Shown here: positions 1 through 64,000 of the stretch, piece after piece | How positions within the stretch are numbered: the first letter of the stretch is position 1 | Layout of the letters: every line of letters begins with the position of its first letter | From: Mytilus edulis | Lineage: Eukaryota | DNA: 64,000 nucleotides | Assembly: GCF_963676685.1 (NCBI RefSeq) | Contig: NC_092351.1 | Location: forward strand, 88,288,001-88,352,000 | Reading direction: 5' to 3' | Translations under genes and position numbers: made by a program | The notes under the pieces: model-generated | What the model was told of the DNA's origin: nothing | What the model saw: the letters and a program-made list of their open reading frames with translations, nothing else | Databases searched by the model: none

Positions 1-5
1 CTCCA

Positions 6-266
6 TTGAGCTTGTGGACTTCAGGTCAACTTCAAAATGCCGTAGGAATTACTGAAGGAGAAGTATATTTGCAAGACTATGGAATTGAAGGCTATGTGGA
101 TCAAAATGATGTAGAAGAGGGCGAGAGACCAATATTTGGACCCCTTGCACACATGATAAGTGATCAATGCAGGCTGGATTTAACTCAACAATTGATAAGA
201 AGCAATACTAACTTTGGAATAGATTATTATCTTGAATTTTTGGAAGTCATTGAAAGAAATAACTAA
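6..266 (+). CDS. C-terminal part of an integrase-core (IS3EU-type DDE) transposase, 5' part outside window
   Basis: Peptide PLSLWTSGQL...DYGIEG...SNTNFGIDYYLEFL resembles the SPxQLW..G / YGID / GIDxY tail of eukaryotic IS3-like integrase-core proteins (recognised by eye). It lies upstream of an IS3EU-like terminus at 3818. Confidence 0.6.
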   Translation: MSLWTSGQLQNAVGITEGEVYLQDYGIEGYVDQNDVEEGERPIFGPLAHMISDQCRLDLTQQLIRSNTNFGIDYYLEFLEVIERNN

Positions 267-504
267 ACTGGTTATTAAAACTTATTTGTAATTTACTAAA
301 TTGCCTTCATATCTTGAACGTGAATGGATAACTGAATAACTTCTTTATATACTTAATCTTATAAAACCCCATGACTTTCAACAACTTTAAGCTTTAAAGT
401 GGTATATATATATTGGTTATATATAACTGTATCATTTTGTGTAGAGGTAGTACACGAACAACGTACAGATCTGTAGATCCTCTAACTATTTTAGTATTTA
501 TTAT

Positions 505-817
505 AAAATTGAGAATGGAAATGGGGAATATGTCAAAGAGACAACCCGACAATATAATAAAACAACAGCAGAAGGTCACCAACAGGTCTTCAATGTAGCG
601 AGAAATTCCCGCACCCGAAGGGGTCCTTCAGCTGGCCCCTAAACAAATGTATACTAGTTCAGTGATAATGAACGCCATACCAATTTCCAAATTGTACACA
701 AGAAACTAAAATAAAATAAAACAAGACTAACAAAGGCCAGAGGCTCCTGACTTGGGACAGGCGCAAAAATGCGGCGGGGTTAAACATGTTTGTGAGATCT
801 CAACCCTCCCCCTATAC
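505..817 (+). repeat. Interspersed repeat family A (AAAATTGAGAATGGAAATGGGGAA...GGCTCCTGACTTGGGACAGG)
   Basis: Related copies in this window at 36884-37222 (reverse), 11145-11470 (reverse), 48705-48805, 51620-51750 (reverse), 57100-57280. Confidence 0.75.
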
Positions 818-2289
818 CGAAGAAAAGTAAAAAACATTATAACCAATTTTTCTAACTTATAAGGACGCTGAGTTGGCAATTGAATTGTGCAAGTCTTTTT
901 GCTGCGCGTCTTTCGAGTCTTGATAGGAAGTCGAGTAGATTGAGGGGCAAGGTTAGTGTACCCATAAACATGGTTCAACCCCACCACTCTACCAAGTTTT
1001 GCCAGAGTGCCTGTATCAAGTCGGGAATTCTCTCTTCCTTCTGTACATTTTCCTTTTTGTGTTGTTGCTGTATGTCTCTATTTTGATGGCTTGGTTGGTG
1101 GTGTTGGTGCTGTTTGATGTTTTATATCGAATTATTCCCATTCCCTGTTTTATCTTTATTTTTTATATATAAAGGTTGGCTACATGCATGGTTCAGCTAA
1201 ATGAAATTCTTCGATAATGCTTTAAATGAAAACTTGTGTAACTGTGACTTTTACATGCATTAAAAGAATTAGATCGATAATGAACACATATTTAAATGTT
1301 TTTGTTTGAACTGAAAATCATTGTGTCCTGAATATTAAGTCATTGGTCTTACAATTTGCCAAATTAAAAAGTACTTCAACCAGAGACATATAATACTAGA
1401 GATAAGCAACTTTGTGAAATCTCGAGAAATATCGCAGCCACAAGTAGTTAAGTTTTCAGAAATATTCCTTAATTTTTCAAAACTTTAACAAGATATCTAA
1501 ATATATCACAGAAGTTGTAAAAGAAGTATCAAAATACTTTGTTATTTAGTAAGTTTCAAAATATTGTCATTATAATATGAAAACTTCATTTTGTCATAAA
1601 ATGTTCCAGACCGAAACCTCTTCAATTTTCTATTGTATAATATTCAGAGTTTTCCACTGTTTAAAAAAAAATGTACTTTTCAAAACTGTCCGAGGTACTA
1701 GCTATATATATGGTATGTAGCAGAATGTACATATTTTTACTATTAGACTTGGGTTAAAAGCATTTTTAATGTAATGAAATCAATGCTTATATTTGCGAAA
1801 ATGCTTTCAAGTGATTAAATTTGGCTATATAAGAGTATCAGCTATCTTGAACTTGAGCTAAATTTCATTTCAAGGCATCTTCTACAGTTCTCCCACTAAG
1901 AACAGTCTCCAACTTGTGTGGTGATGCTTATCTATTATAACGCAGATTATCTTAAGTCTATCAGTAAAATTTTAATGTTCTCAGTTTTTTTAGTAGTATC
2001 ACTGTTGAGCCTGAGGGCCAAATGCGAGAAATTTTCGAAGAGGGTCTGGAGGGCATCCCCCCCCCCCCCCAGATACCTTTTTAAAACTTAGAGTCATGGT
2101 ATGAAGACTTCATACACAGAAAATTCAAATTAAATAGATTTTTTTCTACTGAAATTCCTCCAGTCAGATTTACTAAAATAAATAAACTGTTATCATAGAG
2201 ATATGGCTCCTTTTTTTTTTCATATTTCATTAATAGCAATTGGTCCGTCCCTTTTTTCAAATAAACTCCACACTTCCGGTTAATCACGG

Positions 2290-3780
2290 GAACCACCATC
2301 GTATAATAGAAAAGCACCATCGTATAATAAAAAAGCACCTTATAATTAAAAAGCACCTTATAATAAAAAAGCACCTTATAATAAAAAAGCACCTTATAAT
2401 AGAAAATCACCATCTTATAATAGAAAAGCACCTTCGTATAATAGAAAACCACCATATTATAATAGAAAACCACCATCTTATAATAGAAAACCACCATCTT
2501 ATAATAGAAAACCAACTTCGTATAATAGAAAACCACCATCATAATATAATAGAAAAGCACCATCTTATAATAGAAAAGCACCTTCGTATAATAGAAAACC
2601 ACCATCTTATAATAGAAAACCACCATCTTATAATAGACAAGAGTGCACACGCTGAAATGTCTCGCCTTCTTTACTAATTATTGATATTATGTTGATAGTC
2701 CTAAGTATAAAGCTTATTAAAAACTCACATAAACTTAGAATTAACCAAGATAACTAAACAAAGACCAATGAACCATGAAAATGAGGTCAAGGTCAGATGA
2801 ACCATGCCAGGCAGACATGTACAGCTAACAATGATTCTATACAACAAATATAGTTGACCTATTACTTATAGTTTAAGAAAAATAGACCAAAACACAAAAA
2901 CTTAACACTGATCAATGAACCGTGAAAATGAGGTCGAGGTCAAATAAAACCTGCGGGACTGACATATAGATCATAAAATATTTCCATACACCAAATATAG
3001 TTGACCTATGGCATATAGTATTAGATAAAAAGACCAAAACTCAAAAACTTAACTTTGACCACTCAACCATGAAAATGAGGTCAAGGTCAGATGATATCTG
3101 CCCGCTAGACATGTACATCTTACAATCATTCCATACAACAAATATAGTAGATCTATTGCATAAAGTATGAGAAAAACAGACCAAAACACAAAAACTCAAC
3201 TATAACCACTGAACCATGAAAATGAGGTCAAGGTCAGATGACACCTGCCAGTTGGACATGTACACCTTACAGTCCTTCCATACACCGAATATACTAGACC
3301 TATTGCTTATAGTATCTGGGATATGGACTTGACCACCAAAACTTAACCTTGTTCACTGATCCATGAAATGAGGTCGAGGTCAAGTGAAAACTGTCTGACG
3401 GGCATGAGGACCTTGCAAGGTACGCACATACCAAATATAATTATCCTATTACTAATAATAAAAGAGAATTCAACATTACAAAAAATCTGAACTTTTTTTT
3501 CAAGTGGTCACTGAACCATGAAAATGAGGTCAAGGACATTTGACATGTGACTGACGGAAACTTCGTAACATGAGGCATCTATATACAAAGTATGAAGCAT
3601 CCAGGTCTTCCACCCTCTAAAATATAAAGCTTTTAAAAAGTTAGCTAACGCCGCCGCCGTAGCCGCCGCCGCCGCCGCCGGATCACTATCCCTATGTCGA
3701 GCTTTCTGCAACAAAAGTTGCAGGCTCGACAAAAACCACCATCTTATCATAGAAAACCACCATCTTATAATAAAAAAGCA
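2290..3780. repeat. Tandem array of 18-21-bp units (ATAATAGAAAACCACCATCTT and variants), interrupted by an insertion at 2638-3732
   Basis: Units read directly at 2290-2637 and resume at 3733-3780. Confidence 0.9.
2638..3732. mobile_element. Helentron-associated (HINE/DINE-like) non-autonomous element with internal core repeats
   Basis: Inserted in the A-run of one array unit. Core motif ACCATGAAAATGAGGTCAAGGTCA recurs about every 150 bp, (GCC)n microsatellite at 3650-3680, terminal hairpin TCGAGC..TGCAAC-AAAA-GTTGCA-GGCTCGAC. Decayed relative at 22679-23450. Confidence 0.7.
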
Positions 3781-4860
3781 ATAAAAAAAGACACATAAGA
3801 CAGCTATGGCGTTCCATATGAAAACATAGAAAAAGATATTATTAAGTTTAGTCAACAAGGTATAGTGCCTAACAAGATTTTGTGAGGTAGACGAAATTGA
3901 CTTTAAAACGATCGTATTGACTTTTGATGTCCAGAAATAGGCAGATCGAACATATTTTGACTTTATTTACTGACTTCTTAAGTTTGGGATTATTTGTAAT
4001 TAACACTTTCCAATGAGACTGAAAAATGCTTTTTTTTGTTATGATAAATAATTATTTTACCTGCCGTAGTCGTGCGTAAAATATATTTCGGCATTTCTCT
4101 TAAGAAATGACTTGTTTAATGGAACAAAACGTCTTATTTGTAAACTTTCTCTTTTATCTCCACAATAGGCTTTTAAAAAATAATCTTTCAACTGTGTATT
4201 CAGAAAATTTTGTGAAAATAGAAGAAGTGGCAATTCTTACCTTTCATACCTTAACTTTCATTGATAAAACATAATATTGACTCGTCCAGTGTCCAGTTTG
4301 AAGGTAATTTTAGTTACCGTACACATTCATGCACGTTCTAATTAATCAATAGTCATGTATGAAAGGCATAAACAAGTTTGAAGGTAAACTAATAACAACT
4401 TAATCCAATCAAATTGCCTACGATTCAATAACAATGACCAGTCCACATCATAAAAATGTATAGGGGTAAACTGGGTAGGGAGAAAATGTCAGATATTTTA
4501 AGTTCATTATTTTGCAACAACGAATAAAAATTTATTAACCAATAGATTTGCTATAATTTCATAAGCATGTCATTCTGTATTGGTATAGTTTTTGGATCTT
4601 TTATTTGCGTATTTAAGGCTGTAAAAAGCTTGGCCTTCAAAAGTCAACATAATCATTGACTTTATACAGAAAATTCGCCTTTTTAAAACATTGTATGTAT
4701 CACGAATAATACGCGACAACAAAGTAAAATCATTTCTTAAAACACTGCAAAAAAAAATCATTCTGATTGATACAGTGGTATTGTCATAAATTGCGCTGGA
4801 GTGAACAGTGGTACAGCAAACGTCGAATTCCCTCACACAATGTTATCACACACTTTTATA

Positions 4861-7109
4861 GTATTCTATTGTGTGGTGACTTAAATGCAAGGACAGGGTC
4901 AGAGCCAGATTTTATAGTTAATGATGTTAATGATACACATGAACCAATGTATGATAATTATAGTTGTGATGTTATTCAAGAAAAAAGATGTAGTTATGAT
5001 ATGAAAGTAGATTCAAGAGGTAAACAACTTCTGGACTTGTGTATTGCGTCCAAATTACGTATTTTAAATGGGAGAATGTGGGGCGATTCTTATGGTAAAT
5101 ACACTTGTATGAAGGCAGTGGGTAGTAGTGTGGTTGACTATGTTATCGTGTCAGAAGACTTGATTGCAGACACTTTATTTTTTCATGTTGCTGATTTTTT
5201 ATCAACTCTGTCAGACTGTCACTGTAAACTAACATTTGACCTGTTAGCTAGTTACTCACCTAAAACTAAGGAGCAAGACATTACTATTTTATTTCCAGGA
5301 AAATATATATGGTCAGAAACCTCTACACAAAAACTTCAAGATACTTTATGCCAGCCAAATATTAGAAACAGCATTAAAAAATATTTGGACTCAAAATTTA
5401 ATCTTTCAGAGGACTACAAATGTGTATTGAAGAAGCGGCTAATGAATGTTTTAATATAATAGATAACGCTGCCAGCAAATGTTTAATATTTCGTAAAACA
5501 AATTTAAAAGGTGTACGTAAACATAAAACAAAAAATGGTTTGACCTAGACCTAGTACAAACACGTAAAAGTCTTATTTCTAAAGGTAAGCTATTATCAAA
5601 ATTCCCTTGGGACCCAGTTATAAAAGAGTCTTACTATAAATGTTATAGAGAGTATAATAAGCTACGTAAATATAAAGAAAGGAAATTTAAACAAAACATT
5701 CTTGACAGTCTGGATAATTTAAGGGATAATAATCCAAAGAGTTATTGGAATCTCATTAAAGAATTAAAAGAAGACACTTCGGATGGTCCAGAAAATTCTA
5801 TTCAAAATAATATCTGGTTTTCATATTTTCAATCTTTAAATGTTAACTCTGACAAATTTAAAGACAGATTAGAGGAAATAAGTAAGAAAGTAAAAAATTT
5901 AGAAAAAAATCCAACGTTTTGTGAACTAGATTACAAAATAACCCTAAAAGAAATTTTGGATGCTATAAATAAACTAAAGAATAATAAAGCTGCAGGATTG
6001 GATGGTATTCCAAATGAGATATTAAAATCAGGGGGAAGTATATTTGCACCTGTTTTGCAGAAACTTTTTAATTTAGTATTCTGCTCTGGAACATACCCTC
6101 GCAAATGGTCATTATCTTATTTATGTCCAATTTTTAAAGCAGGGAGTCCTAGTAAACCTGAAAATTACAGAGGCATAGCAATAAATTCATGCATTGGAAA
6201 ATTATTTAACAGTATTCTTAATAAAAGACTTGACATTCATCTTGATAAAAATATTATAATTCATCCATGTCAGATTGGTTTTTCAAAAAATAGTAGAATA
6301 ACTGATCATATGTTTGTTTTAAAAACCATATTAGACAAATATACTAACAAAAAAGGGGGGGAACTTATGCTTGCTTTGTGGACTTTAAAAAGGCTTTCGA
6401 CAGGGTCATACACTGTGGTATTAAATATAAATTATTGGAAAACAACATATCTGGAAAATTTTATACTATTTTAAAAGATATGTACAGCAAGAATGAAATG
6501 TCTGTGAAAGTGGGCAATGTATTAACACCATCTTTCAGCTCGCTAGTTGGGGTAAGACAAGGGGATGTTCTAAGTCCAAACTTATTTAAGCTTTTCATTA
6601 ACGATCTGCCTCCAAAATTTGAGCCAAGTCCAGATGCTGTTGATATCAATGGGCGTAGTATTGATTGTCTTATGTACGCTGATGACATTATTGTATTATC
6701 AAACACTAAAAAAGGTCTTCAAAACCGACTTGATATATTGCATACTTATTGTATTGACTGGTGTCTAGATGTAAATTTGTCCAAAACAAAAGTTTTAATT
6801 TTTAACAAGCCTGGAAAATTTTTGAAGGAATCATTTTATTTAGATAAAGAGGCTTTAGAATGTGTTAATAAATGTAAATATCTAGGGATAGTCTTTACCT
6901 CTAGTGGTCTTTTTCAACAGGGGAAAGAAGAGCTATTCAAAAAATCCTTAAAGGCAAAATTCAAATTAAAAAAAATCCATGTCAGCTTGTAATCCAAGTA
7001 TTGATACTGCAATTCATTTATATGATCACACAATAAAACCAATTTTATTATATTGTAGTGAAATTTGGGGTTCATTTAAAATTAACTCTGCTGCTTGCAA
7101 GAAAAATAG
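4861..7109 (+). mobile_element. Non-LTR retrotransposon (LINE, RTEX-like) ORF2, 5' segment: APE endonuclease + reverse transcriptase, frameshifted, 5'-truncated
   Basis: APE motifs CGDLNAR, LRILNG, SVVDYVIVS, SDCHC (ORF 4767-5459). RT motifs KAAGLDGI, PENYRGIA, QIGF, DFKKAFD, GVRQGDVLSP, YADD, KYLG (5956-6992). Interrupted at 7109. Confidence 0.9.
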
Positions 7110-7790
7110 TACGGAAGCCGTAAGGGGACACACAAAACATTAGAAAATATTTTTTTTAATTCGAGATCACGATAAAACATTACCGTTTTACCGAGATCTC
7201 GATAAAAAATATATCGTTATCTCGATAAAACGAAATTGTTATATCGAGATCTCGATAAAAAAATATATCGTTATCTCGATAAAACGAAACTGTTATATCG
7301 AGATCTCGGATTATTAAATCGTTATCTCGGTTTAATATATCGAGATCTCGATAAAAAAGTATATCGTTATCTCGAGAAAACGAAACTGTTATATCGAGAT
7401 CTCGGATTATTATATCGTTATCTCGAGAAACCGAAACTTTAATATATCGTTATCTCGAGAAAACGAAAGTTTAATATATCGTTATCTCGAGAAAACGAAA
7501 CTGTTATATCGAGATCTCGGATTATTAAATCGTTATCTCGGTTTAATATATCGAGATCTCGATAAAAAATATATCGCAATCTCGAGAAAACGAAACTGTT
7601 TTATCGAGATCTCGGATTATTATATCGTTATCTCGAGAAAACGAAACTGTTATATCGAGATCTCGGATTGTTATATCGTTATCTCGGATTATTTAATTGC
7701 TTCTTATCACGTGTCAACTTATTACACAATGGTGACAGTCAACACGGCGGAAAGAGTAAGTATGATTTGTGTGTTTTAAAGCTTGTTTTA
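7110..7790 (+). repeat. Left terminal inverted repeat with CpG-rich subrepeats (TATCGAGATCTCG, TATCGTTATCTCG, AAAACGAAAC)
   Basis: First ~350 bp is nearly the exact reverse complement of 34380-34730. Looser homology continues to ~7790. Confidence 0.92.
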
Positions 7791-9719
7791 TACATGATGT
7801 TATGGTGATGTGTCACTATTATAGGTGCATTTAGCTGGGAATATATGATATGCGTAAGAAATCTGTATGGCAATATCTGAATAAATCAATTGAACAAATT
7901 CGTCAATTAGTGAATGTTTACAGTATAAACAAAACATGGTAAAGTTCTCTTAGAAATCATACTGTAAACACTGAAGAACACGATCATTTCCGTCAGGAAG
8001 GTAGAAAAAGGGACAGTACTTCTTGATGGGTTGATAAATCAGCGTCCAAACTTTATAGAGGAGGTACATTTTTATGTTTTGATTGTGTTTGTTCATCCTT
8101 TAGAAGAAATATTGATATCTGTTTAATGTGCCATTGACCGTCATATGAACGATCTAGGCTCATAATCTAAGATTTGCTGTAGCGGCCATGTTTTTAATTG
8201 GACCAAAACAAAGGTAGGATTGTTGGTAACATTCCTGCATAGTTTCGTCAAAATCCGTCAAGTGGTTTCAGAGAAGAAGGTGAAAATGTAAAAGTTTACG
8301 ACGGATGACGGACGCAACGTGATGGTAAAAGCTCACACTGACTTTCAGTTAGGTGAGCTAAAAAGGATTATATTTTCATCCCAATTTTTATCAATTATGT
8401 GTATAGTAATCCTTTGGGTAAACATTTTATCAATTCAATGAGATATGAGGAACTCTTTCTTTTGAATTCTATAGTCGGATAATCGGAAGATCTGCTATAT
8501 GTATGTAGACAAAAAGACAAAAATTACAACAAAGTTCCAAAGTCATAACATTTGTATATACTAGAACACACCCGTGATATCACGGGTCCGTGACTGAATT
8601 AAAGTATATAACTATGCGTAAGCCTTATTTTAGTACTAGTATTGTCATCTGATAAAGTCATGCCGATTATAAGTTTCACAGTTTTCTCTGCTTTCAAAAT
8701 CTTTCTGTTTGAACCCGTCGACCTGGATTTTATCAGTTATTTGTAATATTGGAGTATTTTTTAATAACAGCATTGTCCTATATAGGCGAGTGTAATATTT
8801 GAAAAAGACGTCTAGTTAAGGACTTTAATGCACCCACCTAACACACGGCTAATTTCTTTTTTAAATGAAGGAATAATGATTTAACTTTGATTTTTGCCCG
8901 GTCGTCACAAAATCGTACGGTGCAGTTTTTGTAAAATTGACGTTTATTTCGGAAATTAGTTGAAAATTATAAAACTACGACATGTTTTTCAAGCAAAGGA
9001 AATTAGTCGTATCTCTTCTTTTAGACAGAATAATTAAGTGAATTAGATTCTTAGAATAATGAAAAACATTATTTACAAATGCAAATCCGCATGCTTTTGC
9101 ATTCCTTCTAAATATTTGACATTTTGTACGAAAATTTTCATAATCCTGACCTTTTCGGATCTACAATTAAATTTTTATTAAATAATTTTGCACTCTATCC
9201 GTTTTAGAACACACCAAATTACTCATCAGTTATCGTTTTTTCATTCAAGATCAAGACTTTATCTCAACATTTCTTAAAATCACGAGTTTCTGTAATTTTA
9301 TGATGTTGGGTAAAATCACTATAGTTTCCGGAATCCCTTATCTATTTCGTTATCGTTTTTTTACTGAATATATTAGTCGATTTCCGTGTACTTAATAGTG
9401 CTATTAGAGTACTATAAATCATATTTAAACGGTTCTATTTCTATCTTTAACATCAGTGTAGCTTAAATAGATATGAAATCGTCCGAAATTAAGATCAAAT
9501 TTAAGTAAAACATAATTTTTGAGTTCTGTAGAATTACCCCTTTCTAAAAAAGGAATCGTATCGGAAAATTGTAGAAAATCTTCCGAGTCGTGTCAAACTT
9601 TTCACAGTCCAGTGCACAATGAAACCATTTCTATGCTAAAAAGCAAAAACTATCCATTGATTGACATAGATATGCATAGTCTGTCATGTATTTACCACAT
9701 CGAAACTATGTAGTTAAAC

Positions 9720-10850
9720 ACTTAAATGATTGCCGCTGTGGGAAAACTAAAAGATGAAGTTTACAGAAGACTGGTCGATGAATATGAAAAAAAATTAAAA
9801 CATCCCATTTGAAAATACAAAATATCATAAGATTTGCTATAAATATTTTAAAAGTAAGCACAACCTATCATCTTCTGTTTTGTCCGCTGTACAAAGATTT
9901 TGTGCTTCATGTACCAATTCTGCCGACCAGTCTCTTCACATATATCAACGAGGGCAGTAGATCTATAACTCATTCTGATTTGTCTGTTTGTATATTTTGC
10001 AAATTTATAAAGCCTATAAGCAAGGTACACAACTTTATAAGGTATCCTTTGAGGAGCAAACTCAAGCTGTATTGAGTGTTACTACATATATCTCCTACAA
10101 TGATCTGATTTACAAAATAACTCATGATAATTTTACTATTAAATCTTTATACCATCGAGCTTGCATCGCTAAATATTTGTTACAAAATTTGAAATCAGAA
10201 AGTAAAGAGCTATTTAATTCTGAACATAAAACAGCTTTTACTAACATTTCGACGATTAAAGATGACGTGCCTGTACACAAGGAAGTATTCTGGTTAACAA
10301 CTTTAATTACTTGGTCAGTTAACCGGGCTTAATAAATTTCTGCCCCAGAATAGCCGACGAGAAAACTACAGAACATATTATCAGCTTCAACAAAAACTAA
10401 AAATATATGGTCAATTTATAGTTACATATATACAGCATCAACGAGGCCAAGGTACATCCAATATTGTATACAGTAGCTCTATAATTTTGTCTTATGCCGT
10501 AATGACGGAAAATTACTCGTTTAAAATGACAGTTATATATACAGTCTGTCAAATTCAAAGATCTGAGCAGTGACTGCGAAACTGGTTGCAAGCACTTTAT
10601 ACAGCTACTAGTATTTTACGGAAGCATATATGGGGTAAAGTTGTAATCCAATCAGATGAATATCCATTATCTAAAAACATTTCACTGGATTATTCAATTA
10701 AAATTATGCCACCTGCTTTAAAAACATTTCTGTATTGTCTTTTGGATGATGGCGCATCTGCCGCAGTTAATAAAGCGTACGATATTCCTATTGACAAAGT
10801 TCTTAGATGTATGGCGTTAGTAGAATGTATGTATATCTATAAATATTTTT
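9720..10850 (+). pseudogene. Decayed N-terminal part of an Academ-like transposase
   Basis: Fragments KYHKICYKYF, CIFCK, LYHRACIAKYLL, ATSILRKHI..MPPALKTFL across frames, with stops and frameshifts. YHxxC motifs recalled from Academ proteins. Confidence 0.6.
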
Positions 10851-13141
10851 TTTTACTCTTTTTCATTTAGGTTTATTATTACAAATGCACCGTATTTATG
10901 GACACACCTTTGATAACTATTAACAAGTTTGACTGCTCAAGAGATTAGAAAAATTGAAAATGGGGCATACATTCTACGTGGCATTATTTTTCTTCTGGGG
11001 GTCAACATTTTATCCAAGACAAGTCGACCTAACTACAGAAACAATAAAAGTTCTCCGTATGACTTTGGTTTGGTAAAAGGCAACATCGGTCCGGTATGAT
11101 GTCATCCAAATTGCTACAAGATTTGATCTGTTCACGCATTGGTATAGGTATAGGGGGAGGGTTGAGATCTCCAAAAACATGTTTAACCCCGGCGCAATTT
11201 TACGCCTGTCCCAAATCAGGAGCCTCTGGCCTTTCTTAGTTTTGTGTGATTTTTTATTATTATTTCTTGAGTATATTTCGAAGCTTAGTATGACGTCCAT
11301 TATCATTTCAAACTAGTACATTTTTGTTTATGGGCCAGCTGAAGAACGCCTCCGGGTTTGGGAGTTTCTTGCTGCATTGATGACCCATTGGTGATCTTCG
11401 GCCGTTGCCTGCTTTTTGAACGGGTTGGTGTCTCTTTGACAAATCCCTCATGTCCATTCCCAATTTTTAATTCAATCTGTATATAGTAGATCTTGTGTCC
11501 GCTTTGAGCAAAACCTCTGCTGTACTGATATATGCCCATGCCAAGGAAGTTGTCTTTGTATGGATATGTTGACCGATAAGAATGGTGAGATTACAAGTTA
11601 AAATGAAGCTATAATATTCCGATATCGCAAGATTTCGACACCTAAATGGTCCAACATCCCATTGGTCCGACGTTTCGATCATTTAGGTTATACTCTAACG
11701 GAATTTTAACATAAGAAAGCCAAATAAAAGGTTCAATATTAGGATAACCGTGTCCTCCGTTTGAAACGGTGAAACAATATATAAAAAATTAATACTTAGT
11801 GCCAAAGAAGCCGAACGTCATCACTAGCGTAATTCAAAATAAGTACAAACTACTTTGTCAAGTGTTGTTTGATTAGTTAGATATCTCAAGATACACGGCG
11901 GCCGACTAAAGTAAAATCAAACTTAGTTTGATGTACAATGAGTGATCATATTTTCCTTGTGATGTTTTATATTAAAATTGTCACAATTTTGTTGATATAA
12001 ATATACTAGTAGCACTTTACTCATTTTAGTAATGTTAGTTAGACTACTCTTATCATATCTGATTAAGTGATGTAAATGAAATTGCGATATGATCCAGACT
12101 CAACATATTGCACTACAATAATAAAATAATTCTGCCCTATGGTTGTCTGATCTTGAAGCGGTTGACAGGCTTTCAAATTAACAGGAGACCATACACTTCC
12201 TCAATTTTAATGTACAGCTCATCATGGGACTTTTCTAAACAATTCAAAATACGTCATATGTTATATTTCCCCCTTGCTTCAAATATTTTGTTTCGGATTA
12301 CTTTATATCAAATTTGCAGATATGTGTTTGTAAATACGTGCAATCAAATGATATGGAGGTATTATAAGATTTAGATAATGCAAGGGCGACTACATATACA
12401 TTTGTGTGACTTAATGGTTGATTTTCAAATATTCCGAGAGAAAACGTTACGTAACATGCGTTACCGTTAAAATCAACCAAAATTAATAAGATTTATTCCT
12501 ATGAAGAATAAATCCGGTTATCGGAGGAAAGTGGGCTTACGTTTTGGGAGTTGTCCCGCTTTGAACACGTGGTGGAACTTGTTATGTATTATGAGTCACG
12601 TTAATTATTTTAACCTTGATAACTGTGACGTCATCATTCTTTCTTTACCACGTACGATACAGCAGAGGGAAGACGCAAAAAATTGGGTTCTGTATGAATT
12701 AACTAATGTTTGTTTTATGATGACTCCAGAACTTAGGAATGAAGTTGTTCAGATTGTCAATGGCAATGCCCTTATTCACTCTCCAGCTACTGTTAGTGTT
12801 ACATCTCCTGACTCAGTCAATGAAAGGCAACAATCGAATACAGGTATAACACAAAGTTCTAATATTTGCCAATAACTAGTGCAAATGGTAATCTATGTTT
12901 AAATGTTTCACAAATCTCGGAACAAAATAATTAATGGTGAATATGTAGATTTAGGTATATATTGCTTTAATACAAATTCAGGCACAGAACAGTAGATACA
13001 AATGGACAGCTGATTATCCAAACTAAACTAAGTAAAAAGATTACTGATATTAACACATGGATAGATGCTTTCCTTATTTACATAAGTATTTATGTTGGTG
13101 TACATTTAGAAGATGCACCTAACTTAACCGAATACATACAT

Positions 13142-13400
13142 GTTAAAATATTTTGTGTATCCGTGTTTCTAGTGCAAAATTTACAAAATCTCTCATTAGA
13201 GGGTATTGTTGGTCTTGCATACCTACCAGTTTCTATTGATAATGAGTGGGCACTTATTCTTAATTTAGTGATAAATAAAAAGTTAACCACAGTTTCCATC
13301 TTTTATCTTAAGATAGTTCAAATTTAATTTAATTTTGTAGAAATCTTCTAGTTTCTGTTTGAAATTACTATTACAATGCTTGTTAAAGGGTATTCCAATA
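13142..13400 (-). mobile_element. LINE ORF2 3' fragment
   Basis: KLRISAHSLSIETGRY..ERFCKFC, the same motif class as 35460-35620. Confidence 0.7.
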
Positions 13401-13537
13401 TATTTCATTAATTCAGATAATTTATTAGACCACAAATTTTCTCTGTACTAAGTTGATATTTTAATAGGATTGATTGATTGTTGGTTGCTTAATGTCCAGT
13501 GGCAAATATTTCAGGCATATCTATCAGGACAAATATT

Positions 13538-15890
13538 TACACAGTGTCTGTAAATTGTGTCATTTTAGGATAATTTAGTTTGTATCAAGCAGATACATTG
13601 TTATGACACAGTGTCTGTAAATTATGTCTTTTTAGAATAACTTAGTTTGTATCAAGGAGATATTCTGGTAGAACACAGTGTCTGTAAATTGTGTCTTTTT
13701 AGGATAATCTAGTTTGTATCAATTAGATCCATTGATAGGACAAAGTGTATGTAAATTGTGTCTTTTAAGGATAATATAGTTGTATCAAGTAGATACATTG
13801 ATATGACACAGTGTCTGTAAATTGTGTCTTTTAAGGATACTATAGTTTGTATCAAGTAGATATGTTGATAGGACAGTGTCTGTAAATTGTGTTTTTTAAG
13901 GATAATATAGTTTGTATCAAGTAGATATGTTGATAGGACATAGTGTGTTTAATTGTGTCTTTTAAGGATAATATAGTTTGTATCAAGTAGATATGTTGAT
14001 AGGACACAGTGTCTGTAAATTGTGTCTTTTAAGGATAATATAGTTTGTATCAAGTAGATATGTTGATAGGACAGTGTCTGTAAATTGTGTCTTTTAAGGA
14101 TAATATAGTTTGTATCAAGTAGATATGTTGATAGGACACAGTGTCTGTAAATTGTGTCTTTTTAGGATAATTTAGTTTGTATCAAGTAGATACATTGATA
14201 TTACACAGTGTCTGTAAATTGTGTCTTTTTAGGATAATTTAGTTTGTATCAAGTAGATACATTGATAGGACAGTGTCTGTAAATTGTGTCTTTTAAAAAT
14301 AATTTAGTTTGTAGATATGTTGATAGGACAGTGTCGGTAAATTGTGTTTTTTAAGGATAATTTAGTTTGTATCAAGTAGATACATTGATAAGATACAGTT
14401 TCTGTAAATTGTGTCTTTTTAGGATAATTTAGTTTGTATCAAGTAGATATGTTGATAGGACACAGTGTCTGTAAATTGTGTCTTTTAAGGATAATATAGT
14501 TTGTATCAAGTAGATATGTTGATAGGACACAGTGTCTGTAAATTGTGTCTTTTAAGGATATTTTAGTTTGTATCAAGTAGATACATTGATATGACACAGT
14601 GTCTGTAAATTGTGTCTTTTAAGGATAATTTAGTTTGTATCAAGTAGATATGTTGATAGGATACAGTTTGTGTAAATTGTGTCTTTTAAGGATAATTGAG
14701 TTTGTTTGTATCAAGTAGATATATTGATATGACACAGTGTCTGTAAATTGTGTCTTTTAAGGATATTTTAGTTTGTATCAAGTAGATACATTGATATGAC
14801 ACAGTGTCTGTAAATTGTGTCTTTTAAGGATATTTAGTTTGTATCAAGTAGATACATAGATAGGACACAGTGTCTGTAAATTGTGTCGTTTAAGGATAAT
14901 TTAGTTTGTATCAAGTAGATACATTGATATGACACAGTGTCTGTAAATTGTGTCTGATAAGGATAATTTAGTTTGTATCAAGTAGATACATTGATAGGAC
15001 AAAGTGTCTGTAAATTGTGTCTTTTCAGGATAATTTAGTTTGTATCTAGTAGATACATTGATATGACACAGTGTCTGTAAATTGTGTCGTTTAAGGATAA
15101 TTTAGTTTGTATCAAGTAGATACATTGATATGACACAGTGTCTGTAAATTATGTCTTTTAAGGATAATTTAGTTTGTATCAAGTAGATACATTGTTAGGA
15201 AACAGTGTCTGTAAATTGTGTCTTATGAGGATAATTTAGTTTGTATCAAGTAGATACATTGATAGGACAAAGTGTCTGTAAATTGTGTCTTTTAAGGATA
15301 ATTTAGTTTGTATCAAGTAGATACATTGATAAGACACAGTGTCTGTAAATTGTGTCGTTTAAGGATGATTTAGTTTGTATCAAGTAGATACATTGATATG
15401 ACACAGTGTCTGTAAATTATGTCTTTTAAGGATAATTTAGTTTGTATCAAGTAGATACATTGAAAAGTTTGTATCAAGTAGGATACAAACTGTATCCTAT
15501 CAATGTCTGTAAATTGTGTATTTTAAGGATAATTTAGTTTGTATCAAGTAGATACATTGATAGGACACAGTGTCTGTAAATTGTGTATTTTTAGGATAAT
15601 TTAGTTTGTATCAAGTAGATACATTGATAGGACACAGTGTCTGTAAATTGTGTATTTTAAGGATAATTTAGTTTGTATCAAGTAGATACATTGATAGGAC
15701 ACAGTGTCTGTAAATTGTGTATTTTAAGGATAATTTAGTTTGTATCAAGTAGATACATTGATAGGACACGGTGTCTGTAAATTGTGTATTTTAAGGATAA
15801 TTTAGTTTGTATCAAGTAGATACATTGATAGGACACAGTGTCTGTAAATTGTTCCTTTTTAGTATTTTTGATTTGTATCAAGTAGATACA
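13538..15890. repeat. 67-bp satellite array, about 35 copies
   Basis: Consensus ACACAGTGTCTGTAAATTGTGTCTTTTAAGGATAATTTAGTTTGTATCAAGTAGATACATTGATAGG. Period measured from 15541 to 15608. Confidence 0.95.
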
Positions 15891-18851
15891 TCAGAAACAT
15901 AGTGTACATGTCTAGTGGCTTTCGAAGCGTTCCGTAAATTGTACAATTATGATATCATTTGGCCACCACTTTTAGAATCACTTAAGGCATTTTTATTGCA
16001 TGCAACTATATTTATTGCTTATATGTCACTTGAAACAAATTAAATTGGTTTATAGGACAGCTAACTGTTATCCGTAAAGAAAGATCACGTTGCAAAATTT
16101 TGCTATTATTGTTATCCCATTCTCAAAAACGGATCAATTTTGTCATGGTACATGTATAGAAATAACAGAAACTAAACTAGAATATTGTCTAATTTATTTG
16201 TAAAAAATATGAAATGCACAAAGGTTAAAGTCCCCTAATTCTCTGTCTTTGGTGACAAGTACCAGTGTTCATGTGTTCTAAGTTTTAAAAGTTTGAATAC
16301 ATGTAGGAATAATGGATTCAGTTTCAATTTGAATCGGAGATATGGTAAAAACCAATAAGCATTAATAAAGCAGCCACAAGAATGTACACCTTTGCCGCTT
16401 AGCTATATATACAATTGGGAGGTTGTTACATAAAATAGCCTGAATATATAATAAGCCCGATATATTCACATCTGACGGCGTTACTTTATCTCATGTGGGC
16501 AATTGTTTCTTATTCCATTACAGGGTAATTTAAATATAAATATATGTGTGTGGTCATTTAAAAGTACGGTCACGGCGGTGTGTTGTGTCGCTACCGCATT
16601 TGTGGCGGTGGTCGAACTCAGTGTCCAATAACTCTTGGCATAGCCACTGAATTCGACCATGTGGCGAAAATAGCGACACAACATCTACAAATATATTATG
16701 CTTCTTATAATGGAATTATGTATCCGCTGAGCTTCTGTTTCCCAGGGCCAGCATCCGATATATTTTGGAAGCAATAATGTTAATAAGGATATTATATTGA
16801 TATATAAGGAAATGACATTATAAGGAATAACAATAAGGTGGAAATAAGGAATAAGAATAATGTGGAAATAAGGAATAAGGAATGGACAATAATGTGGAAA
16901 TAAGGAATAAGGAATGGACAATAATGTGGAAATAAGGAATAAGGAATGGACTATAAGGTTTAATTATATATACTAGGGACTTGCCAATTATGTTTCTCGG
17001 CAGTCCCATTCTTTGTCAAGCCGTGGCCGTACAATTTTGTACTTTTGCCAAATAAAATATTTCTTACTTTATATATTTGTATGTCATTTGGCCCCACGTT
17101 GTCTCAGATAATAAGATTTATTCCTATGAAGAATAAATCCGGTTATCGGAGGAAAGTGGGCTTACGTTTTGGGAGTTGTCCCGCTTTGAACACGTGGTGG
17201 AACTTGTTATGTATTATGAGTCACGTTAATTATTTTAACCTTGATAACTGTGACGTCATCATTCTTTCTTTACCACGTACGATACAGCAGAGGGAAGACG
17301 CAAAAAATTGGGTTCTGTATGAATTAACTAATGTTTGTTTCAAAAGTTACCCACCCACCCACCACTTAGATAAAAGACATACTCCTAAAATGTAGTTAAT
17401 ATACATGTGTTAAATGTTATATTATGTTATATCATGTTGTTCGTTTTTCTGCTGTTTTTGTTCTATTTTTCAGGTTGAAATGACTGGTAGCTTATTCCGA
17501 TTGTAATCCCAATCCTTCGTCACGGCTTCAGACAAAGACTCCGACCATTGTAATCCAAATCCTTCGTCACGGCTTCAGACAAAGACTCCGACCATTTAAT
17601 GGCGAAAATAGCGACACAACATCTACAAATATATTATGCTTCTTATAATGGAATTATGTATCCGCTGAGCTTCTGTTTCCCAGGGCCAGCATCCGATATA
17701 TTTTGGAAGCAATAATGTTAATAAGGATATTATATTGATATATAAGGAAATGACATTATAAGGAATAAGAATAAGGTGGAAATAAGGAATAAGAATAATG
17801 TGGAAATAAGGAATAAGGAATGGACAATAATGTGGAAATAAGGAATAAGGAATGGACAATAATGTGGAAATAAGGAATAAGGAATGGACTATAAGGTTTA
17901 ATTATATATACTAGGGACTTGCCAATTATGTTTCTCGGCAGTCCCATTCTTTGTCAAGCCGTGGCCGTACAATTTTGTACTTTTGCCAAATAAAATATTT
18001 CTTACTTTATATATTTGTATGTCATTTGGCCCCACGTTGTCTCAGATAATTAATACTATGATAGAAATATATTTTTCCAACAGTAATACAGCATTCCTGT
18101 AAAATTGTTTCGTTTTTGCATTTGTTTTGACTAGATTTTTCTACTGGAAGTATCCGTGAATTGAAATTGCACCCATGACCTTTGACCTCGATTTAAAAAA
18201 AATGCACCATAATTTCTTTTGACGACCGGGATATTTAGAAAGTACACATTCTTAGCTTTCCAGTGATATACAATTTAGCCGTGTGTTAGGTAGGTGCATT
18301 AAAAATGTAAATTTGGCTCTCATATCACTCGCCTAATATTAGTTATAAATAAAGTTGAATTCTTTGATTCGCTGTTTTAAGTCATGCCGGCTAACAAATC
18401 GAAAACTACCTATACGCCTTATTTTAAGTCCAGATTTTTTGTATTCGTATTGACATCTTAGATAGTCATACTGATTAAAATACTACAATAGGGAACAATA
18501 TGACAATGATTGATTTAGAAGTGTCAACCCTTTGATTATGACCCGTGTATATAGCAAAATCCTAAATACACCGTTTTGTGGTGCGCCTGTAAGATGCGCA
18601 ACGTACAGATAAGGTAATAGGTAACAGGTGAATATATTATTTATATCGATATCGGATTCTACCCGGAACTTGTTAACGGGTCTGGAGTGGTGTAAATTCT
18701 AATCAACACCATTGTTCTAATATTAGCTATATATAAAGTTGAATTCTTTGGTTTGTCATTTTTACCCCATGACGGCTGACAAACTCGACCTCGTTATTTT
18801 AGTATTATAGATATATACAAAAATATTTGATCTTGACAGTTTCTTTTGTAG

Positions 18852-21769
18852 GTAAACGTGCTTCGTTTGGTGAAGAGATATTTTGAAATGGAATTCTTTT
18901 ATAGAGATATTGTCAAGATTTTACAAATGAATCATGCCATTAGTATATCACTTCGTCAGGTTAAGAGGTATTTAAAAGAAATGAATCTTGCTCGTAGAAA
19001 AGACTACTCAAATATTCGATCTGTATTTAACTTTGTTCATACGCAAGTCACTTCATACGGACCAGCGCATGGATATCGTTGGATGTATCAGAAGTGTAAG
19101 CGGCACGGGTTTAAAATAAAAAGAGACCACATTAGCCTCATGCTTAACACAATTGATCCAGAGGGGGTATATCTTAGAGCCCGGCGAAGACTAAAAAGAA
19201 GAGAATATTTTTCAAGGGGGCCAAATTTTTGTTGGCATTTGGACTCCTACGATAAATTGAAAAGATATGGCTTATGCATCAATGCTTGCATCGATGGGTT
19301 TTCCAGGAAAATAATATGGCTCAAAGTTGGTAGATCTAGTAGTAATCCAAAAGTCATAGCTAGGTATTTTATAGACGCAATAAAAGAGCATAGAGGTCAT
19401 CCATATAGCATGAGAGGTGATATGGGCACAGAAAATGGGCTGGTTGCAGTAATGCAGACGTTGTTTGCTGGAGATGAAGTGACAATACCTTTCATTTACG
19501 GAAAAAGCACTATGAACACTAGAATTGAGTCCTGGTGGGGCATTTTGCGAAAGAAGTGCTGTCAAGTATGGATATCAGCGATGAAAGGCCTTCAGGAACG
19601 AGGTCAATTTTCAGGAGACAAACTTGACATTAACCTAATTCAATTTTGTTGCATGCAGTTACTTCAGGTACCTTTCTTTTCTATTTGTAGAAATATTTTA
19701 CCTTCCAATATGAGCTCATGGCAATAGGCTTTCTTTGAAAGATCCTTTTTGATACCAATTTTTGTTGTACGTTTTACTTGTTAAAAACTCTTATTTTGAT
19801 ATAAGGAATGTATTATGTTTTTTAATCAATTCCTCACAAACGGTATTTTAAGGGAAAATATAGATTATTTGATACGTTGCTTGGAGCATAACTACGTAAT
19901 TGGTTTACACTTCAAAATTGTTTTATTTTAGTTATCAGTTAGGTCATTACACGATCCACTGTATCTACTAAATCATTGGAATGTCACTCCGTATTCATCG
20001 TAGTAATCTTCATTTGACTAATTTATTTTAGGATGAAGGATTTGATATCGAGGTGCTTGGGTTTTTTTTTCTATTATCAGTCGTTTAGGTTGTCTGAGCT
20101 GCCTGTCAGCAACAGCGAGTGTTCTCTTGTGAATCTTTTTATTTATGTTTTGTCTTCTTTTTCTGTAAACATGGTAAATTGTCTATGATTTTTCTCGATG
20201 AATTGGATCCTTTTTAATTCTTATTTAGATTGTACGTTTTACTTGTTCAAAATTGTTATTCTCATCTTGGTATATCAGGGACAGGCTGCATTAAATACGT
20301 TTAACCCCGCCTCATATGTTTAAGTGTGCGCCTGTCTTATGCCAGGAACCTTTGTCAGAGTTTGTATTTGAATTAATCTTTTAATTTCTTTCTGGGAGAA
20401 GGTTTCTCATTTGGTTTGCCTTGGTGTTAAGTTGGCATATCCTCATGATGCCCTATGGGACCATACATAGACGGTCGTACATGGTGTACATGCTGCATGG
20501 CGGCCTCCGTATGTCACGCTTTAATTGTTCGATGATTTGGTATCTGATTGGCATTTATTCCATAAATTGTACCTGACTTCTAATGATTGTAACGTATAGG
20601 AGTTTTTGTAATAAGTAATATCCTATTTTAACGTATAAACTCGTAAACGACATACATATCAAATGTGATCTGGAACAGAAAAAAAAATAACATCATAGAA
20701 AAAAGTTACCCACATTAGGATTTCTCGGTAACGCGAAATTGTAGAAGAGGGACGAAAGATACCAAAGGGACAGTCAAACTCATAAATCTAAAACAAACTG
20801 ACAACGCCATGGCTAAAAATGAAAAAGACAAACAAACAACAGCACACACGACACAACATAGAAAACTAAAGAATAAACAACACGAACCCCACCAAAAAAC
20901 TAGGGGTGATCTCAGGTGCTCCGGAAGGGTAAGCAGATCCTACTCCACATGCGGCACCCGTCGTGTTGCTTATGTGATAACAAATCCGTCTAAGGGGGAC
21001 GATCCGAGAATTTTGAAAAGGAAGGGTGCTAGAACAAATGAGGGGTGGTGGTGTGCCAGGCTACTATTTGCCGATTTTGGCCTATATTTCACATGAATTT
21101 AACAAAATTTTCCAAAAAAAATAGGGTGCACATACCCGGAACACCCACTTCCCCCACCTTTTAATCGTGTGCTGTTGAATCTGGACATATTTTGAGAATG
21201 ACACATATACTTTCAGTCGACGTTTCGTCTTAATGTATGTTTGCCAATCAGAACCTAGAGAAGACAATTACGCCAACAAAATTGGATTTTTACAGGGACA
21301 TTTGGAACAAACTGATCAGCCCTACTTCTAACGGTAGTGTACAATTAATGGGGAAGATTTTAATAAGATTGCATTTGAAAATCTTGTGATTTGATTGGCC
21401 TTTTGTCCTGATTAAAAATGAAAAATGGCTTTGTCTTTTTTACAGAGCGAACTAGATGACACTGCGCAGGTATGGAACACTCATTATATTAGGAGAAGTA
21501 GAGAGTATGTTTTTCATGGACGGCCTGTCAACATGTATCTTTATCCCGACTTGTTCAATGCTGAGGAGCATATTCGACAGGTCGATGACGACGTGCTACA
21601 CTTTTGTCGATCAGAATGCGCTGAAGAGGACGAGTACCCATGCGAAGAAGAGATTTTTGAGTTGGGATGCATTTACATGGAGGAAAATCTACTGAAACCA
21701 CCCGAAAACGTCGACGAGTCAGTAGCGCTATACCTAAGTTTGCGTCGCTGGTTTATTCAACAGCTATGA
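18852..21769 (+). CDS. IS3-like DDE integrase-core transposase; exons 18852-19667 and 21446-21769 (probable first mini-exon 7729-7755)
   Basis: HTH-like N-terminus (ISLRQVKRYLKEMNLARR, GYRWM) and catalytic motifs WHLDSYDKL, CIDGFSR, RGDMGTEN, NTRIESWW. Phase-0 GT-AG intron 19668-21445 joins LLQ|SELDDTAQVWNTHYIR. No internal stops. Confidence 0.88.
20744..20988 (+). repeat. Interspersed repeat family B (AAGAGGGACGAAAGATACC...), likely Penelope-like-element derived
   Basis: Reverse copies at 45475-45790, 50600-50942 and 56990-57085; forward copy at 53660-53905. The 50.3-50.9 kb copy is attached to a PLE-like RT fragment. Confidence 0.7.
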
Positions 21770-22678
21770 AAATGAAAGAGATACAAAATAAATAAATTGG
21801 TTTATGCTCTCGCTCTTTTGTATTTGCATGTAGTGATATACAAAGCAGTACCTTACGAAAATGGGTGTAACCGATGTTCTTCTATCACACAGGTACAAAA
21901 TATGGTAGTTTTTTTTTTTTATAAAGATCTTGGCTTTTGACTTTGTAAACGTTCCAAAATGATACGTGGAAATAACCATGCTAATGATTTTTGTTGTATA
22001 TCAGACCGAGTGCGTACATATATAGGTCTTTTGATACTTGAACTGTCAATCAACTGTTTGCTAATTACACTTGTTCCATCTTGTTCCGTATGTCAATTCT
22101 CTGAGATATTCTCCAATGCTTCTCTTTCTTTTGCTCTATCTCACACCGTATCCAAACGTTGGTCTTTTGTTCTTTTTGCTAAAAAAAATTCTTCTTCTTT
22201 TGCGCTCTCTTGCACCGTATCCCAACCTTTTTCTTTTCTTCTTTTAGCTCAAAATAGCTCTCCTCTCACAACTTATCCCCACCTTTGTCTGTTGTTTTTT
22301 TTTTCTCGCTCCAATGGGCTCTTTTCCGTTCCTATTCCCGGTACCCCCGGTGATCTACACTGCTCTGATCCGTGCTCACAACCTTGCTTTTCCTACTTTT
22401 GGCGTTATTTTGACAGCAAAGGAGGAGAAGAGAGACTGTGGCCGATGCAAAATGTAACCATGAGTCGTATGAGCAAGGCAACGAGTCATACGAAAAAGCC
22501 ACGAGTCGTATGAGCAACCATACGAGTAGTATGAGGTACCCTGCGAGCAACGACTCTCTCGGTCTCTTTCACTCACTTGTTAGGTGTTTGTGTCTTGTGT
22601 CCAAAATTCCTCAAAAATAGACATGAGTCGTATTAGCATAGCTTTGAGCACTATGAGCAACATTTCGATTCGTATGAA

Positions 22679-23450
22679 AAAGAGTGGACACACTGAAATG
22701 TCTCGCCTGTTCCAGTGTTCATAATATAACTTATGTTGTAAGTATAAAAAACAAGTTTAAACCACAAGCATTATAAATAAATTAACATTTAAATGATCAA
22801 TGTACATGAGACGAAGGTGAGATAAACCCTTTCAGACAGAAATGTAGTTCATGCACTCATTCCATACAACAAATCTAGTTTACCTATTGCTAAAAGTATC
22901 TCCGAATAAACCTCTTAAAAAATAACCTTGACCATGAAATATAGGTCAAGATCAACTTACACCTACTTAACAGACATACACACCTTACAATTATTCCCTA
23001 CACCAAATATAGTTATACTATCCCTTTAGTATCTGAAAGAAGGCCAAATCAGATAAATGTAACATTGGCCAATGAACCATGACCTTGAGGTCAAGGTCAA
23101 ATGATTATTGTCAGAATGGAATCCATACACGAAATATAATTGACTTCTGAGAAATAGACCATATCACAAATTTTTAATTTGGCCAGTCAACCATGAAAAA
23201 GAGGTCAAGGTCAGATTATTATTGACAGACAGACATGTACACCTTACAAACATTCCATACACCAAATATAATTGACTGGATACTTATAGTATCTGCAAAA
23301 TAGACCAAAACACCAAAAAAAATATACTTTGACCACTGAATCATGAAAATGAGGTCACGGTCAGATGTCACCTGCCAGTTGGACATGAACAACTTACAAT
23401 CATTGCACAACCAATTATAGAAGACCTATTGCTTTATAGATATGGACTTA
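22679..23450. mobile_element. Decayed copy of the HINE-like element at 2638-3732
   Basis: Shares AAGAGTG.ACAC.CTGAAATGTCTCGCC and the CCATGAAAA.GAGGTCAAGGTCA cores. Confidence 0.7.
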
Positions 23451-26400
23451 TAAAAAAGAAGATGTGGTATGATTGCCAATGAGACAACTATCCACAAAAG
23501 ACCAAAATGACACAGACATTAACAACTATAGGTCATCGTACGGCCTTCAACAATGAGCAAAGCCCATACCGCATAGTCAGCTATAAGAGGCCCCGATAAG
23601 ACACGGAAGCTTTCAAATATTCCCACGCAACTAAATTAGCAAATAAATCTGTCGTTCGTCATTACTGTGAAGTTTCAAAACATTTAGCCTAACAGTTTCA
23701 GAGGAGAAGATTTTAGAAAATCGGCCAATGAGAATCTAAGATTTGCTATAGCGACCCTGTTTTTCATTGGACCAGAACAAAAATAAGTAAGTTCGTAAAG
23801 AACCTTCAACTGAACATTCCTATAAAGTTTCGTTTAAATCCGTCCAGTGGTTTCAAAGAAGAAGATGAAAATGTGAAAAGATTACGACGGACGACGGATG
23901 CAACTTGATGGTCAGGTGAGCTTAAAATGTAGCATAAGGACATGAAAGATAGACTGTGCCAAGTTCAAAGTAAATCCCTTCAGTGGTTTTTGAGAGAAAA
24001 TTTTCGGAATGTTAACAGCGGGCGACATACGATGGAAAGCAAAAGCACAAATAGTCTTCGGCTAGGTATACTAAGCTAAAAAATAAATATCATGAAATCT
24101 CCTTCAATATCTTTATTTGGTCAACAAAACTGACAAAATAATATAAAGCTGAAAAATGGGGGCCCGTATGCATAACACATCTTAAGGTTATATTTGTTCG
24201 TAAAGGACAGTTTTTTCTTCAAAAGCAATGGACGTCTACTGGTACTCTAAATGGAATTCTTAACTTCAGTATTTTTATGAATACAGGCTCAGGCCATTCT
24301 CAGTAATGCATCATACTCAGTACATTTTATATATTGAACTGAAAAGCAAACTTAATCATGTTTACTTAATAATATTTACATTAAAAAGTTACATTCAGTG
24401 CATATGATATTAAAGTTTTAATAAAGAAAAAAAGCTAAAAACTTTATGATCTTATTTAAATTGGTCTAAATTTGAAAAAAATGAAAACAAAATTTCGACA
24501 GGAATACCTCTGACTCAGAAAAAAAGTGTAATTCACACGGAATAAAAGTGTCAACGAGTTAAAATAATGGTGGAAAGGTTATTTATTGGTTACATGCCTA
24601 AAATTACCCCAGTTGCTGGAAACTACTCTGATACTTTCAGAAAGTACTCCTACAGCTTATTAAAAAAAAGGCAAAAAAGGGACATATCTTCCAAGACGAG
24701 ACATTGGAGCAATGTAATTAATATGCTGACCAATATTTTGATAGCTTTACTGCTTTACAAATACTGAGTCTACCCTCATGATCTATTTCAAGCCATTTGA
24801 ACATTGTTAGTAAACCCTTTAGATTATGTTTACCTAGTTAAGATCAGGACCCTTTTGATTTTTACAGGGTCAAAGATTTTAATATGTTTATGACATATTT
24901 TAATGCCATTTGAACCATGCATGTTTATTTTGTTGAGACAAGTATACACTCTACAGTTATAATCTTCAGTTAAACATATCTAGATTCAGTCAGGCCAGTC
25001 ACTCAAAGGATGCTGCAGTGATCTAGCATTGATGTAAGCATGGTTAAACAATGTGCATTTAGTCCCTGACAAATTTACATTTTGTTGATTCTTCTTTGAA
25101 TCATTACATGAAATCATACAATACAATCTTAAAACAATGTGCATCTAGTCCCTGACAAATTTACATTTTGTCGATTCTTCTTTGAATCATTACATGAAAT
25201 CATACAATACCAACTTATTGAATGTAAGTGATAAAAGCAAAAGAAAGGAATGTCCAAACTTCAATCAAAGAAGTGACTAAACATAATCCATCTCCCACAT
25301 GTTTGTTTTGAATATGTTCATAAAGTCTTCTCTGAGGTCAGCAACAGACTCATAACAAGATGGCAGTTGTGGCATATTCCCACAAGTCTGAGCTGTGGGT
25401 CTCCTCTCAAAACCTGAAAGCATACTAAATGCTACATTTAATTGGTAACACATGAGGTTTGATCCAGTACAAAAACGCATAAAGTTTTGAAGTCCTTTCT
25501 CGTCTAAACTTTTTATAAACTTTTAACGATAACCAGCCACAATCTGTTCTTTGAGTTCAAGAACATCAGGAAACTTTAGAAGTTTCAACACTTTTGCAAC
25601 TGTTGGGTTCTTGTCTTCATAAACTCTTGAACTCTTAGCTGGACTGTTTGTGGAGTTAATGATGAAGTCTTTGAAGGTGATTCATTTGATGGATCAGAAG
25701 ATAAGTTAGCGACTTGTTTATTTACTTGTAGTAATTTGTGATCAGGTAAACTATCATCGGATGGAGATTCCATTTCAGAACAGCCCACAACAGTTGTTGG
25801 TAACTTCTTGCTGTATATGTAAAATCGTAGAAGTTTTGATCCTGTCAAAGTATATAGGTCTCCAATTGTGCAATCATTGTCCATTCTGCCTCCCATAAAA
25901 TTTCTGACTTCAAATTGAAAATCTGTTACGTTTCCTCTTTTCGATTTGCCATTCAGGAAAAATACCTTCTTCCCATGTTGCAGGATATCATCTTGCATCC
26001 AGGTCTTCGGTGCATTGATGTATCTTACGCCTCCACCATTTAGTGTCCTGACTTGACGATATTCACTACTTCTGTAATCGTAATCAAACCACCCAATTTC
26101 AATCTTCCTCTCTTGCTTTTTGGCATTGTCATTCCCTTTCAGCTTTCAATAAAGAATGAAGAACGAATGTACAAAAACAAAGAAATTAAACAACTAAACA
26201 CTCTTTATTCAATGTTTACTTTTTAGCTCATTTTTTTTCAATTGCTAAATATGTGATAAATAGATTATTATTCACTGTAAATTATTCCTGTACATGCACA
26301 CAGTTGCTTACATTACTCAGTTGCTTACCCATGCTACACTACACAAGTATTGGTACTCCAGATCTATATAGTGGAGGAAAGAATAAAGAAGAAGAAGAAT

Positions 26401-27721
26401 ATGGCATTTTCCATATCGACCCTATTATCAGCCCTTGACCCATATCTATACCTTGGGCTAAAGCCCTTGGTCCGATATGAGAGTCTTTGGCTATTAATTG
26501 GGCCGATATGGAAAATGCCATGTAATAATCTTTAATAATACCATTTTCAAAATATATCCAATTAACAGCAAATATGGTCAATTTTGAAGTTTAAGGGGAT
26601 AAACCCCAAATAAGGGATTGTCGTACGACTTGCCGTACAATGGAGACTTTAGCAGATCTTCTAATTCGGTAGAAGGAATGTTGACTCCTTTAGTCTCTAC
26701 ATGGCCTGGGACTATAATACTAACGGGACTGGAAACCGTTACACCAATCAGTGTAATAATATCTGCATCACAGCCGTTAGAACGAGACTTTACCTGCGCT
26801 ATTTATTGATGCGCCATATTGTTTTGACAGTGACATCGTGCCTTGATCTTATAATTTCGGTAATTTGTTTTTCTATTTTATAGTTACAATGTATTAGTAA
26901 TGATTATCCTTAACATAAACATGATTACTTTAATGATAAAAGATATCCCGATCTTTGACAGTTAATATAAATCACCAAATCCCGCCTTAATTGTAAAAAT
27001 TAACATATAAACATTGAAATTTTCAGGATTAAAATAGCGTGGGGACGATGTGGAAAAAAGTATATGATTCATAAAATGTCTTATAACTTTTGATTGAAAA
27101 GAATTACGCAAGTTCGGTTTGTTGTAAAGTCATATTTATAGGTGATAGTTTGGATTTGCCTTTTTTTATTTTTTAGTATAATAGTCCCAGATATGGCCAA
27201 ATAGGCTGTCCACATCTCCAAGGTCTATTTTGTAGTAACGGCAGCCATGTTTTTCGGAAAATGGCTATGTGCGACACAATTTTTTTAGAAAATATACCCT
27301 AAAGAGGATTGTGGCAATGTTTCGTCTAAATCCCTTTAGTGGCTTCATACTTTTGTTAACTTAACAGATAAACAAAATGGACACCATTGAGTGATGACAA
27401 TAGCTTTAATACAAGCACCTTCGGTCCAGGTGAGCTCACAAGAGAAAGTTGTGGTGGGGACACAAATTGGTTTAAATTCATATGCATATTATATGCATTC
27501 TTGTATGCAACACACTTTCTCATGTTGGTTAACAATCATGTAGAGCGGACACAATTTGGACGGACTGACAATCTAATTACTTTAGGGCTCCTGTTGATAG
27601 TCAGCGTGGCCTTAATTAACAGTGTGACATGTGGATGACAAATAGACAGACATTTGTATACCATAAAACTTCCAGCAAAATAATTTAAAGAGCTTATAAA
27701 CATGATTAAAACTGTGAAAGT

Positions 27722-27922
27722 ATAAATAAACTCATCATAGATACCAGGACAAAATTTAGTATATACGCCAGACGCGCGTTTCGTCTACAAAAGACTCATC
27801 ATTGACGCTCGAATCCAAAAAAGTTAAAAAGGCCAAATAAAGTACAAAGTTGAAGAGCATTGAGGACCAAAATTCATAAAAGTTTTGCCAAATCCAGCTA
27901 AGGTAATCTATGCCTGAGGTAG
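27722..27922 (+). repeat. Interspersed repeat family D (ATAAACTCATCATAGATACCAGGAC...)
   Basis: Reverse-complement relatives at 45400-45460 and 45790-46215. Confidence 0.65.
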
Positions 27923-30640
27923 TATAAAGTACCCCAAATTATAATGTAGTATTGTGTATTGAAATGTGAATATACATGTAATAATGATAATGTACCTTCT
28001 CTTCTCCAATTGTTTGTATTGATTCATCTGATGCATTTCCATTTCTTAAAAATTCAAATACTTCACAGTAGTCATCCATTTCTTTCTGTAAAACAAAGAC
28101 AAATATCAATATGATAATAACATCAAGAGTAATAACAAAATTACCGAACTGATGAGCAAAAATCCAGGGCAGTAGTCAATAAATAAAAACAATAAATTTA
28201 AAAAATCGATAAATAACGCTTATCAGGGGCAATAACTCTTCCATGGAGAAAACACATACCTTTGAATTCAATTAAATAATATTAAATCAGGCCGTTGCGC
28301 AAAAATATGGAAATTCGCCAACAATGGGAGAAAAGATGTTCCCCATTTTGAGAAACAGATAATCGTATGGAAAACTTTACTTTAGTTTTTGGGGTTATGG
28401 CTGATTAAGTTATACTCAACCAGCACTGACTTAAACATGCTTACTTCAGACTTTTTCATATTCACGACGGGTATTCCTGGCACACGGAACCGCAATATCC
28501 ATAGCACAGAGTTCTAGTTCTGTAGGTCAGTAGTGAGAATGTGGATCTAGGGAGTCCTCTGCTTTCAGAGATTGACGGAATCGAGATGGCACATAGATTG
28601 TGGACATGTCACAATGAATGCACACTTACTGTCTGTGTATTAAATCTGGACAGAAAGGACCGTAGGCAAATAAAACTCTGTTGAGTCAGAAAATTTCAGT
28701 GCGTGAAATTTTATTTATTTATTGCACACATCGAAACAAAGCATGTTTTTCCCAAGATACAGGAATTTACGGTTAATCCAGCTATTTTGGAGAAGGGCAG
28801 CACTGTTGCATGGACCATTTGATTTTCAGGGGTGGGGGGATGGGTTGGCTTTTCATGTGGACCCAGATTTTTTTCCCCAGCAAATTTAGGGCCAGGATAA
28901 TTTTATCTAAGAAAACCCAGATGCCTCCCCCCTCCCCCTCAGAAAAATCAAATGGTCTGTACCTTTGAGGCCCACTTTTCTCTTTGAGCATGTTGAGATC
29001 AATTTATTCCACCCTTCCTGGACAAATAATTTCCCCCCTCAAATTTCAGGATATTATAAATAGTCAGGCCCCCTGAAGTAAAAATGGTCGGTCCTTTAGG
29101 GATATTTGAACTTGAATCCGGGTCTGTTTGCTCTAATTCACGTTGCCCTAGGACCTGTTCACTCTACTTCTTGTTTGTCCTATGTCCGTTCACTCTGATG
29201 TTTCATACATGTTTCATATATTTTATTGTTTGTTGGAAATTCCACCAACTTTTTATCTTGTTTTTGCTGTATATTTTCTCATTTAATTTATCTGCAAGTT
29301 ATGTAATCACTGTGATACAATTTTATTGTATTGTCTAAATTGTTTTACATGTATATACGTTTGTGTGCTTTGTGATTTTTTTCCCTTCATAAAGTTGTTT
29401 TACTGTATTGAGACTTTAAATCAAGGTGTGTCATGACTTATCGTGTTCTGTATTTGATCACATTTATACATTTTATACATTAACTCGGAGAGAACAGACA
29501 CCATGTATTTTCTCTTCATAATATATAAATGGTTTTACATTACGAATTTTTGGGCCCCTTTATAGCTGGCTGTTCCATGTGAGCCAAGGCTCTGTGTTGA
29601 AGGCCGTACCTTGACCTATAATGGTTTACTTTTATAAATTGTTATTTGGATGGAGAGTTGTCTCATTGGCATTCACACCACATCTTCCTATATCTACATG
29701 TATCATGTCTATGTATATATGTTACAGTGAATTTGTATAATCAGGCATTATGTAGAATCCCTGATTTTTATGGGAATATGTAGAATCACTGAAATCATTA
29801 GTAATTATATATAATCCCTGAAAATGACCAGTGATTTTACATACTCACTGAACATGTTAATGATTATTATACAAACTCCCTAATATGATTTCAGGGATAA
29901 TCAATAATTTAAGATTCCTTTGTTTAATAATCTTATTTTAATATAATAGACAAATTATAATATTTTTCTTTCATATTCCTTTCCAAATGAGATAAATCTG
30001 CTTTTAAACACAGAGGGTGATCTTAAAGATATAACTTACAGGGTTTTTAGAAAAAGTTGAAGCTGACTTCACAATTACTAAAGTATTTTTAATTGGAAAC
30101 GAACCTAGGGCGAACGAAATCCATGGGCGAACGAATCCACCACAAACTGACCTAGGCCAGGGCGAACATGTAACTAGAGTGAAACGGTCCAGTTACCCTT
30201 TAACTTGAAATGCCGGAGTGAGGAGGGGGGGGATTTGATTTATTTTTCTCAGTAAGAATATGGATTTATAACGTTGGTGAGACAATGCCAGAACATTTAA
30301 TTATTCTTTGAGATGGCATTATTATTCTGTATGAAAGATCTTTGCATACAGCATAATAATGCCACCTCAGAAAAGATCCTCTATCAAATTCGTAGGAAGT
30401 CATCCCAGAAAAAAAATAATTAAAAAAGCCTTGCCAGACGTCATATGCATAGACGTAGAAAGGCGTCCCAGAAAAAAAATTAAAATAGCCTTGCCAGACG
30501 TCATAATTATTTTGACTAGTCTTTTTCCTGAAAAGTCAGGATCGCAATGAGTGTTGTTTGTTTCGGAACTTTAAACAAAAGCCCCCCTGTTTAAGATTTA
30601 AATGGTCGGTCCTTTATAAAACTTAGTATGGCTGATCACT

Positions 30641-32548
30641 GGTATCCGGTCGTTCCGGCCCCAAACCGATCCGGCCCCAAGTCAATCCGGCCCCAAGTCG
30701 ATCCGGCCCAAGTCGTTCCGGCCCACGTCGATCCGGCCCCATAATAAAATATGAATAAACTATATTCACTATATGGAGGAATTTGTGACAAATTTGAACT
30801 GTATAAACGGAATTTGCAAAAAGTGTCGATGATGGATCACAACAGGTAAACGAAGTATTGAAGTACCAGTTAAAGAACTACTTTAAATCGATACGTAACT
30901 GAGTGTTAGTTTAGTCTTAGATGCATGATTTTTTTATTAGTTGTTAGTGGCTTTGAACTATAGTTATTGTGTCTATTTGTACAGCAGCTCCAATGATATT
31001 TTAAAATGTGAAGATATTTTCAAAGTTGACTTTGAATGTCATGGCGATTTTTATTTTATTTACTTCTCACACAGAGTAGCTCAATAAATATTTACAGTCC
31101 AATGGAACCGTAAAAATTTAACTCATCATTAATGTCTTGTTTAACCAAATCATTAGTCTATAATTGGTTTGTTTATTCAATAATTGTCTGATGATTGTGA
31201 ACTAAGGTAATGCCAATCGTAATCACTTAATTCAATCAAATCCTGATTAATTAAAGTTACGTTATCAACAAGGTCTTTGTAGTTTGATCTTTTGTTTGGT
31301 GTTTGGTGTTTATATAATAATAATTAATTGTATTTTTTTCAGGTAACATCAGAGGCTTCTATAACACATGTTACACTTGTTTTTCTTTTGTAATATCGAA
31401 TATAGTCAATTTATTTTTTTCTTAAAATTGACAATACTTTGAATAGTTGTGTGTAGATAAAATAAACCCAAGTAATATGAGTATCCATTATTCTTTATTG
31501 CAAGAAAATAACAAACCAAAGACACTAAATGCACATGTTGGTCCCATAATACACAAGGAAAAGCCATTGTGATATAAAAACAAACGCATTCTGTCTTCTC
31601 TTTTATAGAAAGAACTAGGCAAATCTAACAACATTTCTCAATTTGAGAATTTTAAGAACTTTTAAAAAAGAAAAACAAAATTTGTATGTATCAGCTTGGG
31701 GATCGGCCTGTACCGTTGTGTATGTAGCTATTTGTTATAACACAAGATAAAAGACGTATTGGATTACAGTCGGCGTTTTACGTTTCCGCAAAAAAAAAAA
31801 TCTACGTTTCCGCAAAAAAAAAGTCTACGTTTCCGGAAATAAATACCTTACTACTTTTCCGCGAAAATAGTAACCATTCCGGAAAAAATATATTAAAGAT
31901 AATTAATCTGAGTACCTTGAACCGTTGATTGTAGTAGCATGAAATTTTTGTAATAGCAGTATGCATTGCGCATTTAAAGTCAATTTATCTACCTCGGGCT
32001 GGAGATTTAGTCTTCGGGTTGTGCACAAATCAATAAGCAGATCCCACATTTTGATAAAAAGTGGAAGTAACACAAACACAAGAGGAATGAAGTTGCCATT
32101 TTACACCCATGTATCGAATAGTTAACCGTGCCATCCATGCAAATATCACTTGAGTTATTTCATTACATAGACAATCAAAGACATTTCAAGTTGGCGAAAC
32201 ACAAAAATATAACGATTCCGACATCATCATCTTTCACTAAGGTGAAACTTTCATATTTTTTTTACTTCTAGTATATTGTAGATAGAAGATCAGAACCCTT
32301 TTTGTATGCTCATCTAAAGAAAATATTTTTCAAAGGCCTTTTTTTTTTACCGTACACAGTACACCTTTTACATTATAATTAAAAGAAATCAGAAACATTT
32401 ATGAATTACAATTAATATATATCTTTATTTTTATTCCTTATAAATATATTTTTTATTGGGGCCGGATCGACTTTACATATGGGCCGGATAGACGTGGGGC
32501 CGGATCGACTTGGGCCGGATCGACGTGGGGCCGGATCGACCCGAACGC
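30641..32548. mobile_element. Non-autonomous foldback/MULE-like DNA transposon
   Basis: Inverted terminal arrays of GTCGATCCGGCCCC units (30646-30741 vs 32458-32541). Perfect 9-bp TSD CTGATCACT (30632-30640, 32549-32557). Confidence 0.85.
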
Positions 32549-33239
32549 CTGATCACTTAACATCTTGAATGTGTCGAAGTGACTGCAAACTTCTGCAAAA
32601 ATAGTGGTGAAAAATACGCTATATTCTAACATGTCTTACCTAGTTCATGGAAAGTATAATAAAGGGGAAAGATACGAACCTTATTGTATGTGTATAATAC
32701 CTCCTACTAAGGAGCATCACCATAAGGTATGCTGTAGAGGAGGACATATTAGCACATTGTTTCGGGCCGTGACAGATTAATGTGAGCATTTGCCTATCCA
32801 GTTTCAAAGACAGGCCGTAACGGGTCTTACTAACAGAAAGTTAACCATCCCAAAACTTAAATAAACAATACAAGACCATGCTTGCATAATTAAATGCATG
32901 CATGTTAGGGTGCCATTAAAACAAGAAATGAAACAAAACGAAACGTAACGAAACGAATTAATAACCGAAACAAAACAAAACACATTGAAATAAAATAAGA
33001 ATTTGAGTAATACACTAAAAGAGAAATAACTTTATTAGCCTCATATACCATATATATACGAACCCATAAATACATTGACACTCACCATAGGCACTTGTCT
33101 CAGAATTTTCAAGCTATTATATGTATATCTTTTTTACCAAGAGTTTTTGGAAATCGTTTTTATATATCATATCTCATAACTATATATAGGGTCTATATTT
33201 TTGACTGAAATAGTTTAGGTACATCGCAAAATACGCATA

Positions 33240-33830
33240 TAAAAAAAAGAAGAGGTGGTATGCTTCCCAATGAGAAAACTCTCCACAAGGGACCAAAAAT
33301 GACACAGAAATTAACAACTATAGGTCACCGTACGGCCTTTTACAATGAGCAAAGCTCATACCGCATAGTCAGTTGTAAAAGGCCCCGAAATGACAAATGT
33401 AAAACAATGCAAACAAGAAAACTAAGGCCCTAATTAATGTATAATAAATGAACGAAAAATAAATATGTTTGTTTAATGTGTTACATATTTGTATTTCGTT
33501 CATTTTTTATATAAATAAGGTCGTTAGTTTTCTCGTTTGAAATGTTTTATATTGTCATATCGGGGCCTTCTATAGCTGAGTATGCGGTATGGAATTTGCT
33601 CATTGTTGAAGGCCGGACGGTGATCTATAGTTGTTAATTGTGGAGAGTTGTCTCATTGGCAATTATACCACCTCTTATTTTCTATATGTAACACAACAAC
33701 AAACGACAACCACTGAATTACAGGCTCCTGACTTGGGACAGGCACATACATACATAATGTGGCGGGGTTAAACATGTTAGCCGGATCCCAACCCTCCCTT
33801 AACCTAGGACAGTGGTGTAACAGTACAAGT
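33240..33830. repeat. Interspersed repeat family C (AAAGAAGATGTGGTATGATTGCCAATGAGACAACT...), here with an internal inversion
   Basis: Copies at 23450-23600, 29550-29690 (reverse), 38730-39290, 44925-45005, 58175-58606 (reverse). Confidence 0.75.
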
Positions 33831-34039
33831 TCTACATAAGACATGTTTGTTTACTGTAAAAATTGACTAATTGACGAATTTGTGAAATTGCTTCACTCAC
33901 ATATTGCCATACAGATTTCTTACCCGTATCATATGTTCCTATGTGAATGCACCTATAATAGTGAAACATCCTGATCACATCAAATATTGGAAGTAACTTT
34001 CCGGGCTTCTTTATCATGCATATCGAGTGAACAGTCATT

Positions 34040-34730
34040 CAAACAAGCTTTGAAACACACAAATCATACTTACTCCTTCCGCCGGGTTGCCTGCCACCTC
34101 TTGATCCGCCATTTTGTAATCAGTTAACAAGTGATAACTAACAATCCGAGATCTCGATTAAATAATCCGAGATAACGATATAATAATCCGAGATCTCAAT
34201 ATAACAGTTTCGTTTTCTCGAGATAACGATATATTAAAGTTTCGTTTTCTCGAGATAACGATATAATAATCCGAGATCTCAATATAACAGTTTCGTTTTC
34301 TCAAGATAACGATATATTAAAGTTTCGTTTTCTCGAGATAACGATATAATAATCCGAGATCTCGATATAACAGTTTCGTTATTTCGAGATAACGATATAT
34401 TAAAGTTTCGTTTTCTCGAGATAACGATATCATAATCCGAGATCTCGATATAACAGTTTCGTTTTCTCGAGATAACGATATATTTTTTATCGAGATCTCG
34501 ATATATTAAACCGAGATAACGATTTAATAATCCGAGATCTCGATATAACAGTTTCGTTTTATCGAAATAACGATATATTTTTTATCGAGATCTCGATATA
34601 ACAATTTCGTTTTATCGAGATAACGATATATTTTTTATCGAGATCTCGGTAAAACGGTAATGTTTTATCGTGATCTCGAATTAAAAAAAATATTTTCTAA
34701 TGTTTTGTGTGTCCCCTTACGGCTTCCGTA
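34040..34730 (-). repeat. Right terminal inverted repeat
   Basis: Reverse complement of 7110-7790 with a different order and number of inner subrepeats. Confidence 0.92.
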
Positions 34731-34736
34731 AAATAG

Positions 34737-34756
34737 TGATTATCTATTTGAATTAA

Positions 34757-34792
<36 letters not shown>

Positions 34793-35800
34793 ATTTTATA
34801 TTGTAGTGAAATTTGGGGTTCATTTAAAATTAACTCTGCTGCTTGCAAGAAAAAAAGTGATTATCTATTTGAATTAATATAAAAAAAAAAAAATATTTGA
34901 ATTTTATATTGTAGTGAAATTTGGGGTTCATTTAAAATTAACTCTGCTGCTTGCAAGAAAAAAAGTGATTATCTATTTGAATTAATCTACATAAATGATT
35001 ATTTGGAAAAATCACATTTCAGATATTTAAAGTATATTCTTGGTGTAAATAAGAAAGCCTCAAATTTAGCAGTGTTATCAGAGGTTGCAAGATTTCCTCT
35101 TTATTTTTCTGTCATTATATCTATGGTAAAATATGTACACAGGCTTAACAAGTTGGACAAAGGGTTACTTTATGATGCTTATGTTTGTAATAAAATTTTA
35201 GATGCAGAAAACATTAATTGTTGGTATTCATCTATGAAATATGTACTTCAATCACTTGATATACAAAATTTAGATACAAAGCTCAATAAATTAATTAAAT
35301 TTGTAAAAGGTAAACTTTGTAATAGTTTTAAAACATTTTGGTTGGTCAAAAGATCTGAAACCTTATCACAAGGTAATAGTAAATTAGAAAATTATTTCAA
35401 CCTCAAGACTGACTTTGTAAAGGAGGCTTATTTATCAATTAAAGATTTTAGTATAAGAAGAGCTATATGTAAAATGAGAATAAGTGCTCATGATCTTAGA
35501 ATTGAGAAAGATAGATATAGTAAAAAATACATTGAGAGAACTTAACGTCTATGTCATCACTGCTTATCACATGGATCAAATTCTATTGAAGATGAGACCC
35601 ATTTTACAGTAAATTGTCCATTATTTGATGAACAGAGGAAATTATTATTTGATAAAGTTATCACTTTTTGTACTAATTTTAAAGAACTACCTAATGATAA
35701 GAAATATTTCTGGCTGTTCACAAATGAGCATTTACCAACTCTCATTTGCCTAGGAAATTACATTATTAAAGGTTTAGAAATAAGATCCAGATGTAAACAA
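34737..35800 (+). mobile_element. LINE ORF2 3' segment (continuation of 4861-7109)
   Basis: LEKSHFRYLKYILGV..AVLSEVARFPL..KMRISAHDLRIEKDRY..stop..LCHHC..EDETHFTVNCP zinc-knuckle-like end. Confidence 0.88.
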
Positions 35801-35846
35801 AATCTTGAACTGAATTTTAATGTGCGTATTGTTATGCGTTTACTTT

Positions 35847-36883
35847 CAGGGGTTAAAAAATCCACTAGCCCGACGCCCGGGACTAGATCATTTGCGCCTC
35901 GGGCAATCAAAACTTTAACCCAATATGCCCGACGGACTAGTAACAAAACATTATTGTCGTTTCCAAAACAGATAGTGGAAAATCCCTTCATCCCTATTCT
36001 ATCTTAGTCAATCAGATTCAATTACGTCATCCGGGATTCGAAGCATTTGAACTGGTTTGTACAGGTCTAGGGTTGCATTCAATATCGTAGCGGCTACTTA
36101 GGGCTATGCAGATTTATGACTATTGAACGAGTAGCTAGCCTAGCTGCTACATAGATATTGATAGCAGCTAGGCTAGCTACTCGTTCAGTAGACAAAAATC
36201 TATGTAGCACTGCGTAACCCTACGATATTGAACGCAACTCTGTTGTACAGTTACATGTTTTAAAAATAGAACAAATAACTCAGGGTGGACAGGTATCATC
36301 TATTGATTGCAATATCTCACACTTTTAATATCGATTTCTCAGTACAGGGGGTATTGTACATTGCATCTGTCGAGATTTTCAATTAATCGGTAGATGAAGG
36401 GGGTACTATTGAGGCTGAAAATTCATCTTGAAAAAATGTAAAATACGATCGGGAAAAGCGGAAAAGAACATATCTAGTGACATGGACAGAAAGATTTCCC
36501 TGGGCAAGGTCGGTTGTGGCGCCAGGATGAAATTTCTGAGACCATGTTCTGCGAATATTGCCAGTGTTTTCCCGAGCATCCCAATAAAAGGTCTCCCTTG
36601 TATGTGTGGACAACTAATATAATAATTAAACCACTTGTTTCACACGATAAAACCAATAAAAATGTTTTCTCTGACAGAAAATTAACTAGTTTAAAACGGT
36701 GTATAATGTCCCCTTCAAAACATTACACCCACCATGTATTATGCAGCAAACTCTGATTTGTAAGGCATACATGGGCTAGGAGGTTAGTTTTGATGGGCTA
36801 GCAGTTCTTCGAACAGGGCTAGTAAAATCCTGCTGCCAATAAGTCCTGGGCTAGTTATCTGGAACAACATTTTTTAACCCCTG
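35847..36883. mobile_element. Non-autonomous hAT-like element with 5-bp TSD
   Basis: TIR CAGGGGTTAAAAAAT / ATTTTTTAACCCCTG, TSD ACTTT, repeated GGGCTAG subterminal motifs. Interrupts a family A repeat. Confidence 0.75.
36067..36242. mobile_element. Palindromic MITE-like element
   Basis: GGTTGCATTCAATATCGTAG / CTACGATATTGAACGCAACT ends and a central TGAACGAGTAGCTAGCCTAGCTGCTA inverted pair. Confidence 0.65.
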
Positions 36884-37222
36884 ACTTTACTACATTGGTT
36901 AGAGGTATAGGAGGAGGGTTGAGATCTCACAAACATGTTTAATCCCGCCGCATTTTTGCGCCTGTCCCAAGTCAGGAGCCTCTGGCCTTTGTTAGTCTTG
37001 TATTATTTTAATTTTAGTTTCTTGTGTACAATTTGGAAATTAGTATGGCGTTCATTATCACTGGACTAGTATATATTTGTTTAGGGGCCAGCTGAAGGAC
37101 GCCTCCGGGTGCGGGAATTTCTCGCTACATTGAAGACCTGTTGGTGACCCTCTGCTGTTGTTTTTTATTTGGTCGGGTTGTTGTCTCTTTGACACATTCC
37201 CCATTTCCATTCTCAATTTTAT
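36884..37222 (-). repeat. Interspersed repeat family A copy inside the LINE 3' UTR
   Basis: Near reverse complement of 505-817. Confidence 0.8.
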
Positions 37223-37430
37223 ATGAAATAATATAATATTTTATTGTTATAAGATTTAATATAATAGTTATATAAACAACATGTTGTGTTAGGCTCTGAT
37301 CCTGTCCATAATGTTATAGTATGGTATTAGTTTTCTGTTTTGCTTTTTCCAATCATATTGTGTTGTAAAATGATGCCCTTTATGGGTTCTTGATTAGATT
37401 AATAAAATTCTTATTCTTATTCTTATTCTA
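37223..37430 (+). mobile_element. LINE 3' UTR ending in AATAAA and an (ATTCTT)n tail
   Basis: AATAAAATTCTTATTCTTATTCTTATTCTA at 37401-37430. Confidence 0.65.
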
Positions 37431-37444
37431 TACTTTTTATTTTA

Positions 37445-38496
37445 CTAAATTAAATCAAACTGACTTTCACAAATTTCACCCGTTCTCATATTCTTTGCTC
37501 TGAATAAAAGTTCAGTTCCACCAAATATCATTGTTTCCTCAATTTCAAGAGTCTCCCCCTTTTTGAGGGGAGGTATTGGGACTATGAGATTTCCGAGGCG
37601 TTGGCAACTAGGATCCGTGACATATCGGGGATTGGTGTCATCTGAAATGTATACTGTACACTCAAGGGTCTTTTCATCTGTTTTTAACGCCTGAAAAATT
37701 TGTCCCGAAGAATGTCCGTCTTCAACTTTTTCCCCTTTGACAGCAAATTTATAAAAGACATCTTTGCAACGGTCAACTCCATCAATTCGCACTTTTTTAG
37801 TTTCCGGGTGTAGTTCAGCGTCCCATTCCGGCCAGCTTTGTATTCCGTAAGTGTTTCTCAATATTCGCTTTCCAATAATCTTTGGTTGATGTCCGAATAA
37901 AACAGCACCTCTTAGGACAGCCAATCCAGCCTCGTCAGGAATAATAATTTTCTTACTTGGAAACTTCTGTCTCATTGCCGTTTGGACAAGCTCACATTCG
38001 GAAAACCCACCAACCATTATAATATGATGAAGGTCAGAAAGGTTTGGGTGTTTGAGCAGTTTATCAACATGTTTTATTATTGAATCTATTGTTGACTTGA
38101 ATAGCTTTCGAAATGCTTCCGGTTTTACAGAAAGTTTCTGTCCACTGCATGAAACTGATTCCTTATAAATAGACTTCCGAATGGCATCGGGCACAGAAGT
38201 GCAATGTTTCCGTGTTATTTCTAACAAAGACACAGGTAGAGTAATAACAATAGCAGTACTATATTCTGTAGTAATTGTTCTTTTTTTCACTTCAAATTCA
38301 TGAAAAAGAGTTGTGTAGTCTTCAAGTTGATTTGAATGAAGCTCGCTTATAACTTTCTTAGTGAATACCGAGTTGACAAATTCTAGATAAGCTCTGTCAA
38401 CAGCTGTTCCACCCCAGTCTCCTCCACTTGGTGGGAGCACCTCTTCCAGGGAACCATCAAACTGACGTTCATGTACGGTTATGTCTGCAGTACCAC
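37445..38496 (-). CDS. HSPA12: HSPA12-like gene 1, last coding exon
   Basis: ORF 37445-38440 extended to the acceptor at 38497-38498 (GGTADITVHE). Confidence 0.93.
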
Positions 38497-41400
38497 CTAA
38501 AATTTAGATATGATTCATTATCTTGAATAAGTTGTGACGTATTATAAGAAGGATTGTCATGTCCATTGCATGGTCATATTTTCAATACAAATATTATAAA
38601 TCTTTCTTATTAAAACATATCTTGCTTTTGACAGAAAGGAGCATAATTATTTTTCTCGTGTGTGCATCTTCCCATCTGTTTGTTCGTCCTTCATCAAGTT
38701 TACGTTTTCACATTGGTTTAATTACAAAAAAGATGTCGTATGATGGCCATTGAGAAAACTCTTCACAAGAGACCAAATGATACAGATATTAACAACTACA
38801 GGTCACCTTACGGCCGTCAACAATGAGCAAAGCCCATACCGCATAGTCAGCTATAAAAGGCCCCAAAATGACAATGTAGAACAACTCAACCGAGAAAACT
38901 AATGGCCTTATTAATGTACAAAACATAAACGAAAAACAAATATGTAACACATAAACAAACGACAACCACTGAATTACAGGCTCCTGACTTGGGACAGACA
39001 CATGCATACAGAATGTGGCGGGGTTAAAATGTAAGCGGGATCCCAACACTCCCCTAACCTGGGTCAGTGGATTAACAGTACAACATAAGAACGAACTATA
39101 AAAAATCAGTTGAAAAAGGTTTAACCCATCAGATGGATAAAAATACAAATACTACAAATACAAGTGAACGTGGCCGGGTACTTTTACATCCCAACAACAA
39201 AAAGACACTAAGTACAGATCTGAGAGTACTCGTAGTTACTGACAGCTAGTTCAAAGCCACTAACAACTAATAAAAAAAAATCATGCATCTTAGACTTAAT
39301 TAGTAGAAGTAGAAGTTCACAATGCAATTTTGGTCACAGCAACTTGAAACATAATTGTACACCTTTTATTCTCAGTTTCGGCATATCAAAAGCGTTAAAG
39401 ATATGCTGAATACCTCTCCAATACACACACATACAATATACGGCTATGGGTTTAGTTTTATTTACATGCAATGGCATAACTAGAAGCTACAATACCTAAT
39501 ATAAATTATATGTTTCTGGATACAATTTGGTTAATCTTCTTTTGACCTAATCATGCCTGTAGGAAAAATTGAGAATCCCTGTCTATTTTTTCATAAATGC
39601 ATTCCATATGCTCCATTTTGACACTAACTTATTTCAAAGCCATTCTTCTTCTTCCAAAGACCCACGCCCTTTTCAGAATTCACTGGCAAAAATAACCAGT
39701 CTACTGAAGGTTTTGAGATTTGAAGATTAACTTACCGCCAAGATCTATCACCACATATTTTGTTCCTTTTTTAATTGTTGCTGAGAATGTTCTATCTGTC
39801 TTTTTATCAACATTAGTTCTAAGTTCCTGGCAATATATGGAGGCTGCTTCTGGTTCTAAAGCTATTATTAAATCTTTGCTTTTTATCCCCGCCTAGAAAA
39901 TAAACGTTAATTGGAAACACATAAAATTATGATAGATTGGTGGTTGCTAGTAGAAATAGTACATTTATATTTCGGACGATAACATGCTCTTTTTCATACC
40001 ACATCTTCTTTTTTTATATATATAACGAGATATACATATAAACTGGTGCGTACATGTACGTACTAGACTGACACGATGAAAGACAAAATCGACCACTCTT
40101 ACAGTATTAAATCTATGCCTTATTCTTAGCGGATGATTAGTAGCAAATGTCAATTTCAAAATCTTTGCTTTATCCGAGTGCGCGGGGATTGAATCTAGAG
40201 CCTTCTTAAGGTGGTATCCAACACCTTCCCTAAAATAAATTTGGCTCGTTTAATTTTCATAAAATTTTGAAAAAGTATTTACTTTGACCCTTTGAGAAAA
40301 ATATAAAAATGATCAATTTCCTTCAGTACTTGCAGGAAAAGACTTATATTGTGGATATGCATTTTTGTATATAAATATGAATATGTTAAATTGAATTTAT
40401 TAATTAGAATTTACTAATACCACCGTTATGAAAAGAGAAACTTGCGGCAACCTTTTTAATTCGCCAGTAGACCTGAAATTTGTTCACCACTGTTCGCCGC
40501 TAGCAGTGACCTTTCACCACAAACTATATAAGGGTGTCAAATTTTGCGGCAAGGCGACCGCAACCTTTATTATTTTTCATGATAAAAAGTCGCGGTGAAG
40601 TTGCCGCAAACTATTTGCACCAACCATACCGCTGTATTTGCCGCAGATCTGCCGCAACACTTCGTCAGAAGGCTGATTTTTAAGTAAGAGCACTTGTATA
40701 TTATTACAAACCTGTTCCGCTGCTTTCCTCATAAATATTTTAGACTGATCATCCCATATGGCCGGAACAGTAAGAACATAGTGTATATCTTTTGTTTTCA
40801 CATTCTTCAAACTTTTGATTAGCTTTCCAATTGCTTGGTCCTTTAAATATTTAATTGCAAAAGCAAAAATATCTATTGCCTTCATTTCTACACCATTTTG
40901 GTCTTTGATAAAAGTTTTCAAGTTTACCGCCTGCAATTAAGAAAGAAAAAAGAAGATATAAGGCCTCTTTTTCGACCCCTGGAATTTGAAAAAAAAACAA
41001 CATTATATTATAAATCATCTTTTGGTCCGTTTATAAATTAACAAAATACACTAAAAAATAAAACTGTCCCAGAAAACATACATCATTGGCTAAATATTCG
41101 TTTGTTTACGTTGACCGTTTCTGGTGAAAGTTTATCCAGAAATAGCTTTTGCGGGCGCATACAATTTATAAAGTGTTATTTTCAGGGCGGGTGGTTGTTA
41201 CAAAAATAGTCACTTTGATTTTTTTGACAATTACGATTTAATCGTTTGTTGACCAATGTCATTAACAGTTACAACTAGGACAGTTGTAATGCAGGAAAAG
41301 GGGGAAGAATCGCTGTTCCGTTAGATTGTCTCCCCTTTCCCTCCAAAACGTTAGTAAACTTGAATATCGGGGGACTGCCATCTTTCACTAGGGACTACTT

Positions 41401-44400
41401 TGTCTCGCTATTATGTATACGGGGATTCTAGCTTCTTTCGGAGAATCTGGGGAATACTAGCTCGCTCATGTTCAGGTCTATGTTATGCCTTCTCCTGGCG
41501 TTTCCCTCATCTCGGACACTTGTACTTTCGAGGCCTGGCGCTTATGAATAAAATACAATGATGTTTTAATTATTTATTCCAAACAGCAATCTACATTGAA
41601 GTGTGATATGTGATCTGTGATCTATTGATTTAGATAGTAAACTTTGTTTTAACTTATTTATGTTAATGAAAATCTTTTATATATTTAAGTTAAGTTTTAA
41701 ATACGAAACTAAGTTATTAAAGCAGAAGATAAATTCTTACTTTTAAAATTCAATTGAAAATAGTTTACACTTAAACAATTTACATACCTGGTGAATAAAA
41801 TACAATGATGTTTTAATTATTTATTCCAAACAGCAATCTACATTAAAGTGTGATATGTGATGTTGGAAGTTTGCGGTCTCCCCTTTTTAACCCCAACATC
41901 ACGTGCTGATTGGAATTATTTTATTCACCTATGAAATTTTAGCGTCAATTTTGAATTTTCTAAAGTTACTTTTTATTGGTCAACTATTCTCTTTTTATGT
42001 TATAAGATTTATATGATTGACATATATTTTATTTAGTTACGTAAAAGCAATTAAAGGATTATCAAAATCTTTACTTACTTGTCTCGGTTATTGTGTAGAA
42101 TGTCTCGGTTATTGTGTAGAATATTATGGGGTCAGTAAATTCCATATGGGATGAGAGCGAAGCTCGAATCCCCATATGGAATTTACTGACCCCATATATA
42201 CCGTATTACGTCACTAGCACACTATGTAACGAATTTATCTTACCGACTATCTTAACGTGTGAAATTAAGACTAGTGATTCTCAAAACGAGCAAGTCTTCA
42301 ATACTGTTAGCGCTAGGAAAATACTTCCATTAATCCTACAAAAACAGATGCCAACAATAACGACTTGTAAGGTTTAAATGTGTTTTATGAATTTGTTTCA
42401 ATCTGGATCATCAATTTCTTCGTCTGTTGGAACTTTTAAGATTTTTTCTCAGTACCGTTTTGTTTTTTACAAAGGGACATAACACCATTACTAACCGTGT
42501 ATTAAATAAGCCCCGCCCCCTTCTTACCTAATAAGGAATATAAAGGGACGTAACTCCACTACTAACCGTGTATGAGATAAACCCCGCCTCCCTACTAACC
42601 TAATATCAAATATACACGGTTTGCACGCGGACGCTTTTAACCAATCATATTCCTGGAAATGTATAGGAGGTAAGATAAAGGTATATACTATGAAAATTAG
42701 AGCGAGGGGCTTTGCCCCAAGCTCTTATTTTCATAGTATATACCTTTCTATACAATAACCGAGACTTATTTCTCAACGTCAGATTAATAGCTATGATCAA
42801 AAGAACTCTAGAAATGAGATTAACTATATTATTTACAAAAAGACGAAACTATTTATAACTTAATCTTACGTCACATACTTTGTCTTGGAGCTTTAGCAAT
42901 GCGATTTAATTCAATTTTATTTATTTATTAGTTTATTTCTCTAAGTTTACATTATTTTATTTTCCTTTTCTAACATACATTTTTCCATCATTATACAGTG
43001 ACCCTCTATCCATGTCGTAGATACATGTAACATAGCATGGACCAAGGATTTGTATGGTGAATAAATAAGTTACTATACAAAACCTTGTATGGACTATAAA
43101 CTAGGCATTCCTTTTCAATTTTCAATAGTAAAAAGAAATCGCAAAATGGTATTCATGAATACATGCATGTAGTTATTTGCAATAAAAATGCATAATAATT
43201 ATAGTAATCGGTATTTTACGAAAATATCGTTTGATCTTATGCACTGATAGTCTATAATTCTATTCATCTGCGAAGATTCTGAATATCAAATGACATAGAC
43301 TTATTTCATTATTCATATCCTAATTGTTCTTCTAACGATGAGTTCAAATACGAATAAAATACGATAGAATGTTTTAACATATTAATGTCTGAGTTATGCC
43401 GCTTTGTCCAAAGATCATTACTTGAAATCGACAAAGAAAAATTGCAATAGACTATGACATCCATTTTTTAAAGACCTTTCCCAGATGTCGATATCCCGGC
43501 GCATTAAAATCCAATAACCTTCACAGATATCGATATCAATGTGAATCAAATACCCTTCCCAGATGTCGATATCCACGTGCATAAAATCAAATACCCTTCC
43601 CAGATGTCGATATCCACGTGCATAAAATCCAATACCCTTCCCAGATGTCGATATCCACGTGCATAAAATCCAATACCCTTCCCAGATGTCGATATCCACA
43701 TGCATAAAATCCAATACCCTTCCCAGATGTCGATATTCACGTGCATAAAATTCCAAGACCCTTTACAGATGTCGATATCCACGTGCATAAAAACCCATTA
43801 CCCTTCCCAAATGTCGATTACCCCGTGCATATAAATATAAATACCTTTTCAAGATTTCAATTACCCCGTGTAAAAAAATCAATTAACCTTCCCGGATGTC
43901 GATTACCCCGTGCATAAAAATCTATTACCCTTCCCCGATGTCGATATCCCTGTGCATGATAATCCATTATTCCTTCCCCGGTGTCGATATCCCCGGGCAT
44001 AATAGTTATAAACCTTCCTCGATGTTGATAACCCCGTGCTTAATAATTCACCACCCTTCCAAACTATATTTTTTTTTCAAAAAAAAAAAAAAAAATTAAG
44101 AAATAATACAAGAATTTTTAAAATGAGATGCAGCCTATAAATCGTTAAAAACATAAAAACGGCCTAATACATGACAAATCAATTGTTTTGCGAACAAGAC
44201 CAATCATAATTGAAGAAAATAATAATTATCAAAATTGATCACAAGAAATCCAAGAATCATTTTGGCCTTTGAGTGCAAGACTGTCCGTGCCTTCAATTAA
44301 CTCTATAAATGACAGGAAATAGCAATTACTCGAAAAAAAAATAAACAAAAACTATATGACACAAAATGCTGGATACTAAACATCTCATTTCTTATAAGAG

Positions 44401-44870
44401 CTAGCTGATCGATAAAAAAAAATGTTGATCAAAGAGGTGAAAAATATCAACTGAATTCAATTGGGTTATTTTCAAAATGAAAAAAAAAAAATCAATTAAC
44501 AGTACAAGTACTTGTATATGTAAAAATATAACCCAATCCAAATTACCTTATCGTGAAGTTCCATCTTAAACCGGCTAAAATAACGAAATACGTCCTTGCT
44601 TTTTTTTTTGTCATTGTCATCTGAGTCTGAATCTGAATCCGAGTCATCCTCGAGACTAGTCATAAATTTGTTCTCTGCATCAAACCCAAATGCTACAAAC
44701 TGGTTGTCCTCGTCAATAAGAACGGATGTCGGAGCTTTCCTGGATAGTAAATTATTATTGCTCCATTCGCACGTGTATAAGGTTTCGGGAGAATTTCGGG
44801 CTGAAAATGCATACCCAGAATATGTCGTTCCAAAATCAATTGCAGCCACAAAAAGTTTGGCAGAACCCAT
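37445..44870 (-). CDS. HSPA12: Heat shock 70 kDa protein 12-like (HSPA12 family), ~583 aa; exons 44870-44547, 40930-40712, 39892-39736, 38496-37445
   Basis: VAAIDFGTTYSGYAFS, VLTVPAIW, IALEPEAASIYC, VIDLGGGTADIT, GGDWGG, MVGGFSEC, AVLRGAVLFG, RNTYG. GT-AG introns in phases 0, 0, 1. The spliced length of 1752 nt is a whole number of codons. Confidence 0.93.
39736..39892 (-). CDS. HSPA12: HSPA12-like gene 1, coding exon 3
   Basis: AGIKSKDLIIALEPEAASIYCQEL..KYVVIDLG|gtaagt (too short for the ORF track). Confidence 0.9.
40712..40930 (-). CDS. HSPA12: HSPA12-like gene 1, coding exon 2
   Basis: AVNLKTFIKDQNG..YVLTVPAIWDDQSKIFMRKAAEQ|gtttgt. Confidence 0.9.
42081..42768. mobile_element. Intronic non-autonomous element with short inverted ends and two long subterminal hairpins
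   Basis: GTCTCGGTTATTGTGTAGAA / TTCTATACAATAACCGAGAC ends. Hairpins at 42125-42196 and 42678-42746. Confidence 0.6.
43478..44060. repeat. 41-bp minisatellite, ~14 copies
   Basis: Unit ATACCCTTCCCAGATGTCGATATCCACGTGCATAAAATCCA. Period measured at 43551, 43592, 43633. Confidence 0.92.
44547..44870 (-). CDS. HSPA12: HSPA12-like gene 1, coding exon 1
   Basis: MGSAKLFVAAIDFGTTYSGYAFS..FKMELHDK|gtaatt. Confidence 0.9.
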
Positions 44871-46543
44871 TTCGTGGCTGGAAAATAAATGTTATTAAAT
44901 ATTAATGTTTCATGATATAAAAATAAAAAGATGCGGTATGATTGACAATGAGACAACTATCCATGAAACCCCAAATAACACAGAAATTAACAACTATAGG
45001 TCACTATGCATAAAAGAACTACTTTTATTTGTGTTCTGCTACTTTTTTTTAATGTTTCTTTTCTTTTTTAGGCGGGAGGGAGGGGAGCGGGTATACACAT
45101 GTAATGTAATTTCGTTTTAAATCAGATACTCAACATGTTGCAACTGATCTTTACTTTTATATTTTAAAAACACACGTTAGATCTGTTCTTTTACTCAGAA
45201 ATCACATGTTATTGTCTTTATCATCTTCATACAGAGATTGTGGTAAACTCGATCTTTCATTTTATATTTGTAAAATGTTCAGTTAATAATTAATATGCAT
45301 CTTTCAAATATAAAACAACTTTACTCTATTGACTAACGGGGCATAATATAGTAATATTATTGATCCTCTTCTAAGATTTAGACAAAGTATAACATGTCCA
45401 CTATGTACTTTATTTGGCCTTTTAAACCCTTTTTTTATTCGAGCGTCACTGATGAGTCTTTGTAGTTCCTAACGTCGTAACTAGTCTACAATCCCCTTCC
45501 CTTTCATGAATGTGACCTACCGAATTAGACTATTTACCGGATTTGTTATCACATAAGCATCACGACGGGTGCCACATGTGGAGCAGGATCTGCTTACCCT
45601 TCTGGAGTACCTGAGATAGCCCCTTGTTTTTGATGGGGTTCGTGTTGCTTATTCTTTAGTTTTCTATGTTGTGTCATATGTGTACTATTGTCTGTCTGTT
45701 TGTCTTTTTTTATTTTTAGCCATGGCGTTGTCAGTTTATTTTCGATTTATGAGTTTGACTGTCCCTCTGGTATCTTTCGTCCCTCTTTTGTAGACGGAAC
45801 ACGCGTCAGGCGTAAATACAAAATTTATCCTGGTATCTATGATGAGTGTATTTACAACAACTGGGTTGGGTGCCACTGCTGGTGAAGTTTTAATTCCCCG
45901 AGGGTATCACCAGCCCAGTAGTCAGCACTTCTATACTGACATGAATTATCATTGATATTGTCATATTTATAAATTAGCTGCATGTTTACAAAACTTTTCA
46001 ATGTTTGAAATACTATATAAGGCTTTTCTACCTCAGGAATAGATTACCTTAGCTGTATTTTGGTAACTTTTAGGAATTTTGGTCCTCAATGCTCTTCAGT
46101 TATGTACTATATACGGCCTTTATAACCCTTTTATTTTATTCGAGCGTCACGAATGAGTCTTTTGTAGACGAAACGTGCGTCTGGCGTAAATACATCTAGT
46201 ATGATGAGTTTATGTATACATACTGAGAGGAGGAAGGATGCTACTTTCGGTTTCGATAATTAAATATTTAAAAACATAATTATTATCAGTTAAATTCATA
46301 TTTCAATATTTTATTTTTTGTTACTGAGTGCATAAAGTTCAATTTAAAAACTATTTTAGTATTTAACGATAAGTTTGAGAACTGTGACACCAGATTAACA
46401 TAGTTACACATGAATAACTAGTACTAAACTACGGTAACCATGAATATACCAGTGTTTGTGATCTTAAGATCTAAATATTTTTAAATGTCTAAAAATAACC
46501 ATTCAATATGCAAATTATACTTCAAATAATTCATTCTACTCAC

Positions 46544-46680
46544 CTGTCCTTTCCCTTTTCATCTTGTTGTGTACTTTTTGCCATAGTTCGTAAATGGGAA
46601 GTAAATAATAATATAAGGGAAACAACTCAATGTGAATTATGAACCATTTCAACCAGAGGCAACTGATAACCTATTTATAC
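46544..46680 (-). promoter_or_regulatory. Candidate non-coding first exon and TATA box of HSPA12-like gene 1
   Basis: Minus-strand TATAAATA near 46672-46679, donor CAG|GTGAGT at 46543, and an acceptor at 44878-44879 just before the ATG. Confidence 0.4.
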
Positions 46681-48669
46681 TAATAAACAGCAGACTTTTA
46701 AATGAGAAAACTTGTCCGTCACATACAGTACATACAGTACGAGACGAGTTAAAAAAAAAAAGACAGTAGAAACCCGTTTTAATCTAGCTTAGACCAAAGT
46801 GGTAAATTTTCAACAACATAGTCACTGTGACGTTTAATATATAACATTTCCTTGAAAGTTTTGAACGCAGTGTTTGTGAAGTGGATGGTCCTAAATGACA
46901 GCAATTTAAAATTTGATGTAATTCAATACAGGAGAAAGGCCGTTTAGACAAATTTTTGGCCAAGAAAAAGTTTTTTTTTGTATCATTTTTAACTACCAAA
47001 TATTAAATTTTGATCGTATAATTTATTGCATTGCATAAAAAATAGATAATTATTACTAAAAACAATATCAATAATGTGAAATAATATCAGATTTACTTCA
47101 TCATTATTTAAAGAATGAGGGAGTATGCTGAATTTATTCCATTCATTTAAAAAAAAAATGAAACAAATATCTTTGATTATAGCTATTTGCGTTATCCCAT
47201 ATCATATACGTGCTTTTGGTATCCAAATAATTTGCTATCCAAAATTTATTCAAAATATGATACCGATCTAGAAATTTTTTACGACACACGAACTATACAA
47301 ATAAACGTCATGATTGTTGCCATTGCCATAGATGTAATACATCTATGCCATTGCTAACTCATCAAATGAAAAATCAAGTTTTTGTATTATTTATGTTAAA
47401 AAGATATTATGTATTTTGACAGATCTATATCATTCGTCATAATGAATTTATGTTTTTGATAATGATTTCCAGAAAAAGTAATAGCGAATTATTGAAATAT
47501 CTTTAAACTTAGAAATATCCTGCTTCCCGGACCGTACTAGCCTTTGCTTGAATGATATATACAAACAATGATAAAAATGCGACGTCACTAATGTATTTGA
47601 TCAATCGATTGTCAGGTCAAGTAAAAATAAATATCTATATTTAAATGACAAGAAAGGTTTAGGATTTTATCATCGTTTTGATAAGTAAAAGCTGTAGGTT
47701 CCGAATGGTATAAAATGAACATGTATATTCATGTATACATACTAGATATGTCGCAAAAAAATAAATAAATGAATCCTTTCTTGATAACAGTGACAAGCAA
47801 GGGGTGGTTTTGCCTGTCCCTTATTTTGTGTTAATCATATAATAACGCACGTAACCGAGATTCGCATTGGAATATATATAATATCTTATTGCTTTTGAAA
47901 GGGGGAGGTAGAGTGCACATGCATGCAACTCTGCAAATTGATGCCTTAAAAGCATAAGCGATTCAATGCGTATTTTATATTTGCATTATATTTTCATTAA
48001 AGAATACGATTTCCAAACAAGTACCATTTTTTGAATGATTGAAACCTCAGATTGAAACCGTATTAAAGATAGGTGTCCTACTTCCTAAACAAATATTATC
48101 GAGCAAATATTAATTATTAAGTATGCAAAATATATCCTTTCAAGACCAAAGAAGCTGGAAAAAGACAAACAGTCAAAACTTTACATATATAAATTGCATG
48201 TACACATATTTAGATTATTTTAATTACTTAAATTTTACGACTTTCAAAGTAAACACAATATCTATTATGAACATTTCAATTTTACTTCCTCGATGCCTTT
48301 TCGACGAACATGGCGACGAATGAAAATAATTCTCTCATTTAGACGTCAAAGGCATCATTTCGTCAACAAAGCAAGGTATTTTCAATAATTTTCAAGTTTA
48401 TTTTTCAACATAAGTTTATAGTTTTGATTGCAATGTTTGTTTGTGAAAACGAAAGTTGTGGACCGGATCATTGAGTAAAACATATCGTTTGGTACTTCGG
48501 TGGGCATTTCTAATTTACAGTTGATGATTAGATAAAAGATATATATAACATGGTTAAGGGTATAGAACCAAATGATGTATAAAAGTATAAACCAAAATGT
48601 TTATATAACACCTTCTTTCAGTAACGTTGAATAGTCGCTTTAAGCCTTATATTGTCTGTACTTTGTGTC

Positions 48670-48706
<37 letters not shown>

Positions 48707-49223
48707 TGAGAATGGAAATTGGGAATGCGTCAAAGCGACAACAACCCGACCATAGTGCAGACAACAGCCGAAGGCCACCAAAAGGTCTTCAATGTAGCGA
48801 GAAACTCGTACATCCGTTTATGTTGTTTTGTTTGTTTTTGCTTCTTTCTAATCTTGTGAGTTGAGCCATTTGGACTGCAGTTACAGCTTATTCTAATGAT
48901 GTGATGTAACACCACTGTCACAGGAAAGTAGGGACAAACATGTTTAACCTCGTCATGTTTTCTTGGTCAGGAGTCTGTTGTGGTTGTCGTTTGATAATAT
49001 CTGAAATTTTCGATTGTTTCTAACTTGGAAGTTCAGCGGCCGATATCAGAGCGTAGAACGGTATTGTACATATATGGTTTACTAAGAATTTTTGTTAACT
49101 TAAAATGATTCATAAATAAAACCAATACATGTAGTTACAGTTATATTGGACTCCCTTTTAAAACAAATATGTAATGGTATATTTTAGGTGATGTTTAACA
49201 GAGGAAAATAGAAAAAGAAGAAA

Positions 49224-49523
49224 ATGGCACATTTAGGAAACAGTATATTTGTTGTAGCAATTGATTTTGGAACAACATATTCCGGTTATGCATTCGCTTC
49301 TAAACAGGATTTTGCGAATGACCCACCAAAATACAGTACCAGTGCGTGGCAAGGGAGCAGACTGTTGTCACTGAAAGCACCAACTGCAGTCTTGCTCAAT
49401 GGAAATAAAGAATTAGTTGCTTTCGGGTACGACGCAGAAAATCAGTTTTCAGAATTGCTGTCAAACGACGATCATGAGGATTATTATTACTTCCATCAAT
49501 TCAAAATGTTACTACACAATCAA
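49224..49523 (+). CDS. HSPA12: HSPA12-like gene 2, coding exon 1
   Basis: MAHLGNSIFVVAIDFGTTYSGY..FKMLLHNQ|gtatgt. Confidence 0.9.
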
Positions 49524-52500
49524 GTATGTATCTATTTCAAGTCCTCAAACATATAGAACAATATTTTGTAACCATTTAAGAGGGTCTGAATGGGTTTACT
49601 GAGATTCTAGACCAATGGGCTAAAAAAAGTGTTCAAAAATAATAAAGAAAACAGAAAAATTGTTAAAGAAAAAAAAAGAGTAGAAAATAATGGAGAAAAC
49701 AAATATAGAATAGAGAAAACTGTTTATTTCTTTTTAAATAAAGAAAGGTTACAATTACGTTTGTAACAAAGCTTTTAAGCTTGATGGTTACACGTGATTT
49801 AACATTAAAGCCGAAGAGACAGAAATTCAACACTAAAAAGTGGTAAAATTTAAACTATTAAAACCAACACAATATAATTGATCATTTCTATTTAAGTCCG
49901 GCAGATAAATGAAAAAATTGTGAGTTTGATGATTAGAGCTCCAAATTTGACATGGTAGCAGATTTAGATGTTTCAATCAATATTAACTATGGTCACACTT
50001 TAAAATATGGCGGCTATTTCCAAGATGGCCACCATAAAATATGAAAATCAACATAAATCACATATATAAGTTCACATTTAAGGTCAAATTTGACATGGCA
50101 GTTATATTGAGTATTTCAAAAATATTAGCTGTGTACCATATTTGAAATTTTAGTAAGGTGACTTAAAATAATCTTATTGACAAACCAACATGTAGTGTGG
50201 TATAACATTTTGTTTAAATTTCAAACTTCCTTCTTAGTTGTCCCCATCTATCATTGGAAAAACAAAGTTTCATAGATGATCGACACTGAAGTTTAATAAT
50301 GACCAAATATGATGGTCGGTTGATAACAAAACTGTACGACAAAAGAGTTGATATCATCTTTCAAATTGTGAACTTTCCATTTCTATGTAGAAATATTAAT
50401 GCAGCGCCTGCACACGAGGTATATATCTCCCATTTGATACGATATTCAAGGGCTTGTATTTTCAATCATGAATTCTTGATAAAGGATTATGGGTTACTGC
50501 TTACAGGGAAGCTATTCAACTAAGAGTTCCAAGTGGTGAAGTTAAAATTGTTTATTCGTAAACGAGTTGGTTGATTGTTATGGAATATCCGTTTCACAGA
50601 TGACAACGGATATGTTACATTTATTGTAACTATAATCCCGTCCCCTTTTCCCCGAATTTGACATAACAAATTAGACTTATCGATGGATTTGAAATAACAT
50701 GGGTAACACGACGGGTGTCATATGTAGAGCAGGATATACTTATCCTGTCGGAAATTTTGAAATCACCCTTAGTTTTTGGTGGGGTTCGTGTTGCTCATGC
50801 AGTCTTTGGTTGCATATGTTGTGTTGTGTGTTGTGTTTTGTGTATTCTATTGGTCTGTTTAACCTTTTTTAGCCATGGCGTTGTCAGTTTATTTTCGACT
50901 TATGAGTTTGAATGTCCCTTTGGTATCCTTCGCCTCTCTTTTAAACACAAAACTCTGTAATTCCAGTATAAAAGACACAACAAATGAATGTTTAAGCAAA
51001 TCAATGAAAATATCGTATGATTAATGCTCACATTTACTAAATGCAAGCTTAAATTATGTATTACATGACTGTTAATGCTTGGTTACCTATCATTTTATTA
51101 TATTTTTGAACATATTACATTTATGTACTACATGTTGGCAAAGTATGAACAATTTCTATATTTGTTTTTATTTAAATACTCCCATACCACCTTATGAAGA
51201 ACGTGACGTTACAGCCATGCAATAAAAACGTTTTAGTTTTCAAGTTTTCTCTTTTTATGTGCTGCGCTCATTAGTACACAAGAAATTATACTTTAAAAAA
51301 ATAGACATTATTCTGAGATTATTTTTTTTTTTAAATTATGAAAATGTGAATATTTTGTAATGTTTTAGAGAGTCACCAGGACAACAGAGATTAAAGATGT
51401 GTCAAAAAAATCAATGCAGGCGATTAAAGTTTTCAGCCTTGCCATAGAATACTTGAAGAATCACTTGTTGGAGAAAATACAACAACGTCTGAAAAATGCC
51501 TTACAAGATGATGATTTATACTTTGTTCTAACAGTTCCAGCAATTTGGGACGATCCTTCGAAACAGTTTATGAGAGAGGCGGCCGAAGCAGTAAGTTTTA
51601 TATGTTTATCACTGAACTAGTAGATCTACATTTTTGTTTAGAGACCAACTCCTTCGAGTGTTGAAATTTCTCGCTGCATTGAAGACCCATTGGTGGCCTT
51701 CGGTTGGGTTGTTGTCTCTTTGACACATTCCTCGTTTCCATTCTCAATTATATTATCTGTACCTCTGCCCTCTTTGGATTGGACATAGTATAAAGTACAC
51801 ATTCAACAGTAACAATACAACCTACATATAAGATCAATACATTCATCAAAATGACACATACATATACGATCAACTTAAAAATACAACATACATTGGTGGC
51901 CTTCGCCTGTTTTTCTATATTCTTTGTTCGGATTGTTGTCTCTTTAGAACATTCCATATTTCCATTCTCAATTTTATTTATTATTTGTTTTTAAATCATA
52001 TATACATCAAGTAGCTGCACTAAATAAAGTATTCATATAATTTGATACTATGTAGCTTTTATAGTATTTCAAAGAAAATGATTGTTACAGTATTTTCGAA
52101 TAGATCTACCTTGCTACTTTTTTTTTATTGTCAGGGGCTGGTCCAGGTAAGGACATGATGGGCGTACGCTCCCTTTAAAAAAGATATATAAAATATAAAT
52201 GCACCAAGTCAGGAACCGTTACATAAGTTTTGTTTTTTTTGCAAAAAAAGGTTCAAATTTTTGTTATGATTTTATTCTAAGGGGGCCCCCTCTTTCAAAT
52301 ATCCTAGAAACGCCCCCGATTGTTTATGGTATTCGTTCCAAACCTTGATTGCAAAATTATGAGTATTATAAGTATTGGGTCTATGTCGTATTGAGGGACA
52401 TATCGTATTTTGTCATGTGTAAGTCATTAAAATGACTGTCTCAAGCGAGGCGCCTGTAATTCAGTTGTGTCGTGGTTGCTATATTTCATATTTTTTGTTT

Positions 52501-55218
52501 CTTCTGCGTGCTACCATACCTCGAGCTCTAGTCCACCGAGCTTGATAGTTGTTCATTGTTACTGAGGACTGCACTGTGAACTGTTATTGTTTAAATCTTT
52601 GACCGGTGGTCTATAATTGATAGTTATTCATTCACGTTTTCTCATTTCTATATATATAAATATATGACATGTATTAAGAAAGCATAGAAAACAAACAACC
52701 AGCAGACTTAATAGGTATTGGGTTGTCTGGATTGATGATAATTCACGAACAAAATAACATTATTAGATTCTAAAGATATATCACATTATGATGTATTAGT
52801 GACACCAGTTATATTGTTTTATTCAAACTACATAGTTTAGGTTATTAATACTGATGATTCTGTTTTAGGCAGGCATCAAAAAGGATAAACTTGCAATAGC
52901 CCTTGAACCCGAGGCAGCCTCCATATTTTGTCAGAAATTAAAGACAGACAAAGCGGAAACTGGAAGGGACTTTTGTGAAACTGTTAAATCTGGAATGAAG
53001 TACATGGTCATCGATCTCGGAGGTACTTAACAAATCACACTATATAAAAGTGACGATCGTTTTAAAAGGGTTGACCTTCTGTCTGGTGTATATCCGTTCA
53101 TGTCCAACCATTTGTCCTGTTAATGAGAATTTTAGCCTTCTGTTTTACACTACACTATATATCACAGCTTCCTGGTGTTTGGTACAAGCTTATTAATACG
53201 CAATCTAATTAAAAACCGATCTCTCATCGCTCCTGTTTCTGATATGTCGCGTGCGACATATCAGAAACAGGAGCGATGAAAGATCGGTTTTTAATTAGAT
53301 TGATTAATACGTTAACATGTTATGCCATGTGACGCGTTTTATGATAAGAAAGCAATTTTTCTCCGTTTACTTCATTGAAATTTTATCATAACAGCATGGC
53401 AAAATTGTACGGCCTATATTTGACTGTAAAATATCTATTACTAGTCGCCCCGGGCTTTCATGATTTCTTGGAGATTTCTTAAATGGCATGGTCGCAATTT
53501 TAGAGACCAATACTGTTTTTAAAAGTGTTCATATGGTACTTTTATTCACTTTATGATTTAATCGAAGATAAAATGTGAACCATTTACTCAGAATATCATT
53601 CACCCTATAACTTTACGAATCACATTAGAATTATTTACTTTAATAACAGAATTTTAAAAAGATGGATGAAAAATACTAGAAGGACATTCAAATTAATAAA
53701 TCGAAAAAAAAACTGACAACGCCATGGCTAAATAAGAAAAAGACAAACAATAGTACAAAAAACACAACATAGAAAACTAAAGATTGAGCAACACAGACCC
53801 CTCCTCTGAAAAATTAGGAGGGGTGTTCGTAGGTGCTCTGGAAGGGTCAGCAGATCTTGCGCCTCAAGCGGAACCTGCTGTGTTGCTAATATGAGTACAA
53901 ATCCGAAAGTTTAACGAGAAGCCTTAAAGTTTGTATAAATACTAGTTACAAATTTAAGTATTTCCTTATAATTTTCATCTCGGTACAATATTCTATTTAA
54001 AAGGCGATCGATTTGAAATCACGTCGTTTTTATTGTTTCTGAGAGCAATCGCTCTATAGATATTTTAACTCAGTGGGCGATTTCCTCTGTCAAAAAATTC
54101 AAATTAATGTTCGTTTATTAATTTTATTTTTTTTGCAAGCATTGATTTTTTTTCAATTTCAAGGTGGAACTGCTGACATTACTGTTCATCAGAGAATATC
54201 GGATGGTACAATACAAGAAGTGGTTCCACCTAGCGGCGGACCATGGGGAGGTAAATCTATCGATGAAGCGTTTTTCAAATTCCTGTGTGAGATATGCGGC
54301 ACGAAAGTGATGGAAGATTTAAAATCAATTGAACTAGAAGATTATATTGATTTGTTTCGCGAATTTGAAACAAAGAAACGTTCCGTACGAAACAATAATC
54401 AAACCAATGTTGTAATAACACTACCAGTTTCGTTAACGGATTTGGTTAAACAACAGCATAAAAAGTTTGAAATGGCACTTGAAAAATCCCGTCATAGAGA
54501 TACTGTAAAGTTTTCAAAGCAAAAACTCCATATTGCAGCTGATACATTCCGTGGTCTGTTCAAAAACACGATCGACGAAATTATTAAACTCGTTGGAAAA
54601 TTACTTAATAATGATAAAATCGAGGACCTGAAAACTATCTTGATGGTCGGAGGATTTTCCGAATGCGAGCTATTACAAGACGCTGTGAGAGCAAAGATTG
54701 GTGCCCCAAGAAAGTTAATCATTCCAGAAGAAGCAGGCCTTGCCGTTCTGAAAGGAGCCGTCTTATTCGGACACCAGCCTAGAGTTGTAAGCCAACGTAT
54801 ATCGAGAGTTACATATGGTATTCAAAGTTGGCCGGATTGGGACCCGGATATGCACCCGGAAACGAAAAAAGTCACTATAAATGGCCAAGTGAGGTGCAAA
54901 GATGTTTTCTTCAAGTATATGACGAAGGGAGATAGAATAACTCCCGGTCATGAAGTATCACAAATATTCCAGGCTCTCAAACCGGACGAAACTACACTGG
55001 AATGTACCGTTTACACATCAACGGACGAAAACCCCCGATACATCACGGATCCGAGTTGTCAACGACTTGGCATCCTTACAATCCAGTTACCGCCCCATTC
55101 TGCAGGACAGACACTAGAGATAGAAGAAACGCTGATATTTGGTGACACGGAAATTCTTTGCAGGGCAAGAGATCTGCGCACCGGAAGAATATCAGAGGTC
55201 CAGTTCGATCTTCTTTAA
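49224..55218 (+). CDS. HSPA12: Heat shock 70 kDa protein 12-like (HSPA12 family), ~576 aa; exons 49224-49523, 51369-51590, 52869-53022, 54164-55218
   Basis: VVAIDFGTTYSGYAF, VLTVPAIW, IALEPEAASIFC, VIDLGGGTADIT, GGPWGG, MVGGFSEC, AVLKGAVLFG. Same intron phases 0, 0, 1. Spliced length 1731 nt. Confidence 0.93.
50290..50942 (+). mobile_element. Penelope-like element 3' remnant
   Basis: KLYDKR..FQIVNFPFL..NI.AAPA..VYISHLIRYSRAC resembles the PLE RT C-terminus. Followed by family B repeat sequence. Confidence 0.65.
51369..51590 (+). CDS. HSPA12: HSPA12-like gene 2, coding exon 2
   Basis: tttag|RVTRTTEIKD..VPAIWDDPSKQFMREAAEA|gtaagt. Confidence 0.9.
52869..53022 (+). CDS. HSPA12: HSPA12-like gene 2, coding exon 3
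   Basis: AGIKKDKLAIALEPEAASIFCQKL..KYMVIDLG|gtactt. Confidence 0.9.
53201..53302. mobile_element. 102-bp hairpin MITE with 9-bp TSD
   Basis: 50-bp arms CAATCTAATTAAAAACCGATC...GTCGC with one mismatch and a 2-nt loop. TSD ATTAATACG (53192-53200, 53303-53311). Confidence 0.9.
54164..55218 (+). CDS. HSPA12: HSPA12-like gene 2, last coding exon
   Basis: Part of ORF 54073-55218 after the acceptor at 54162-54163. Confidence 0.93.
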
Positions 55219-56026
55219 ACATTCCGTGTTGTGAACAATAATTGGCTTATTGTCTGATTTGCGGAACATGTGATCAAATAATGTCATTTCATGTTTTATA
55301 TTACATAAAAAAGGTTTACAAAATATTACCTCGTTGTCAATATAATGGAATTTAATGCGACTTTCATACCAGTGAGACGTTAAGCTAGCTATAAAACCAG
55401 GTTCAATCCACCATTTTCTACATTTGATAATACCTGTACCAAGTCAGAAATATGTCAGTTGTTTGCCATTTGTTTGATGTGTTTGAGCTCTTGATTTTGC
55501 CATTTGATTACGGACTTTCCGTTTTGAATTTTCCTCAGAGTTAAGTATTTTTGTGATAATTCTTTTTACTTTAATACTATATATGTGTTATTAAAATGAC
55601 TCTTGTTTTATGTCTGTAAATATCAAGAAAGGTAATTTAATTTTAAAGAAGACGAGAGGTGAAGAAAATAATTTAGTCAAATTTTTTTATAAGAAAACAT
55701 ATACAGCAAAATTAACTTATTTGCAAGCTCTTCAATACCAGATAGCAGTAAAGTCCGTCGTTGATCCATGCATAATTAAATCATAGCTTTCTTAAATTTA
55801 CTGTCGAAAAAATTGAAAGAAACAAGTTACGTACATGTAACAGATCAAGTTCAAATTTTGTTTCGGTCTGATGATTTTGTGCAGGGTTAACTTATGGCCC
55901 TTGAACCTGGAAAATTCGATCAAATAATCAGTTTTCCACACTTTTTTTTGGCGTCATGCTTTAAAATATTGACTTGATATTTTTGTTATATAGTTTAACA
56001 CCATGACAAAGTTTAAGATCTAGTAA

Positions 56027-56183
56027 CATAGGCGGATCCAGGGGGCCTGGGGTGCCCGGGCCCCCCCATTTCCTGGGAAAAATTTGGTTGATTATATAGG
56101 GAATCATTGAAGCATGACTGGAGCGGGCCCCCCTTAGGTCAGTCAGCGGGCCCCCCTTAGGAAAAGTTCTGGATCCGCCACTG
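56027..56183. mobile_element. hAT-like MITE
   Basis: CATAGGCGGATCCAG / CTGGATCCGCCACTG ends, GGGCCCCC motifs, flanks TAGTAA / CAGTAA. Confidence 0.75.
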
Positions 56184-57289
56184 CAGTAAGCAGTTTGTTC
56201 CAACTGGTAGGGGAATATGTATTGCCATGCAATACTCATAGAATGCTTGTCTCCACAAAGGTCGTTGACTCTCAACTATGAGATTTACTGTAAAGTCAGA
56301 AGGGGAGCTTCGGACGCGCTTGATGTATAAAGTGTAATTTTCTGAACAAAGACACATTTCAGAGAAATATTGAACAGGGCTGCATTTACTAAATAAACAA
56401 AAAGAAAGATAACAAAAACAGTATATTACAAAGGTTGAGAAGATAAGCCGTAACAAAACCGATTAAGTCGGATCGATTGCAAAGTATGTCCATTGGCAAG
56501 TATTACATGTATACATATGAAGATCATTCAGCTTGTTTTTGTAGTCTAAGCTAGCTTCTGTGGAGGGTTTTAGATACAGCTTATGCAAATTTACAAGGTA
56601 TTTAAGCTTATTTAGACAAATCCTAGTCATTGGTGGATTTAATCGAATGTTTAAAATTCTAAAGTAGCAAACACCGAAAGCGATAAACCCTAGATAATAG
56701 ATTTGGGAATCGAAACGAGAAATGTGTCAATGAGACAATGACCTGAACAAAGAGCAGTAACATCCACAACCCGTTTTCCGCTTAAATAGGCGTTAATGAA
56801 CTCAAAGAAACCCATCTGGAAAGGAGCATATAGACTGTACCTAAAAAAAAATCTTGGAGTTGGGATATGGTACTTTAATCAAGGATAGTTCAATTTCTCA
56901 AACACTTGGTAAAATAAAATGGAACAGCTCTTATTGCTGTTTTTCTCTCTCTCTCAATATCACAGTATCTTTCATATATATGTTAATATCGTCTTCACGG
57001 GTGCCACATGTGAAGCAAGGTCTGCTTACCCGTCCGGAGTACCTGAGATCACCCCTGGTTTTTGGCGGGGTTCGTGTTGGTTAGTTTTTAGATATCTTTA
57101 TAAAATGAGCATGGAAATGGGGAATGTGTCAAAGAGACAACAATCCGACGAAAGAGTGGAAAACACCACCAATGGATTTTCAATACAGCGAGAAAATCCC
57201 GCACCCAGAGTCGTGCTTCAGCTGGACCCTAAACAAAAATGTTTAATGGTTCAGTGATAATAGACGTCATACTAAACTCCTAAATAGTC

Positions 57290-58168
57290 CAGTCAAGCTA
57301 AGATTGAACCTCAAACAAATTGCAACAGAAAATGTTTTAGTTCTAATCTATATCATTAAGCCCCAAATATACACAGAAAAAAAGTCCCACAAAATCTAGC
57401 TTTAGGAAAACTCAAAATCAGCATGTTTTATTTCTTAAAATTCTAGTAAAATATGATACTTTAATGGGGTTAAAAGTTCATTATTTGACTATATAATACA
57501 ATCTTCTGCTCATGGAATGTACAAAACCGAAGTGTTATGGGTATTTTTATTATTTTGTTTGCACATTTTTCATAATAGAAAGTTGCAAATTTATGACTTT
57601 GTGACCATTTTGAAAAAATAATGTGAATATTTGGTATAATATTGTTTATATTTTTAGATTATATTTGTTTAGCATCTATTTTGTTTACAGAAACTTCAAA
57701 CCCCAAAAAGAAGAATATATGCTAATCATTAGTTTTATTCAATTTGAGATTATTTACCTTAATATGCCGAAAAATCTAATAAATGGTCAACTAATGAATT
57801 ATAAAATCTATGTTGTAGCTTGATAAAAGATATGAAAACACCTTTAGAGTTGTTTGTTATACTCTTAAGACGGCTAAAATATCAAGAATCAATTATGTTG
57901 AATAGAAGCGGTAAAGTTATAATTTGTATCAATTTTTATTGATATTTCTGCATTTTTTCCCAGAGTTATCTCCCATATCAATGCAAAATCTCCATAGGCA
58001 TTTTAAACCCATTATTTTTTAGTTTTCCTCAAGTTAGATTTTATGGGACTTTTTTTCTGTGTATGTTACGGGACGGTTGTTACGGGTATAATGCTTAAGA
58101 TTAAAACTTAAAAAATCTTCTGTTGCAGTTACTTCAAGGTTAGGGTCATATTTGTGCTAAATTGACTG
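57290..58168. mobile_element. Degenerate long-TIR DNA element
   Basis: TACACAGAAAAAAAGTCCCACAAAATCTAGCTTTAGGAAAACT (57370-57412) is inverted at 58021-58063. CAGTCAA / TTGACTG ends. Confidence 0.55.
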
Positions 58169-58174
58169 TACTTC

Positions 58175-58606
58175 CACTTATATTTTTGTCCATCTGATGA
58201 GTTAAGCCTTTTTCAACTGATTTTTATAGTTCGTTCTTATGTTGTACTGTTATACCACTGTCCCAGGTTAGGGGGAGGGTTTGGATCCCGCTAACATGTT
58301 TAACCCCGCCACATTAATTATGTATGTGCCTGTCCCAAGTCAGGAGCCTGTAATTCAGTGGTTGTCGTTTGTTTATGTGTTACATATTTGTTTTTCGTTC
58401 ATTTTTTTTACATAAATAAGGCCGTTAGTTTTCTCGTTTGAATTGTTTTACATTGTCTTATCGGGGCCTATTATAGCTGACTATGCGGTATGGGCTTTGC
58501 TCATTGTTGAAGGCCGTACGATGACCTATAGTTGTTAATGTCTGTGTCATTTTGGTCTTTTGTGGATAGTTGTCTCATTGGCAATCATACCACATCTTCT
58601 TTTTTA
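58175..58606 (-). repeat. Interspersed repeat family C copy
   Basis: Reverse complement of 38730-39140. Confidence 0.8.
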
Positions 58607-59026
58607 TATGTACTAAATATATAAAAGAAACTAAAATTAAAAATTATACAAGAGTATCAAAGGCCAGAGGCTCCTGACTTGGGAAAGGCGCAAAAACTGC
58701 GGCTAGAATGATTTTCAAACCCAAGAACATTTAAAACCCGCTTTCACCTCATTAACATAAGAATACTTATTGACACAATCCAAATGATTGGTCCACGTAT
58801 CCACGTGTACAACTACACATAACAAAACCCGCCAAAAAATATATACCGTTCTTATAAAACGTTCCTTTTAGACAACATTTTCCCGCTATACTCCGAAACG
58901 CGGGAAAATACATGTCTTAACTACACTACAATAATAACAAACACAAAGCAATGCATTTAGCCGTGCAGACTAGAAACACAAAGAAAGGGCGGAAAAGCGT
59001 AAAAGATATACAATAAAATGAAAATG

Positions 59027-60016
59027 CTAAAGACCTAGCTTCTTAGTAACTTCTAAACGATGTGCAAGTGAGTCTGCCACGTACCCATCTTTGGCAGTAT
59101 CAGATTTCCATCGACCGTGCCGTTTCCAGCAGCGTTCGTTAACATCAGCGTTAGCTGCGACAGTGGCTCCACCCGCCCTTAAAGAATGTAAACCTATGTT
59201 TATATCACCACAAACTTCTTTGAGTCTAGCTACTATACACTCTCTAGCTCTGGTATAACTCAGTTTTTTGTTCTTGTAAATTAGCGAACACCGTTTGCCT
59301 GATCTAAAAATAGGTTTAAATAAATACTGCTCAGAACTGGACTCAATTTTACAAATACTGAAATATTTGGACAATAAACTATAAGGACAAGCAGCAGACT
59401 CACCATTTGAAATAACTAATTTCTCCCCTAATCTATACTGATCGGTTTTGCTTTTGTCAATATCAATCTCTAAATAATTAGTTTTGAAATGAACATCTTT
59501 ACATCGAAGAGAACTAAGCTCGTTGTATCTCAGAAAACCAGAGAAACTAAGAACAATCATACATAAATCCCTTAAAATAGCTATATCATCACTGTCTTTA
59601 TATTTTATACAAAGTTCAATAATAGATTCAGAATCAATATGTTCCTTTTTAACTTTCGGTTTATGTGATTGACGTTTAGAAGACTCCAGTAAATTGGTCA
59701 CAAATGCATTTTCTGTGGGATCTGAAAAACCTTGAACTGTATGTGCCCATTTTATACCGTAAAAAGCTGACTGAACTACACTATAAGATGAACCTGTGTC
59801 TATCAGTTTGGTTAAATATAGGGCTACATGTATAGGCTTTGCTGGTAAAGATAGTCCCCCTTGTTTCAATATAAATCTCTCCCACCGTTTATAAGCATAA
59901 AAATATTTATTGTTAGTATTGTCACTTCTGGACTGCAGTAAATACGATGACATCTTATGTCCCAATTTGTCAAAGTCAGCCGAAAGAATCCCTCCATCTT
60001 GTATTTGCTCCAACAC
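59027..60016 (-). CDS. Tyrosine recombinase (phage-integrase fold) of a DIRS-type element
   Basis: N-terminal SAM-like core-binding region, and catalytic GFLRYNE, KSKTDQ, HSLRAGGAT, HGRWKSD, DGY motifs. 329 aa uninterrupted. Confidence 0.92.
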   Translation of the reverse strand: MLEQIQDGGILSADFDKLGHKMSSYLLQSRSDNTNNKYFYAYKRWERFILKQGGLSLPAKPIHVALYLTKLIDTGSSYSVVQSAFYGIKWAHTVQGFSDPTENAFVTNLLESSKRQSHKPKVKKEHIDSESIIELCIKYKDSDDIAILRDLCMIVLSFSGFLRYNELSSLRCKDVHFKTNYLEIDIDKSKTDQYRLGEKLVISNGESAACPYSLLSKYFSICKIESSSEQYLFKPIFRSGKRCSLIYKNKKLSYTRARECIVARLKEVCGDINIGLHSLRAGGATVAANADVNERCWKRHGRWKSDTAKDGYVADSLAHRLEVTKKLGL

Positions 60017-60058
60017 CCTGCTTTTCAGACCGATACCTGTAGGAAAGAATGAAATAAA

Positions 60059-61153
60059 TTAAAACCTTATTTTCATAGCCAACATCCTGAAATCTGTGGA
60101 TTTTCCGAACATACCATTTCTACCTCGGCCTTTTTTGATAACTGTTGATGGTAATATTTTACTATCTTTAATGAACGATTCGAATTCTACAACATTACCA
60201 TTGACTTTGTGTAAAAGTGGCCAATATGGTGCTGAAACCCATAAAGGAACAAATAACGTGCTATCTGCTTTATCTTGAATAATCTTGTGTATACATCGGG
60301 ATATGTCTGAAGGTGGTGGCACAATCCAGTTATTTTCTTTACCCCAATGTCTATTAAAAGCATCAATACCTAGTGTACCTGGACACCAGTGTTTAGTATT
60401 GAATATGCTACATTTTGCATTGTAATCAGTGGCAAACCTATCTACGGTATGTGGACCCCAATTCTGATTAAAATATTCAAATGTAATATCGTCTATCTCC
60501 CAATCATCGCAATCGATAGTCTTGCTAATCTTATCTGCTTTAACGTTCTCTTGTCTAGGTACCCACTCTGGTACGATCTTAATGCAGTTTAATTTACATA
60601 CATTAGCTATGTTAATTGTAATATTTTGTAAATCAGATTTCTTGCTGCCCTTTTTTATTATGTTTACTACGTTTTGATTATCTGTGTGCCACTTAACTGT
60701 TTGACCTTTTAATGACATAGATATAGACTGCAGTACTCTATAAACTGCCTCAAGTTCTCTCCAAGTAGAACTTTTCAATTTTTCTCCATCGTTCCAACTA
60801 CCCATAATCTCTTCGTCTATGGCTTTTACCAAATAGCCACCGTAACCTATGCCCGAGGCATCTGTGTATACTACACTCGAGTATTGCTCAACAATATGCA
60901 ATTCTCTGCCATTCATTTTCTCTATATTTTCCTTCCAGAAAATTATCTCATCAAGAGATCTACCGTTCAAAAGAACATGAGCATTCCAGCTTGCTTTATA
61001 CAAAATGCATTCATACATACTTCGTGTACGTAGTCTAACTACAGGACCAACTGCCCCTTGCATAGATATGATCTGACCAATTATAGAAGCAAGAAAAAAT
61101 GCAAAAGTAACTGTCTTCATCGAGACCCTCGTATAGAGTGTTAAAATTGTCAT
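60059..61153 (-). CDS. DIRS pol C-terminal part: RT thumb, RNase H and methyltransferase-like domain (5'-truncated)
   Basis: YTDAS, STWRELEAV, HTDNQ, WVPRQENVKADKISK (RNase H), and VDRFATDYNAKC, IDAF..W, VPP, PLWVSAPYWP (DIRS MT-like domain). RT core absent. Confidence 0.88.
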   Translation of the reverse strand: MTILTLYTRVSMKTVTFAFFLASIIGQIISMQGAVGPVVRLRTRSMYECILYKASWNAHVLLNGRSLDEIIFWKENIEKMNGRELHIVEQYSSVVYTDASGIGYGGYLVKAIDEEIMGSWNDGEKLKSSTWRELEAVYRVLQSISMSLKGQTVKWHTDNQNVVNIIKKGSKKSDLQNITINIANVCKLNCIKIVPEWVPRQENVKADKISKTIDCDDWEIDDITFEYFNQNWGPHTVDRFATDYNAKCSIFNTKHWCPGTLGIDAFNRHWGKENNWIVPPPSDISRCIHKIIQDKADSTLFVPLWVSAPYWPLLHKVNGNVVEFESFIKDSKILPSTVIKKGRGRNGMFGKSTDFRMLAMKIRF

Positions 61154-61930
61154 TTCTTCTACTACCTATTTCATTTCTACTAAAAATATAAATCGTTTGA
61201 TGACATGATATTTACAACGTCCATCGACAGATATTACACGTTAATTTGATACATATCAACACTGCTTAATGCTAGACAGACACTTTATGTAAATACCTTT
61301 ATTGCACATTATTTTTATCACAAGGATACCTGTCTTTGCTCTTACTCTTAAATGTAGCGTACATGAGGAATTATAGCATATAACAATTTTATACTAGCTG
61401 TCCCTAACCGATTTCGGACCTTTTACACAGCGCACTCCATAAGTCGAACATGTCGTTAAGAAACCACTTTTAAAAAATCTTTGTACATGTTTCAAAATTG
61501 TAACTTTCTTTTATCCTTTCTTCAATGCAACATTTATGATAAGTCAATTTTGTTGTGACATTATTTAATGATTTTTTTTTTGTAAAGATAGTTAGAGTAC
61601 TGGTGAAACAGGTCAATAACAAAATGATTAAGTTTCAGCAAAATCAAATTCGTTTATCAGCAAGGAATGTAAATTATTAAAAACAAAATATCTGTCTGTA
61701 TGACATCATGCTCCGCTCGCACAATCATATTCCATGTTAAGTGAACCTTGAAATCTAGGTCAAAATTAACATTGACTTGGAAACTGATTTTGAAATATCA
61801 CATTATCAGTTACCATGTGTACTCGGTATAGTTATTTGCACGATAAATCGTGTTAATTACATTGACGAAAAACTTTCAAAGAATTTCTAAGGTCAAGTAG
61901 TGACTTTTGTCTTATATGTTTATGCCAACG

Positions 61931-63878
61931 TTAAGTCTGGTTTTTACAAAAGCAAATCTTTTTTAAATGAGAGTCGTTAACACAATGTGATTGCTTGCCA
62001 TACATGTTAATCCGACTGACCTCGCCCATCAACTTGTAAGTTTTGTATTTTTCATTGTAGCGCACAGTTCCTTCAAAAAGAGCGCCACCTGGTTTAGTTT
62101 CTAACATAAGTTGATAGTCAACATAAGAATCTATTCGATTACCGAACACTACGGTTCGATTGATAACGTCCCAATCACTGCTTTTAAACGTCAGAACCTT
62201 ATTCGGCAATATCAGTTTTGAAGCCAATTTTATTTCATTTAAATATAACGTTTCACACACAGTCGATTTATTGAGTTGTTGATTTAGCTCTAATATCACT
62301 TGTTTTGCTGATTGCACTGCACTCTCAGCTTTAGTTGACAACATTTCGTGATCTGCGCACGAGCACCAATGAGGTAACATGTCAACGTCATTACACGTTC
62401 GAGATTCCGGAATTTCATCGAGTAAGCTTGTTGATCTACTTTTATGTAGTTTCTCTTTTCTGTTGCTTTTGAAATGAAGAATATCCATCAAAGTAGCATA
62501 TATATCAAACGGGGTTGTTAGTCTCCGTGAGTTAGTTTCTAAATTTCGTTTTAAATTCGGATATTTTTCATAAAACCATTTTGGGAATATAAAGAACCCA
62601 AACGGTAAACGCTCCTCTAATTTTCCAATGAAGGTTTCCCGAACCTTTCCGAACCTTATTCCATGATCACTAAAGAAGAATAGCACTGTATTATTTAAAT
62701 TATTGCCTTTGCTTAGATTTTCAAAGAAATCTTTATACAAACGATCAGCCATTGCTGGTCGCTCCATCCGGTCATGCGTCAATCTAGAAATAAAAGTAAA
62801 TGCAAAATACGGATCGGATTTGAAGACGGTCATAAACTGTTTTAAATAATCCAAAATAAAAGCTGTTTCCGGACGTGCATGTATACAATTATTATCTGTG
62901 TTCCATGGTTCATATTCCTTTTCCATGGCAACACTTAAATGTCTATTATAGTAGTCGGTCGCAGGACGTTCAAATCCCGCTTTGTGGTAATCAAAGATGG
63001 CGATTTTTGGTGCATCTTCTGCATAAAACGTCCGGTAACCTGCACGGGAATATTTATTCCACATAAAATCATGTTTATCCAGTGGTACATCTTTAACAGT
63101 TTCGTTCCATGGTAATTCTTCTAGATATTTACCCGTTGTCATGGGAACGATATTTGGAAAAGTGTTATCAGCTAACTTGTTGTATCCTAAAAGTTCAATT
63201 GCTGACATGTTTTGTAAAAGATATTTACGTGTTTCAGTCATATAACGAATCATGTTTATTTGCGAAACAGATTCTACTCCAAGCATCATGACGCTTAAAC
63301 GTTCATCCTGATTTTTCGAATATTTTTGATAAACTTTATTACACCTCTTTTCAACTCGATCTTTTCTCTGAACAAATGCAAAAAAATTTGTATAGATAGT
63401 AGTGTCGTCTTTTTCATAACAATTCAATCTAACAAATTCATCCTCACTTCTTAGTTTGATATCGGACGTGAAAGCCTCGCTTTCATTTATGTACCGGAAA
63501 TAGTCATGAGACGTTGGTTTTTCGAATGGACGCCATATTGTCTTATATTTACAGTATGACAAGTCTTTATACCTGCGCGATTCATTAACGGCCGTTCGGT
63601 TTACGACAAGTTTGTTGTCTTTTTGGTAAACAATGTCGACATCCGGGTCACATCTCAACACTGTTCCCGGTTTTAACAGTTTTTTGACTGACGGAGCAAA
63701 AGGGTCTACTTTTGGAATCTTGCAGGCGGAGGTGTACACTAAAAAGGCATCTTCTGATCTTGATGTAAATGAAAGGACAACGTTTGTCGAAGGAAAGTTC
63801 ACATTCTGTAGTCCAAGTATAAATATAGAGGCTGTGACAAATAGAAGTAATAGAATTTTCAACCAGTAATTGATGGAC
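61931..63878 (-). CDS. DUF229-family protein (alkaline phosphatase/sulfatase-like superfamily), membrane-anchored or secreted; main exon, start codon upstream of window
   Basis: 643-aa ORF with hydrophobic N-terminus, CKIP, SVMMLGVESVS, GYNKLADNTFPN, GYRTFYAED, PATDYY, FFSDHGIRFG, EERLP, RLTTPFDIYATL, IPESRTC..PHWCSC, SRINMYG..CFC. Splice acceptor at 63879-63880. Confidence 0.88.
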
Positions 63879-64000
63879 CTGAAACGAAAATCAAATGTAA
63901 GAATACATTGACGAAGTAAATTGTAAATTTAAGTTACCAAAATACACACAACAATCATTACATATCTATAACGAAACAAAAAAATAGACTTGATTCTAAA

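Follow-up and report, generated by a model that had tools for sequence, protein, structure and literature searches.

Introduction

When mobile elements lie one inside another, does each layer record an insertion of its own, or can part of the pile be copied as a module? A 64,000-nucleotide stretch of the Mytilus edulis genome (contig NC_092351.1, positions 88,288,001 to 88,352,000; here called the window, whose numbering we use throughout) contains a genuine pile of this sort, in which every layer is of a known kind and the junctions are clean enough for the question to be asked. Should nests be copied as modules, dating insertions by nesting order or coding decay would be unsafe, and intron-rich DNA transposons would be vehicles for dead repeats.

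Results

A nest of six levels

From the outside inwards, the order is a LINE, an IS3EU element, a Helitron, an Academ element, a split-direct-repeat element of the Ngaro/PAT type and, at the sixth level, a LINE fragment with a 67-bp satellite. The first-pass annotation had proposed these six levels, and its four inner spans (7110-34730, 8561-18811, 8783-18335 and 12484-18050) proved exact. Its family calls also hold, IS3EU and Academ having been tested on published features and the Helitron on its termini. Junctions, described there as readable at nearly every level, are so for the four inner elements, but no target site duplication (TSD) can be read at level 1, the LINE, or at level 6. The five transposition chemistries it counted are five superfamilies with four chemistries, since IS3EU and Academ both move by DDE cut-and-paste. 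Rfam and tRNA scans gave no matches.

The outer LINE

4861..7109, + strand: left part of LINE ORF2, 5'-truncated, with AP endonuclease and reverse transcriptase (Pfam Exo_endo_phos_2, RVT_1)
34731..34990, + strand: right TSD of the IS3EU element, followed by three copies of an 85-bp LINE segment joined by poly-A fillers
34901..35800, + strand: right part of LINE ORF2, in-frame stop at 35545, 76% amino acid identity to P0153 and reaching the P0153 C-terminus
35847..36883: TIR element with CAGGGG..CCCCTG ends in the LINE 3' UTR, 5-bp TSD ACTTT
36884..37241: common repeat in the LINE 3' UTR, 93.5% identical to the copy at 484-818
37242..37430, + strand: LINE 3' end with AATAAA and a short-repeat tail

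An open reading frame with AP endonuclease and reverse transcriptase and a short-repeat 3' tail are both present, as in a LINE, presumably of the CR1/L2 group. With two relatives as reference, ORF2 is continuous on both flanks of the TIR element at 7110-34730. It carries five lesions in ~3.1 kb, four of them frameshifts in the left part (near 5420, 5530, 6360 and 6975), and the in-frame segments of that part are 89-94% identical in amino acids to the relative P0152. The 3' end lies ~15 nt past the point where an HSP70-family gene on the opposite strand has its stop codon. A search for a TSD around the 5'-truncated LINE found none, the longest word shared by its flanks being 8 nt and overlapping the tail. 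The IS3EU element sits in copy 1 only of the triplicated segment, and that copy has a T where copies 2 and 3 and the relative have an A.

An apparently young IS3EU element with an intact transposase

7104..7109, + strand: left TSD AAATAG, 6 bp, matching the right copy at 6/6
7110..34730: IS3EU/GingerRoot DNA transposon, 27,621 bp, with TIRs, TSD and transposase
7110..7938, + strand: left TIR, inside which lie CpG-rich tandem repeats and transposase exon 1
33842..34730, - strand: right TIR, containing exon 1 of the second gene
7729..7755, + strand: inferred transposase exon 1, 9 codons, GTAAGT donor, in a phase that fits exon 2
18852..19667, + strand: transposase exon 2, Pfam rva_4 (E 4e-23), with D119, D178 and E214 (P0002 numbering)
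21446..21769, + strand: transposase exon 3; exons 1-3 together encode 388 amino acids plus a stop, with no internal stop and GT-AG introns

The element is flanked on both sides by AAATAG (chance of a 6-mer match 0.0007) and ends in TACGG..CCGTA. Its TIRs are identical at 153/153, 297/298 and 350/355 sites over the first 153, 300 and 357 nt, so that the outermost 153 bases are perfectly inverted, and similarity extends to ~830 nt. Homologous residues already precede the first Met in exon 2. TA..TA termini of the form TAYGG..CCRTA, as defined in sections of PMC10045372 and PMC12730594, were found together with a 6-bp TSD, an integrase-like DDE transposase and two encoded proteins (the second broken), the number given for IS3EU/GingerRoot elements in a section of PMC10853768. 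When its DDE core was compared by eye with the 14 IS3EU rows of a published alignment, IS3EU-1_CGi and IS3EU-1_TC were closest. A 20-mer from the TIR, searched against bacterial and archaeal genomes, had one match, in an alphaproteobacterial MAG, with 1.08 expected by chance and no further similarity.

The transposase is free of lesions and differs by 1/260 residues from P0001, 2/226 from P0010 and 3/195 from P0003, although these three may be alleles of the mussel locus itself; its protein clusters hold 13 and 11 members. The single TIR mismatch in 298 sites, this near-identity and the perfect TSD together suggest, as internal clocks, that the element landed recently (~0.1-0.6% divergence), with the reservation that TIRs, like the split repeats described below, are open to homogenisation by gene conversion. 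The LINE that received it would be older, given its lesions and its distance from the nearest relative. Near-identical TIRs and an intact integrase, on which the first-pass annotation had built its case, are both present, but with a broken second gene the element is not wholly intact.

A HECT-like second gene

34074-34112, - strand, in the right TIR: second-gene exon 1, 13 codons, GTAAGT, mirroring transposase exon 1
27996..28085, - strand: second-gene exon 2, 72% to the P0121 N-terminus
25277..26145, - strand: last exon, HECT E3-ligase-like, with the Cys of the catalytic motif retained
30641..32549: nested TIR element in intron 1 of the second gene, 8-bp TSD TGATCACT, degenerate GG..CC ends

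The second gene is broken in this copy, leaving the transposase alone intact. In its last exon a ~1 kb deletion, accompanied by a frameshift, has removed P0121 residues ~320-645 at ~25625, and an in-frame stop lies near 25525. No sequence corresponding to P0121 residues 30-134 or 318-648 was found in the window, the best match, within a sub-region of 1.9 kb, having an E of 0.01.

Helitron and Academ layers

8561..18811, - strand: non-autonomous Helitron, 695 bp of own sequence, TC..CTAG termini, 3' hairpin, inserted between A and T
8783..18335, + strand: non-autonomous Academ, 3,651 bp of own sequence, TSD ATA, ends TAGGCGAG..CTCGCCTA
11137..11471: common repeat inserted in the Academ, 335 bp, 80-81% to 484-818 and 36884-37241

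Helitrons are recognised by a 5' TC, a 3' CTRR with a subterminal hairpin, insertion between A and T and the lack of a TSD. The mussel copy, whose insertion site in transposase intron 1 is the midpoint of a TA-rich palindrome of 20 bp, begins with TC, ends in CTAG with an 18-nt palindrome and follows the target rule, although in its TA run a TSD of 2-6 nt is possible. Its own 695 bp are non-coding.

The ATA duplication of the Academ would by itself match by chance at 0.036; once rejoined, however, the flanks give an alignment that spans the site and matches an internal repeat of the Helitron itself. Inside lies a transposase remnant (~9726-11600) with at least five frameshifts and a stop, in which no DDE core was seen and whose motif we take to be that of Academ. 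It has 28 protein homologues; none of the five scanned rose above a Pfam cut-off, and the protein atlas gave no match for an Academ homologue. One frameshift is common to other copies, P0125 reading through it, so the family had spread already broken. The element's end matches curated Academ_M.edulis_14 (first 8 nt identical, subterminal motifs in common; PMC10294476 supplement, consensus starts only), in addition to which nine of the ten distinct curated Academ families listed start with TAG. A motif search in 12 of the 33 supplement files of PMC10294476 gave no match. ATA also fits the TSD of 3-4 bp stated for AcademX in a section of PMC10045372.

A split-repeat element loaded with satellite

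12484..18050, + strand: non-autonomous split-direct-repeat (Ngaro/PAT-type) element, in the order A1, gag-like remnant and cargo, B1A2, spacer, B2
13093..13450, - strand: C-terminal fragment of a LINE ORF2, right end approximate, coding match 13093-13302
13539..15891, + strand: 67-bp satellite array, 2,353 bp

A1 (12484-12715) equals A2 (17109-17340) at 232/232 sites and B1 (16662-17112) matches B2 (17600-18050) at 450/451, one difference in 683 sites altogether. This A1-B1-A2-B2 arrangement is that of Ngaro, shared with PAT and VIPER, and Ngaro is inseparable from PAT here because both the reverse transcriptase and the tyrosine recombinase (YR) are missing, no remnant of either having been found in the element. 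TAAT stands at both outer junctions, B1 and A2 overlap exactly at TAAT, and no TSD was found at the junctions. The putative gag-like remnant, which we named by eye from its motifs, has ~3 frameshifts in 400 bp and no match in the protein atlas; it is truncated where it adjoins the LINE fragment, near 13115. That fragment is matched by 63 of 120 LINE homologues (best E 8e-10) and has neither tail nor TSD. A fragment with YR, RNase H and methyltransferase at 59027-61165 was considered as autonomous partner and rejected, there being no DNA or tblastx similarity.

The 24 full-length satellite monomers (of 33 parsed) differ by 7.3% pairwise. With this and the gag-like frameshifts set against repeats that differ at a single site, the split-repeat element probably moved as a composite of its own that already held the satellite.

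The near-identity of A1 with A2 and of B1 with B2 would also suit an assembly artefact or haplotype chimera that juxtaposed repeats, as would the three poly-A-joined copies at the right-hand edge of the IS3EU element, where the duplicated LINE segment amounts to an empty site with a different base. We regard such an origin as very improbable: each layer bears a junction signature specific to its family, the LINE frame, the transposase exons and the Helitron all continue beyond what is inserted in them, the TAAT overlap coincides with both outer junctions, and a 90.6-Mb contig carries an annotated transposase identical to this one, at the same or another locus.

Ages of the IS3EU element and its probable passengers

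The IS3EU element holds at least 11 first-level repeat inserts. The nine with a partner elsewhere in the window are 72-96.5% identical to their best partner outside the element, the same range as pairs lying wholly outside (70-93.5%), although best in-window matches overstate age where subfamilies exist; among the interior repeats are several short pieces that differ by 13-27% from every partner. On a calibration from the LINE's three inserts only, 1.2-4.5 insertions would be expected after the landing, and the probability of at least 11 is 4e-8 to 0.007. This count seems too high to post-date the landing, and the IS3EU element therefore probably arrived carrying older repeats. The inserts fall short of the ~20 kb of intronic passengers first supposed: the Helitron nest measures 10,251 bp and the other recognisable inserts total ~4.5 kb (summed by hand). 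Insert density was dropped as a test in favour of age, failing alone to separate the models.

The split-repeat element, at 0.02-0.41% per copy, appears as young as the IS3EU landing or younger (upper bound 0.08-0.62%); the intervals overlap, and in a simple model that takes this upper bound as the IS3EU age, and would give less if it is only that, the probability that it is younger is ~0.8. The first-pass reasoning, in which decay of the inner elements and intactness of the outer one give the inner ones the greater age, thus fails for two layers: with a frameshift shared among the Academ relatives and young split repeats, inner decay does not date insertion. Movement with passengers is supported by the number and divergence of small intronic repeats relative to the young landing, but not for the whole nest together.

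Discussion

The model that best accounts for the locus, with a probability of roughly 0.6, is carried cargo followed by later additions. Target-primed reverse transcription would have placed the LINE immediately behind the HSP70-family gene, and the LINE would then have decayed, reaching a nucleotide divergence of roughly 2-3.5%. An intron-rich IS3EU lineage may have stayed mobile through DDE cut-and-paste even as common mussel repeats, hidden by splicing, piled up in its introns and spacer, until one loaded copy landed in the LINE at the ~0.1-0.6% horizon and made the 6-bp TSD. The Helitron with its already broken Academ would be an older composite, and we lean slightly towards its having come aboard the IS3EU element; alternatively, it may have followed as a Helitron unit. 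The split-repeat element would be the youngest layer and was probably added last, having been retrotransposed in trans as a 5.6-kb composite that already contained the gag-like remnant, the LINE piece and the satellite. The nest would then be built from pre-nested modules rather than from six independent recent insertions, and not necessarily in one jump.

A single cut-and-paste event that brought the whole 27.6 kb, with Helitron, Academ, split-repeat element and satellite, would agree with the overlapping age intervals, with the older look of most other inserts and with a position in intron 1 that lets the transposase stay intact. We think it unlikely: the split-repeat element is probably the younger under the simple model (less so if the IS3EU figure is an upper bound), the second gene is broken, and the size is well above that of published relatives, longer cargo being generally harder to transpose. 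Still less probable, in our estimate, is insertion layer by layer after the landing, with gene conversion or selection making the IS3EU element look young. Insert densities are similar (three in 3.6 kb of LINE, 11-13 in 17.4 kb of IS3EU), and decayed non-autonomous families can be mobile, as a section of PMC10853768 describes for degenerate Styx copies. Deep nests are, moreover, already known and expected: under uniform insertion, ~27 depth-6 elements would arise per 1.5 Gb at 50% TE, tens per genome over the full TE history, but ~0-2 bases would lie at depth 6 if the youngest 5-10% of the genome alone were available. Against this order of events, the TIR pair and the transposase, independent clocks, both stand below 1%, and the 13-27% divergence of several interior repeats exceeds that of the host LINE from its relative.

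A wider proposal, which we think less likely than not, may be added tentatively. Mussel IS3EU elements might be large and tolerant of cargo, with each TIR providing promoter and first exon for one of two convergent genes, a transposase and a HECT E3 ligase; they could transpose 27 kb at once and take dead Helitrons, Academs and a tyrosine-recombinase retroelement with its load of satellite to new sites, so that nests are copied as units and satellites dispersed by retrotransposition. An exact-word search of the open-access literature found nothing specific on nests transposed as a unit. For specialists, the interest lies in an IS3EU element with a HECT-ligase second gene and mirrored TIR-encoded first exons, and in a non-autonomous retroelement of the split-repeat type whose cargo probably included a 2.35-kb satellite.

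Comparison with known systems

The closest counterpart of the IS3EU element is IS3EU-1_CGi of the Pacific oyster, whose DDE core matches motif by motif (PMC10045372, PMC6839031, PMC12730594). With IS3EU/GingerRoot elements the mussel copy shares the form of the termini, the 6-bp TSD and a second gene in opposite orientation. At 27.6 kb, however, it is twice the largest of the GingerRoot elements (3.9-12.9 kb; PMC6839031), its TIRs measure 830-890 nt against 100-150, and both of its genes seem to start at a first exon within a TIR. The second gene is HECT-ligase-like, whereas fungal elements carry alpha-kinase and TET; an exact-word search of the open-access literature found no HECT-bearing IS3EU.

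With non-autonomous bivalve Helitrons the mussel Helitron, whose family identity is putative, has in common the 5' TC, the 3' hairpin with CTAG, the target between A and T and an internal tandem unit; unlike them, it carries or received a 9.55-kb Academ nest. With curated Academ elements such as Academ_M.edulis_14 the mussel Academ shares TAG termini and a 3-bp TSD of the AcademX type, yet it belongs to a related subfamily rather than the same family; it is a non-autonomous element with internal deletion, interrupted by two inserts.

Ngaro/PAT-like tyrosine-recombinase retrotransposons show the same order of identical repeats, A1, interior, B1A2 and B2, and likewise no TSD (PMC8547959, PMC4157794, PMC9210276), with an A repeat of 236 nt in DIRS-53_XT against 232 here. 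The mussel element differs in lacking reverse transcriptase, RNase H and YR, in its 259-nt spacer between A2 and B2, and in an interior replaced by a LINE piece and satellite; bivalve satellites have been described mainly inside Helitrons (PMC8268682).

As a whole, the locus resembles other nested TE clusters, such as those of up to eight layers on wheat chromosome 3B (PMC4290129) and Ngaro inside virophages (PMC8547959), in that elements lie within elements and their order is recoverable. It lies, however, in a genome of 47-56% TE (PMC10294476) against 85% for wheat 3B, mixes five superfamilies and apparently includes pre-nested modules.

Architecture of the nest

The nest reported by the first-pass annotation was borne out at its junctions, in coordinates and termini alike, and in the target-site duplications (TSDs) at the IS3EU and Academ levels; a TSD was also sought at level 1 (the outer LINE) and level 6, and none was readable there. 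That the structure is an artefact we regard as very improbable. The annotation had counted five transposition chemistries, which reduce to four: target-primed reverse transcription, DDE (twice), rolling circle and tyrosine recombinase.

Features of the nest, with four inserts added to those annotated earlier
7110-34730, IS3EU element with terminal inverted repeats (TIRs), 153 of 153 terminal bases inverted, TSD AAATAG
8561-18811, minus strand, Helitron inside IS3EU, with TC, hairpin and CTAG, inserted between A and T
8783-18335, Academ-like element inside the Helitron, TAGGCGAG ends, TSD ATA
12484-18050, split-direct-repeat element (A1-B1A2-B2) inside the Academ-like element, repeats differing at 1 of 683 positions
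inside A1-B1A2-B2, LINE C-terminal piece, matched by 63 of 120 LINE homologues
inside A1-B1A2-B2, 67-bp array
11137-11471, added insert, in Academ
30641-32549, added insert, 8-bp TSD
35847-36883, added insert, 5-bp TSD
36884-37241, added insert

Once rejoined, the Academ flanks can be aligned over the insertion point with the internal repeat that the Helitron itself carries. The Helitron interrupts a TA-rich 20-bp palindrome exactly at its midpoint (8551-8560 plus 18812-18821).

Nest depth on its own is unremarkable over a whole genome. In a simulation of uniform insertion at 50% transposable elements, about 27 elements reach depth 6 in a genome of an assumed 1.5 Gb; reported content is 47-56% (PMC10294476), and wheat nests are described in a section of PMC4290129 as reaching 8 layers. 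With just the youngest 5-10% of the genome available, the simulation yields about 0-2 depth-6 bases. Given the youth of the outer DNA transposon, some layers were probably pre-nested on arrival.

The outer LINE and its surroundings

The outer LINE is 5'-truncated and split by the TIR element, ORF2 resuming on the other side when compared with the LINE relatives P0152 and P0153. ORF2 carries four frameshifts and one stop, and its 89-94% amino-acid identity to P0152 would correspond to a nucleotide divergence of roughly up to 3.5%. A stretch of 85 bp of the LINE that spans the IS3EU target occurs in three copies with poly-A fillers (34731-34990, 7048-7109), of which the two extra ones show the target unoccupied and carry the ancestral base; the triplication could stem from repair of a break with an empty allele as template, or from a duplication of older date.

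Two divergent HSP70-family genes, presumably HSPA12-like, lie at 37445-44891 (-) and 49212-55218 (+). The LINE tail is located about 15 nt beyond the stop of the former, right after AATAAA, and the 32-kb nest may therefore occupy that gene's 3' UTR. Elsewhere, 61931-63928 (-) holds a single 665-aa frame matching DUF229 (E 7e-124) and, weakly, sulfatase, and arrays at 2250-2680, 2744-3560, 22776-23432 and 43474-44002 comprise a minisatellite with a 21-bp unit, a satellite with a 147-bp unit, of which IS3EU contains a copy at 72% identity, and an array with a 41-bp unit.

The IS3EU element and its probable passengers

At the transposase exon, identity to M. edulis protein P0002 is 100%, and 548 of 758 candidates are related to this exon; the window can accordingly be assigned to the blue mussel. 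Three GT-AG exons encode 388 residues with no stop and with P0002 at the end; exon 1 would lie in the left TIR, which would therefore place the Helitron in intron 1. A second, HECT E3-ligase-like gene at 25277-28085 (-) is convergent with the transposase and has a relative in the 761-aa HECT protein P0121, whose cluster counts 18 members; in this copy residues 30-134 and about 320-645 are missing, and the reading frame is interrupted by a frameshift and a stop. Its first exon, in the right TIR, is a mirror copy of that of the transposase, and both genes appear to start from such mirror exons inside the two TIRs. The exons, at 7729-7755 (+) and 34074-34112 (-), are each followed by GTAAGT and are phase-compatible with exon 2. 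The TIRs are CpG-rich (3.7 observed/expected), and in the second gene's first intron two inverted copies of a common repeat form a 450-bp imperfect palindrome (33239-33690).

Dating was based throughout on the window itself and on protein relatives. The TIR pair shows 1 mismatch in 298 aligned bases, and 5 in 355, and the transposase differs by 1-3 amino acids from three family proteins, which may be alleles, not paralogues; the combined upper-bound age is 0.28% (0.08-0.62%). At least 11 first-level inserts are present in IS3EU, and the nine with a partner outside it match the best such partner at 72-96.5% identity, a range like that of ordinary flanking copies. Calibration gives 1.2-4.5 inserts expected since the landing of IS3EU in the LINE (P for at least 11, at most 0.007). 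Insert count and divergence, set against so young a landing, are what supports carriage of small repeats by IS3EU; insertion of all layers in place, one after another, we consider improbable. The support holds on a crude estimate, calibrated on the LINE's three inserts, with few copies per family and possible subfamilies.

The inner layers

The proposal that IS3EU moved with passengers is thus supported for its small repeats, and the argument from decay of the inner layers, offered as a hint that the element moved as one unit, fails for two layers. Over 850 bp the Academ remnant shows at least five frameshifts, and its relative P0125 reads through the same frameshift, so the family would have dispersed in an already broken state. 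For the split-repeat element the per-copy age comes to 0.15% (0.02-0.41%), and in a simple model that element is quite probably younger than the landing; a single jump of the entire nest is accordingly unlikely.

Within the split-repeat element, the difference between satellite monomers is 7.3%, measured on the 24 full-length ones of 33 parsed, and a remnant that we take to be gag-like has about three frameshifts. On the simplest reading, the 5.6-kb element was a composite that moved by its own retrotransposition; the alternative is gene conversion between its split repeats. Its interior (13001-16000) is CpG-depleted (observed/expected 0.13-0.32; repeats, 0.85-1.34). A strong imperfect hairpin at 16577-16690 (z -5.3, 0/200 shuffles) straddles the start of B1, and B2 has its right half only. 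A truncated DIRS/PAT-type retroelement at 59027-61165 (-), whose YR and RNase H-methyltransferase frames are intact, shows no sequence similarity to the split-repeat element of the nest.

We favour, with a probability of about 0.6, mixed assembly from pre-nested modules: IS3EU would have brought its small repeats along, the Helitron-Academ pair would have been aboard or arrived later as one block, and the last addition would have been the split-repeat element. We lean slightly towards at least the Helitron and Academ having been aboard.

Comparison with known systems

All layers are of known kinds, and nesting itself is well known. Exact-word search of open-access text returned neither nests moving as units nor a HECT second gene in IS3EU; Repbase or supplements may already describe either. 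Split direct repeats are a Ngaro hallmark, yet passages of PMC8547959, PMC4157794 and PMC9210276 place them also in PAT and VIPER; as no RT or YR is left in the element here, it would be assignable only as Ngaro/PAT-type. Bivalve satellites are mostly described within Helitrons (PMC8268682, in part). The Academ terminus agrees with the curated Academ_M.edulis_14 where consensus starts were compared (part of the PMC10294476 supplement), and an excerpt of PMC10045372 gives AcademX TSDs of 3-4 bp and, for IS3EU families, TA..TA ends with 6-bp TSDs. Fungal IS3EU termini are TAYGG..CCRTA (a section of PMC12730594), and the transposase core agrees by eye with IS3EU-1_CGi in part of that paper's supplement. 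A passage of PMC10853768 describes trans mobilisation of degenerate Styx copies, Styx being related to IS3EU. With its 27.6 kb, or 17.4 kb once the Helitron nest is subtracted, the present element exceeds the 3.9-12.9 kb given in a portion of PMC6839031 for published GingerRoots, as the IS3EU group is also called.

What the first reader, a model, noticed from the sequence alone, without database searches (positions are those of the whole stretch)
7700..7790. Both transposon genes appear to start from homologous mini-exons built into the two inverted repeats
Seen: left end TTATCACGTGTCAACTTATTACACA-ATG-GTGACAGTCAACACGGCGGAAAGA|GTAAGTATGATTTGTGTGTTTTAAAGCTTGTTT (ATG 7729, donor 7756). Right end read on the minus strand: TTATCACTTGTTAACTGATTACAAA-ATG-GCGGATCAAGAGGTGGCAGGCAACCCGGCGGAAGGA|GTAAGTATGATTTGTGTGTTTCAAAGCTTGTTT (ATG 34112, donor 34073). 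The exons differ by an in-frame 12 nt (27 vs 39 nt), both end in phase 0, and both have phase-0 acceptors downstream (18852 integrase, 28085 HECT gene). Inference: the TIR is a portable promoter + start codon + splice donor cassette firing inward from both ends, co-regulating the two genes and able to exon-trap whatever is captured inside. I do not know of this being described.
Basis: partly seen in the sequence, partly recalled or inferred. Interest (0 to 1): 0.9.

Follow-up and report, generated by a model that had tools for sequence, protein, structure and literature searches.

The report
Start-codon mini-exons in transposon inverted repeats
A 27.6-kb mussel DNA transposon of the IS3EU type has a tiny first exon (start codon plus splice donor) at the inner edge of each end repeat: the right one is the annotated start of its HECT-like gene, and the left one most likely starts its transposase, a new twist on transposon ends acting as promoters.

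Summary
The window is Mytilus edulis. Positions 7110-34730 are an IS3EU/GingerRoot-type transposon with TACGG..CCGTA termini, a 6-bp target duplication (AAATAG) and ~0.8-kb inverted repeats (TIRs). It carries two convergent genes: a DDE integrase-type transposase and a HECT-like protein.

Right mini-exon (34112-34074): RefSeq model XP_071127559.1 maps exactly to 34112-34074 | 28085-27996 | 26142-25588. Five further Mytilus models share this N-terminus.

Left mini-exon (7729-7755): not in any annotated model; RefSeq starts the integrase at an internal Met (18888). Comparison still favours it:
- Exon 2 opens at an AG acceptor with no start codon of its own.
- It encodes helix 1 and a near-invariant Tyr-Phe upstream of that Met.
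- A 61%-identical Mytilus family has in-frame mini-exons in both TIRs (33 and 30 nt).
- An oyster RefSeq model splices a 10-codon mini-exon onto the same acceptor.
- A third family has 25-nt, out-of-frame versions, so the layout evolves.

No RNA reads could be obtained, so promoter activity, co-regulation and exon trapping are untested. MuDR already shows TIR promoters driving two convergent genes. I rate this a new variant of a known kind, of moderate interest.

The parts
7104..7109 (.). Left copy of the 6-bp target-site duplication AAATAG
   Evidence: A neighbouring uninterrupted unit of the flanking tandem repeat serves as an empty-site paralogue.
7110..7925 (+). Left TIR. It has a TACGGAAGCC terminus, CpG-dense subterminal tandem repeats (~7150-7700), and an inner block that holds the mini-exon.
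   Evidence: 7110-7262 is 100% complementary to 34578-34730, and 7790-7925 is 84% complementary to 33852-33987.. CpG obs/exp 3.3.
7707..7714 (+). E-box-containing motif TCACGTGT, 14 nt upstream of the left ATG
   Evidence: The same octamer lies 10-16 nt upstream of the ATG at both ends of families B and C.
7729..7755 (+). Left mini-exon coding part (MVTVNTAER), phase 0. The GTAAGT donor is at 7756-7761.
   Evidence: It is the only phase-0 ATG..GT candidate with a perfect GTAAGT between the left end and the 18852 acceptor. Its use as an exon is inferred, not shown.
8784..18331 (.). Nested ~9.5-kb insertion inside the putative integrase intron 1, absent from sibling copies
   Evidence: copies C1, C9, C3 and C4a join window 8783 directly to 18332.
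18852..19667 (+). Integrase (DDE transposase) main exon. The AG acceptor is at 18850-18851, and the RefSeq start is the internal ATG at 18888.
   Evidence: Pfam PF24764 E 4e-23. XP_071127558.1 maps to 18888-19667. D131/D190/E226 are invariant. Residues 3-12 form helix 1.
21446..21769 (+). Integrase last exon, including the stop codon
25277..25681 (-). Remnant of the HECT C-lobe, now out of frame after a ~1-kb internal deletion in this copy
   Evidence: Pfam HECT E 0.0012 on 25280-25522. tblastn of P0145 shows residues 259-532 missing in the window, C9, C3 and C4a copies but present in C1.
25585..26142 (-). HECT-like gene exon 3 of the RefSeq model, truncated and ending at a premature stop
27996..28085 (-). 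HECT-like gene exon 2 (KEMDDY...GEEK), phase-0 acceptor, internal ATG at codon 3
28445..28459 (-). Alternative first coding exon (MKKSE) used by isoform XP_071127560.1
30127..32666 (.). Nested ~2.5-kb insertion inside intron 1 of the HECT-like gene, absent from sibling copies
34074..34112 (-). Right mini-exon coding part (MADQEVAGNPAEG), phase 0, donor GTAAGT from 34073. It is the first coding exon of XP_071127559.1.
34127..34134 (-). Right counterpart of the E-box motif, mutated in this copy to TCACTTGT. Most sibling copies keep TCACGTGT.
33852..34730 (-). Right TIR
   Evidence: CpG obs/exp 3.2.
34731..34736 (.). Right copy of the target-site duplication AAATAG

Best explanation
Window 7110-34730 is a recently active IS3EU/GingerRoot-type DNA transposon of Mytilus edulis. 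The canonical element is about 16.5-17.7 kb; this copy is swollen to 27.6 kb by two nested insertions. It carries two convergent genes: a DDE integrase-type transposase reading inward from the left, and a HECT-like protein reading inward from the right.

The inner ~100 bp of each ~0.8-kb TIR is a 5' gene module. It holds a conserved TCACGTGT (E-box) motif, an ATG in good context (ATGG) 10-16 nt further on, a short open frame, and a consensus 5' splice site. Transcripts that begin in the TIR are spliced to the first internal exon of each gene in phase 0, so the start codon comes from the repeat.

Shown: the anatomy, its conservation in a second family, and use of the right module in annotated gene models at this very locus.

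Inferred: use of the left module for the transposase, and that the promoter lies in the TIR. The promoter inference rests on the fact that, within the element, everything upstream of the ATG is TIR, and that the same first exon is annotated at several loci.
For: Classification:
- Eight copies in three families have TACGG..CCGTA termini and perfect 6-bp TSDs. These are the IS3EU criteria in PMC10045372 and PMC12730594.
- The integrase matches PF24764, with an invariant D-D-E.

Right module:
- XP_071127559.1 maps exactly to 34112-34074 | 28085-27996 | 26142-25588 with GT-AG at every junction.
- Six models in two species carry this N-terminus (one with a single substitution), alongside alternative isoforms.

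Left module:
- Exon 2 opens directly after TAG/AG with no ATG until codon 13.
- In 120 homologues the protein starts at exon-2 position 1-3. Tyr10 is present in 103 of 104 and Phe11 in 98 of 105, both upstream of Met13.
- AlphaFold2 puts residues 3-12 in helix 1 of a three-helix N-terminal bundle, pLDDT about 88.
- The mini-exon is the only phase-0 ATG..GTAAGT in the 2.2 kb upstream.
- C. virginica XP_078335196.1 joins a 10-codon exon (MAQGQGMEHD) to the homologous acceptor, and that exon 2 has no Met for about 33 residues.

Conservation:
- Family B (61% identity) has mini-exons of 33 nt (left) and 30 nt (right) after the same TCACGTGT motif, each in frame with its exon 2.
- The four lengths 27, 39, 33 and 30 are all multiples of three although the sequences have diverged.

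The family is young and mobile, with 8 or more copies at 98-100% identity and open frames, so a working transposase is expected.
Against:
- RefSeq integrase models of families A and B begin at the internal Met.
- P0132, a protein from a 1201-nt intron-2-spliced contig, begins at the first GTG after the acceptor. This is what an unspliced upstream TAG would give.
- Representative full-length HECT-like models (P0413, P0414) start at the exon-2 ATG, so the right mini-exon is not always used.
- All four nucleotide differences between the two mini-exons change the amino acid. The peptide itself is therefore unconstrained.
- Family C has 25-nt, phase-1 versions that would end as 9-codon upstream frames.
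- Gene models are not reads. Near-identical copies could share one prediction error.
Confidence: 0.62

Rival explanations
1. Only the right-hand module is a working first exon. The left copy is a passive by-product of the inverted duplication, and the transposase is transcribed from a promoter inside 'intron 1' and translated from Met13 (18888), as RefSeq annotates.
For: RefSeq XP_071127558.1, XP_071156562.1 and XP_071167323.1, and seven family-B XP models (XP_071130649.1, XP_071180460.1 and five others), start at the internal Met. P0132 starts at the first GTG after the acceptor.
Against: - A Met13 start deletes helix 1 and the Tyr-Phe pair kept by 98-99% (Tyr) and 93% (Phe) of homologues.
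- The left frame, ATG and donor are kept in family B despite heavy sequence divergence.
- The oyster model uses an upstream mini-exon on the same acceptor.
- Low transposase expression could explain why annotation lacks the 5' exon.
Confidence: 0.22
2. The TIR exons are leader exons whose ATG acts mainly as a regulatory upstream start (upstream frame or leaky scanning). The real starts are the exon-2 ATGs (18888 and the ATG at codon 3 of the 28085 exon), and being in frame in families A and B is incidental.
For: Family C's 25-nt exons are phase 1 and would terminate after 9 codons, one nucleotide before the integrase ATG. Both exon 2s of family A hold a nearby ATG. The mini-exon peptides are unconstrained.
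Against: All four mini-exons in families A and B keep the frame through indels of 3-12 nt. The conserved residues upstream of Met13 need an upstream start. The oyster exon 2 has no early Met.
Confidence: 0.1
3. The conserved block is purely a DNA-level TIR feature (a transposase or host-factor binding site), and the mini-exon in gene models is an annotation artefact repeated over near-identical copies.
For: The 33 nt after the donor are better conserved between the two ends (97%) than the 'exon' (84%). The TIRs are packed with CpG-rich repeat motifs. No read evidence was available.
Against: A 39-nt first exon 3.5-6 kb upstream is unlikely to be predicted without transcript support. It appears in gene models deposited separately for two species and beside alternative isoforms at the same locus; to my knowledge of NCBI's pipeline, such isoforms are issued only with transcript evidence. 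Frame preservation in four versions is not explained by DNA binding.
Confidence: 0.05

Closest known systems
[quoted passage not shown] 2019, PMC6839031; Kojima and Bao 2023, PMC10045372; PMC12730594)
   Same: 6-bp TSD, TAYGG..CCRTA termini, long TIRs, and an rve-type DDE transposase without an HHCC zinc finger. Fungal IS3EU families also carry a second gene in the opposite orientation to the transposase (an alpha-kinase).
   Different: The second gene here is HECT-like. 'HECT' does not occur in the GingerRoot paper, and none of the IS3EU or GingerRoot papers listed contains it. A start codon plus splice donor inside both TIRs is not described in the papers read.
MuDR (maize Mutator autonomous element)
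   Same: Two genes, each next to one near-identical TIR. The inner part of TIRA corresponds to the mudrA transcript (PMC8224964). From my own knowledge, both genes are transcribed convergently from promoters in the TIRs.
   Different: Unrelated transposase (MULE/MURA) and a 9-bp TSD. From my own knowledge, the MuDR TIRs supply transcript starts and leader sequence, not the start codon and a 5' splice site. No membership is claimed; this is a resemblance in how it works.
Bacterial IS3-family and other IS elements with promoters or start signals in the inverted repeats
   Same: Expression signals for the transposase overlap the terminal repeat (my own knowledge).
   Different: Prokaryotic, with no splicing, one end only, and no second gene started from the other repeat.

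Membership tests
IS3EU/GingerRoot | 6-bp target-site duplication | tested here: met
   Perfect 6-bp TSDs in 8 of 8 copies of three families. The criterion is from PMC10045372.
IS3EU/GingerRoot | Termini TA..TA, specifically TAYGG..CCRTA | tested here: met
   TACGGAAGCC...GGCTTCCGTA in all copies. The criterion is from PMC12730594.
IS3EU/GingerRoot | DDE transposase of the integrase/IS3 type lacking an N-terminal HHCC zinc finger | tested here: met
   PF24764 integrase core, E 4e-23. D131, D190 and E226 are invariant in 48 sequences. The N-terminus is a three-helix bundle, not a zinc finger.
IS3EU/GingerRoot | Phylogenetic placement of the transposase inside the IS3EU/GingerRoot clade | not testable with these tools
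HECT E3 ubiquitin ligases (second gene) | HECT domain above the Pfam threshold | tested here: met
   The intact copy L031:4493-6526 scores 27.7 bits against a cut-off of 23.9, covering only profile positions 150-292. The window copy scores 19 bits, below the cut-off, because of its deletion.
HECT E3 ubiquitin ligases (second gene) | Catalytic cysteine in the C-lobe and a complete N-lobe | tested here: inconclusive
   A Cys in '...AQTCGN...' sits where HECT has its catalytic Cys, by eye only. The N-lobe is not matched by Pfam. No structure was made.
MuDR/MULE | MURA-type transposase and 9-bp TSD | tested here: not met
   The transposase is rve-type and the TSD is 6 bp. The resemblance is functional only.

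The most novel reading that the evidence does not exclude
In a clade of bivalve IS3EU elements, each TIR is a self-contained, portable 5' gene cassette: promoter, start codon and 5' splice site. The start codons of both element genes have migrated out of the gene bodies into the repeats. Family C would be the intermediate, with its own ATG plus a TIR upstream frame, and families A, B and the oyster family the end state. If so, every deletion derivative or cargo-carrying copy still fires inward from both ends and can translate whatever phase-0 exon it captures, which would make this a natural two-ended exon trap.
Probability: 0.25. Interest if true: 0.75.

Novelty: new variant of a known kind. 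Interest (0 to 1): 0.55.

Why it matters
If both modules work, the repeats needed for transposition also hold the only start codons of both element genes. Expression and mobility signals are then physically fused. Any copy that keeps its ends keeps two inward-firing translation starts.

That would explain how these elements tolerate multi-kilobase nested insertions in their first introns. It predicts chimeric proteins from cargo-carrying derivatives. It also warns annotators that the integrase models in Mytilus are probably N-terminally truncated.

The work also documents a conserved integrase plus HECT-like gene pair in animal IS3EU elements, which the papers I could search do not mention.

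Tried and rejected
The odd pair of two right-type ends at C8:65474446/65491283 was therefore not resolved.
- A metagenome scan with the oyster protein returned only 35-47% relatives that carry their own ATG. It could not show whether the oyster mini-exon lies in a TIR.
- Maverick/Polinton was considered because of the 6-bp TSD, long TIRs and integrase. I rejected it: there is no polymerase or capsid-size frame, the termini are TACGG rather than AG..TC (from my own knowledge), and the integrase family is PF24764.
- Ginger1 and Ginger2 were rejected on TSD length, 4-5 bp.
- The second conserved TIR block was read as a possible internal coding exon and rejected, because both versions have an in-frame stop in phase 0.
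- Invariance of the mini-exons among copies was rejected as evidence, because the copies are 96-100% identical anyway.
- Exons were handled one by one by reference.

Full report
**1. The observation**

- Left: ATG at 7729, 27 nt of open frame, GTAAGT at 7756.
- Right, minus strand: ATG at 34112, 39 nt of open frame, GTAAGT from 34073.

The two regions align at 81% with a single 12-nt in-frame indel. The 33 nt following the donor are 97% identical, better conserved than the exon itself. The specific motif occurs only twice in the window and never in shuffles. A generic 'ATG, short frame, GTRAGT' turns up about as often as chance predicts, so the argument rests on position and conservation.

**2. 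What the element is**

Protein hits name the genome as Mytilus edulis. Inverted-repeat analysis and the end sequences put the boundaries at 7110 and 34730.
- The termini are TACGGAAGCC...GGCTTCCGTA, flanked by the duplication AAATAG.
- The TIRs are ~0.8 kb. The outermost 153 bp are 100% identical between ends. Next come CpG-dense tandem repeats, then an inner block that contains the mini-exon about 620 bp from the tip.
- The genome holds about ten copies. Four that I fetched are 15.6-17.7 kb long.
- Compared with those copies, the window copy carries nested insertions at 8784-18331 and 30127-32666. Both lie in the proposed first introns.
- Eight copies from three families all show TACGG..CCGTA ends and perfect 6-bp duplications. 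These are the published hallmarks of IS3EU/GingerRoot (PMC10045372; PMC12730594).

**3. The two genes**

Plus strand:
- 18852-19667 encodes an integrase core (PF24764, E 4e-23) with invariant D131, D190 and E226.
- A last exon lies at 21446-21769.

Minus strand:
- Exons at 28085-27996 and 26142-25588 belong to a protein whose intact form is a 678-aa frame in the C1 copy. RefSeq models of the intact form are 761 and 716 aa. The intact form has a HECT domain above the Pfam threshold.
- The window copy, like copies C9, C3 and C4a, has lost about 1 kb of this gene and now yields a 228-aa product.
- Families B (61% integrase identity) and C (51%) have the same convergent integrase and HECT-like layout.

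**4. Right mini-exon**

The exhaustive protein search with the 186-aa exon returned P0143, which begins MADQEVAGNPAEG-KEMDDY.
- P0143 is RefSeq XP_071127559.1, isoform X1.
- Every segment maps without a mismatch to 34112-34074, 28085-27996 and 26142-25588, with canonical GT-AG borders.
- The companion integrase model XP_071127558.1 matches window-specific residues, so these models describe this very locus.
- The same N-terminus is in three more M. edulis models and in M. galloprovincialis XP_076091435.1. VDI73641.1 has it with one residue changed (MAYQ...).
- Other isoforms use an alternative first exon at 28459-28445 (MKKSE) or start at the exon-2 ATG.

Within the element, everything upstream of this ATG is TIR, and the same first exon is annotated at several chromosomal sites. 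I therefore infer that the promoter lies in the TIR.

**5. Left mini-exon**

No database protein begins MVTVNTAER. RefSeq starts the integrase at Met13 of exon 2. P0132 comes from a 1201-nt contig that is spliced at intron 2. It begins at the first GTG after the acceptor, as expected if the upstream TAG is retained.

Against that stand several observations:
- Exon 2 opens immediately after a good acceptor and has no ATG for 12 codons.
- In an alignment of 120 homologues the protein normally begins at exon-2 position 1-3. Tyr10 (103 of 104) and Phe11 (98 of 105) are the most conserved N-terminal residues, and both precede Met13.
- AlphaFold2 places residues 3-12 in the first helix of a three-helix bundle.
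- The family is young, with intact frames, so a complete transposase is expected.
- The TIR mini-exon is the only phase-0 ATG..GTAAGT in the 2.2 kb of canonical sequence upstream.
- Crassostrea virginica XP_078335196.1, 60% identical, joins a 10-codon exon to the homologous acceptor. Its exon 2 has no Met for about 33 residues.

**6. Other families**

Family B:
- Mini-exons of 33 nt (left) and 30 nt (right), each after TCACGTGT and each followed by GTGAG.
- Each is in frame with its exon 2: KVFRLVENYF for the integrase and LDMDDN for the HECT-like gene.
- One short copy has a nonsense change in the left mini-exon.
- The lengths 27, 39, 33 and 30 are all multiples of three despite extensive divergence. 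This argues that the frame is under selection.

Family C:
- Keeps the motif, the ATGG and a donor at both ends. The exons are 25 nt, phase 1, and would stop after nine codons.
- Its integrase has its own ATG one nucleotide further on.
- Its HECT-like exon opens after an acceptor without an ATG, and I could not resolve how it starts.

The closest other family (P0004) also has its own ATG at exon-2 position 1. A plausible history is a TIR leader exon whose ATG took over as the start codon in some lineages. This is inference.

**7. Comparison with what is known**

The element meets the structural criteria of IS3EU/GingerRoot. Phylogenetic placement could not be tested.
- Fungal IS3EU elements also carry a second, opposite-strand gene.
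- 'HECT' does not occur in the GingerRoot paper or in the IS3EU and GingerRoot papers listed.
- No paper was found describing a TIR-borne first coding exon.
- Functionally the nearest precedent is MuDR. Part of TIRA corresponds to the mudrA transcript (PMC8224964). From my own knowledge, both of its genes are transcribed inward from TIR promoters.

The new element here is that the start codon and 5' splice site of both genes lie in the repeats.

**8. Limits**

- Promoter activity, co-regulation by the shared motif, and exon trapping remain untested.

**9. Verdict**

- Observation: confirmed.
- Interpretation: partly supported. The right half holds at the level of gene models at this locus. The left half is likely, at about 0.6-0.7. 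The cassette and exon-trap ideas remain open.
- Classification: a new variant of a known kind, of moderate interest.

Noticed in passing
window 7110-7760 and 34070-34730: The TIRs are extremely CpG-dense (obs/exp 3.2-3.3 at only 32% G+C) against 0.67 in the element interior. The cause is repeated TCGAGATCTCG- and ATCGTTATCTCG-type units. They could be transposase binding sites, methylation targets or a CpG-island-like promoter.
   Followed up: partly
window 25585-25712; L031:4493-6529: The HECT-like gene of this copy and of copies C9, C3 and C4a shares a ~1-kb internal deletion. Only the C1-type copy keeps a 678-aa frame. Most copies with an intact integrase therefore carry a broken second gene.
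   Followed up: yes
window 7790-7925 and 33852-33987: A second block conserved between the two TIRs (84%) has an acceptor-like TTATAG followed 30 nt later by GTAAGA. It also has an ATG-ATA-YGS|GTAAGA that is again phase 0 at both ends. It may be an alternative leader or first exon.
   Followed up: no
window 34127-34134: This copy's right E-box motif is mutated (CACGTG to CACTTG), as it is in one C4 copy. Most other copies keep CACGTG.
   Followed up: partly
window 6990-7109 and 34731-35000: The element sits in a tandem repeat of ~120-bp units. The next unit to the right reproduces the left flank and reads AAAAAG where the duplication AAATAG lies, so it acts as a built-in empty site.
   Followed up: partly
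L045:5399-6080 and L054 (family C, C13:33459399-33484814): Family C has 25-nt TIR exons at both ends (MVDSTKKK / MANSTKKK). In phase 1 they would terminate right after splicing, giving matched 9-codon upstream frames on both genes.
   Followed up: partly
L039:5975-6010 (family B copy on C5): The 9.4-kb deletion derivative has a GAA-to-TAA nonsense change inside the left mini-exon. The 18-kb copy on C6 keeps the frame open.
   Followed up: no
G000:C8:65474446 (+) and 65491283 (-); L011, L012: Two right-type mini-exon ends face each other 16.8 kb apart with no integrase hit between them. This is either an element with two right ends or two truncated elements.
   Followed up: no
L055-L058 (metagenome contigs): Distant relatives (43-44% identity) that have their own ATG still show clustered TCACGTGA/CACGTG motifs 250-1100 bp upstream of the integrase frame. 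The E-box may be an old feature of these elements.
   Followed up: no
window 23446-23603 and 58454-58611; 38775-39028 and 58299-58552: Long, near-perfect inverted matches link the element interior and downstream regions to another repeat family around 58.3-58.6 kb. Sibling copies have about 0.8 kb extra at the 23603/23604 junction.
   Followed up: no

What the first reader, a model, noticed from the sequence alone, without database searches (positions are those of the whole stretch)
7110..34730. 27.6-kb IS3-like eukaryotic DNA transposon pairing a DDE integrase with a HECT ubiquitin ligase
Seen: exact TIR ends, a perfect 6-bp TSD, an intact spliced DDE integrase (plus strand) and a convergent HECT-ligase gene remnant (minus strand) keeping the catalytic Cys motif (PTAQTCG), all splitting a LINE ORF. 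Knowledge: TAY..RTA ends with a 6-bp TSD are how I recall the little-studied IS3EU superfamily, so the superfamily itself is probably not new. Inference: the E3 ligase is a dedicated accessory gene, possibly an anti-silencing factor or a regulator of transposase turnover. Gene annotators would mislabel it as a host G2E3-like gene.
Basis: partly seen in the sequence, partly recalled or inferred. Interest (0 to 1): 0.85.

Follow-up and report, generated by a model that had tools for sequence, protein, structure and literature searches.

The report
Mussel IS3EU transposon carrying HECT ligase
This is a young copy of an IS3EU/GingerRoot DNA transposon in the blue mussel whose family pairs its integrase-type transposase with its own HECT-type ubiquitin-ligase gene, a pairing that also appears in killifish and that I could not find described in the searchable literature.

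Summary
Window 7110-34730 is one copy of a multi-copy DNA transposon of Mytilus edulis. It has 153-nt perfect inverted ends (TACGG..CCGTA), a perfect 6-bp target duplication (AAATAG), an intact two-exon DD35E integrase and a convergent HECT-ligase remnant, all inside a LINE. The ends, the duplication and the transposase place it in the known IS3EU/GingerRoot superfamily.

The core element is about 16 kb; the rest is nested insertions. The HECT gene here is broken: residues 30-134 and 320-645 are missing. Three sister copies keep a 733-codon frame, two of them without a stop, for a 761-aa protein with a helical N-terminal domain, a ubiquitin-like domain and a complete HECT fold. The catalytic Cys is present in 25 of 25 relatives.

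The accessory-gene inference is strongly supported. Of 36 integrase loci at 42% identity or more to this one, 31 have a HECT-like ORF within 30 kb, always tail-to-tail. Divergence of the two genes tracks (rho 0.94). In two killifish species the two genes carry consecutive RefSeq numbers on the same scaffolds. Both genes appear in transcript-like contigs from four studies, with the integrase intron precisely removed.

What the ligase does is untested. No paper found links IS3EU with HECT. I rate it a new variant of a known kind.

The parts
7104..7109 (.). Left copy of the 6-bp target-site duplication (AAATAG)
   Evidence: The uninterrupted paralogous LINE units read AAAAAG.
7110..7262 (+). Left terminal inverted repeat, starting TACGGAAGCC
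   Evidence: 153 nt, 100% complementary to 34578-34730. About 40 near-identical ends occur in the genome.
7166..7665 (.). Left subterminal repeat array. Units of about 51 and 96 bp carry the palindrome CGAGATCTCG. Candidate transposase-binding sites (inferred).
   Evidence: The motif occurs 7 times in the window against 0.01 expected, only in the two arms.
8784..18331 (.). Nested insertion of an unrelated TIR element with ends AGGCGAGTG..CACTCGCCT. It is not part of the family core. 12488-18046 is specific to this copy.
   Evidence: Absent from 6 of 7 sister copies and partly shared with the closest copy, on C4.
18888..19667 (+). Integrase/transposase exon 1 (an N-terminal region ahead of the core, and the DD35E core)
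   Evidence: 100% identical to P0007 residues 1-260. Pfam rva_4. The exon ends CAG|GT.
19668..21445 (+). Integrase intron (GT..AG), containing a very abundant genomic repeat at about 20560-21159
   Evidence: Contigs from 4 runs of 4 studies skip exactly this stretch, and 3 of them leave most of the intron uncovered; cover there is mainly the abundant repeat.
21446..21769 (+). Integrase exon 2 plus the TGA stop
24098..25279 (-). Likely 3' untranslated region of the HECT gene: covered by transcript-like contigs downstream of the stop
   Evidence: Contigs from all 4 runs cover about 24098-25559, while most of 21960-24090 is uncovered in the 3 small runs apart from abundant repeats. Contigs cannot show strand.
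25280..25627 (-). HECT C-lobe remnant (residues 646-761 of the intact protein) with the catalytic Cys motif PTAQTCG. It is out of frame with the upstream piece.
   Evidence: tblastn gives 95% identity in frame -1. Pfam HECT E = 1.2e-3.
25624..26145 (-). Ubiquitin-like domain and the start of the linker of the HECT gene (residues 135-319)
   Evidence: tblastn gives 85% identity in frame -2. The domain model has pLDDT 92 and a beta-grasp fold.
27993..28079 (-). Exon 1 of the HECT gene (residues 1-29, start of the helical N-terminal domain)
   Evidence: tblastn gives 72% identity.
30391..32554 (.). Extra segment shared only with the closest copy (C4). Not part of the core.
34147..34650 (.). Right subterminal repeat array, mirror image of the left one
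34578..34730 (-). Right terminal inverted repeat, ending GGCTTCCGTA
34731..34736 (.). Right copy of the target-site duplication (AAATAG)

Best explanation
**Shown**
- Window 7110-34730 is a recently inserted copy of an IS3EU/GingerRoot-superfamily cut-and-paste DNA transposon of Mytilus edulis.
- The family core is about 16 kb. It has 153-bp TIRs followed by arrays of a CGAGATCTCG palindrome and carries two convergent genes.
  - One is a two-exon, 367-aa DD35E integrase-type transposase.
  - The other is a 761-aa protein with a helical N-terminal domain, a ubiquitin-like beta-grasp domain, a disordered linker and a complete HECT domain with its catalytic Cys.
- In this copy the transposase ORF is intact. 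The HECT gene is a remnant that lost residues 30-134 and 320-645, so it keeps the ubiquitin-like domain and the C-lobe in different frames.
- Five sister copies share the 320-645 deletion. Three others keep a 733-codon frame, and in two of them it has no stop.
- The composite element, with its nested insert, transposed after the nesting.

**Inferred**
- The HECT protein is an active E3 ubiquitin ligase that the transposon lineage has kept under selection as its second gene. It can act in trans, because HECT-deleted copies have multiplied.
- My preferred mechanism (about 45%) is that it ubiquitinates a host protein that restrains the element, such as a silencing, chromatin or repair factor.
- The main alternative (about 25%) is that it ubiquitinates the transposase itself, to clear the stable post-integration complex or limit its dose.
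- The palindrome arrays are the likely transposase-binding sites.
For: **Boundaries and family**
- Perfect 153-nt TIR.
- 8 of 8 full copies have perfect 6-bp duplications and identical TACGG..CCGTA ends.
- Published IS3EU/GingerRoot features are TA..TA or TAYGG..CCRTA ends, 6-bp duplications and 100-150-bp TIRs (PMC10045372, PMC12730594, PMC6839031).

**Transposase**
- Pfam rva_4, E = 9e-28.
- 23 of 25 family members hit NCBIfam's IS3 model and 20 of 25 hit IS481, weakly.
- The splice agrees with P0007 and is colinear with the zebrafish homologue.

**HECT protein**
- Pfam HECT in 26 of 28 family members. A family profile hits only HECT ligases in the PDB, TOM1 at 5.5e-9.
- The AF2 model has pLDDT above 90 over residues 435-758. 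Foldseek matches whole HECT domains at probability 1.0, E = 6e-11.
- The catalytic Cys is present in 25 of 25 sequences that cover the column.
- The ubiquitin-like domain scores Z = 9.1 against the polycomb ULD, with the other top matches largely ubiquitin-like (UBL) domains.

**Linkage**
- 31 of 36 integrase loci at 42% identity or more have a HECT-like ORF within 30 kb, all convergent. Counting 8 more distant loci that I added, the figure is 39 of 44. Spearman rho for the identities is 0.94.
- Long open frames of 649-733 aa persist in lineages only 32-54% identical.
- Consecutive or near-consecutive RefSeq numbers for the two genes on the same scaffolds give six pairs. Two are in Fundulus heteroclitus (LOC118561812/13; XP_036001702-3/706). 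Four are in Cyprinodon tularosa (LOC119788216/17, LOC119796675/76, XP_038147794/95, LOC119794643/45).

**Expression**
- The spliced integrase junction appears in contigs of 4 runs from 4 studies, and the HECT gene's 3' part is covered in all 4.

**Youth**
- Copies are 98.4-99.7% identical.
Against: - Ligase activity, substrates and any effect on transposition are untested.
- Within-family divergence is too low for dN/dS. I could not fetch DNA of the diverged lineages, so selection is inferred from conserved ORFs and residues only.
- The HECT-deleted subfamily has more copies (6) than the intact one (3). The ligase is therefore not needed in cis and could be dispensable.
- 5 of 36 related integrase loci show no HECT partner. 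More distant integrase lineages (32-36% identity) showed none in the scored candidates.
- Fish adjacency rests on annotation numbering, not on inspected DNA. No TIRs were checked there.
- The run type 'RNA' was a guess by the tool. The splice junction with an uncovered intron argues for RNA.
- Repbase entries for IS3EU could not be consulted.
Confidence: 0.8

Rival explanations
1. The ligase acts on the transposase itself. As with ClpX on MuA, or proteasomal removal of retroviral integrase (established examples, cited from my own knowledge), the element's HECT protein would ubiquitinate the integrase. That would disassemble the stable strand-transfer complex so the 6-bp gaps can be repaired, or would cap transposase dose.
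For: The pair is tightly co-inherited and divergence of the two genes tracks. The ligase carries protein-interaction modules, a helical N-terminal domain and a ubiquitin-like domain. Both genes appear in the same transcript-like data sets.
Against: No evidence of contact: the complex prediction gave no verdict, which counts neither way. HECT-deleted copies have multiplied, though trans supply would allow that.
Confidence: 0.25
2. The HECT gene is a passenger: a host gene captured once by an ancestral element and carried along without benefit to the transposon.
For: Gene capture by DNA transposons is common, and GingerRoot elements carry gene fragments (PMC6839031). HECT-deleted derivatives are more numerous here than intact ones. 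An independent truncation exists in the 60%-identity lineage.
Against: Full-length ORFs of 649-733 aa, the domain architecture and the catalytic Cys persist across lineages down to about 32% identity and into fish. Orientation and spacing are conserved in 39 of 39 pairs. A neutral passenger would decay.
Confidence: 0.1
3. The HECT fragments belong to a separate insertion with its own boundaries, nested by chance in this copy.
For: This copy does contain unrelated nested insertions (8784-18331; 30391-32554).
Against: The gene sits at the same place and orientation in all 9 copies of the family that were examined. It also does so in lineages with 42-61% integrase identity. In sister copies the alignment runs on into the flanking core with no break at the gene's 3' end.
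Confidence: 0.02
4. The element belongs to another integrase-bearing group with 6-bp duplications (Polinton/Maverick) or to Ginger1/Ginger2, not to IS3EU.
For: Polintons also make 6-bp duplications and can exceed 15 kb. The transposase is integrase-like.
Against: Ends are TA..TA, not AG..TC or TG..CA (PMC6839031). There is no ORF of 110 aa or more beyond the two genes in the cores, so no polymerase, ATPase, protease or capsid genes. The Pfam family is rva_4, with only marginal rve.
Confidence: 0.03

Closest known systems
[quoted passage not shown] 2019, PMC6839031; Kojima 2023, PMC10045372)
   Same: TA..TA termini, here the TAYGG..CCRTA form reported for fungal IS3EU. 6-bp target duplication without an evident target consensus in 8 copies. 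TIRs of about 150 bp. An integrase-like DDE transposase with no HHCC zinc finger evident on my reading of the sequence and with weak similarity to IS3/IS481. The superfamily is already reported from bivalves and fish.
   Different: This family carries a second, convergent gene for a HECT-type ligase. The papers I could search describe a single transposase in GingerRoot, or an alpha-kinase with or without TET/JBP in fungal IS3EU, and never mention HECT or ubiquitin. The transposase gene has an intron.
Fungal IS3EU families with alpha-kinase and TET/JBP dioxygenase genes (Kojima 2025, PMC12730594)
   Same: Same superfamily and the same end motif. An accessory enzyme gene lies in opposite orientation to the transposase. 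The proposed role there is escape from host silencing.
   Different: The accessory enzyme is different (HECT ligase, not a kinase or dioxygenase) and the hosts are animals. TET/JBP genes moved between superfamilies, whereas here the HECT gene's divergence tracks the transposase.
Cellular HECT E3 ubiquitin ligases (HUWE1, TOM1, UBR5, NEDD4 family, E6AP)
   Same: A two-lobed HECT fold over about 325 residues. The catalytic Cys lies in an xHTCx-type motif followed by LxLPxY.
   Different: Only 11-16% identity to solved HECT domains. The N-terminal architecture differs: a helical domain plus a ubiquitin-like domain, with none of the usual substrate-binding modules detected (WW, C2 and the like). 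The gene is multi-copy and bounded by TIRs.
   Same: A C-terminal HECT-type domain. 'G2E3' expansions or repeat-derived G2E3 matches are reported in a sea cucumber and a sculpin (PMC9700323, PMC5638112) and could be this kind of gene. That is a lead I did not test.
   Different: No zinc-finger or PHD match in any of 28 family members. From my own knowledge, G2E3 has N-terminal PHD/RING-like fingers. The records I retrieved are labelled 'uncharacterized' or 'HECT domain-containing', not G2E3.

Membership tests
IS3EU/GingerRoot | 5'-TA..TA-3' termini (TAYGG..CCRTA in fungal IS3EU) | tested here: met
   TACGG..CCGTA in the window and 7 sister copies. Feature as stated in PMC10045372, PMC12730594 and PMC6839031.
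IS3EU/GingerRoot | 6-bp target-site duplication | tested here: met
   8 of 8 full copies and 3 of 5 short derivatives have perfect 6-bp duplications, all different.
IS3EU/GingerRoot | Terminal inverted repeats of roughly 100-150 bp (GingerRoot) or more than 30 bp (fungal IS3EU) | tested here: met
   153 nt at 100%.
IS3EU/GingerRoot | DDE transposase of the integrase/IS3/IS481 kind, without the HHCC zinc finger | tested here: met
   Pfam rva_4 at 9e-28 with marginal rve. NCBIfam IS3 in 23 of 25 and IS481 in 20 of 25 members, all far below the cut-off. D..D..35..E spacing and absence of an HHCC motif were read directly from P0007.
IS3EU/GingerRoot | Transposase groups with reference IS3EU/GingerRoot transposases in a phylogeny | tested here: inconclusive
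   No Repbase sequences are available here. By eye, short motifs (KLxxYG, IDxxS, RxDxGxE, PFIxGxSTxNxxIExxW) match the GingerRoot DDE sequence printed in PMC6839031.
HECT E3 ubiquitin ligase | Two-lobed HECT fold | tested here: met
   For the intact sister protein P0001, Foldseek gives probability 1.0 and E = 6e-11 over about 365-390 columns to whole HECT domains. Pfam scores 27.7 bits against a cut-off of 23.9. The window's own remnant keeps only the C-lobe (19 bits, below the cut-off).
HECT E3 ubiquitin ligase | Catalytic cysteine in the C-lobe | tested here: met
   Cys727 of P0001 aligns to the TOM1 catalytic motif. It is present in 25 of 25 sequences covering the column and in the window remnant.
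HECT E3 ubiquitin ligase | Ubiquitin thioester formation and transfer | not testable with these tools
   Needs biochemistry.
G2E3 orthologue | N-terminal PHD/RING-like zinc fingers before the HECT domain (feature recalled from my own knowledge) | tested here: not met
   Pfam finds only HECT in 26 of 28 members and no zinc-finger family. The model shows a helical N-terminal domain and a ubiquitin-like domain instead.
Polinton/Maverick | Protein-primed DNA polymerase B, packaging ATPase, protease and capsid genes; AG..TC termini | tested here: not met
   No further ORF of 110 aa or more is shared by the cores. No Pfam hits on the other ORFs tested. Termini are TA..TA.

The most novel reading that the evidence does not exclude
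A whole clade of animal IS3EU/GingerRoot transposons, present at least in bivalves and teleosts, may encode its own active HECT-type E3 ubiquitin ligase as a long-standing second gene, with a helical N-terminal domain and a ubiquitin-like domain ahead of the HECT domain. That would make it, to my knowledge, the first DNA transposon group shown to bring a ubiquitin ligase, used to degrade a host restriction factor or to recycle its own transposase. Many multi-copy 'HECT domain-containing', 'uncharacterized' or 'G2E3-like' genes in fish and invertebrate annotations would then be transposon genes, not host family expansions.
Probability: 0.45. Interest if true: 0.75.

Novelty: new variant of a known kind. 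Interest (0 to 1): 0.62.

Why it matters
- **A new kind of transposon accessory gene.** Known accessory genes such as anti-silencing factors and TET/JBP dioxygenases show how mobile elements fight host control. A transposon-borne HECT ligase would add ubiquitin-dependent protein removal to that list. Viruses use this strategy, but I know of no report for DNA transposons.
- **A tractable system.** The family is young and appears transcribed, with intact and naturally HECT-deleted copies side by side in one genome.
- **A practical consequence for annotation.** The family has at least 792 clusters (at 50% identity) with E below 1e-30. The named members I retrieved come from fish, a sea star and mussels and are annotated as ordinary host genes, which can inflate 'gene family expansions' in comparative genomics.

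Tried and rejected
- **Fetching DNA of diverged lineages.**
  - Between-lineage dN/dS, TIR/duplication checks of the diverged lineages and gene trees from DNA were therefore not possible.
- **Within-family dN/dS.** There are only 0-5 synonymous differences per comparison, so the result is uninformative.
- **Profile search of the 5.8-billion-protein set with alignment A2.** It returned only the three Mytilus proteins, apparently because low-complexity words swamped the candidates.
- **Complex prediction.** Integrase against the N-terminal half and the HECT domain gave no verdict (ipSAE 0.08 and 0.23, mark 0.34). This is no evidence either way.
- **Protein Atlas on the ubiquitin-like domain.** The only hit was an unnamed mollusc cluster at 0.78, a lead at best.
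- **Single-sequence PDB search of the intact protein.** Marginal hits only. The family profile was needed.
- **Earlier-findings search.** It returned only this same finding.
- **Supplement of the GingerRoot paper.** Not held.
- **Third conserved gene in the right arm.** None found. A 117-131-aa ORF near the right end is shared by three copies only and is not open in the window.
- **Spliced models.** The spliced integrase and HECT proteins used are database proteins returned by the tools (P0007, P0001).

Full report
**1. What is in the window**

7110-7262 and 34578-34730 are 153 nt and 100% complementary. They begin TACGG and end CCGTA.

Inside them lie mirrored arrays (7166-7665 and about 34147-34650) of 51- and 96-bp units carrying the palindrome CGAGATCTCG. 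The motif occurs 7 times in the window against 0.01 expected, only in these arms.

AAATAG flanks both ends, at 7104-7109 and 34731-34736. The element sits in a LINE, with an RT domain at 6348-6989 (E = 5e-22) and a weak endonuclease match at 4767-5456. A LINE segment of about 105 bp is repeated three times here. The two uninterrupted units read ...GCAAGAAAAAAAGTGATTATC... and act as empty sites, confirming a 6-bp duplication.

**2. It is a multi-copy, young family**

The window is C8:88288001-88352000 of a 1.37-Gb assembly. Source names on the encoded proteins identify it as Mytilus edulis.

- The 153-nt end occurs about 40 times at 93-100% identity. Pairing the ends gives about 11 long copies (15.6-30 kb) and several short derivatives of 0.5-1.5 kb.
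- I fetched seven long copies. All have the same termini and perfect, different 6-bp duplications: TTGAAA, CATTTC, GTATGT, AAAAAC, TTAATA, GCTTTC, GATTGA. Three of five short derivatives also have perfect 6-bp duplications.
- Copy-to-copy alignment shows a core of about 15.6-16.5 kb.
- The window copy adds a 9.5-kb nested element at 8784-18331 with its own ends AGGCGAGTG..CACTCGCCT. It also adds about 2.2 kb at 30391-32554 and lacks about 0.8 kb at 23604.
- Its closest relative, C4:23819027-23841784, is 99.5-99.7% identical and shares the first 3.7 kb of the nested element at the same position, yet has a different duplication. The composite element, more than 22 kb long, therefore transposed after the nesting.
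- Other copies are 98.4-99.2% identical over the integrase half.

**3. The transposase**

- Exon 1 (18888-19667) ends CAG|GT. Exon 2 (21446-21766, then TGA) follows a pyrimidine tract and AG.
- tblastn finds exon 1 100% identical to the annotated 367-aa M. edulis protein P0007. The exon-2 hit is 97% because it runs 15 nt into the intron.
- Across the junction the protein is colinear with single proteins of zebrafish and a firefly.
- It matches Pfam rva_4 (E = 9e-28) and only marginally rve.
- The catalytic residues can be read as WHLD, RGD and, 35 residues on, RIE.
- Of 25 family members, 23 hit NCBIfam's IS3 transposase model and 20 the IS481 model. These hits are weak, 1e-6 at best.
- Relatives at 44-50% identity occur in teleosts, insects, molluscs and a crinoid.

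**4. Superfamily**

Published definitions fit:
- IS3EU has TA..TA termini and usually 6-bp duplications, and forms one clade with GingerRoot (PMC10045372).
- Fungal IS3EU end TAYGG..CCRTA (PMC12730594).
- GingerRoot has 6-bp duplications, TA..TA ends and 100-150-bp TIRs, and relatives in fish, corals and oyster (PMC6839031).

Short motifs of the GingerRoot DDE sequence printed in that paper are recognisable in this transposase by eye. Polinton and Ginger are excluded by the termini and by the absence of any further genes.

**5. The second gene**

On the minus strand the window holds three pieces of one gene:

| Window coordinates | Residues of the intact protein | Identity |
|---|---|---|
| 28079-27993 | 1-29 | 72% |
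| 26145-25624 | 135-319 | 85% |
| 25627-25280 | 646-761 | 95% |

The last two pieces are in different frames. Residues 30-134 and 320-645 are missing. The last piece carries PTAQTCG.

Five other copies share the 320-645 deletion. Three copies keep a 733-codon frame: C5:39692184, C2:64937758 and C1:23767742. The first two have no stop and the third has one. With a short upstream exon this frame gives the annotated 761-aa protein P0001.

- P0001 passes Pfam's HECT cut-off (27.7 against 23.9 bits). So do 26 of 28 family members, at E = 2e-9 at best.
- A family profile finds only HECT ligases in the PDB (TOM1 at 5.5e-9, then UBE3C, HUWE1, RSP5, E6AP). The catalytic motifs align.
- An AlphaFold model has three confident domains: residues 1-83 helical, 145-250 beta-rich, and 435-758 at pLDDT 90-98.
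- The last domain matches whole HECT domains in Foldseek: HUWE1, TOM1, UBR5 and NEDD4, with probability 1.0 and E = 6e-11.
- Modelled alone, the middle domain (pLDDT 92) is a ubiquitin-like beta-grasp fold. It scores Z = 9.1 against the polycomb ULD, and its other top matches are largely ubiquitin-like (UBL) domains such as USP11 UBL, ATG12, SUMO and UFM1.
- I read the N-terminal five-helix domain as SAM-like from its sequence pattern only. That was not tested.
- The catalytic Cys is present in all 25 relatives that cover the column, within the motif RRPxAHTCGxxLELPxxY.

**6. Is the ligase gene part of the transposon?**

Genome-wide six-frame searches with the integrase exon, the ligase pieces and Pfam HECT were cross-tabulated.

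- Of the 36 integrase loci at 42% identity or more to this one, 31 have a HECT-like ORF within 30 kb.
- Eight more distant loci that I added bring the total to 39 of 44. I chose those eight because a partner was visible, so they are not an unbiased sample.
- All 39 pairs are tail-to-tail, typically 4.7-10 kb apart.

| Integrase identity | Ligase identity |
|---|---|
| about 60% | about 54% |
| about 50% | about 40% |
| 42% | 32% |
| about 31% | about 26% |

Spearman rho is 0.94 over 27 loci, but copies within a lineage are not independent. Diverged lineages keep open frames of 649-699 aa in several copies each. The gene has no ends of its own.

**7. Beyond mussels**

- A cichlid protein aligns with P0001 over its whole length and all three domains.
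- An exhaustive profile search finds 792 clusters at 50% identity with E below 1e-30, and 2504 with E below 1e-10.
- Named members come from several teleosts, with many paralogous loci per genome, and from a sea star.
- I could not fetch those loci. However, in two killifish species the ligase-like and integrase genes have consecutive or near-consecutive RefSeq identifiers on scaffolds of identical length, six pairs in all.
  - Fundulus heteroclitus: LOC118561812/LOC118561813 and XP_036001702-3/XP_036001706.
  - Cyprinodon tularosa: LOC119788216/17, LOC119796675/76, XP_038147794/95 and LOC119794643/45.
- That points to the same gene pair in vertebrates. Whether TIRs enclose them there is untested.

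**8. Expression**

Small public runs hold the integrase exon. The tool only guessed their type as RNA. I laid contigs from four runs of four studies on 19560-25559.

- Each run has a contig joining 19667 to 21446, a GT..AG skip of 1778 nt. In three runs most of the intron is uncovered; what cover there is falls mainly on the abundant repeat at about 20560-21159.
- All four runs cover about 24098-25559, the 3' part of the ligase gene.
- Most of the intergenic stretch is empty apart from very abundant repeats.
- I read this as two separate transcripts from the family. Because copies are about 99% alike, it does not show that this particular copy is expressed.

**9. Mechanism**

Shown:
- A bounded, recently mobile IS3EU element with an intact transposase that appears transcribed.
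- A conserved companion gene with a complete HECT fold and its catalytic Cys.
- A ligase-deleted subfamily of six copies, including this one, alongside three copies that keep the long frame.

Inferred:
- The transposase binds the palindrome arrays and makes cuts staggered by 6 bp.
- The ligase is active and helps the element, and it can act in trans.
- I favour a host target, such as a silencing, chromatin or repair factor (about 45%). This is by analogy with the fungal IS3EU TET/JBP genes (PMC12730594) and with viral use of ubiquitin ligases.
- Self-directed turnover or disassembly of the integrase complex is the main alternative (about 25%).
- A complex prediction between integrase and ligase parts gave no verdict.

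Between the two subfamilies the integrase half is 98-99% identical, but everything to the right of the deletion is 87-96% identical or unalignable. The deleted form is therefore probably a recombinant, not a simple deletion.

**10. Novelty**

The superfamily is known. Opposite-strand accessory genes are known for fungal IS3EU. None of the IS3EU or GingerRoot papers I read mentions HECT or ubiquitin, and combined full-text searches found nothing relevant.

Reports of 'G2E3' expansion in a sea cucumber and of G2E3-like unclassified repeats in a sculpin may be the same phenomenon, but I did not test this. Repbase notes could not be checked. I therefore rate it a new variant of a known kind, with interest 0.62.

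**11. Limits**

- DNA of the diverged lineages and of other species could not be fetched.
- dN/dS within the family is uninformative.
- No exon joining was done by me.

Noticed in passing
window 7040-7109 and 34731-34990: The host LINE carries a unit of about 105 bp repeated three times, each followed by an A-run. The transposon sits in the first unit, and the other two are natural empty sites (AAAAAG where the duplication reads AAATAG).
   Followed up: partly
window 8784-18331: A nested TIR element has ends AGGCGAGTG..CACTCGCCT, imperfect TIRs of about 75 bp and a short AT-rich duplication. It has no Pfam-recognisable ORF. 12488-18046 is present only in this copy.
   Followed up: partly
window 59030-61165 (-): Adjacent ORFs carry RNase H, a Dam-like DNA methyltransferase and a tyrosine recombinase. 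This is the gene set of a DIRS-type retroelement.
   Followed up: partly
window 61934-63928 (-); 37448-38503 (-); 54043-55215 (+): A 665-aa single-exon DUF229 (sulfatase-like) ORF, and two HSP70-like ORFs with weak Pfam matches. Further ORFs with the AIDFGTTYSGYAF motif lie at 44499-44891 and 49212-49553.
   Followed up: partly
window 20560-21159 and 23160-23759: Two segments, one inside the integrase intron and one in the intergenic spacer, belong to extremely abundant repeats. Summed contig depth there reaches 10^4-10^5, against 10-80 for the genes. Most sister copies have about 0.8 kb more of the second repeat at 23604.
   Followed up: no
genome: C5:57046065, C11:72787428, C12:77408624: The 60%-identity lineage has its own truncated ligase gene, with 203-223-aa frames keeping only the N-terminal and ubiquitin-like part, next to intact integrases. 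Loss of the HECT domain with retention of the ubiquitin-like part has therefore happened twice.
   Followed up: no
genome: e.g. C7:42308677(+)/42322133(-), C10:17511028/17525410, C14:19454072/19467865: A distant integrase lineage (32% identity, 436-aa frames) occurs as inverted pairs about 14 kb apart, as if the transposase gene lay inside very long inverted repeats.
   Followed up: no
genome: C13:49419704-49450022: This copy of the family appears to host a nested element of a distant IS3EU-like lineage, with an integrase at C13:49425321 (31% identity) and a weak ligase-like ORF at 49441565.
   Followed up: no
proteins P0054 and cluster members: One integrase cluster at 90% identity or more spans four fish genera (Cyprinodon, Salarias, Fundulus, Xyrichtys). 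This hints at horizontal transfer among teleosts.
   Followed up: no
protein P0138; one member of alignment A2: A ligase-family protein is deposited under a 'Candidatus Thiodiazotropha' MAG, a bivalve symbiont, and is probably host DNA in the bin. Another family member carries a UCH/USP deubiquitinase domain (E = 4e-36).
   Followed up: no
genome: C12:37114262 and C1921:14226: The flanks of these two unpaired ends are reverse complements of each other. The small contig C1921 is therefore probably an alternative haplotype of the C12 locus.
   Followed up: no

Follow-up and report, generated by a model that had tools for sequence, protein, structure and literature searches.

A degenerate Ngaro element with near-identical split repeats and an internal satellite array in Mytilus edulis

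A 5,567-bp element in the 64-kb window (the whole stretch of Mytilus edulis DNA analysed here) is probably a non-autonomous Mytilus Ngaro derivative that was recently copied to this place by the proteins of an intact relative, carrying a LINE piece and a 2.35-kb satellite along via its RNA. The repeats at its ends are practically intact and its genes are in ruins; since its reverse transcriptase/RNase H (RT/RH) and the catalytic motifs of its tyrosine recombinase (YR) have been lost, the element cannot move itself. Split-repeat YR retrotransposons are common and their replication has been inferred almost wholly from DIRS-1. The association of rotted genes and identical repeats is evidence from nature for a re-templating of both repeat pairs in each cycle and for proteins that are supplied in trans.

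Repeats, ends and junction

The preliminary description of this DNA, made from its letters alone, proposed an A1-B1-A2-B2 layout with nearly identical repeats of 232 and 451 bp and one difference in B. A self-BLAST of the whole window confirms it (Table 1). A1 and A2 are identical at 232/232 bases, and the 451 bases of B1 and B2 are separated by a single substitution (16831 C, 17769 G) and no indel; the subrepeats within B also agree between both copies. When both pairs are pooled, 1 of 679 sites differs, with an upper 95% bound of 0.8%. The repeats are direct and there is no long complementarity between A and B, so the organization is not that of DIRS1-like elements.

The motif TAAT occupies both outer ends (12484-12487 and 18047-18050) and the B1/A2 overlap (17109-17112), the three sites where it had been noticed before. 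The probability of a chance TAAT is 0.012 at one fixed site and a few per cent if placement is left free. The earlier statement that there is no conventional TSD is better worded as a four-base crossover motif at both ends, a situation that is compatible with DIRS-1-type integration at a motif common to junction and target. The TAAT of the B/A junction is presumed to be the template that restores the ends of the element.

The 259-bp spacer between A2 and B2, which contains a 47-bp tandem duplication, may be the portion of A that is missing from A1. It resembles the DNA that precedes B1 or follows A1 no more than shuffled sequences do. Older homology beyond the repeat boundaries also stays within the shuffle range, except for seven matching bases immediately upstream of B1 and B2. 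The possibility that the duplications are an assembly artefact, made of collapsed or mis-polished repeats, can hardly be credited. A nested and satellite-rich region is certainly hard to assemble, but the correctly ordered Ngaro remnants are framed by precisely the layout published for Ngaro, and the assembly separates 29 distinct sequences among 34 array segments and retains one B1/B2 difference. The element is itself nested in a 27.6-kb inverted-repeat transposon (7110-34730) that had been overlooked; passive carriage within this surrounding DNA transposon cannot account for the identity of A1 with A2 and of B1 with B2.

Table 1. Features of the element (12484..18050), in window coordinates
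Feature	Position	Strand	Remarks
A1, left split direct repeat	12484..12715	+	Starts with TAAT; 3' end joined straight to mid-gag (deletion 1)
gag remnant	12720..13116	+	Corresponds to P0006 (relative, 343 aa) residues 66-195, approximately
Micro-inverted gag piece	13111..13161	-	P0006 residues 195-211; pivot is a short inverted homology
Antisense LINE ORF2 C-terminus fragment	13163..13444	-	P0157, E 5e-36, 74/97 residues
Linker	13445..13538	.	Weak resemblance to the satellite only
67-bp satellite array	13539..15891	+	About 35 monomers, strongly G-skewed
YR N-terminal remnant	15882..16071	+	P0162 residues 7-60; E 1.5e-8; 29/53 residues
YR middle remnant	16077..16326	+	P0019 residues 88-167; 53/72 residues identical
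SGNH/GDSL hydrolase ORF, C-terminal third	16338..16530	+	25/33 residues vs P0005; 31/61 vs P0017
Long rod-like hairpin	16575..16690	+	Spans the 5' boundary of B1
B1, internal copy of right repeat	16662..17112	+	450/451 identical to B2; 24/32-bp subrepeats
A2	17109..17340	+	First four bases (17109-17112) are the B/A junction TAAT
A2-B2 spacer	17341..17599	+	Pyrimidine tract to AG near 17473; 47-bp duplication 17500-17593
B2, right split direct repeat	17600..18050	+	Ends with TAAT

Coding remnants and family assignment

The interior is made up of pieces of gag, YR and SGNH that follow one another as in Ngaro, interrupted by four large deletions and bearing at least eight frameshifts and four stops across 1,028 nt of remnants. 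Pfam finds nothing credible among the 14 ORF scraps of the element and Rfam has no match (E up to 0.5) over 12400-18200; the identity of the scraps came via their relatives, a comparison which confirms as real the gag, YR and SGNH-like scraps that had been described as the only surviving coding sequence. The gag remnant shares 111/133 aligned residues with P0014 and 97/130 with P0006 (named Mytilus gag matches are 73-82% identical) and contains three frameshifts (near 12865, 12911 and 12994) together with several in-frame indels. The inverted gag piece is recovered as a minus-strand tblastn match (82-88%) by seven of the nine gag relatives. The LINE fragment, whose relative P0160 carries RVT_1, is itself frameshifted and has lost about 25 codons internally; its extension into the linker is not significant (88/300 shuffles), and 1.2-1.6% of 2,330 background tile-strands score as high as the linker-satellite tiles. 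Neither this fragment nor the gag micro-inversion had been noticed in the preliminary description.

The YR is represented by an N-terminal remnant with one stop, one frameshift and a 21-nt insertion, and by a middle remnant with two to four frameshifts and one stop, whose relative P0019 matches Pfam PF00589 (E 3.5e-6). The regions of the catalytic Arg, His-x-x-Arg and Tyr (positions 138, 255, 279 and 285 in the relative P0162) fall inside deletions 3 and 4. The SGNH remnant has two frameshifts and two stops; its relative P0017 matches Pfam Lipase_GDSL_2 with an E of 7.9e-7, the relatives overall ranging from 9e-8 to 2e-6. None of the ten RT/RH-bearing relatives matches the element with its RT/RH part, and the satellite array and the LINE piece occupy the place expected for the 3' end of gag and the entire RT/RNase H (deletion 2). 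The intact RT/RNase H and catalytically complete YR of an autonomous Ngaro are both absent.

In the published Ngaro layout, the ORFs lie between A1 and the B1A2B2 block (bioRxiv 10.1101/2021.08.05.455354, in the portion available; PMC8547959 section 11) and the internal repeats are downstream of the YR (PMC4157794, in part); an SGNH ORF after the YR is described there for some animal Ngaro only (bioRxiv 10.1101/2021.08.05.455354). The window element has the A1...B1 A2 B2 split direct repeats, of which the internal ones lie downstream of the YR, a gag-like gene first and a tyrosine recombinase late (as remnants only, the relatives carrying PF00589), and an SGNH hydrolase ORF after the YR. At the level of sequence comparison, the element can be said to descend from a Mytilus Ngaro family. 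Of the Ngaro/PAT elements for which the layout had earlier been called typical, Ngaro is the one indicated by the close gag, YR and SGNH relatives, and both the SGNH ORF and the lack of MT in the pol of relatives speak for Ngaro over PAT. Dam (PF05869) was found in 0 of 29 scans of relatives, among which seven RT-RH relatives end 30-40 residues past the last RH motif and the full-length pol relatives are only ~47-58% identical to P0005; the MT region is deleted in the element itself, and the same scan found Dam in the other YR element of the window. This second element (59027-61165) was considered as a helper and rejected: an MT domain is present, the YR shows 24-26% identity to that of the family studied here and there is no DNA in common with A or B.

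The M. galloprovincialis protein P0002 and the window have in common four gag characters that are absent from the other eight sequences of the alignment shown and a fifth that is otherwise present only in two distant ones. Judging from these, P0002 is a probable sister copy of the element's lineage; the characters that this gene model shares with the window are all in-frame and may mark an active subfamily.

Age of the repeats and replication in trans

If the element had decayed in place, 10.6 indel differences would be predicted between the repeat copies, but there are none (P = 2.6e-5, or 0.005 when the test is run for one lineage). Only frameshifts and stops were counted, since the amino-acid distances to the relatives include subfamily distance. 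The cis ends are intact, the interior is ruined and the repeats are younger than the lesions, as expected of TOC1-like elements. As far as one locus can tell, the contrast between lesions and repeats strongly supports a recent mobilization in trans, which is what had been proposed for this deleted derivative. Alternatively, this could be a copy that died long ago and has stayed in place ever since, its repeats having been homogenized by gene conversion with the element itself or intact members of the family as donor. The proximity of the repeats within each pair (938 and 4,625 bp) favors conversion, and so does the lack of any further copy of A, B, the spacer or the satellite in the 64-kb window (whole-window self-BLAST). 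Nevertheless, this scenario is improbable: conversion would have to occur in two distinct tracts, both of them spanning an entire repeat up to its precise limits without running into the neighboring remnants, and the SGNH remnant is in ruins at a distance of only 130 bp upstream of B1.

The route of a mobilization in trans can be sketched by analogy with DIRS-1, in which a short motif derived from the junction plus the target flanks both ends and the RT works in trans; in the accessible part of the same source, the tests of the model concern DIRS-1 rather than elements with split repeats, and even for DIRS-1 the circle junction could not be recovered by amplification (PMC7192593). An RNA would run from A1 through the interior to B2, on the assumption that transcription passes through both the antisense LINE piece and the 2.35-kb satellite. 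The Gag and RT of a helper would package and reverse-transcribe it. The cDNA ends would then anneal to the internal B1A2 and be re-templated from it, which would reset A1 to A2 and B1 to B2 in every cycle, like paired LTRs. Finally, the helper YR would recombine the restored B/A junction into a genomic TAAT, leaving one TAAT per end. The cis requirements of such a cycle would be limited to the repeats and the junction, perhaps with the hairpin at the B1 boundary; with so few requirements, the interior would be free to rot and to gather cargo.

This hairpin is a notable candidate among the cis signals flagged here: B contributes its initial 25 bases, which pair with a unique sequence upstream, and the partner arm is absent at B2. 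It reaches z = -6.2 as RNA and -5.9 as minus-strand DNA (0/200 shuffles each) in a window picked after it had been sighted. Among 154 fixed windows, its region has the second-lowest z (-3.1), while the equivalent B2 stretch has +0.7. The fold of the B1/A2 junction is modest (z = -2.5, 3/200 shuffles, unstable centroid; -1.0 in a short window) but nonetheless the lowest of the 154 fixed windows (z = -3.3), and the A2-B2 spacer is devoid of structure (z = +1.1). The preliminary description had passed over the strong hairpin.

The satellite array and related elements

The array makes up 42% of the element. Its monomers differ on average by 7.8% (496 pairs among 32 regular monomers), tenfold the upper bound of the repeats, which makes the array the older of the two. 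It was likely carried as cargo. The last five monomers are nearly identical (1.2% apart) and a small inversion lies within the array at 15484-15511. Another possibility is that the non-autonomous element inserted recently and that the LINE-satellite block was pasted in later by break repair with template switching, replacing the 3' end of gag and the RT/RH, in which case the satellite would not be cargo. The gag inversion stops exactly where the LINE junction falls, and at least 10 nt are shared between the satellite and the YR N-terminal remnant, which resembles one complex repair event; moreover, P0002 has no inversion at the point matching 13111 and the similarity of the last five monomers suggests that the array is still changing locally. 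Yet the paste-in would have to fit in the brief period after insertion, during which the repeats diverged by 0.8% at most, and not in the much longer prior decay, and an already diverged array would have to be imported in one piece, so we regard it as unlikely.

It is similarly unlikely that the satellite arose in situ out of the YR start or the LINE fragment, a scenario that concerns only the origin of the array and is compatible with recent copying in trans. On the right, satellite similarity continues for some 10-24 nt within the YR match, and there is a weak 35-nt resemblance at the LINE edge. Against this, the scores of the YR N-terminus profile were reached by 61, 137 and 63 of 500 shuffles (three column sets) and those of the LINE profile by 165/300, although with such distant proteins these are weak tests. 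A two-subunit structure of the satellite is not significant (218/300 shuffles). Exact scans of bacterial and archaeal genomes for the B/A junction and the satellite, bearing on host contamination, gave 0 and 0 matches, a result that is uninformative for a mussel element.

TOC1 combines split repeats with an internal 76-bp tandem array. In the available portions of the sources, this Chlamydomonas reinhardtii element is a mobile non-autonomous derivative of TOC3 (PMC5613634, PMC9940879) and, like the Mytilus one, a non-autonomous tyrosine-recombinase retroelement of more than 5 kb; TOC1 still inserts anew (PMC5613634, PMC9940879, bioRxiv 10.1101/2022.08.29.505686). However, TOC1 relies on TOC3, from the MT-bearing PAT group of a green alga (PMC4157794, in part), whereas the Mytilus element comes from an SGNH-bearing animal Ngaro and retains recognizable gene wreckage and a LINE piece. 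The SGNH Ngaro DIRS-53_XT of Xenopus tropicalis has the same A1...B1A2B2 layout and gag-(RT/RH)-YR-SGNH order and repeats that are comparable in length (236 bp for A and 152 bp for B, with 100% identity in both pairs), but the Mytilus element has no intact ORF and its RT/RH is gone; as far as the accessible text goes, degenerate Xenopus copies mainly lost their repeats, while the Mytilus element kept its repeats and lost its genes (bioRxiv 10.1101/2021.08.05.455354). Internally deleted or miniature split-repeat derivatives are also known at several loci in Cafeteria burkhardae, as Ngaro type 2b and solo AB repeats (PMC8547959 section 11), and in Trypanosoma cruzi, as SIRE (PMC6681497, in part). 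Type 2b lacks only ~2 kb covering ORF1 and SIRE consists of A2 plus B2 alone, and satellite cargo is described for neither in those same texts (PMC8547959 section 11; PMC6681497, in part). Non-autonomous YR elements being known already (TOC1, SIRE, the deleted Cafeteria Ngaros), the Mytilus case is neat rather than surprising.

In bivalves, non-autonomous Helitron/Helentron elements are likewise mobile with a short satellite array on board (PMC8268682, in part), but these are rolling-circle DNA elements, unlike the Ngaro derivative. Within the part of the oyster satellitome study available, 1 of 52 satellites is labelled LTR/DIRS, similarities to elements other than Helitrons are called fragmentary and their active propagation is judged unlikely (PMC8268682). 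DIRS or Ngaro elements are unmentioned in PMC11136912 and PMC12818792. No report of a satellite-carrying non-autonomous Ngaro was found in the literature, which is weak evidence of absence, as Repbase, Dfam, subscription journals and supplements were outside the search.

A broader scenario, possible though rather doubtful, is that gene-less Ngaro parasites form a live family in mussels and spread the 67-bp satellite and the captured LINE piece by an RNA-to-circle route. In that case, bivalve satellites would have a retro-vehicle for their dispersal beside the known Helitron route, and sister copies carrying the array would add this retrotransposon route to bivalve satellite dispersal. The surviving A and B repeats, TAAT junction and B1-boundary hairpin would then map the minimal cis signals of split-repeat replication, and the array would refill the element to approximately its parental length (5.6 kb), as a packaging size rule would predict.

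Structure and affiliation of the element

Exact extension of both repeat pairs confirmed the preliminary description in its coordinates for the element (12484-18050), in the near identity of its 232-bp left (A) and 451-bp right (B) repeats, and in the presence of a common TAAT at the B1/A2 junction and at both outer ends. B1 and A2 overlap by this motif, with which the element also begins and ends, and the sole difference between B1 and B2 is a substitution at 16831/17769. No further copies of any part of the element were found elsewhere in the 64-kb window. A 9-bp perfect stem-loop, not significant alone (z -0.4), adjoins the TAAT just inside the start of A (12491-12515 and 17116-17140). The spacer contains a pyrimidine tract with a terminal AG (17440-17475) that resembles a splice acceptor and may be part of a leader missing from A1.

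Features of the element and of the 27.6-kb unit around it (YR, tyrosine recombinase; P0014 and P0019, relative proteins)
Feature	Position	Remarks
A1	12484-12715	identical to A2 (17109-17340) at 232/232 bases; exact extension
gag	12720-13116	111/133 residues identical to P0014; 3 frameshifts
Inverted gag piece	13111-13161	51 bp
LINE ORF2 fragment	13163-13444	antisense; E 5e-36; 74/97 residues
67-bp satellite array	13539-15891	2,353 of the element's 5,567 bases
YR N-terminus	15882-16071	protein relatives mapped back
YR middle	16077-16326	53/72 residues vs P0019
SGNH C-terminus	16338-16530	protein relatives mapped back
B1	16662-17112	vs B2 (17600-18050): 451 bases, one substitution; exact extension
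A2-B2 spacer		259 bp; contains 47-bp tandem duplication
rva_4 integrase ORF (27.6-kb unit)	18852-19727, resumes near 21422	E 4e-23
HECT-like gene (27.6-kb unit)	25277-26145	minus strand; weak match, E 0.0012, below cut-off

Pfam detected no credible domain in 14 scraps of the element. The longest scrap has nine relatives among 184 candidates, seven of them named Mytilus proteins (73-82% identity), which makes a Mytilus mussel the most probable host. One relative, P0005, is a gene model with the order gag-RT-YR-SGNH. Searches with P0005 and with its YR relative P0019 returned 150 and 120 proteins, respectively, among the matches listed, which were then mapped back. The gag, YR and SGNH-like scraps reported earlier were recovered in this way, in the order gag-YR-SGNH, and the relatives of the last two bear PF00589 and Lipase_GDSL_2. 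None of the 10 relatives bearing reverse transcriptase/RNase H (RT/RH) matches the element within that part. Four large deletions were delimited: from A1 to gag residue 66, the gag 3' end with the whole of pol, YR residues ~61-165, and the YR C-terminus with the SGNH N-terminus. The YR motifs (positions 138, 255, 279 and 285 of the relative P0162) all fall outside the surviving remnants. Judging from its sequence, the element is incapable of moving itself.

Split direct repeats are common to Ngaro and PAT, Ngaro elements are devoid of methyltransferase and have their internal repeats after the YR, and an SGNH ORF was added in the Ngaro of some animals (bioRxiv 10.1101/2021.08.05.455354, PMC4157794, PMC7192593, PMC3783388). 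The element has both an SGNH remnant and internal repeats downstream of the YR, which, within the Ngaro/PAT ancestry initially proposed, points to Ngaro. The Dam methyltransferase was found in 0 of 29 scans of relatives; the same domain was detected in the window's other YR element. The assignment to Ngaro is based on structure.

Age of the lesions and probable copying in trans

The age test counted only unambiguous lesions (frameshifts and stops). The remnants (1,028 nt) contain 8 frameshifts (10 against another relative, P0033) and 4 stops. Decay in place predicts ~10.6 indel differences between the repeat pairs, whereas none was observed (Poisson P 2.6e-5; P 0.005 in the single-lineage version); the pooled repeat difference is 1/679, with an upper bound of 0.8%. 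Ruined genes between repeats without indels imply that the genes decayed first and the repeats became identical later. This contrast favors the preliminary suggestion of a deleted derivative recently mobilised in trans, and the element is very probably a non-autonomous Ngaro derivative recently copied in this manner.

In the DIRS-1 model (PMC7192593), the termini are restored from an essential internal copy of the ends, a short junction motif undergoes recombination with its counterpart at the target site, leaving one motif per end, and the RT acts in trans. Since the same study tested no split-repeat element and the DIRS-1 circle junction could not be amplified, the model is transferred here by inference. 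The ends of our element would have been re-templated from the internal B1A2 copy, and the TAAT of the B/A junction would have recombined with a target TAAT, leaving one at each end. The TAAT at both ends is consistent with such junction-target recombination (chance of TAAT at a fixed site: 0.012).

When the stretch 16575-16690 is folded, unique upstream sequence pairs with the first 25 bases of B to give a long rod (RNA z -6.2, minus-strand DNA z -5.9, 0/200 shuffles each, for a window picked after inspection). A blind scan of 154 windows placed this region second (z -3.1), behind the window over the B1/A2 junction (-3.3). The corresponding stretch at B2 is without structure (z +0.7), and Rfam gave no match in 12400-18200. 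Speculatively, this predicted fold could be a start point for B re-templating or a mark distinguishing B1 from B2.

Nine gag rows matching the display pattern were compared. An insertion of two residues with altered neighbours, as well as three single substitutions, are common to the window and P0002, from M. galloprovincialis, alone; a fifth character of the window occurs in P0002 and also in two distant rows. P0002 retains the gag start and is continuous across the window's inversion point. The shared characters suggest that a single lineage has left two or more descendants, although these characters are in-frame.

The satellite array as likely cargo

Among the 32 regular monomers (496 pairs; 2 irregular ones of 34 excluded), the mean difference is 7.8% and eight pairs are identical. 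The diversity of the array is ~10 times the upper bound for the repeats, so most of it is older than the last repeat reset, and the array would have travelled as cargo. Alternatively, the satellite could have been imported after that reset as a ready-made block together with the LINE piece. This scenario is less favored, because the interval since the last cycle is much shorter than the one before it, a comparison drawn from one locus. Overall, a non-autonomous Ngaro derivative with the satellite as cargo seems likely.

Derivation of the monomer from the YR start (61, 137 and 63 of 500 shuffles) or from the LINE (165/300) was not supported; the real satellite-YR link is a short overlap at the array's right edge. 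The element may also disperse the satellite, as the preliminary description proposed; two scans of prokaryotic genomes, one for the B/A junction and one for the satellite, gave no matches. The last five monomers are 1.2% apart and begin directly after a micro-inversion (15484-15511). This inversion and the one in gag (13111-13161) are each flanked by short inverted homologies and possibly result from template switching by RT or during repair.

TOC1 contains an internal 76-bp array. Like our element it is a non-autonomous derivative, albeit of TOC3 instead of a Ngaro, and it is described as still inserting in PMC5613634, PMC9940879 and bioRxiv 10.1101/2022.08.29.505686; bioRxiv 10.1101/2022.05.23.493040 mentions it only in passing. 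Other sources report Ngaros without ORF1 and solo repeats in Cafeteria (PMC8547959), SIRE as a miniature VIPER (PMC6681497), low Ngaro copy numbers in bivalves (PMC10294476), 15 Ngaro families in Ectocarpus (PMC12477816) and Helitrons carrying bivalve satellites (PMC8268682). DIRS and Ngaro are not mentioned in PMC11136912 or PMC12818792, and the open-access papers and preprints listed by the literature searches included none on a satellite-carrying non-autonomous Ngaro.

The surrounding unit and the rest of the window

A 27,621-bp unit (7110-34730) surrounds the element. It has perfect terminal inverted repeats of 153 bp, ~80% alike over 900 bp, ends TAC...GTA and a 6-bp target duplication. 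These ends and the duplication are, we presume, reminiscent of IS3EU/IS481EU-type transposons; the unit is very large for a cut-and-paste element. It interrupts a LINE (endonuclease-RT; 4767-7110 and 34731-36007), whose ORF resumes at 34901; between the unit's right end and this point lie a run of 28 A bases and a tandem duplication of 108 bp. This LINE was rejected as the source family of the element's LINE fragment (~31% against P0157, a relative protein).

The other YR retroelement remnant (59027-61234, minus strand), of DIRS/PAT type, has an RNase H, a methyltransferase similar to Dam and a YR whose 343-aa frame is open; its RT is mostly missing and self-BLAST found no terminal repeats. 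Host genes include two HSP70-12-like large exons facing each other (37445-38503, minus; 54043-55218, plus; DNA 67% alike), and a DUF229 protein is encoded by a single long ORF (61931-63928, minus strand; E 7e-124). Finally, 147-bp tandem repeats at 2752-3393 and 22776-23439, ~70% alike, form a dispersed short-array family, a candidate for the kind carried by bivalve Helitron-like elements.
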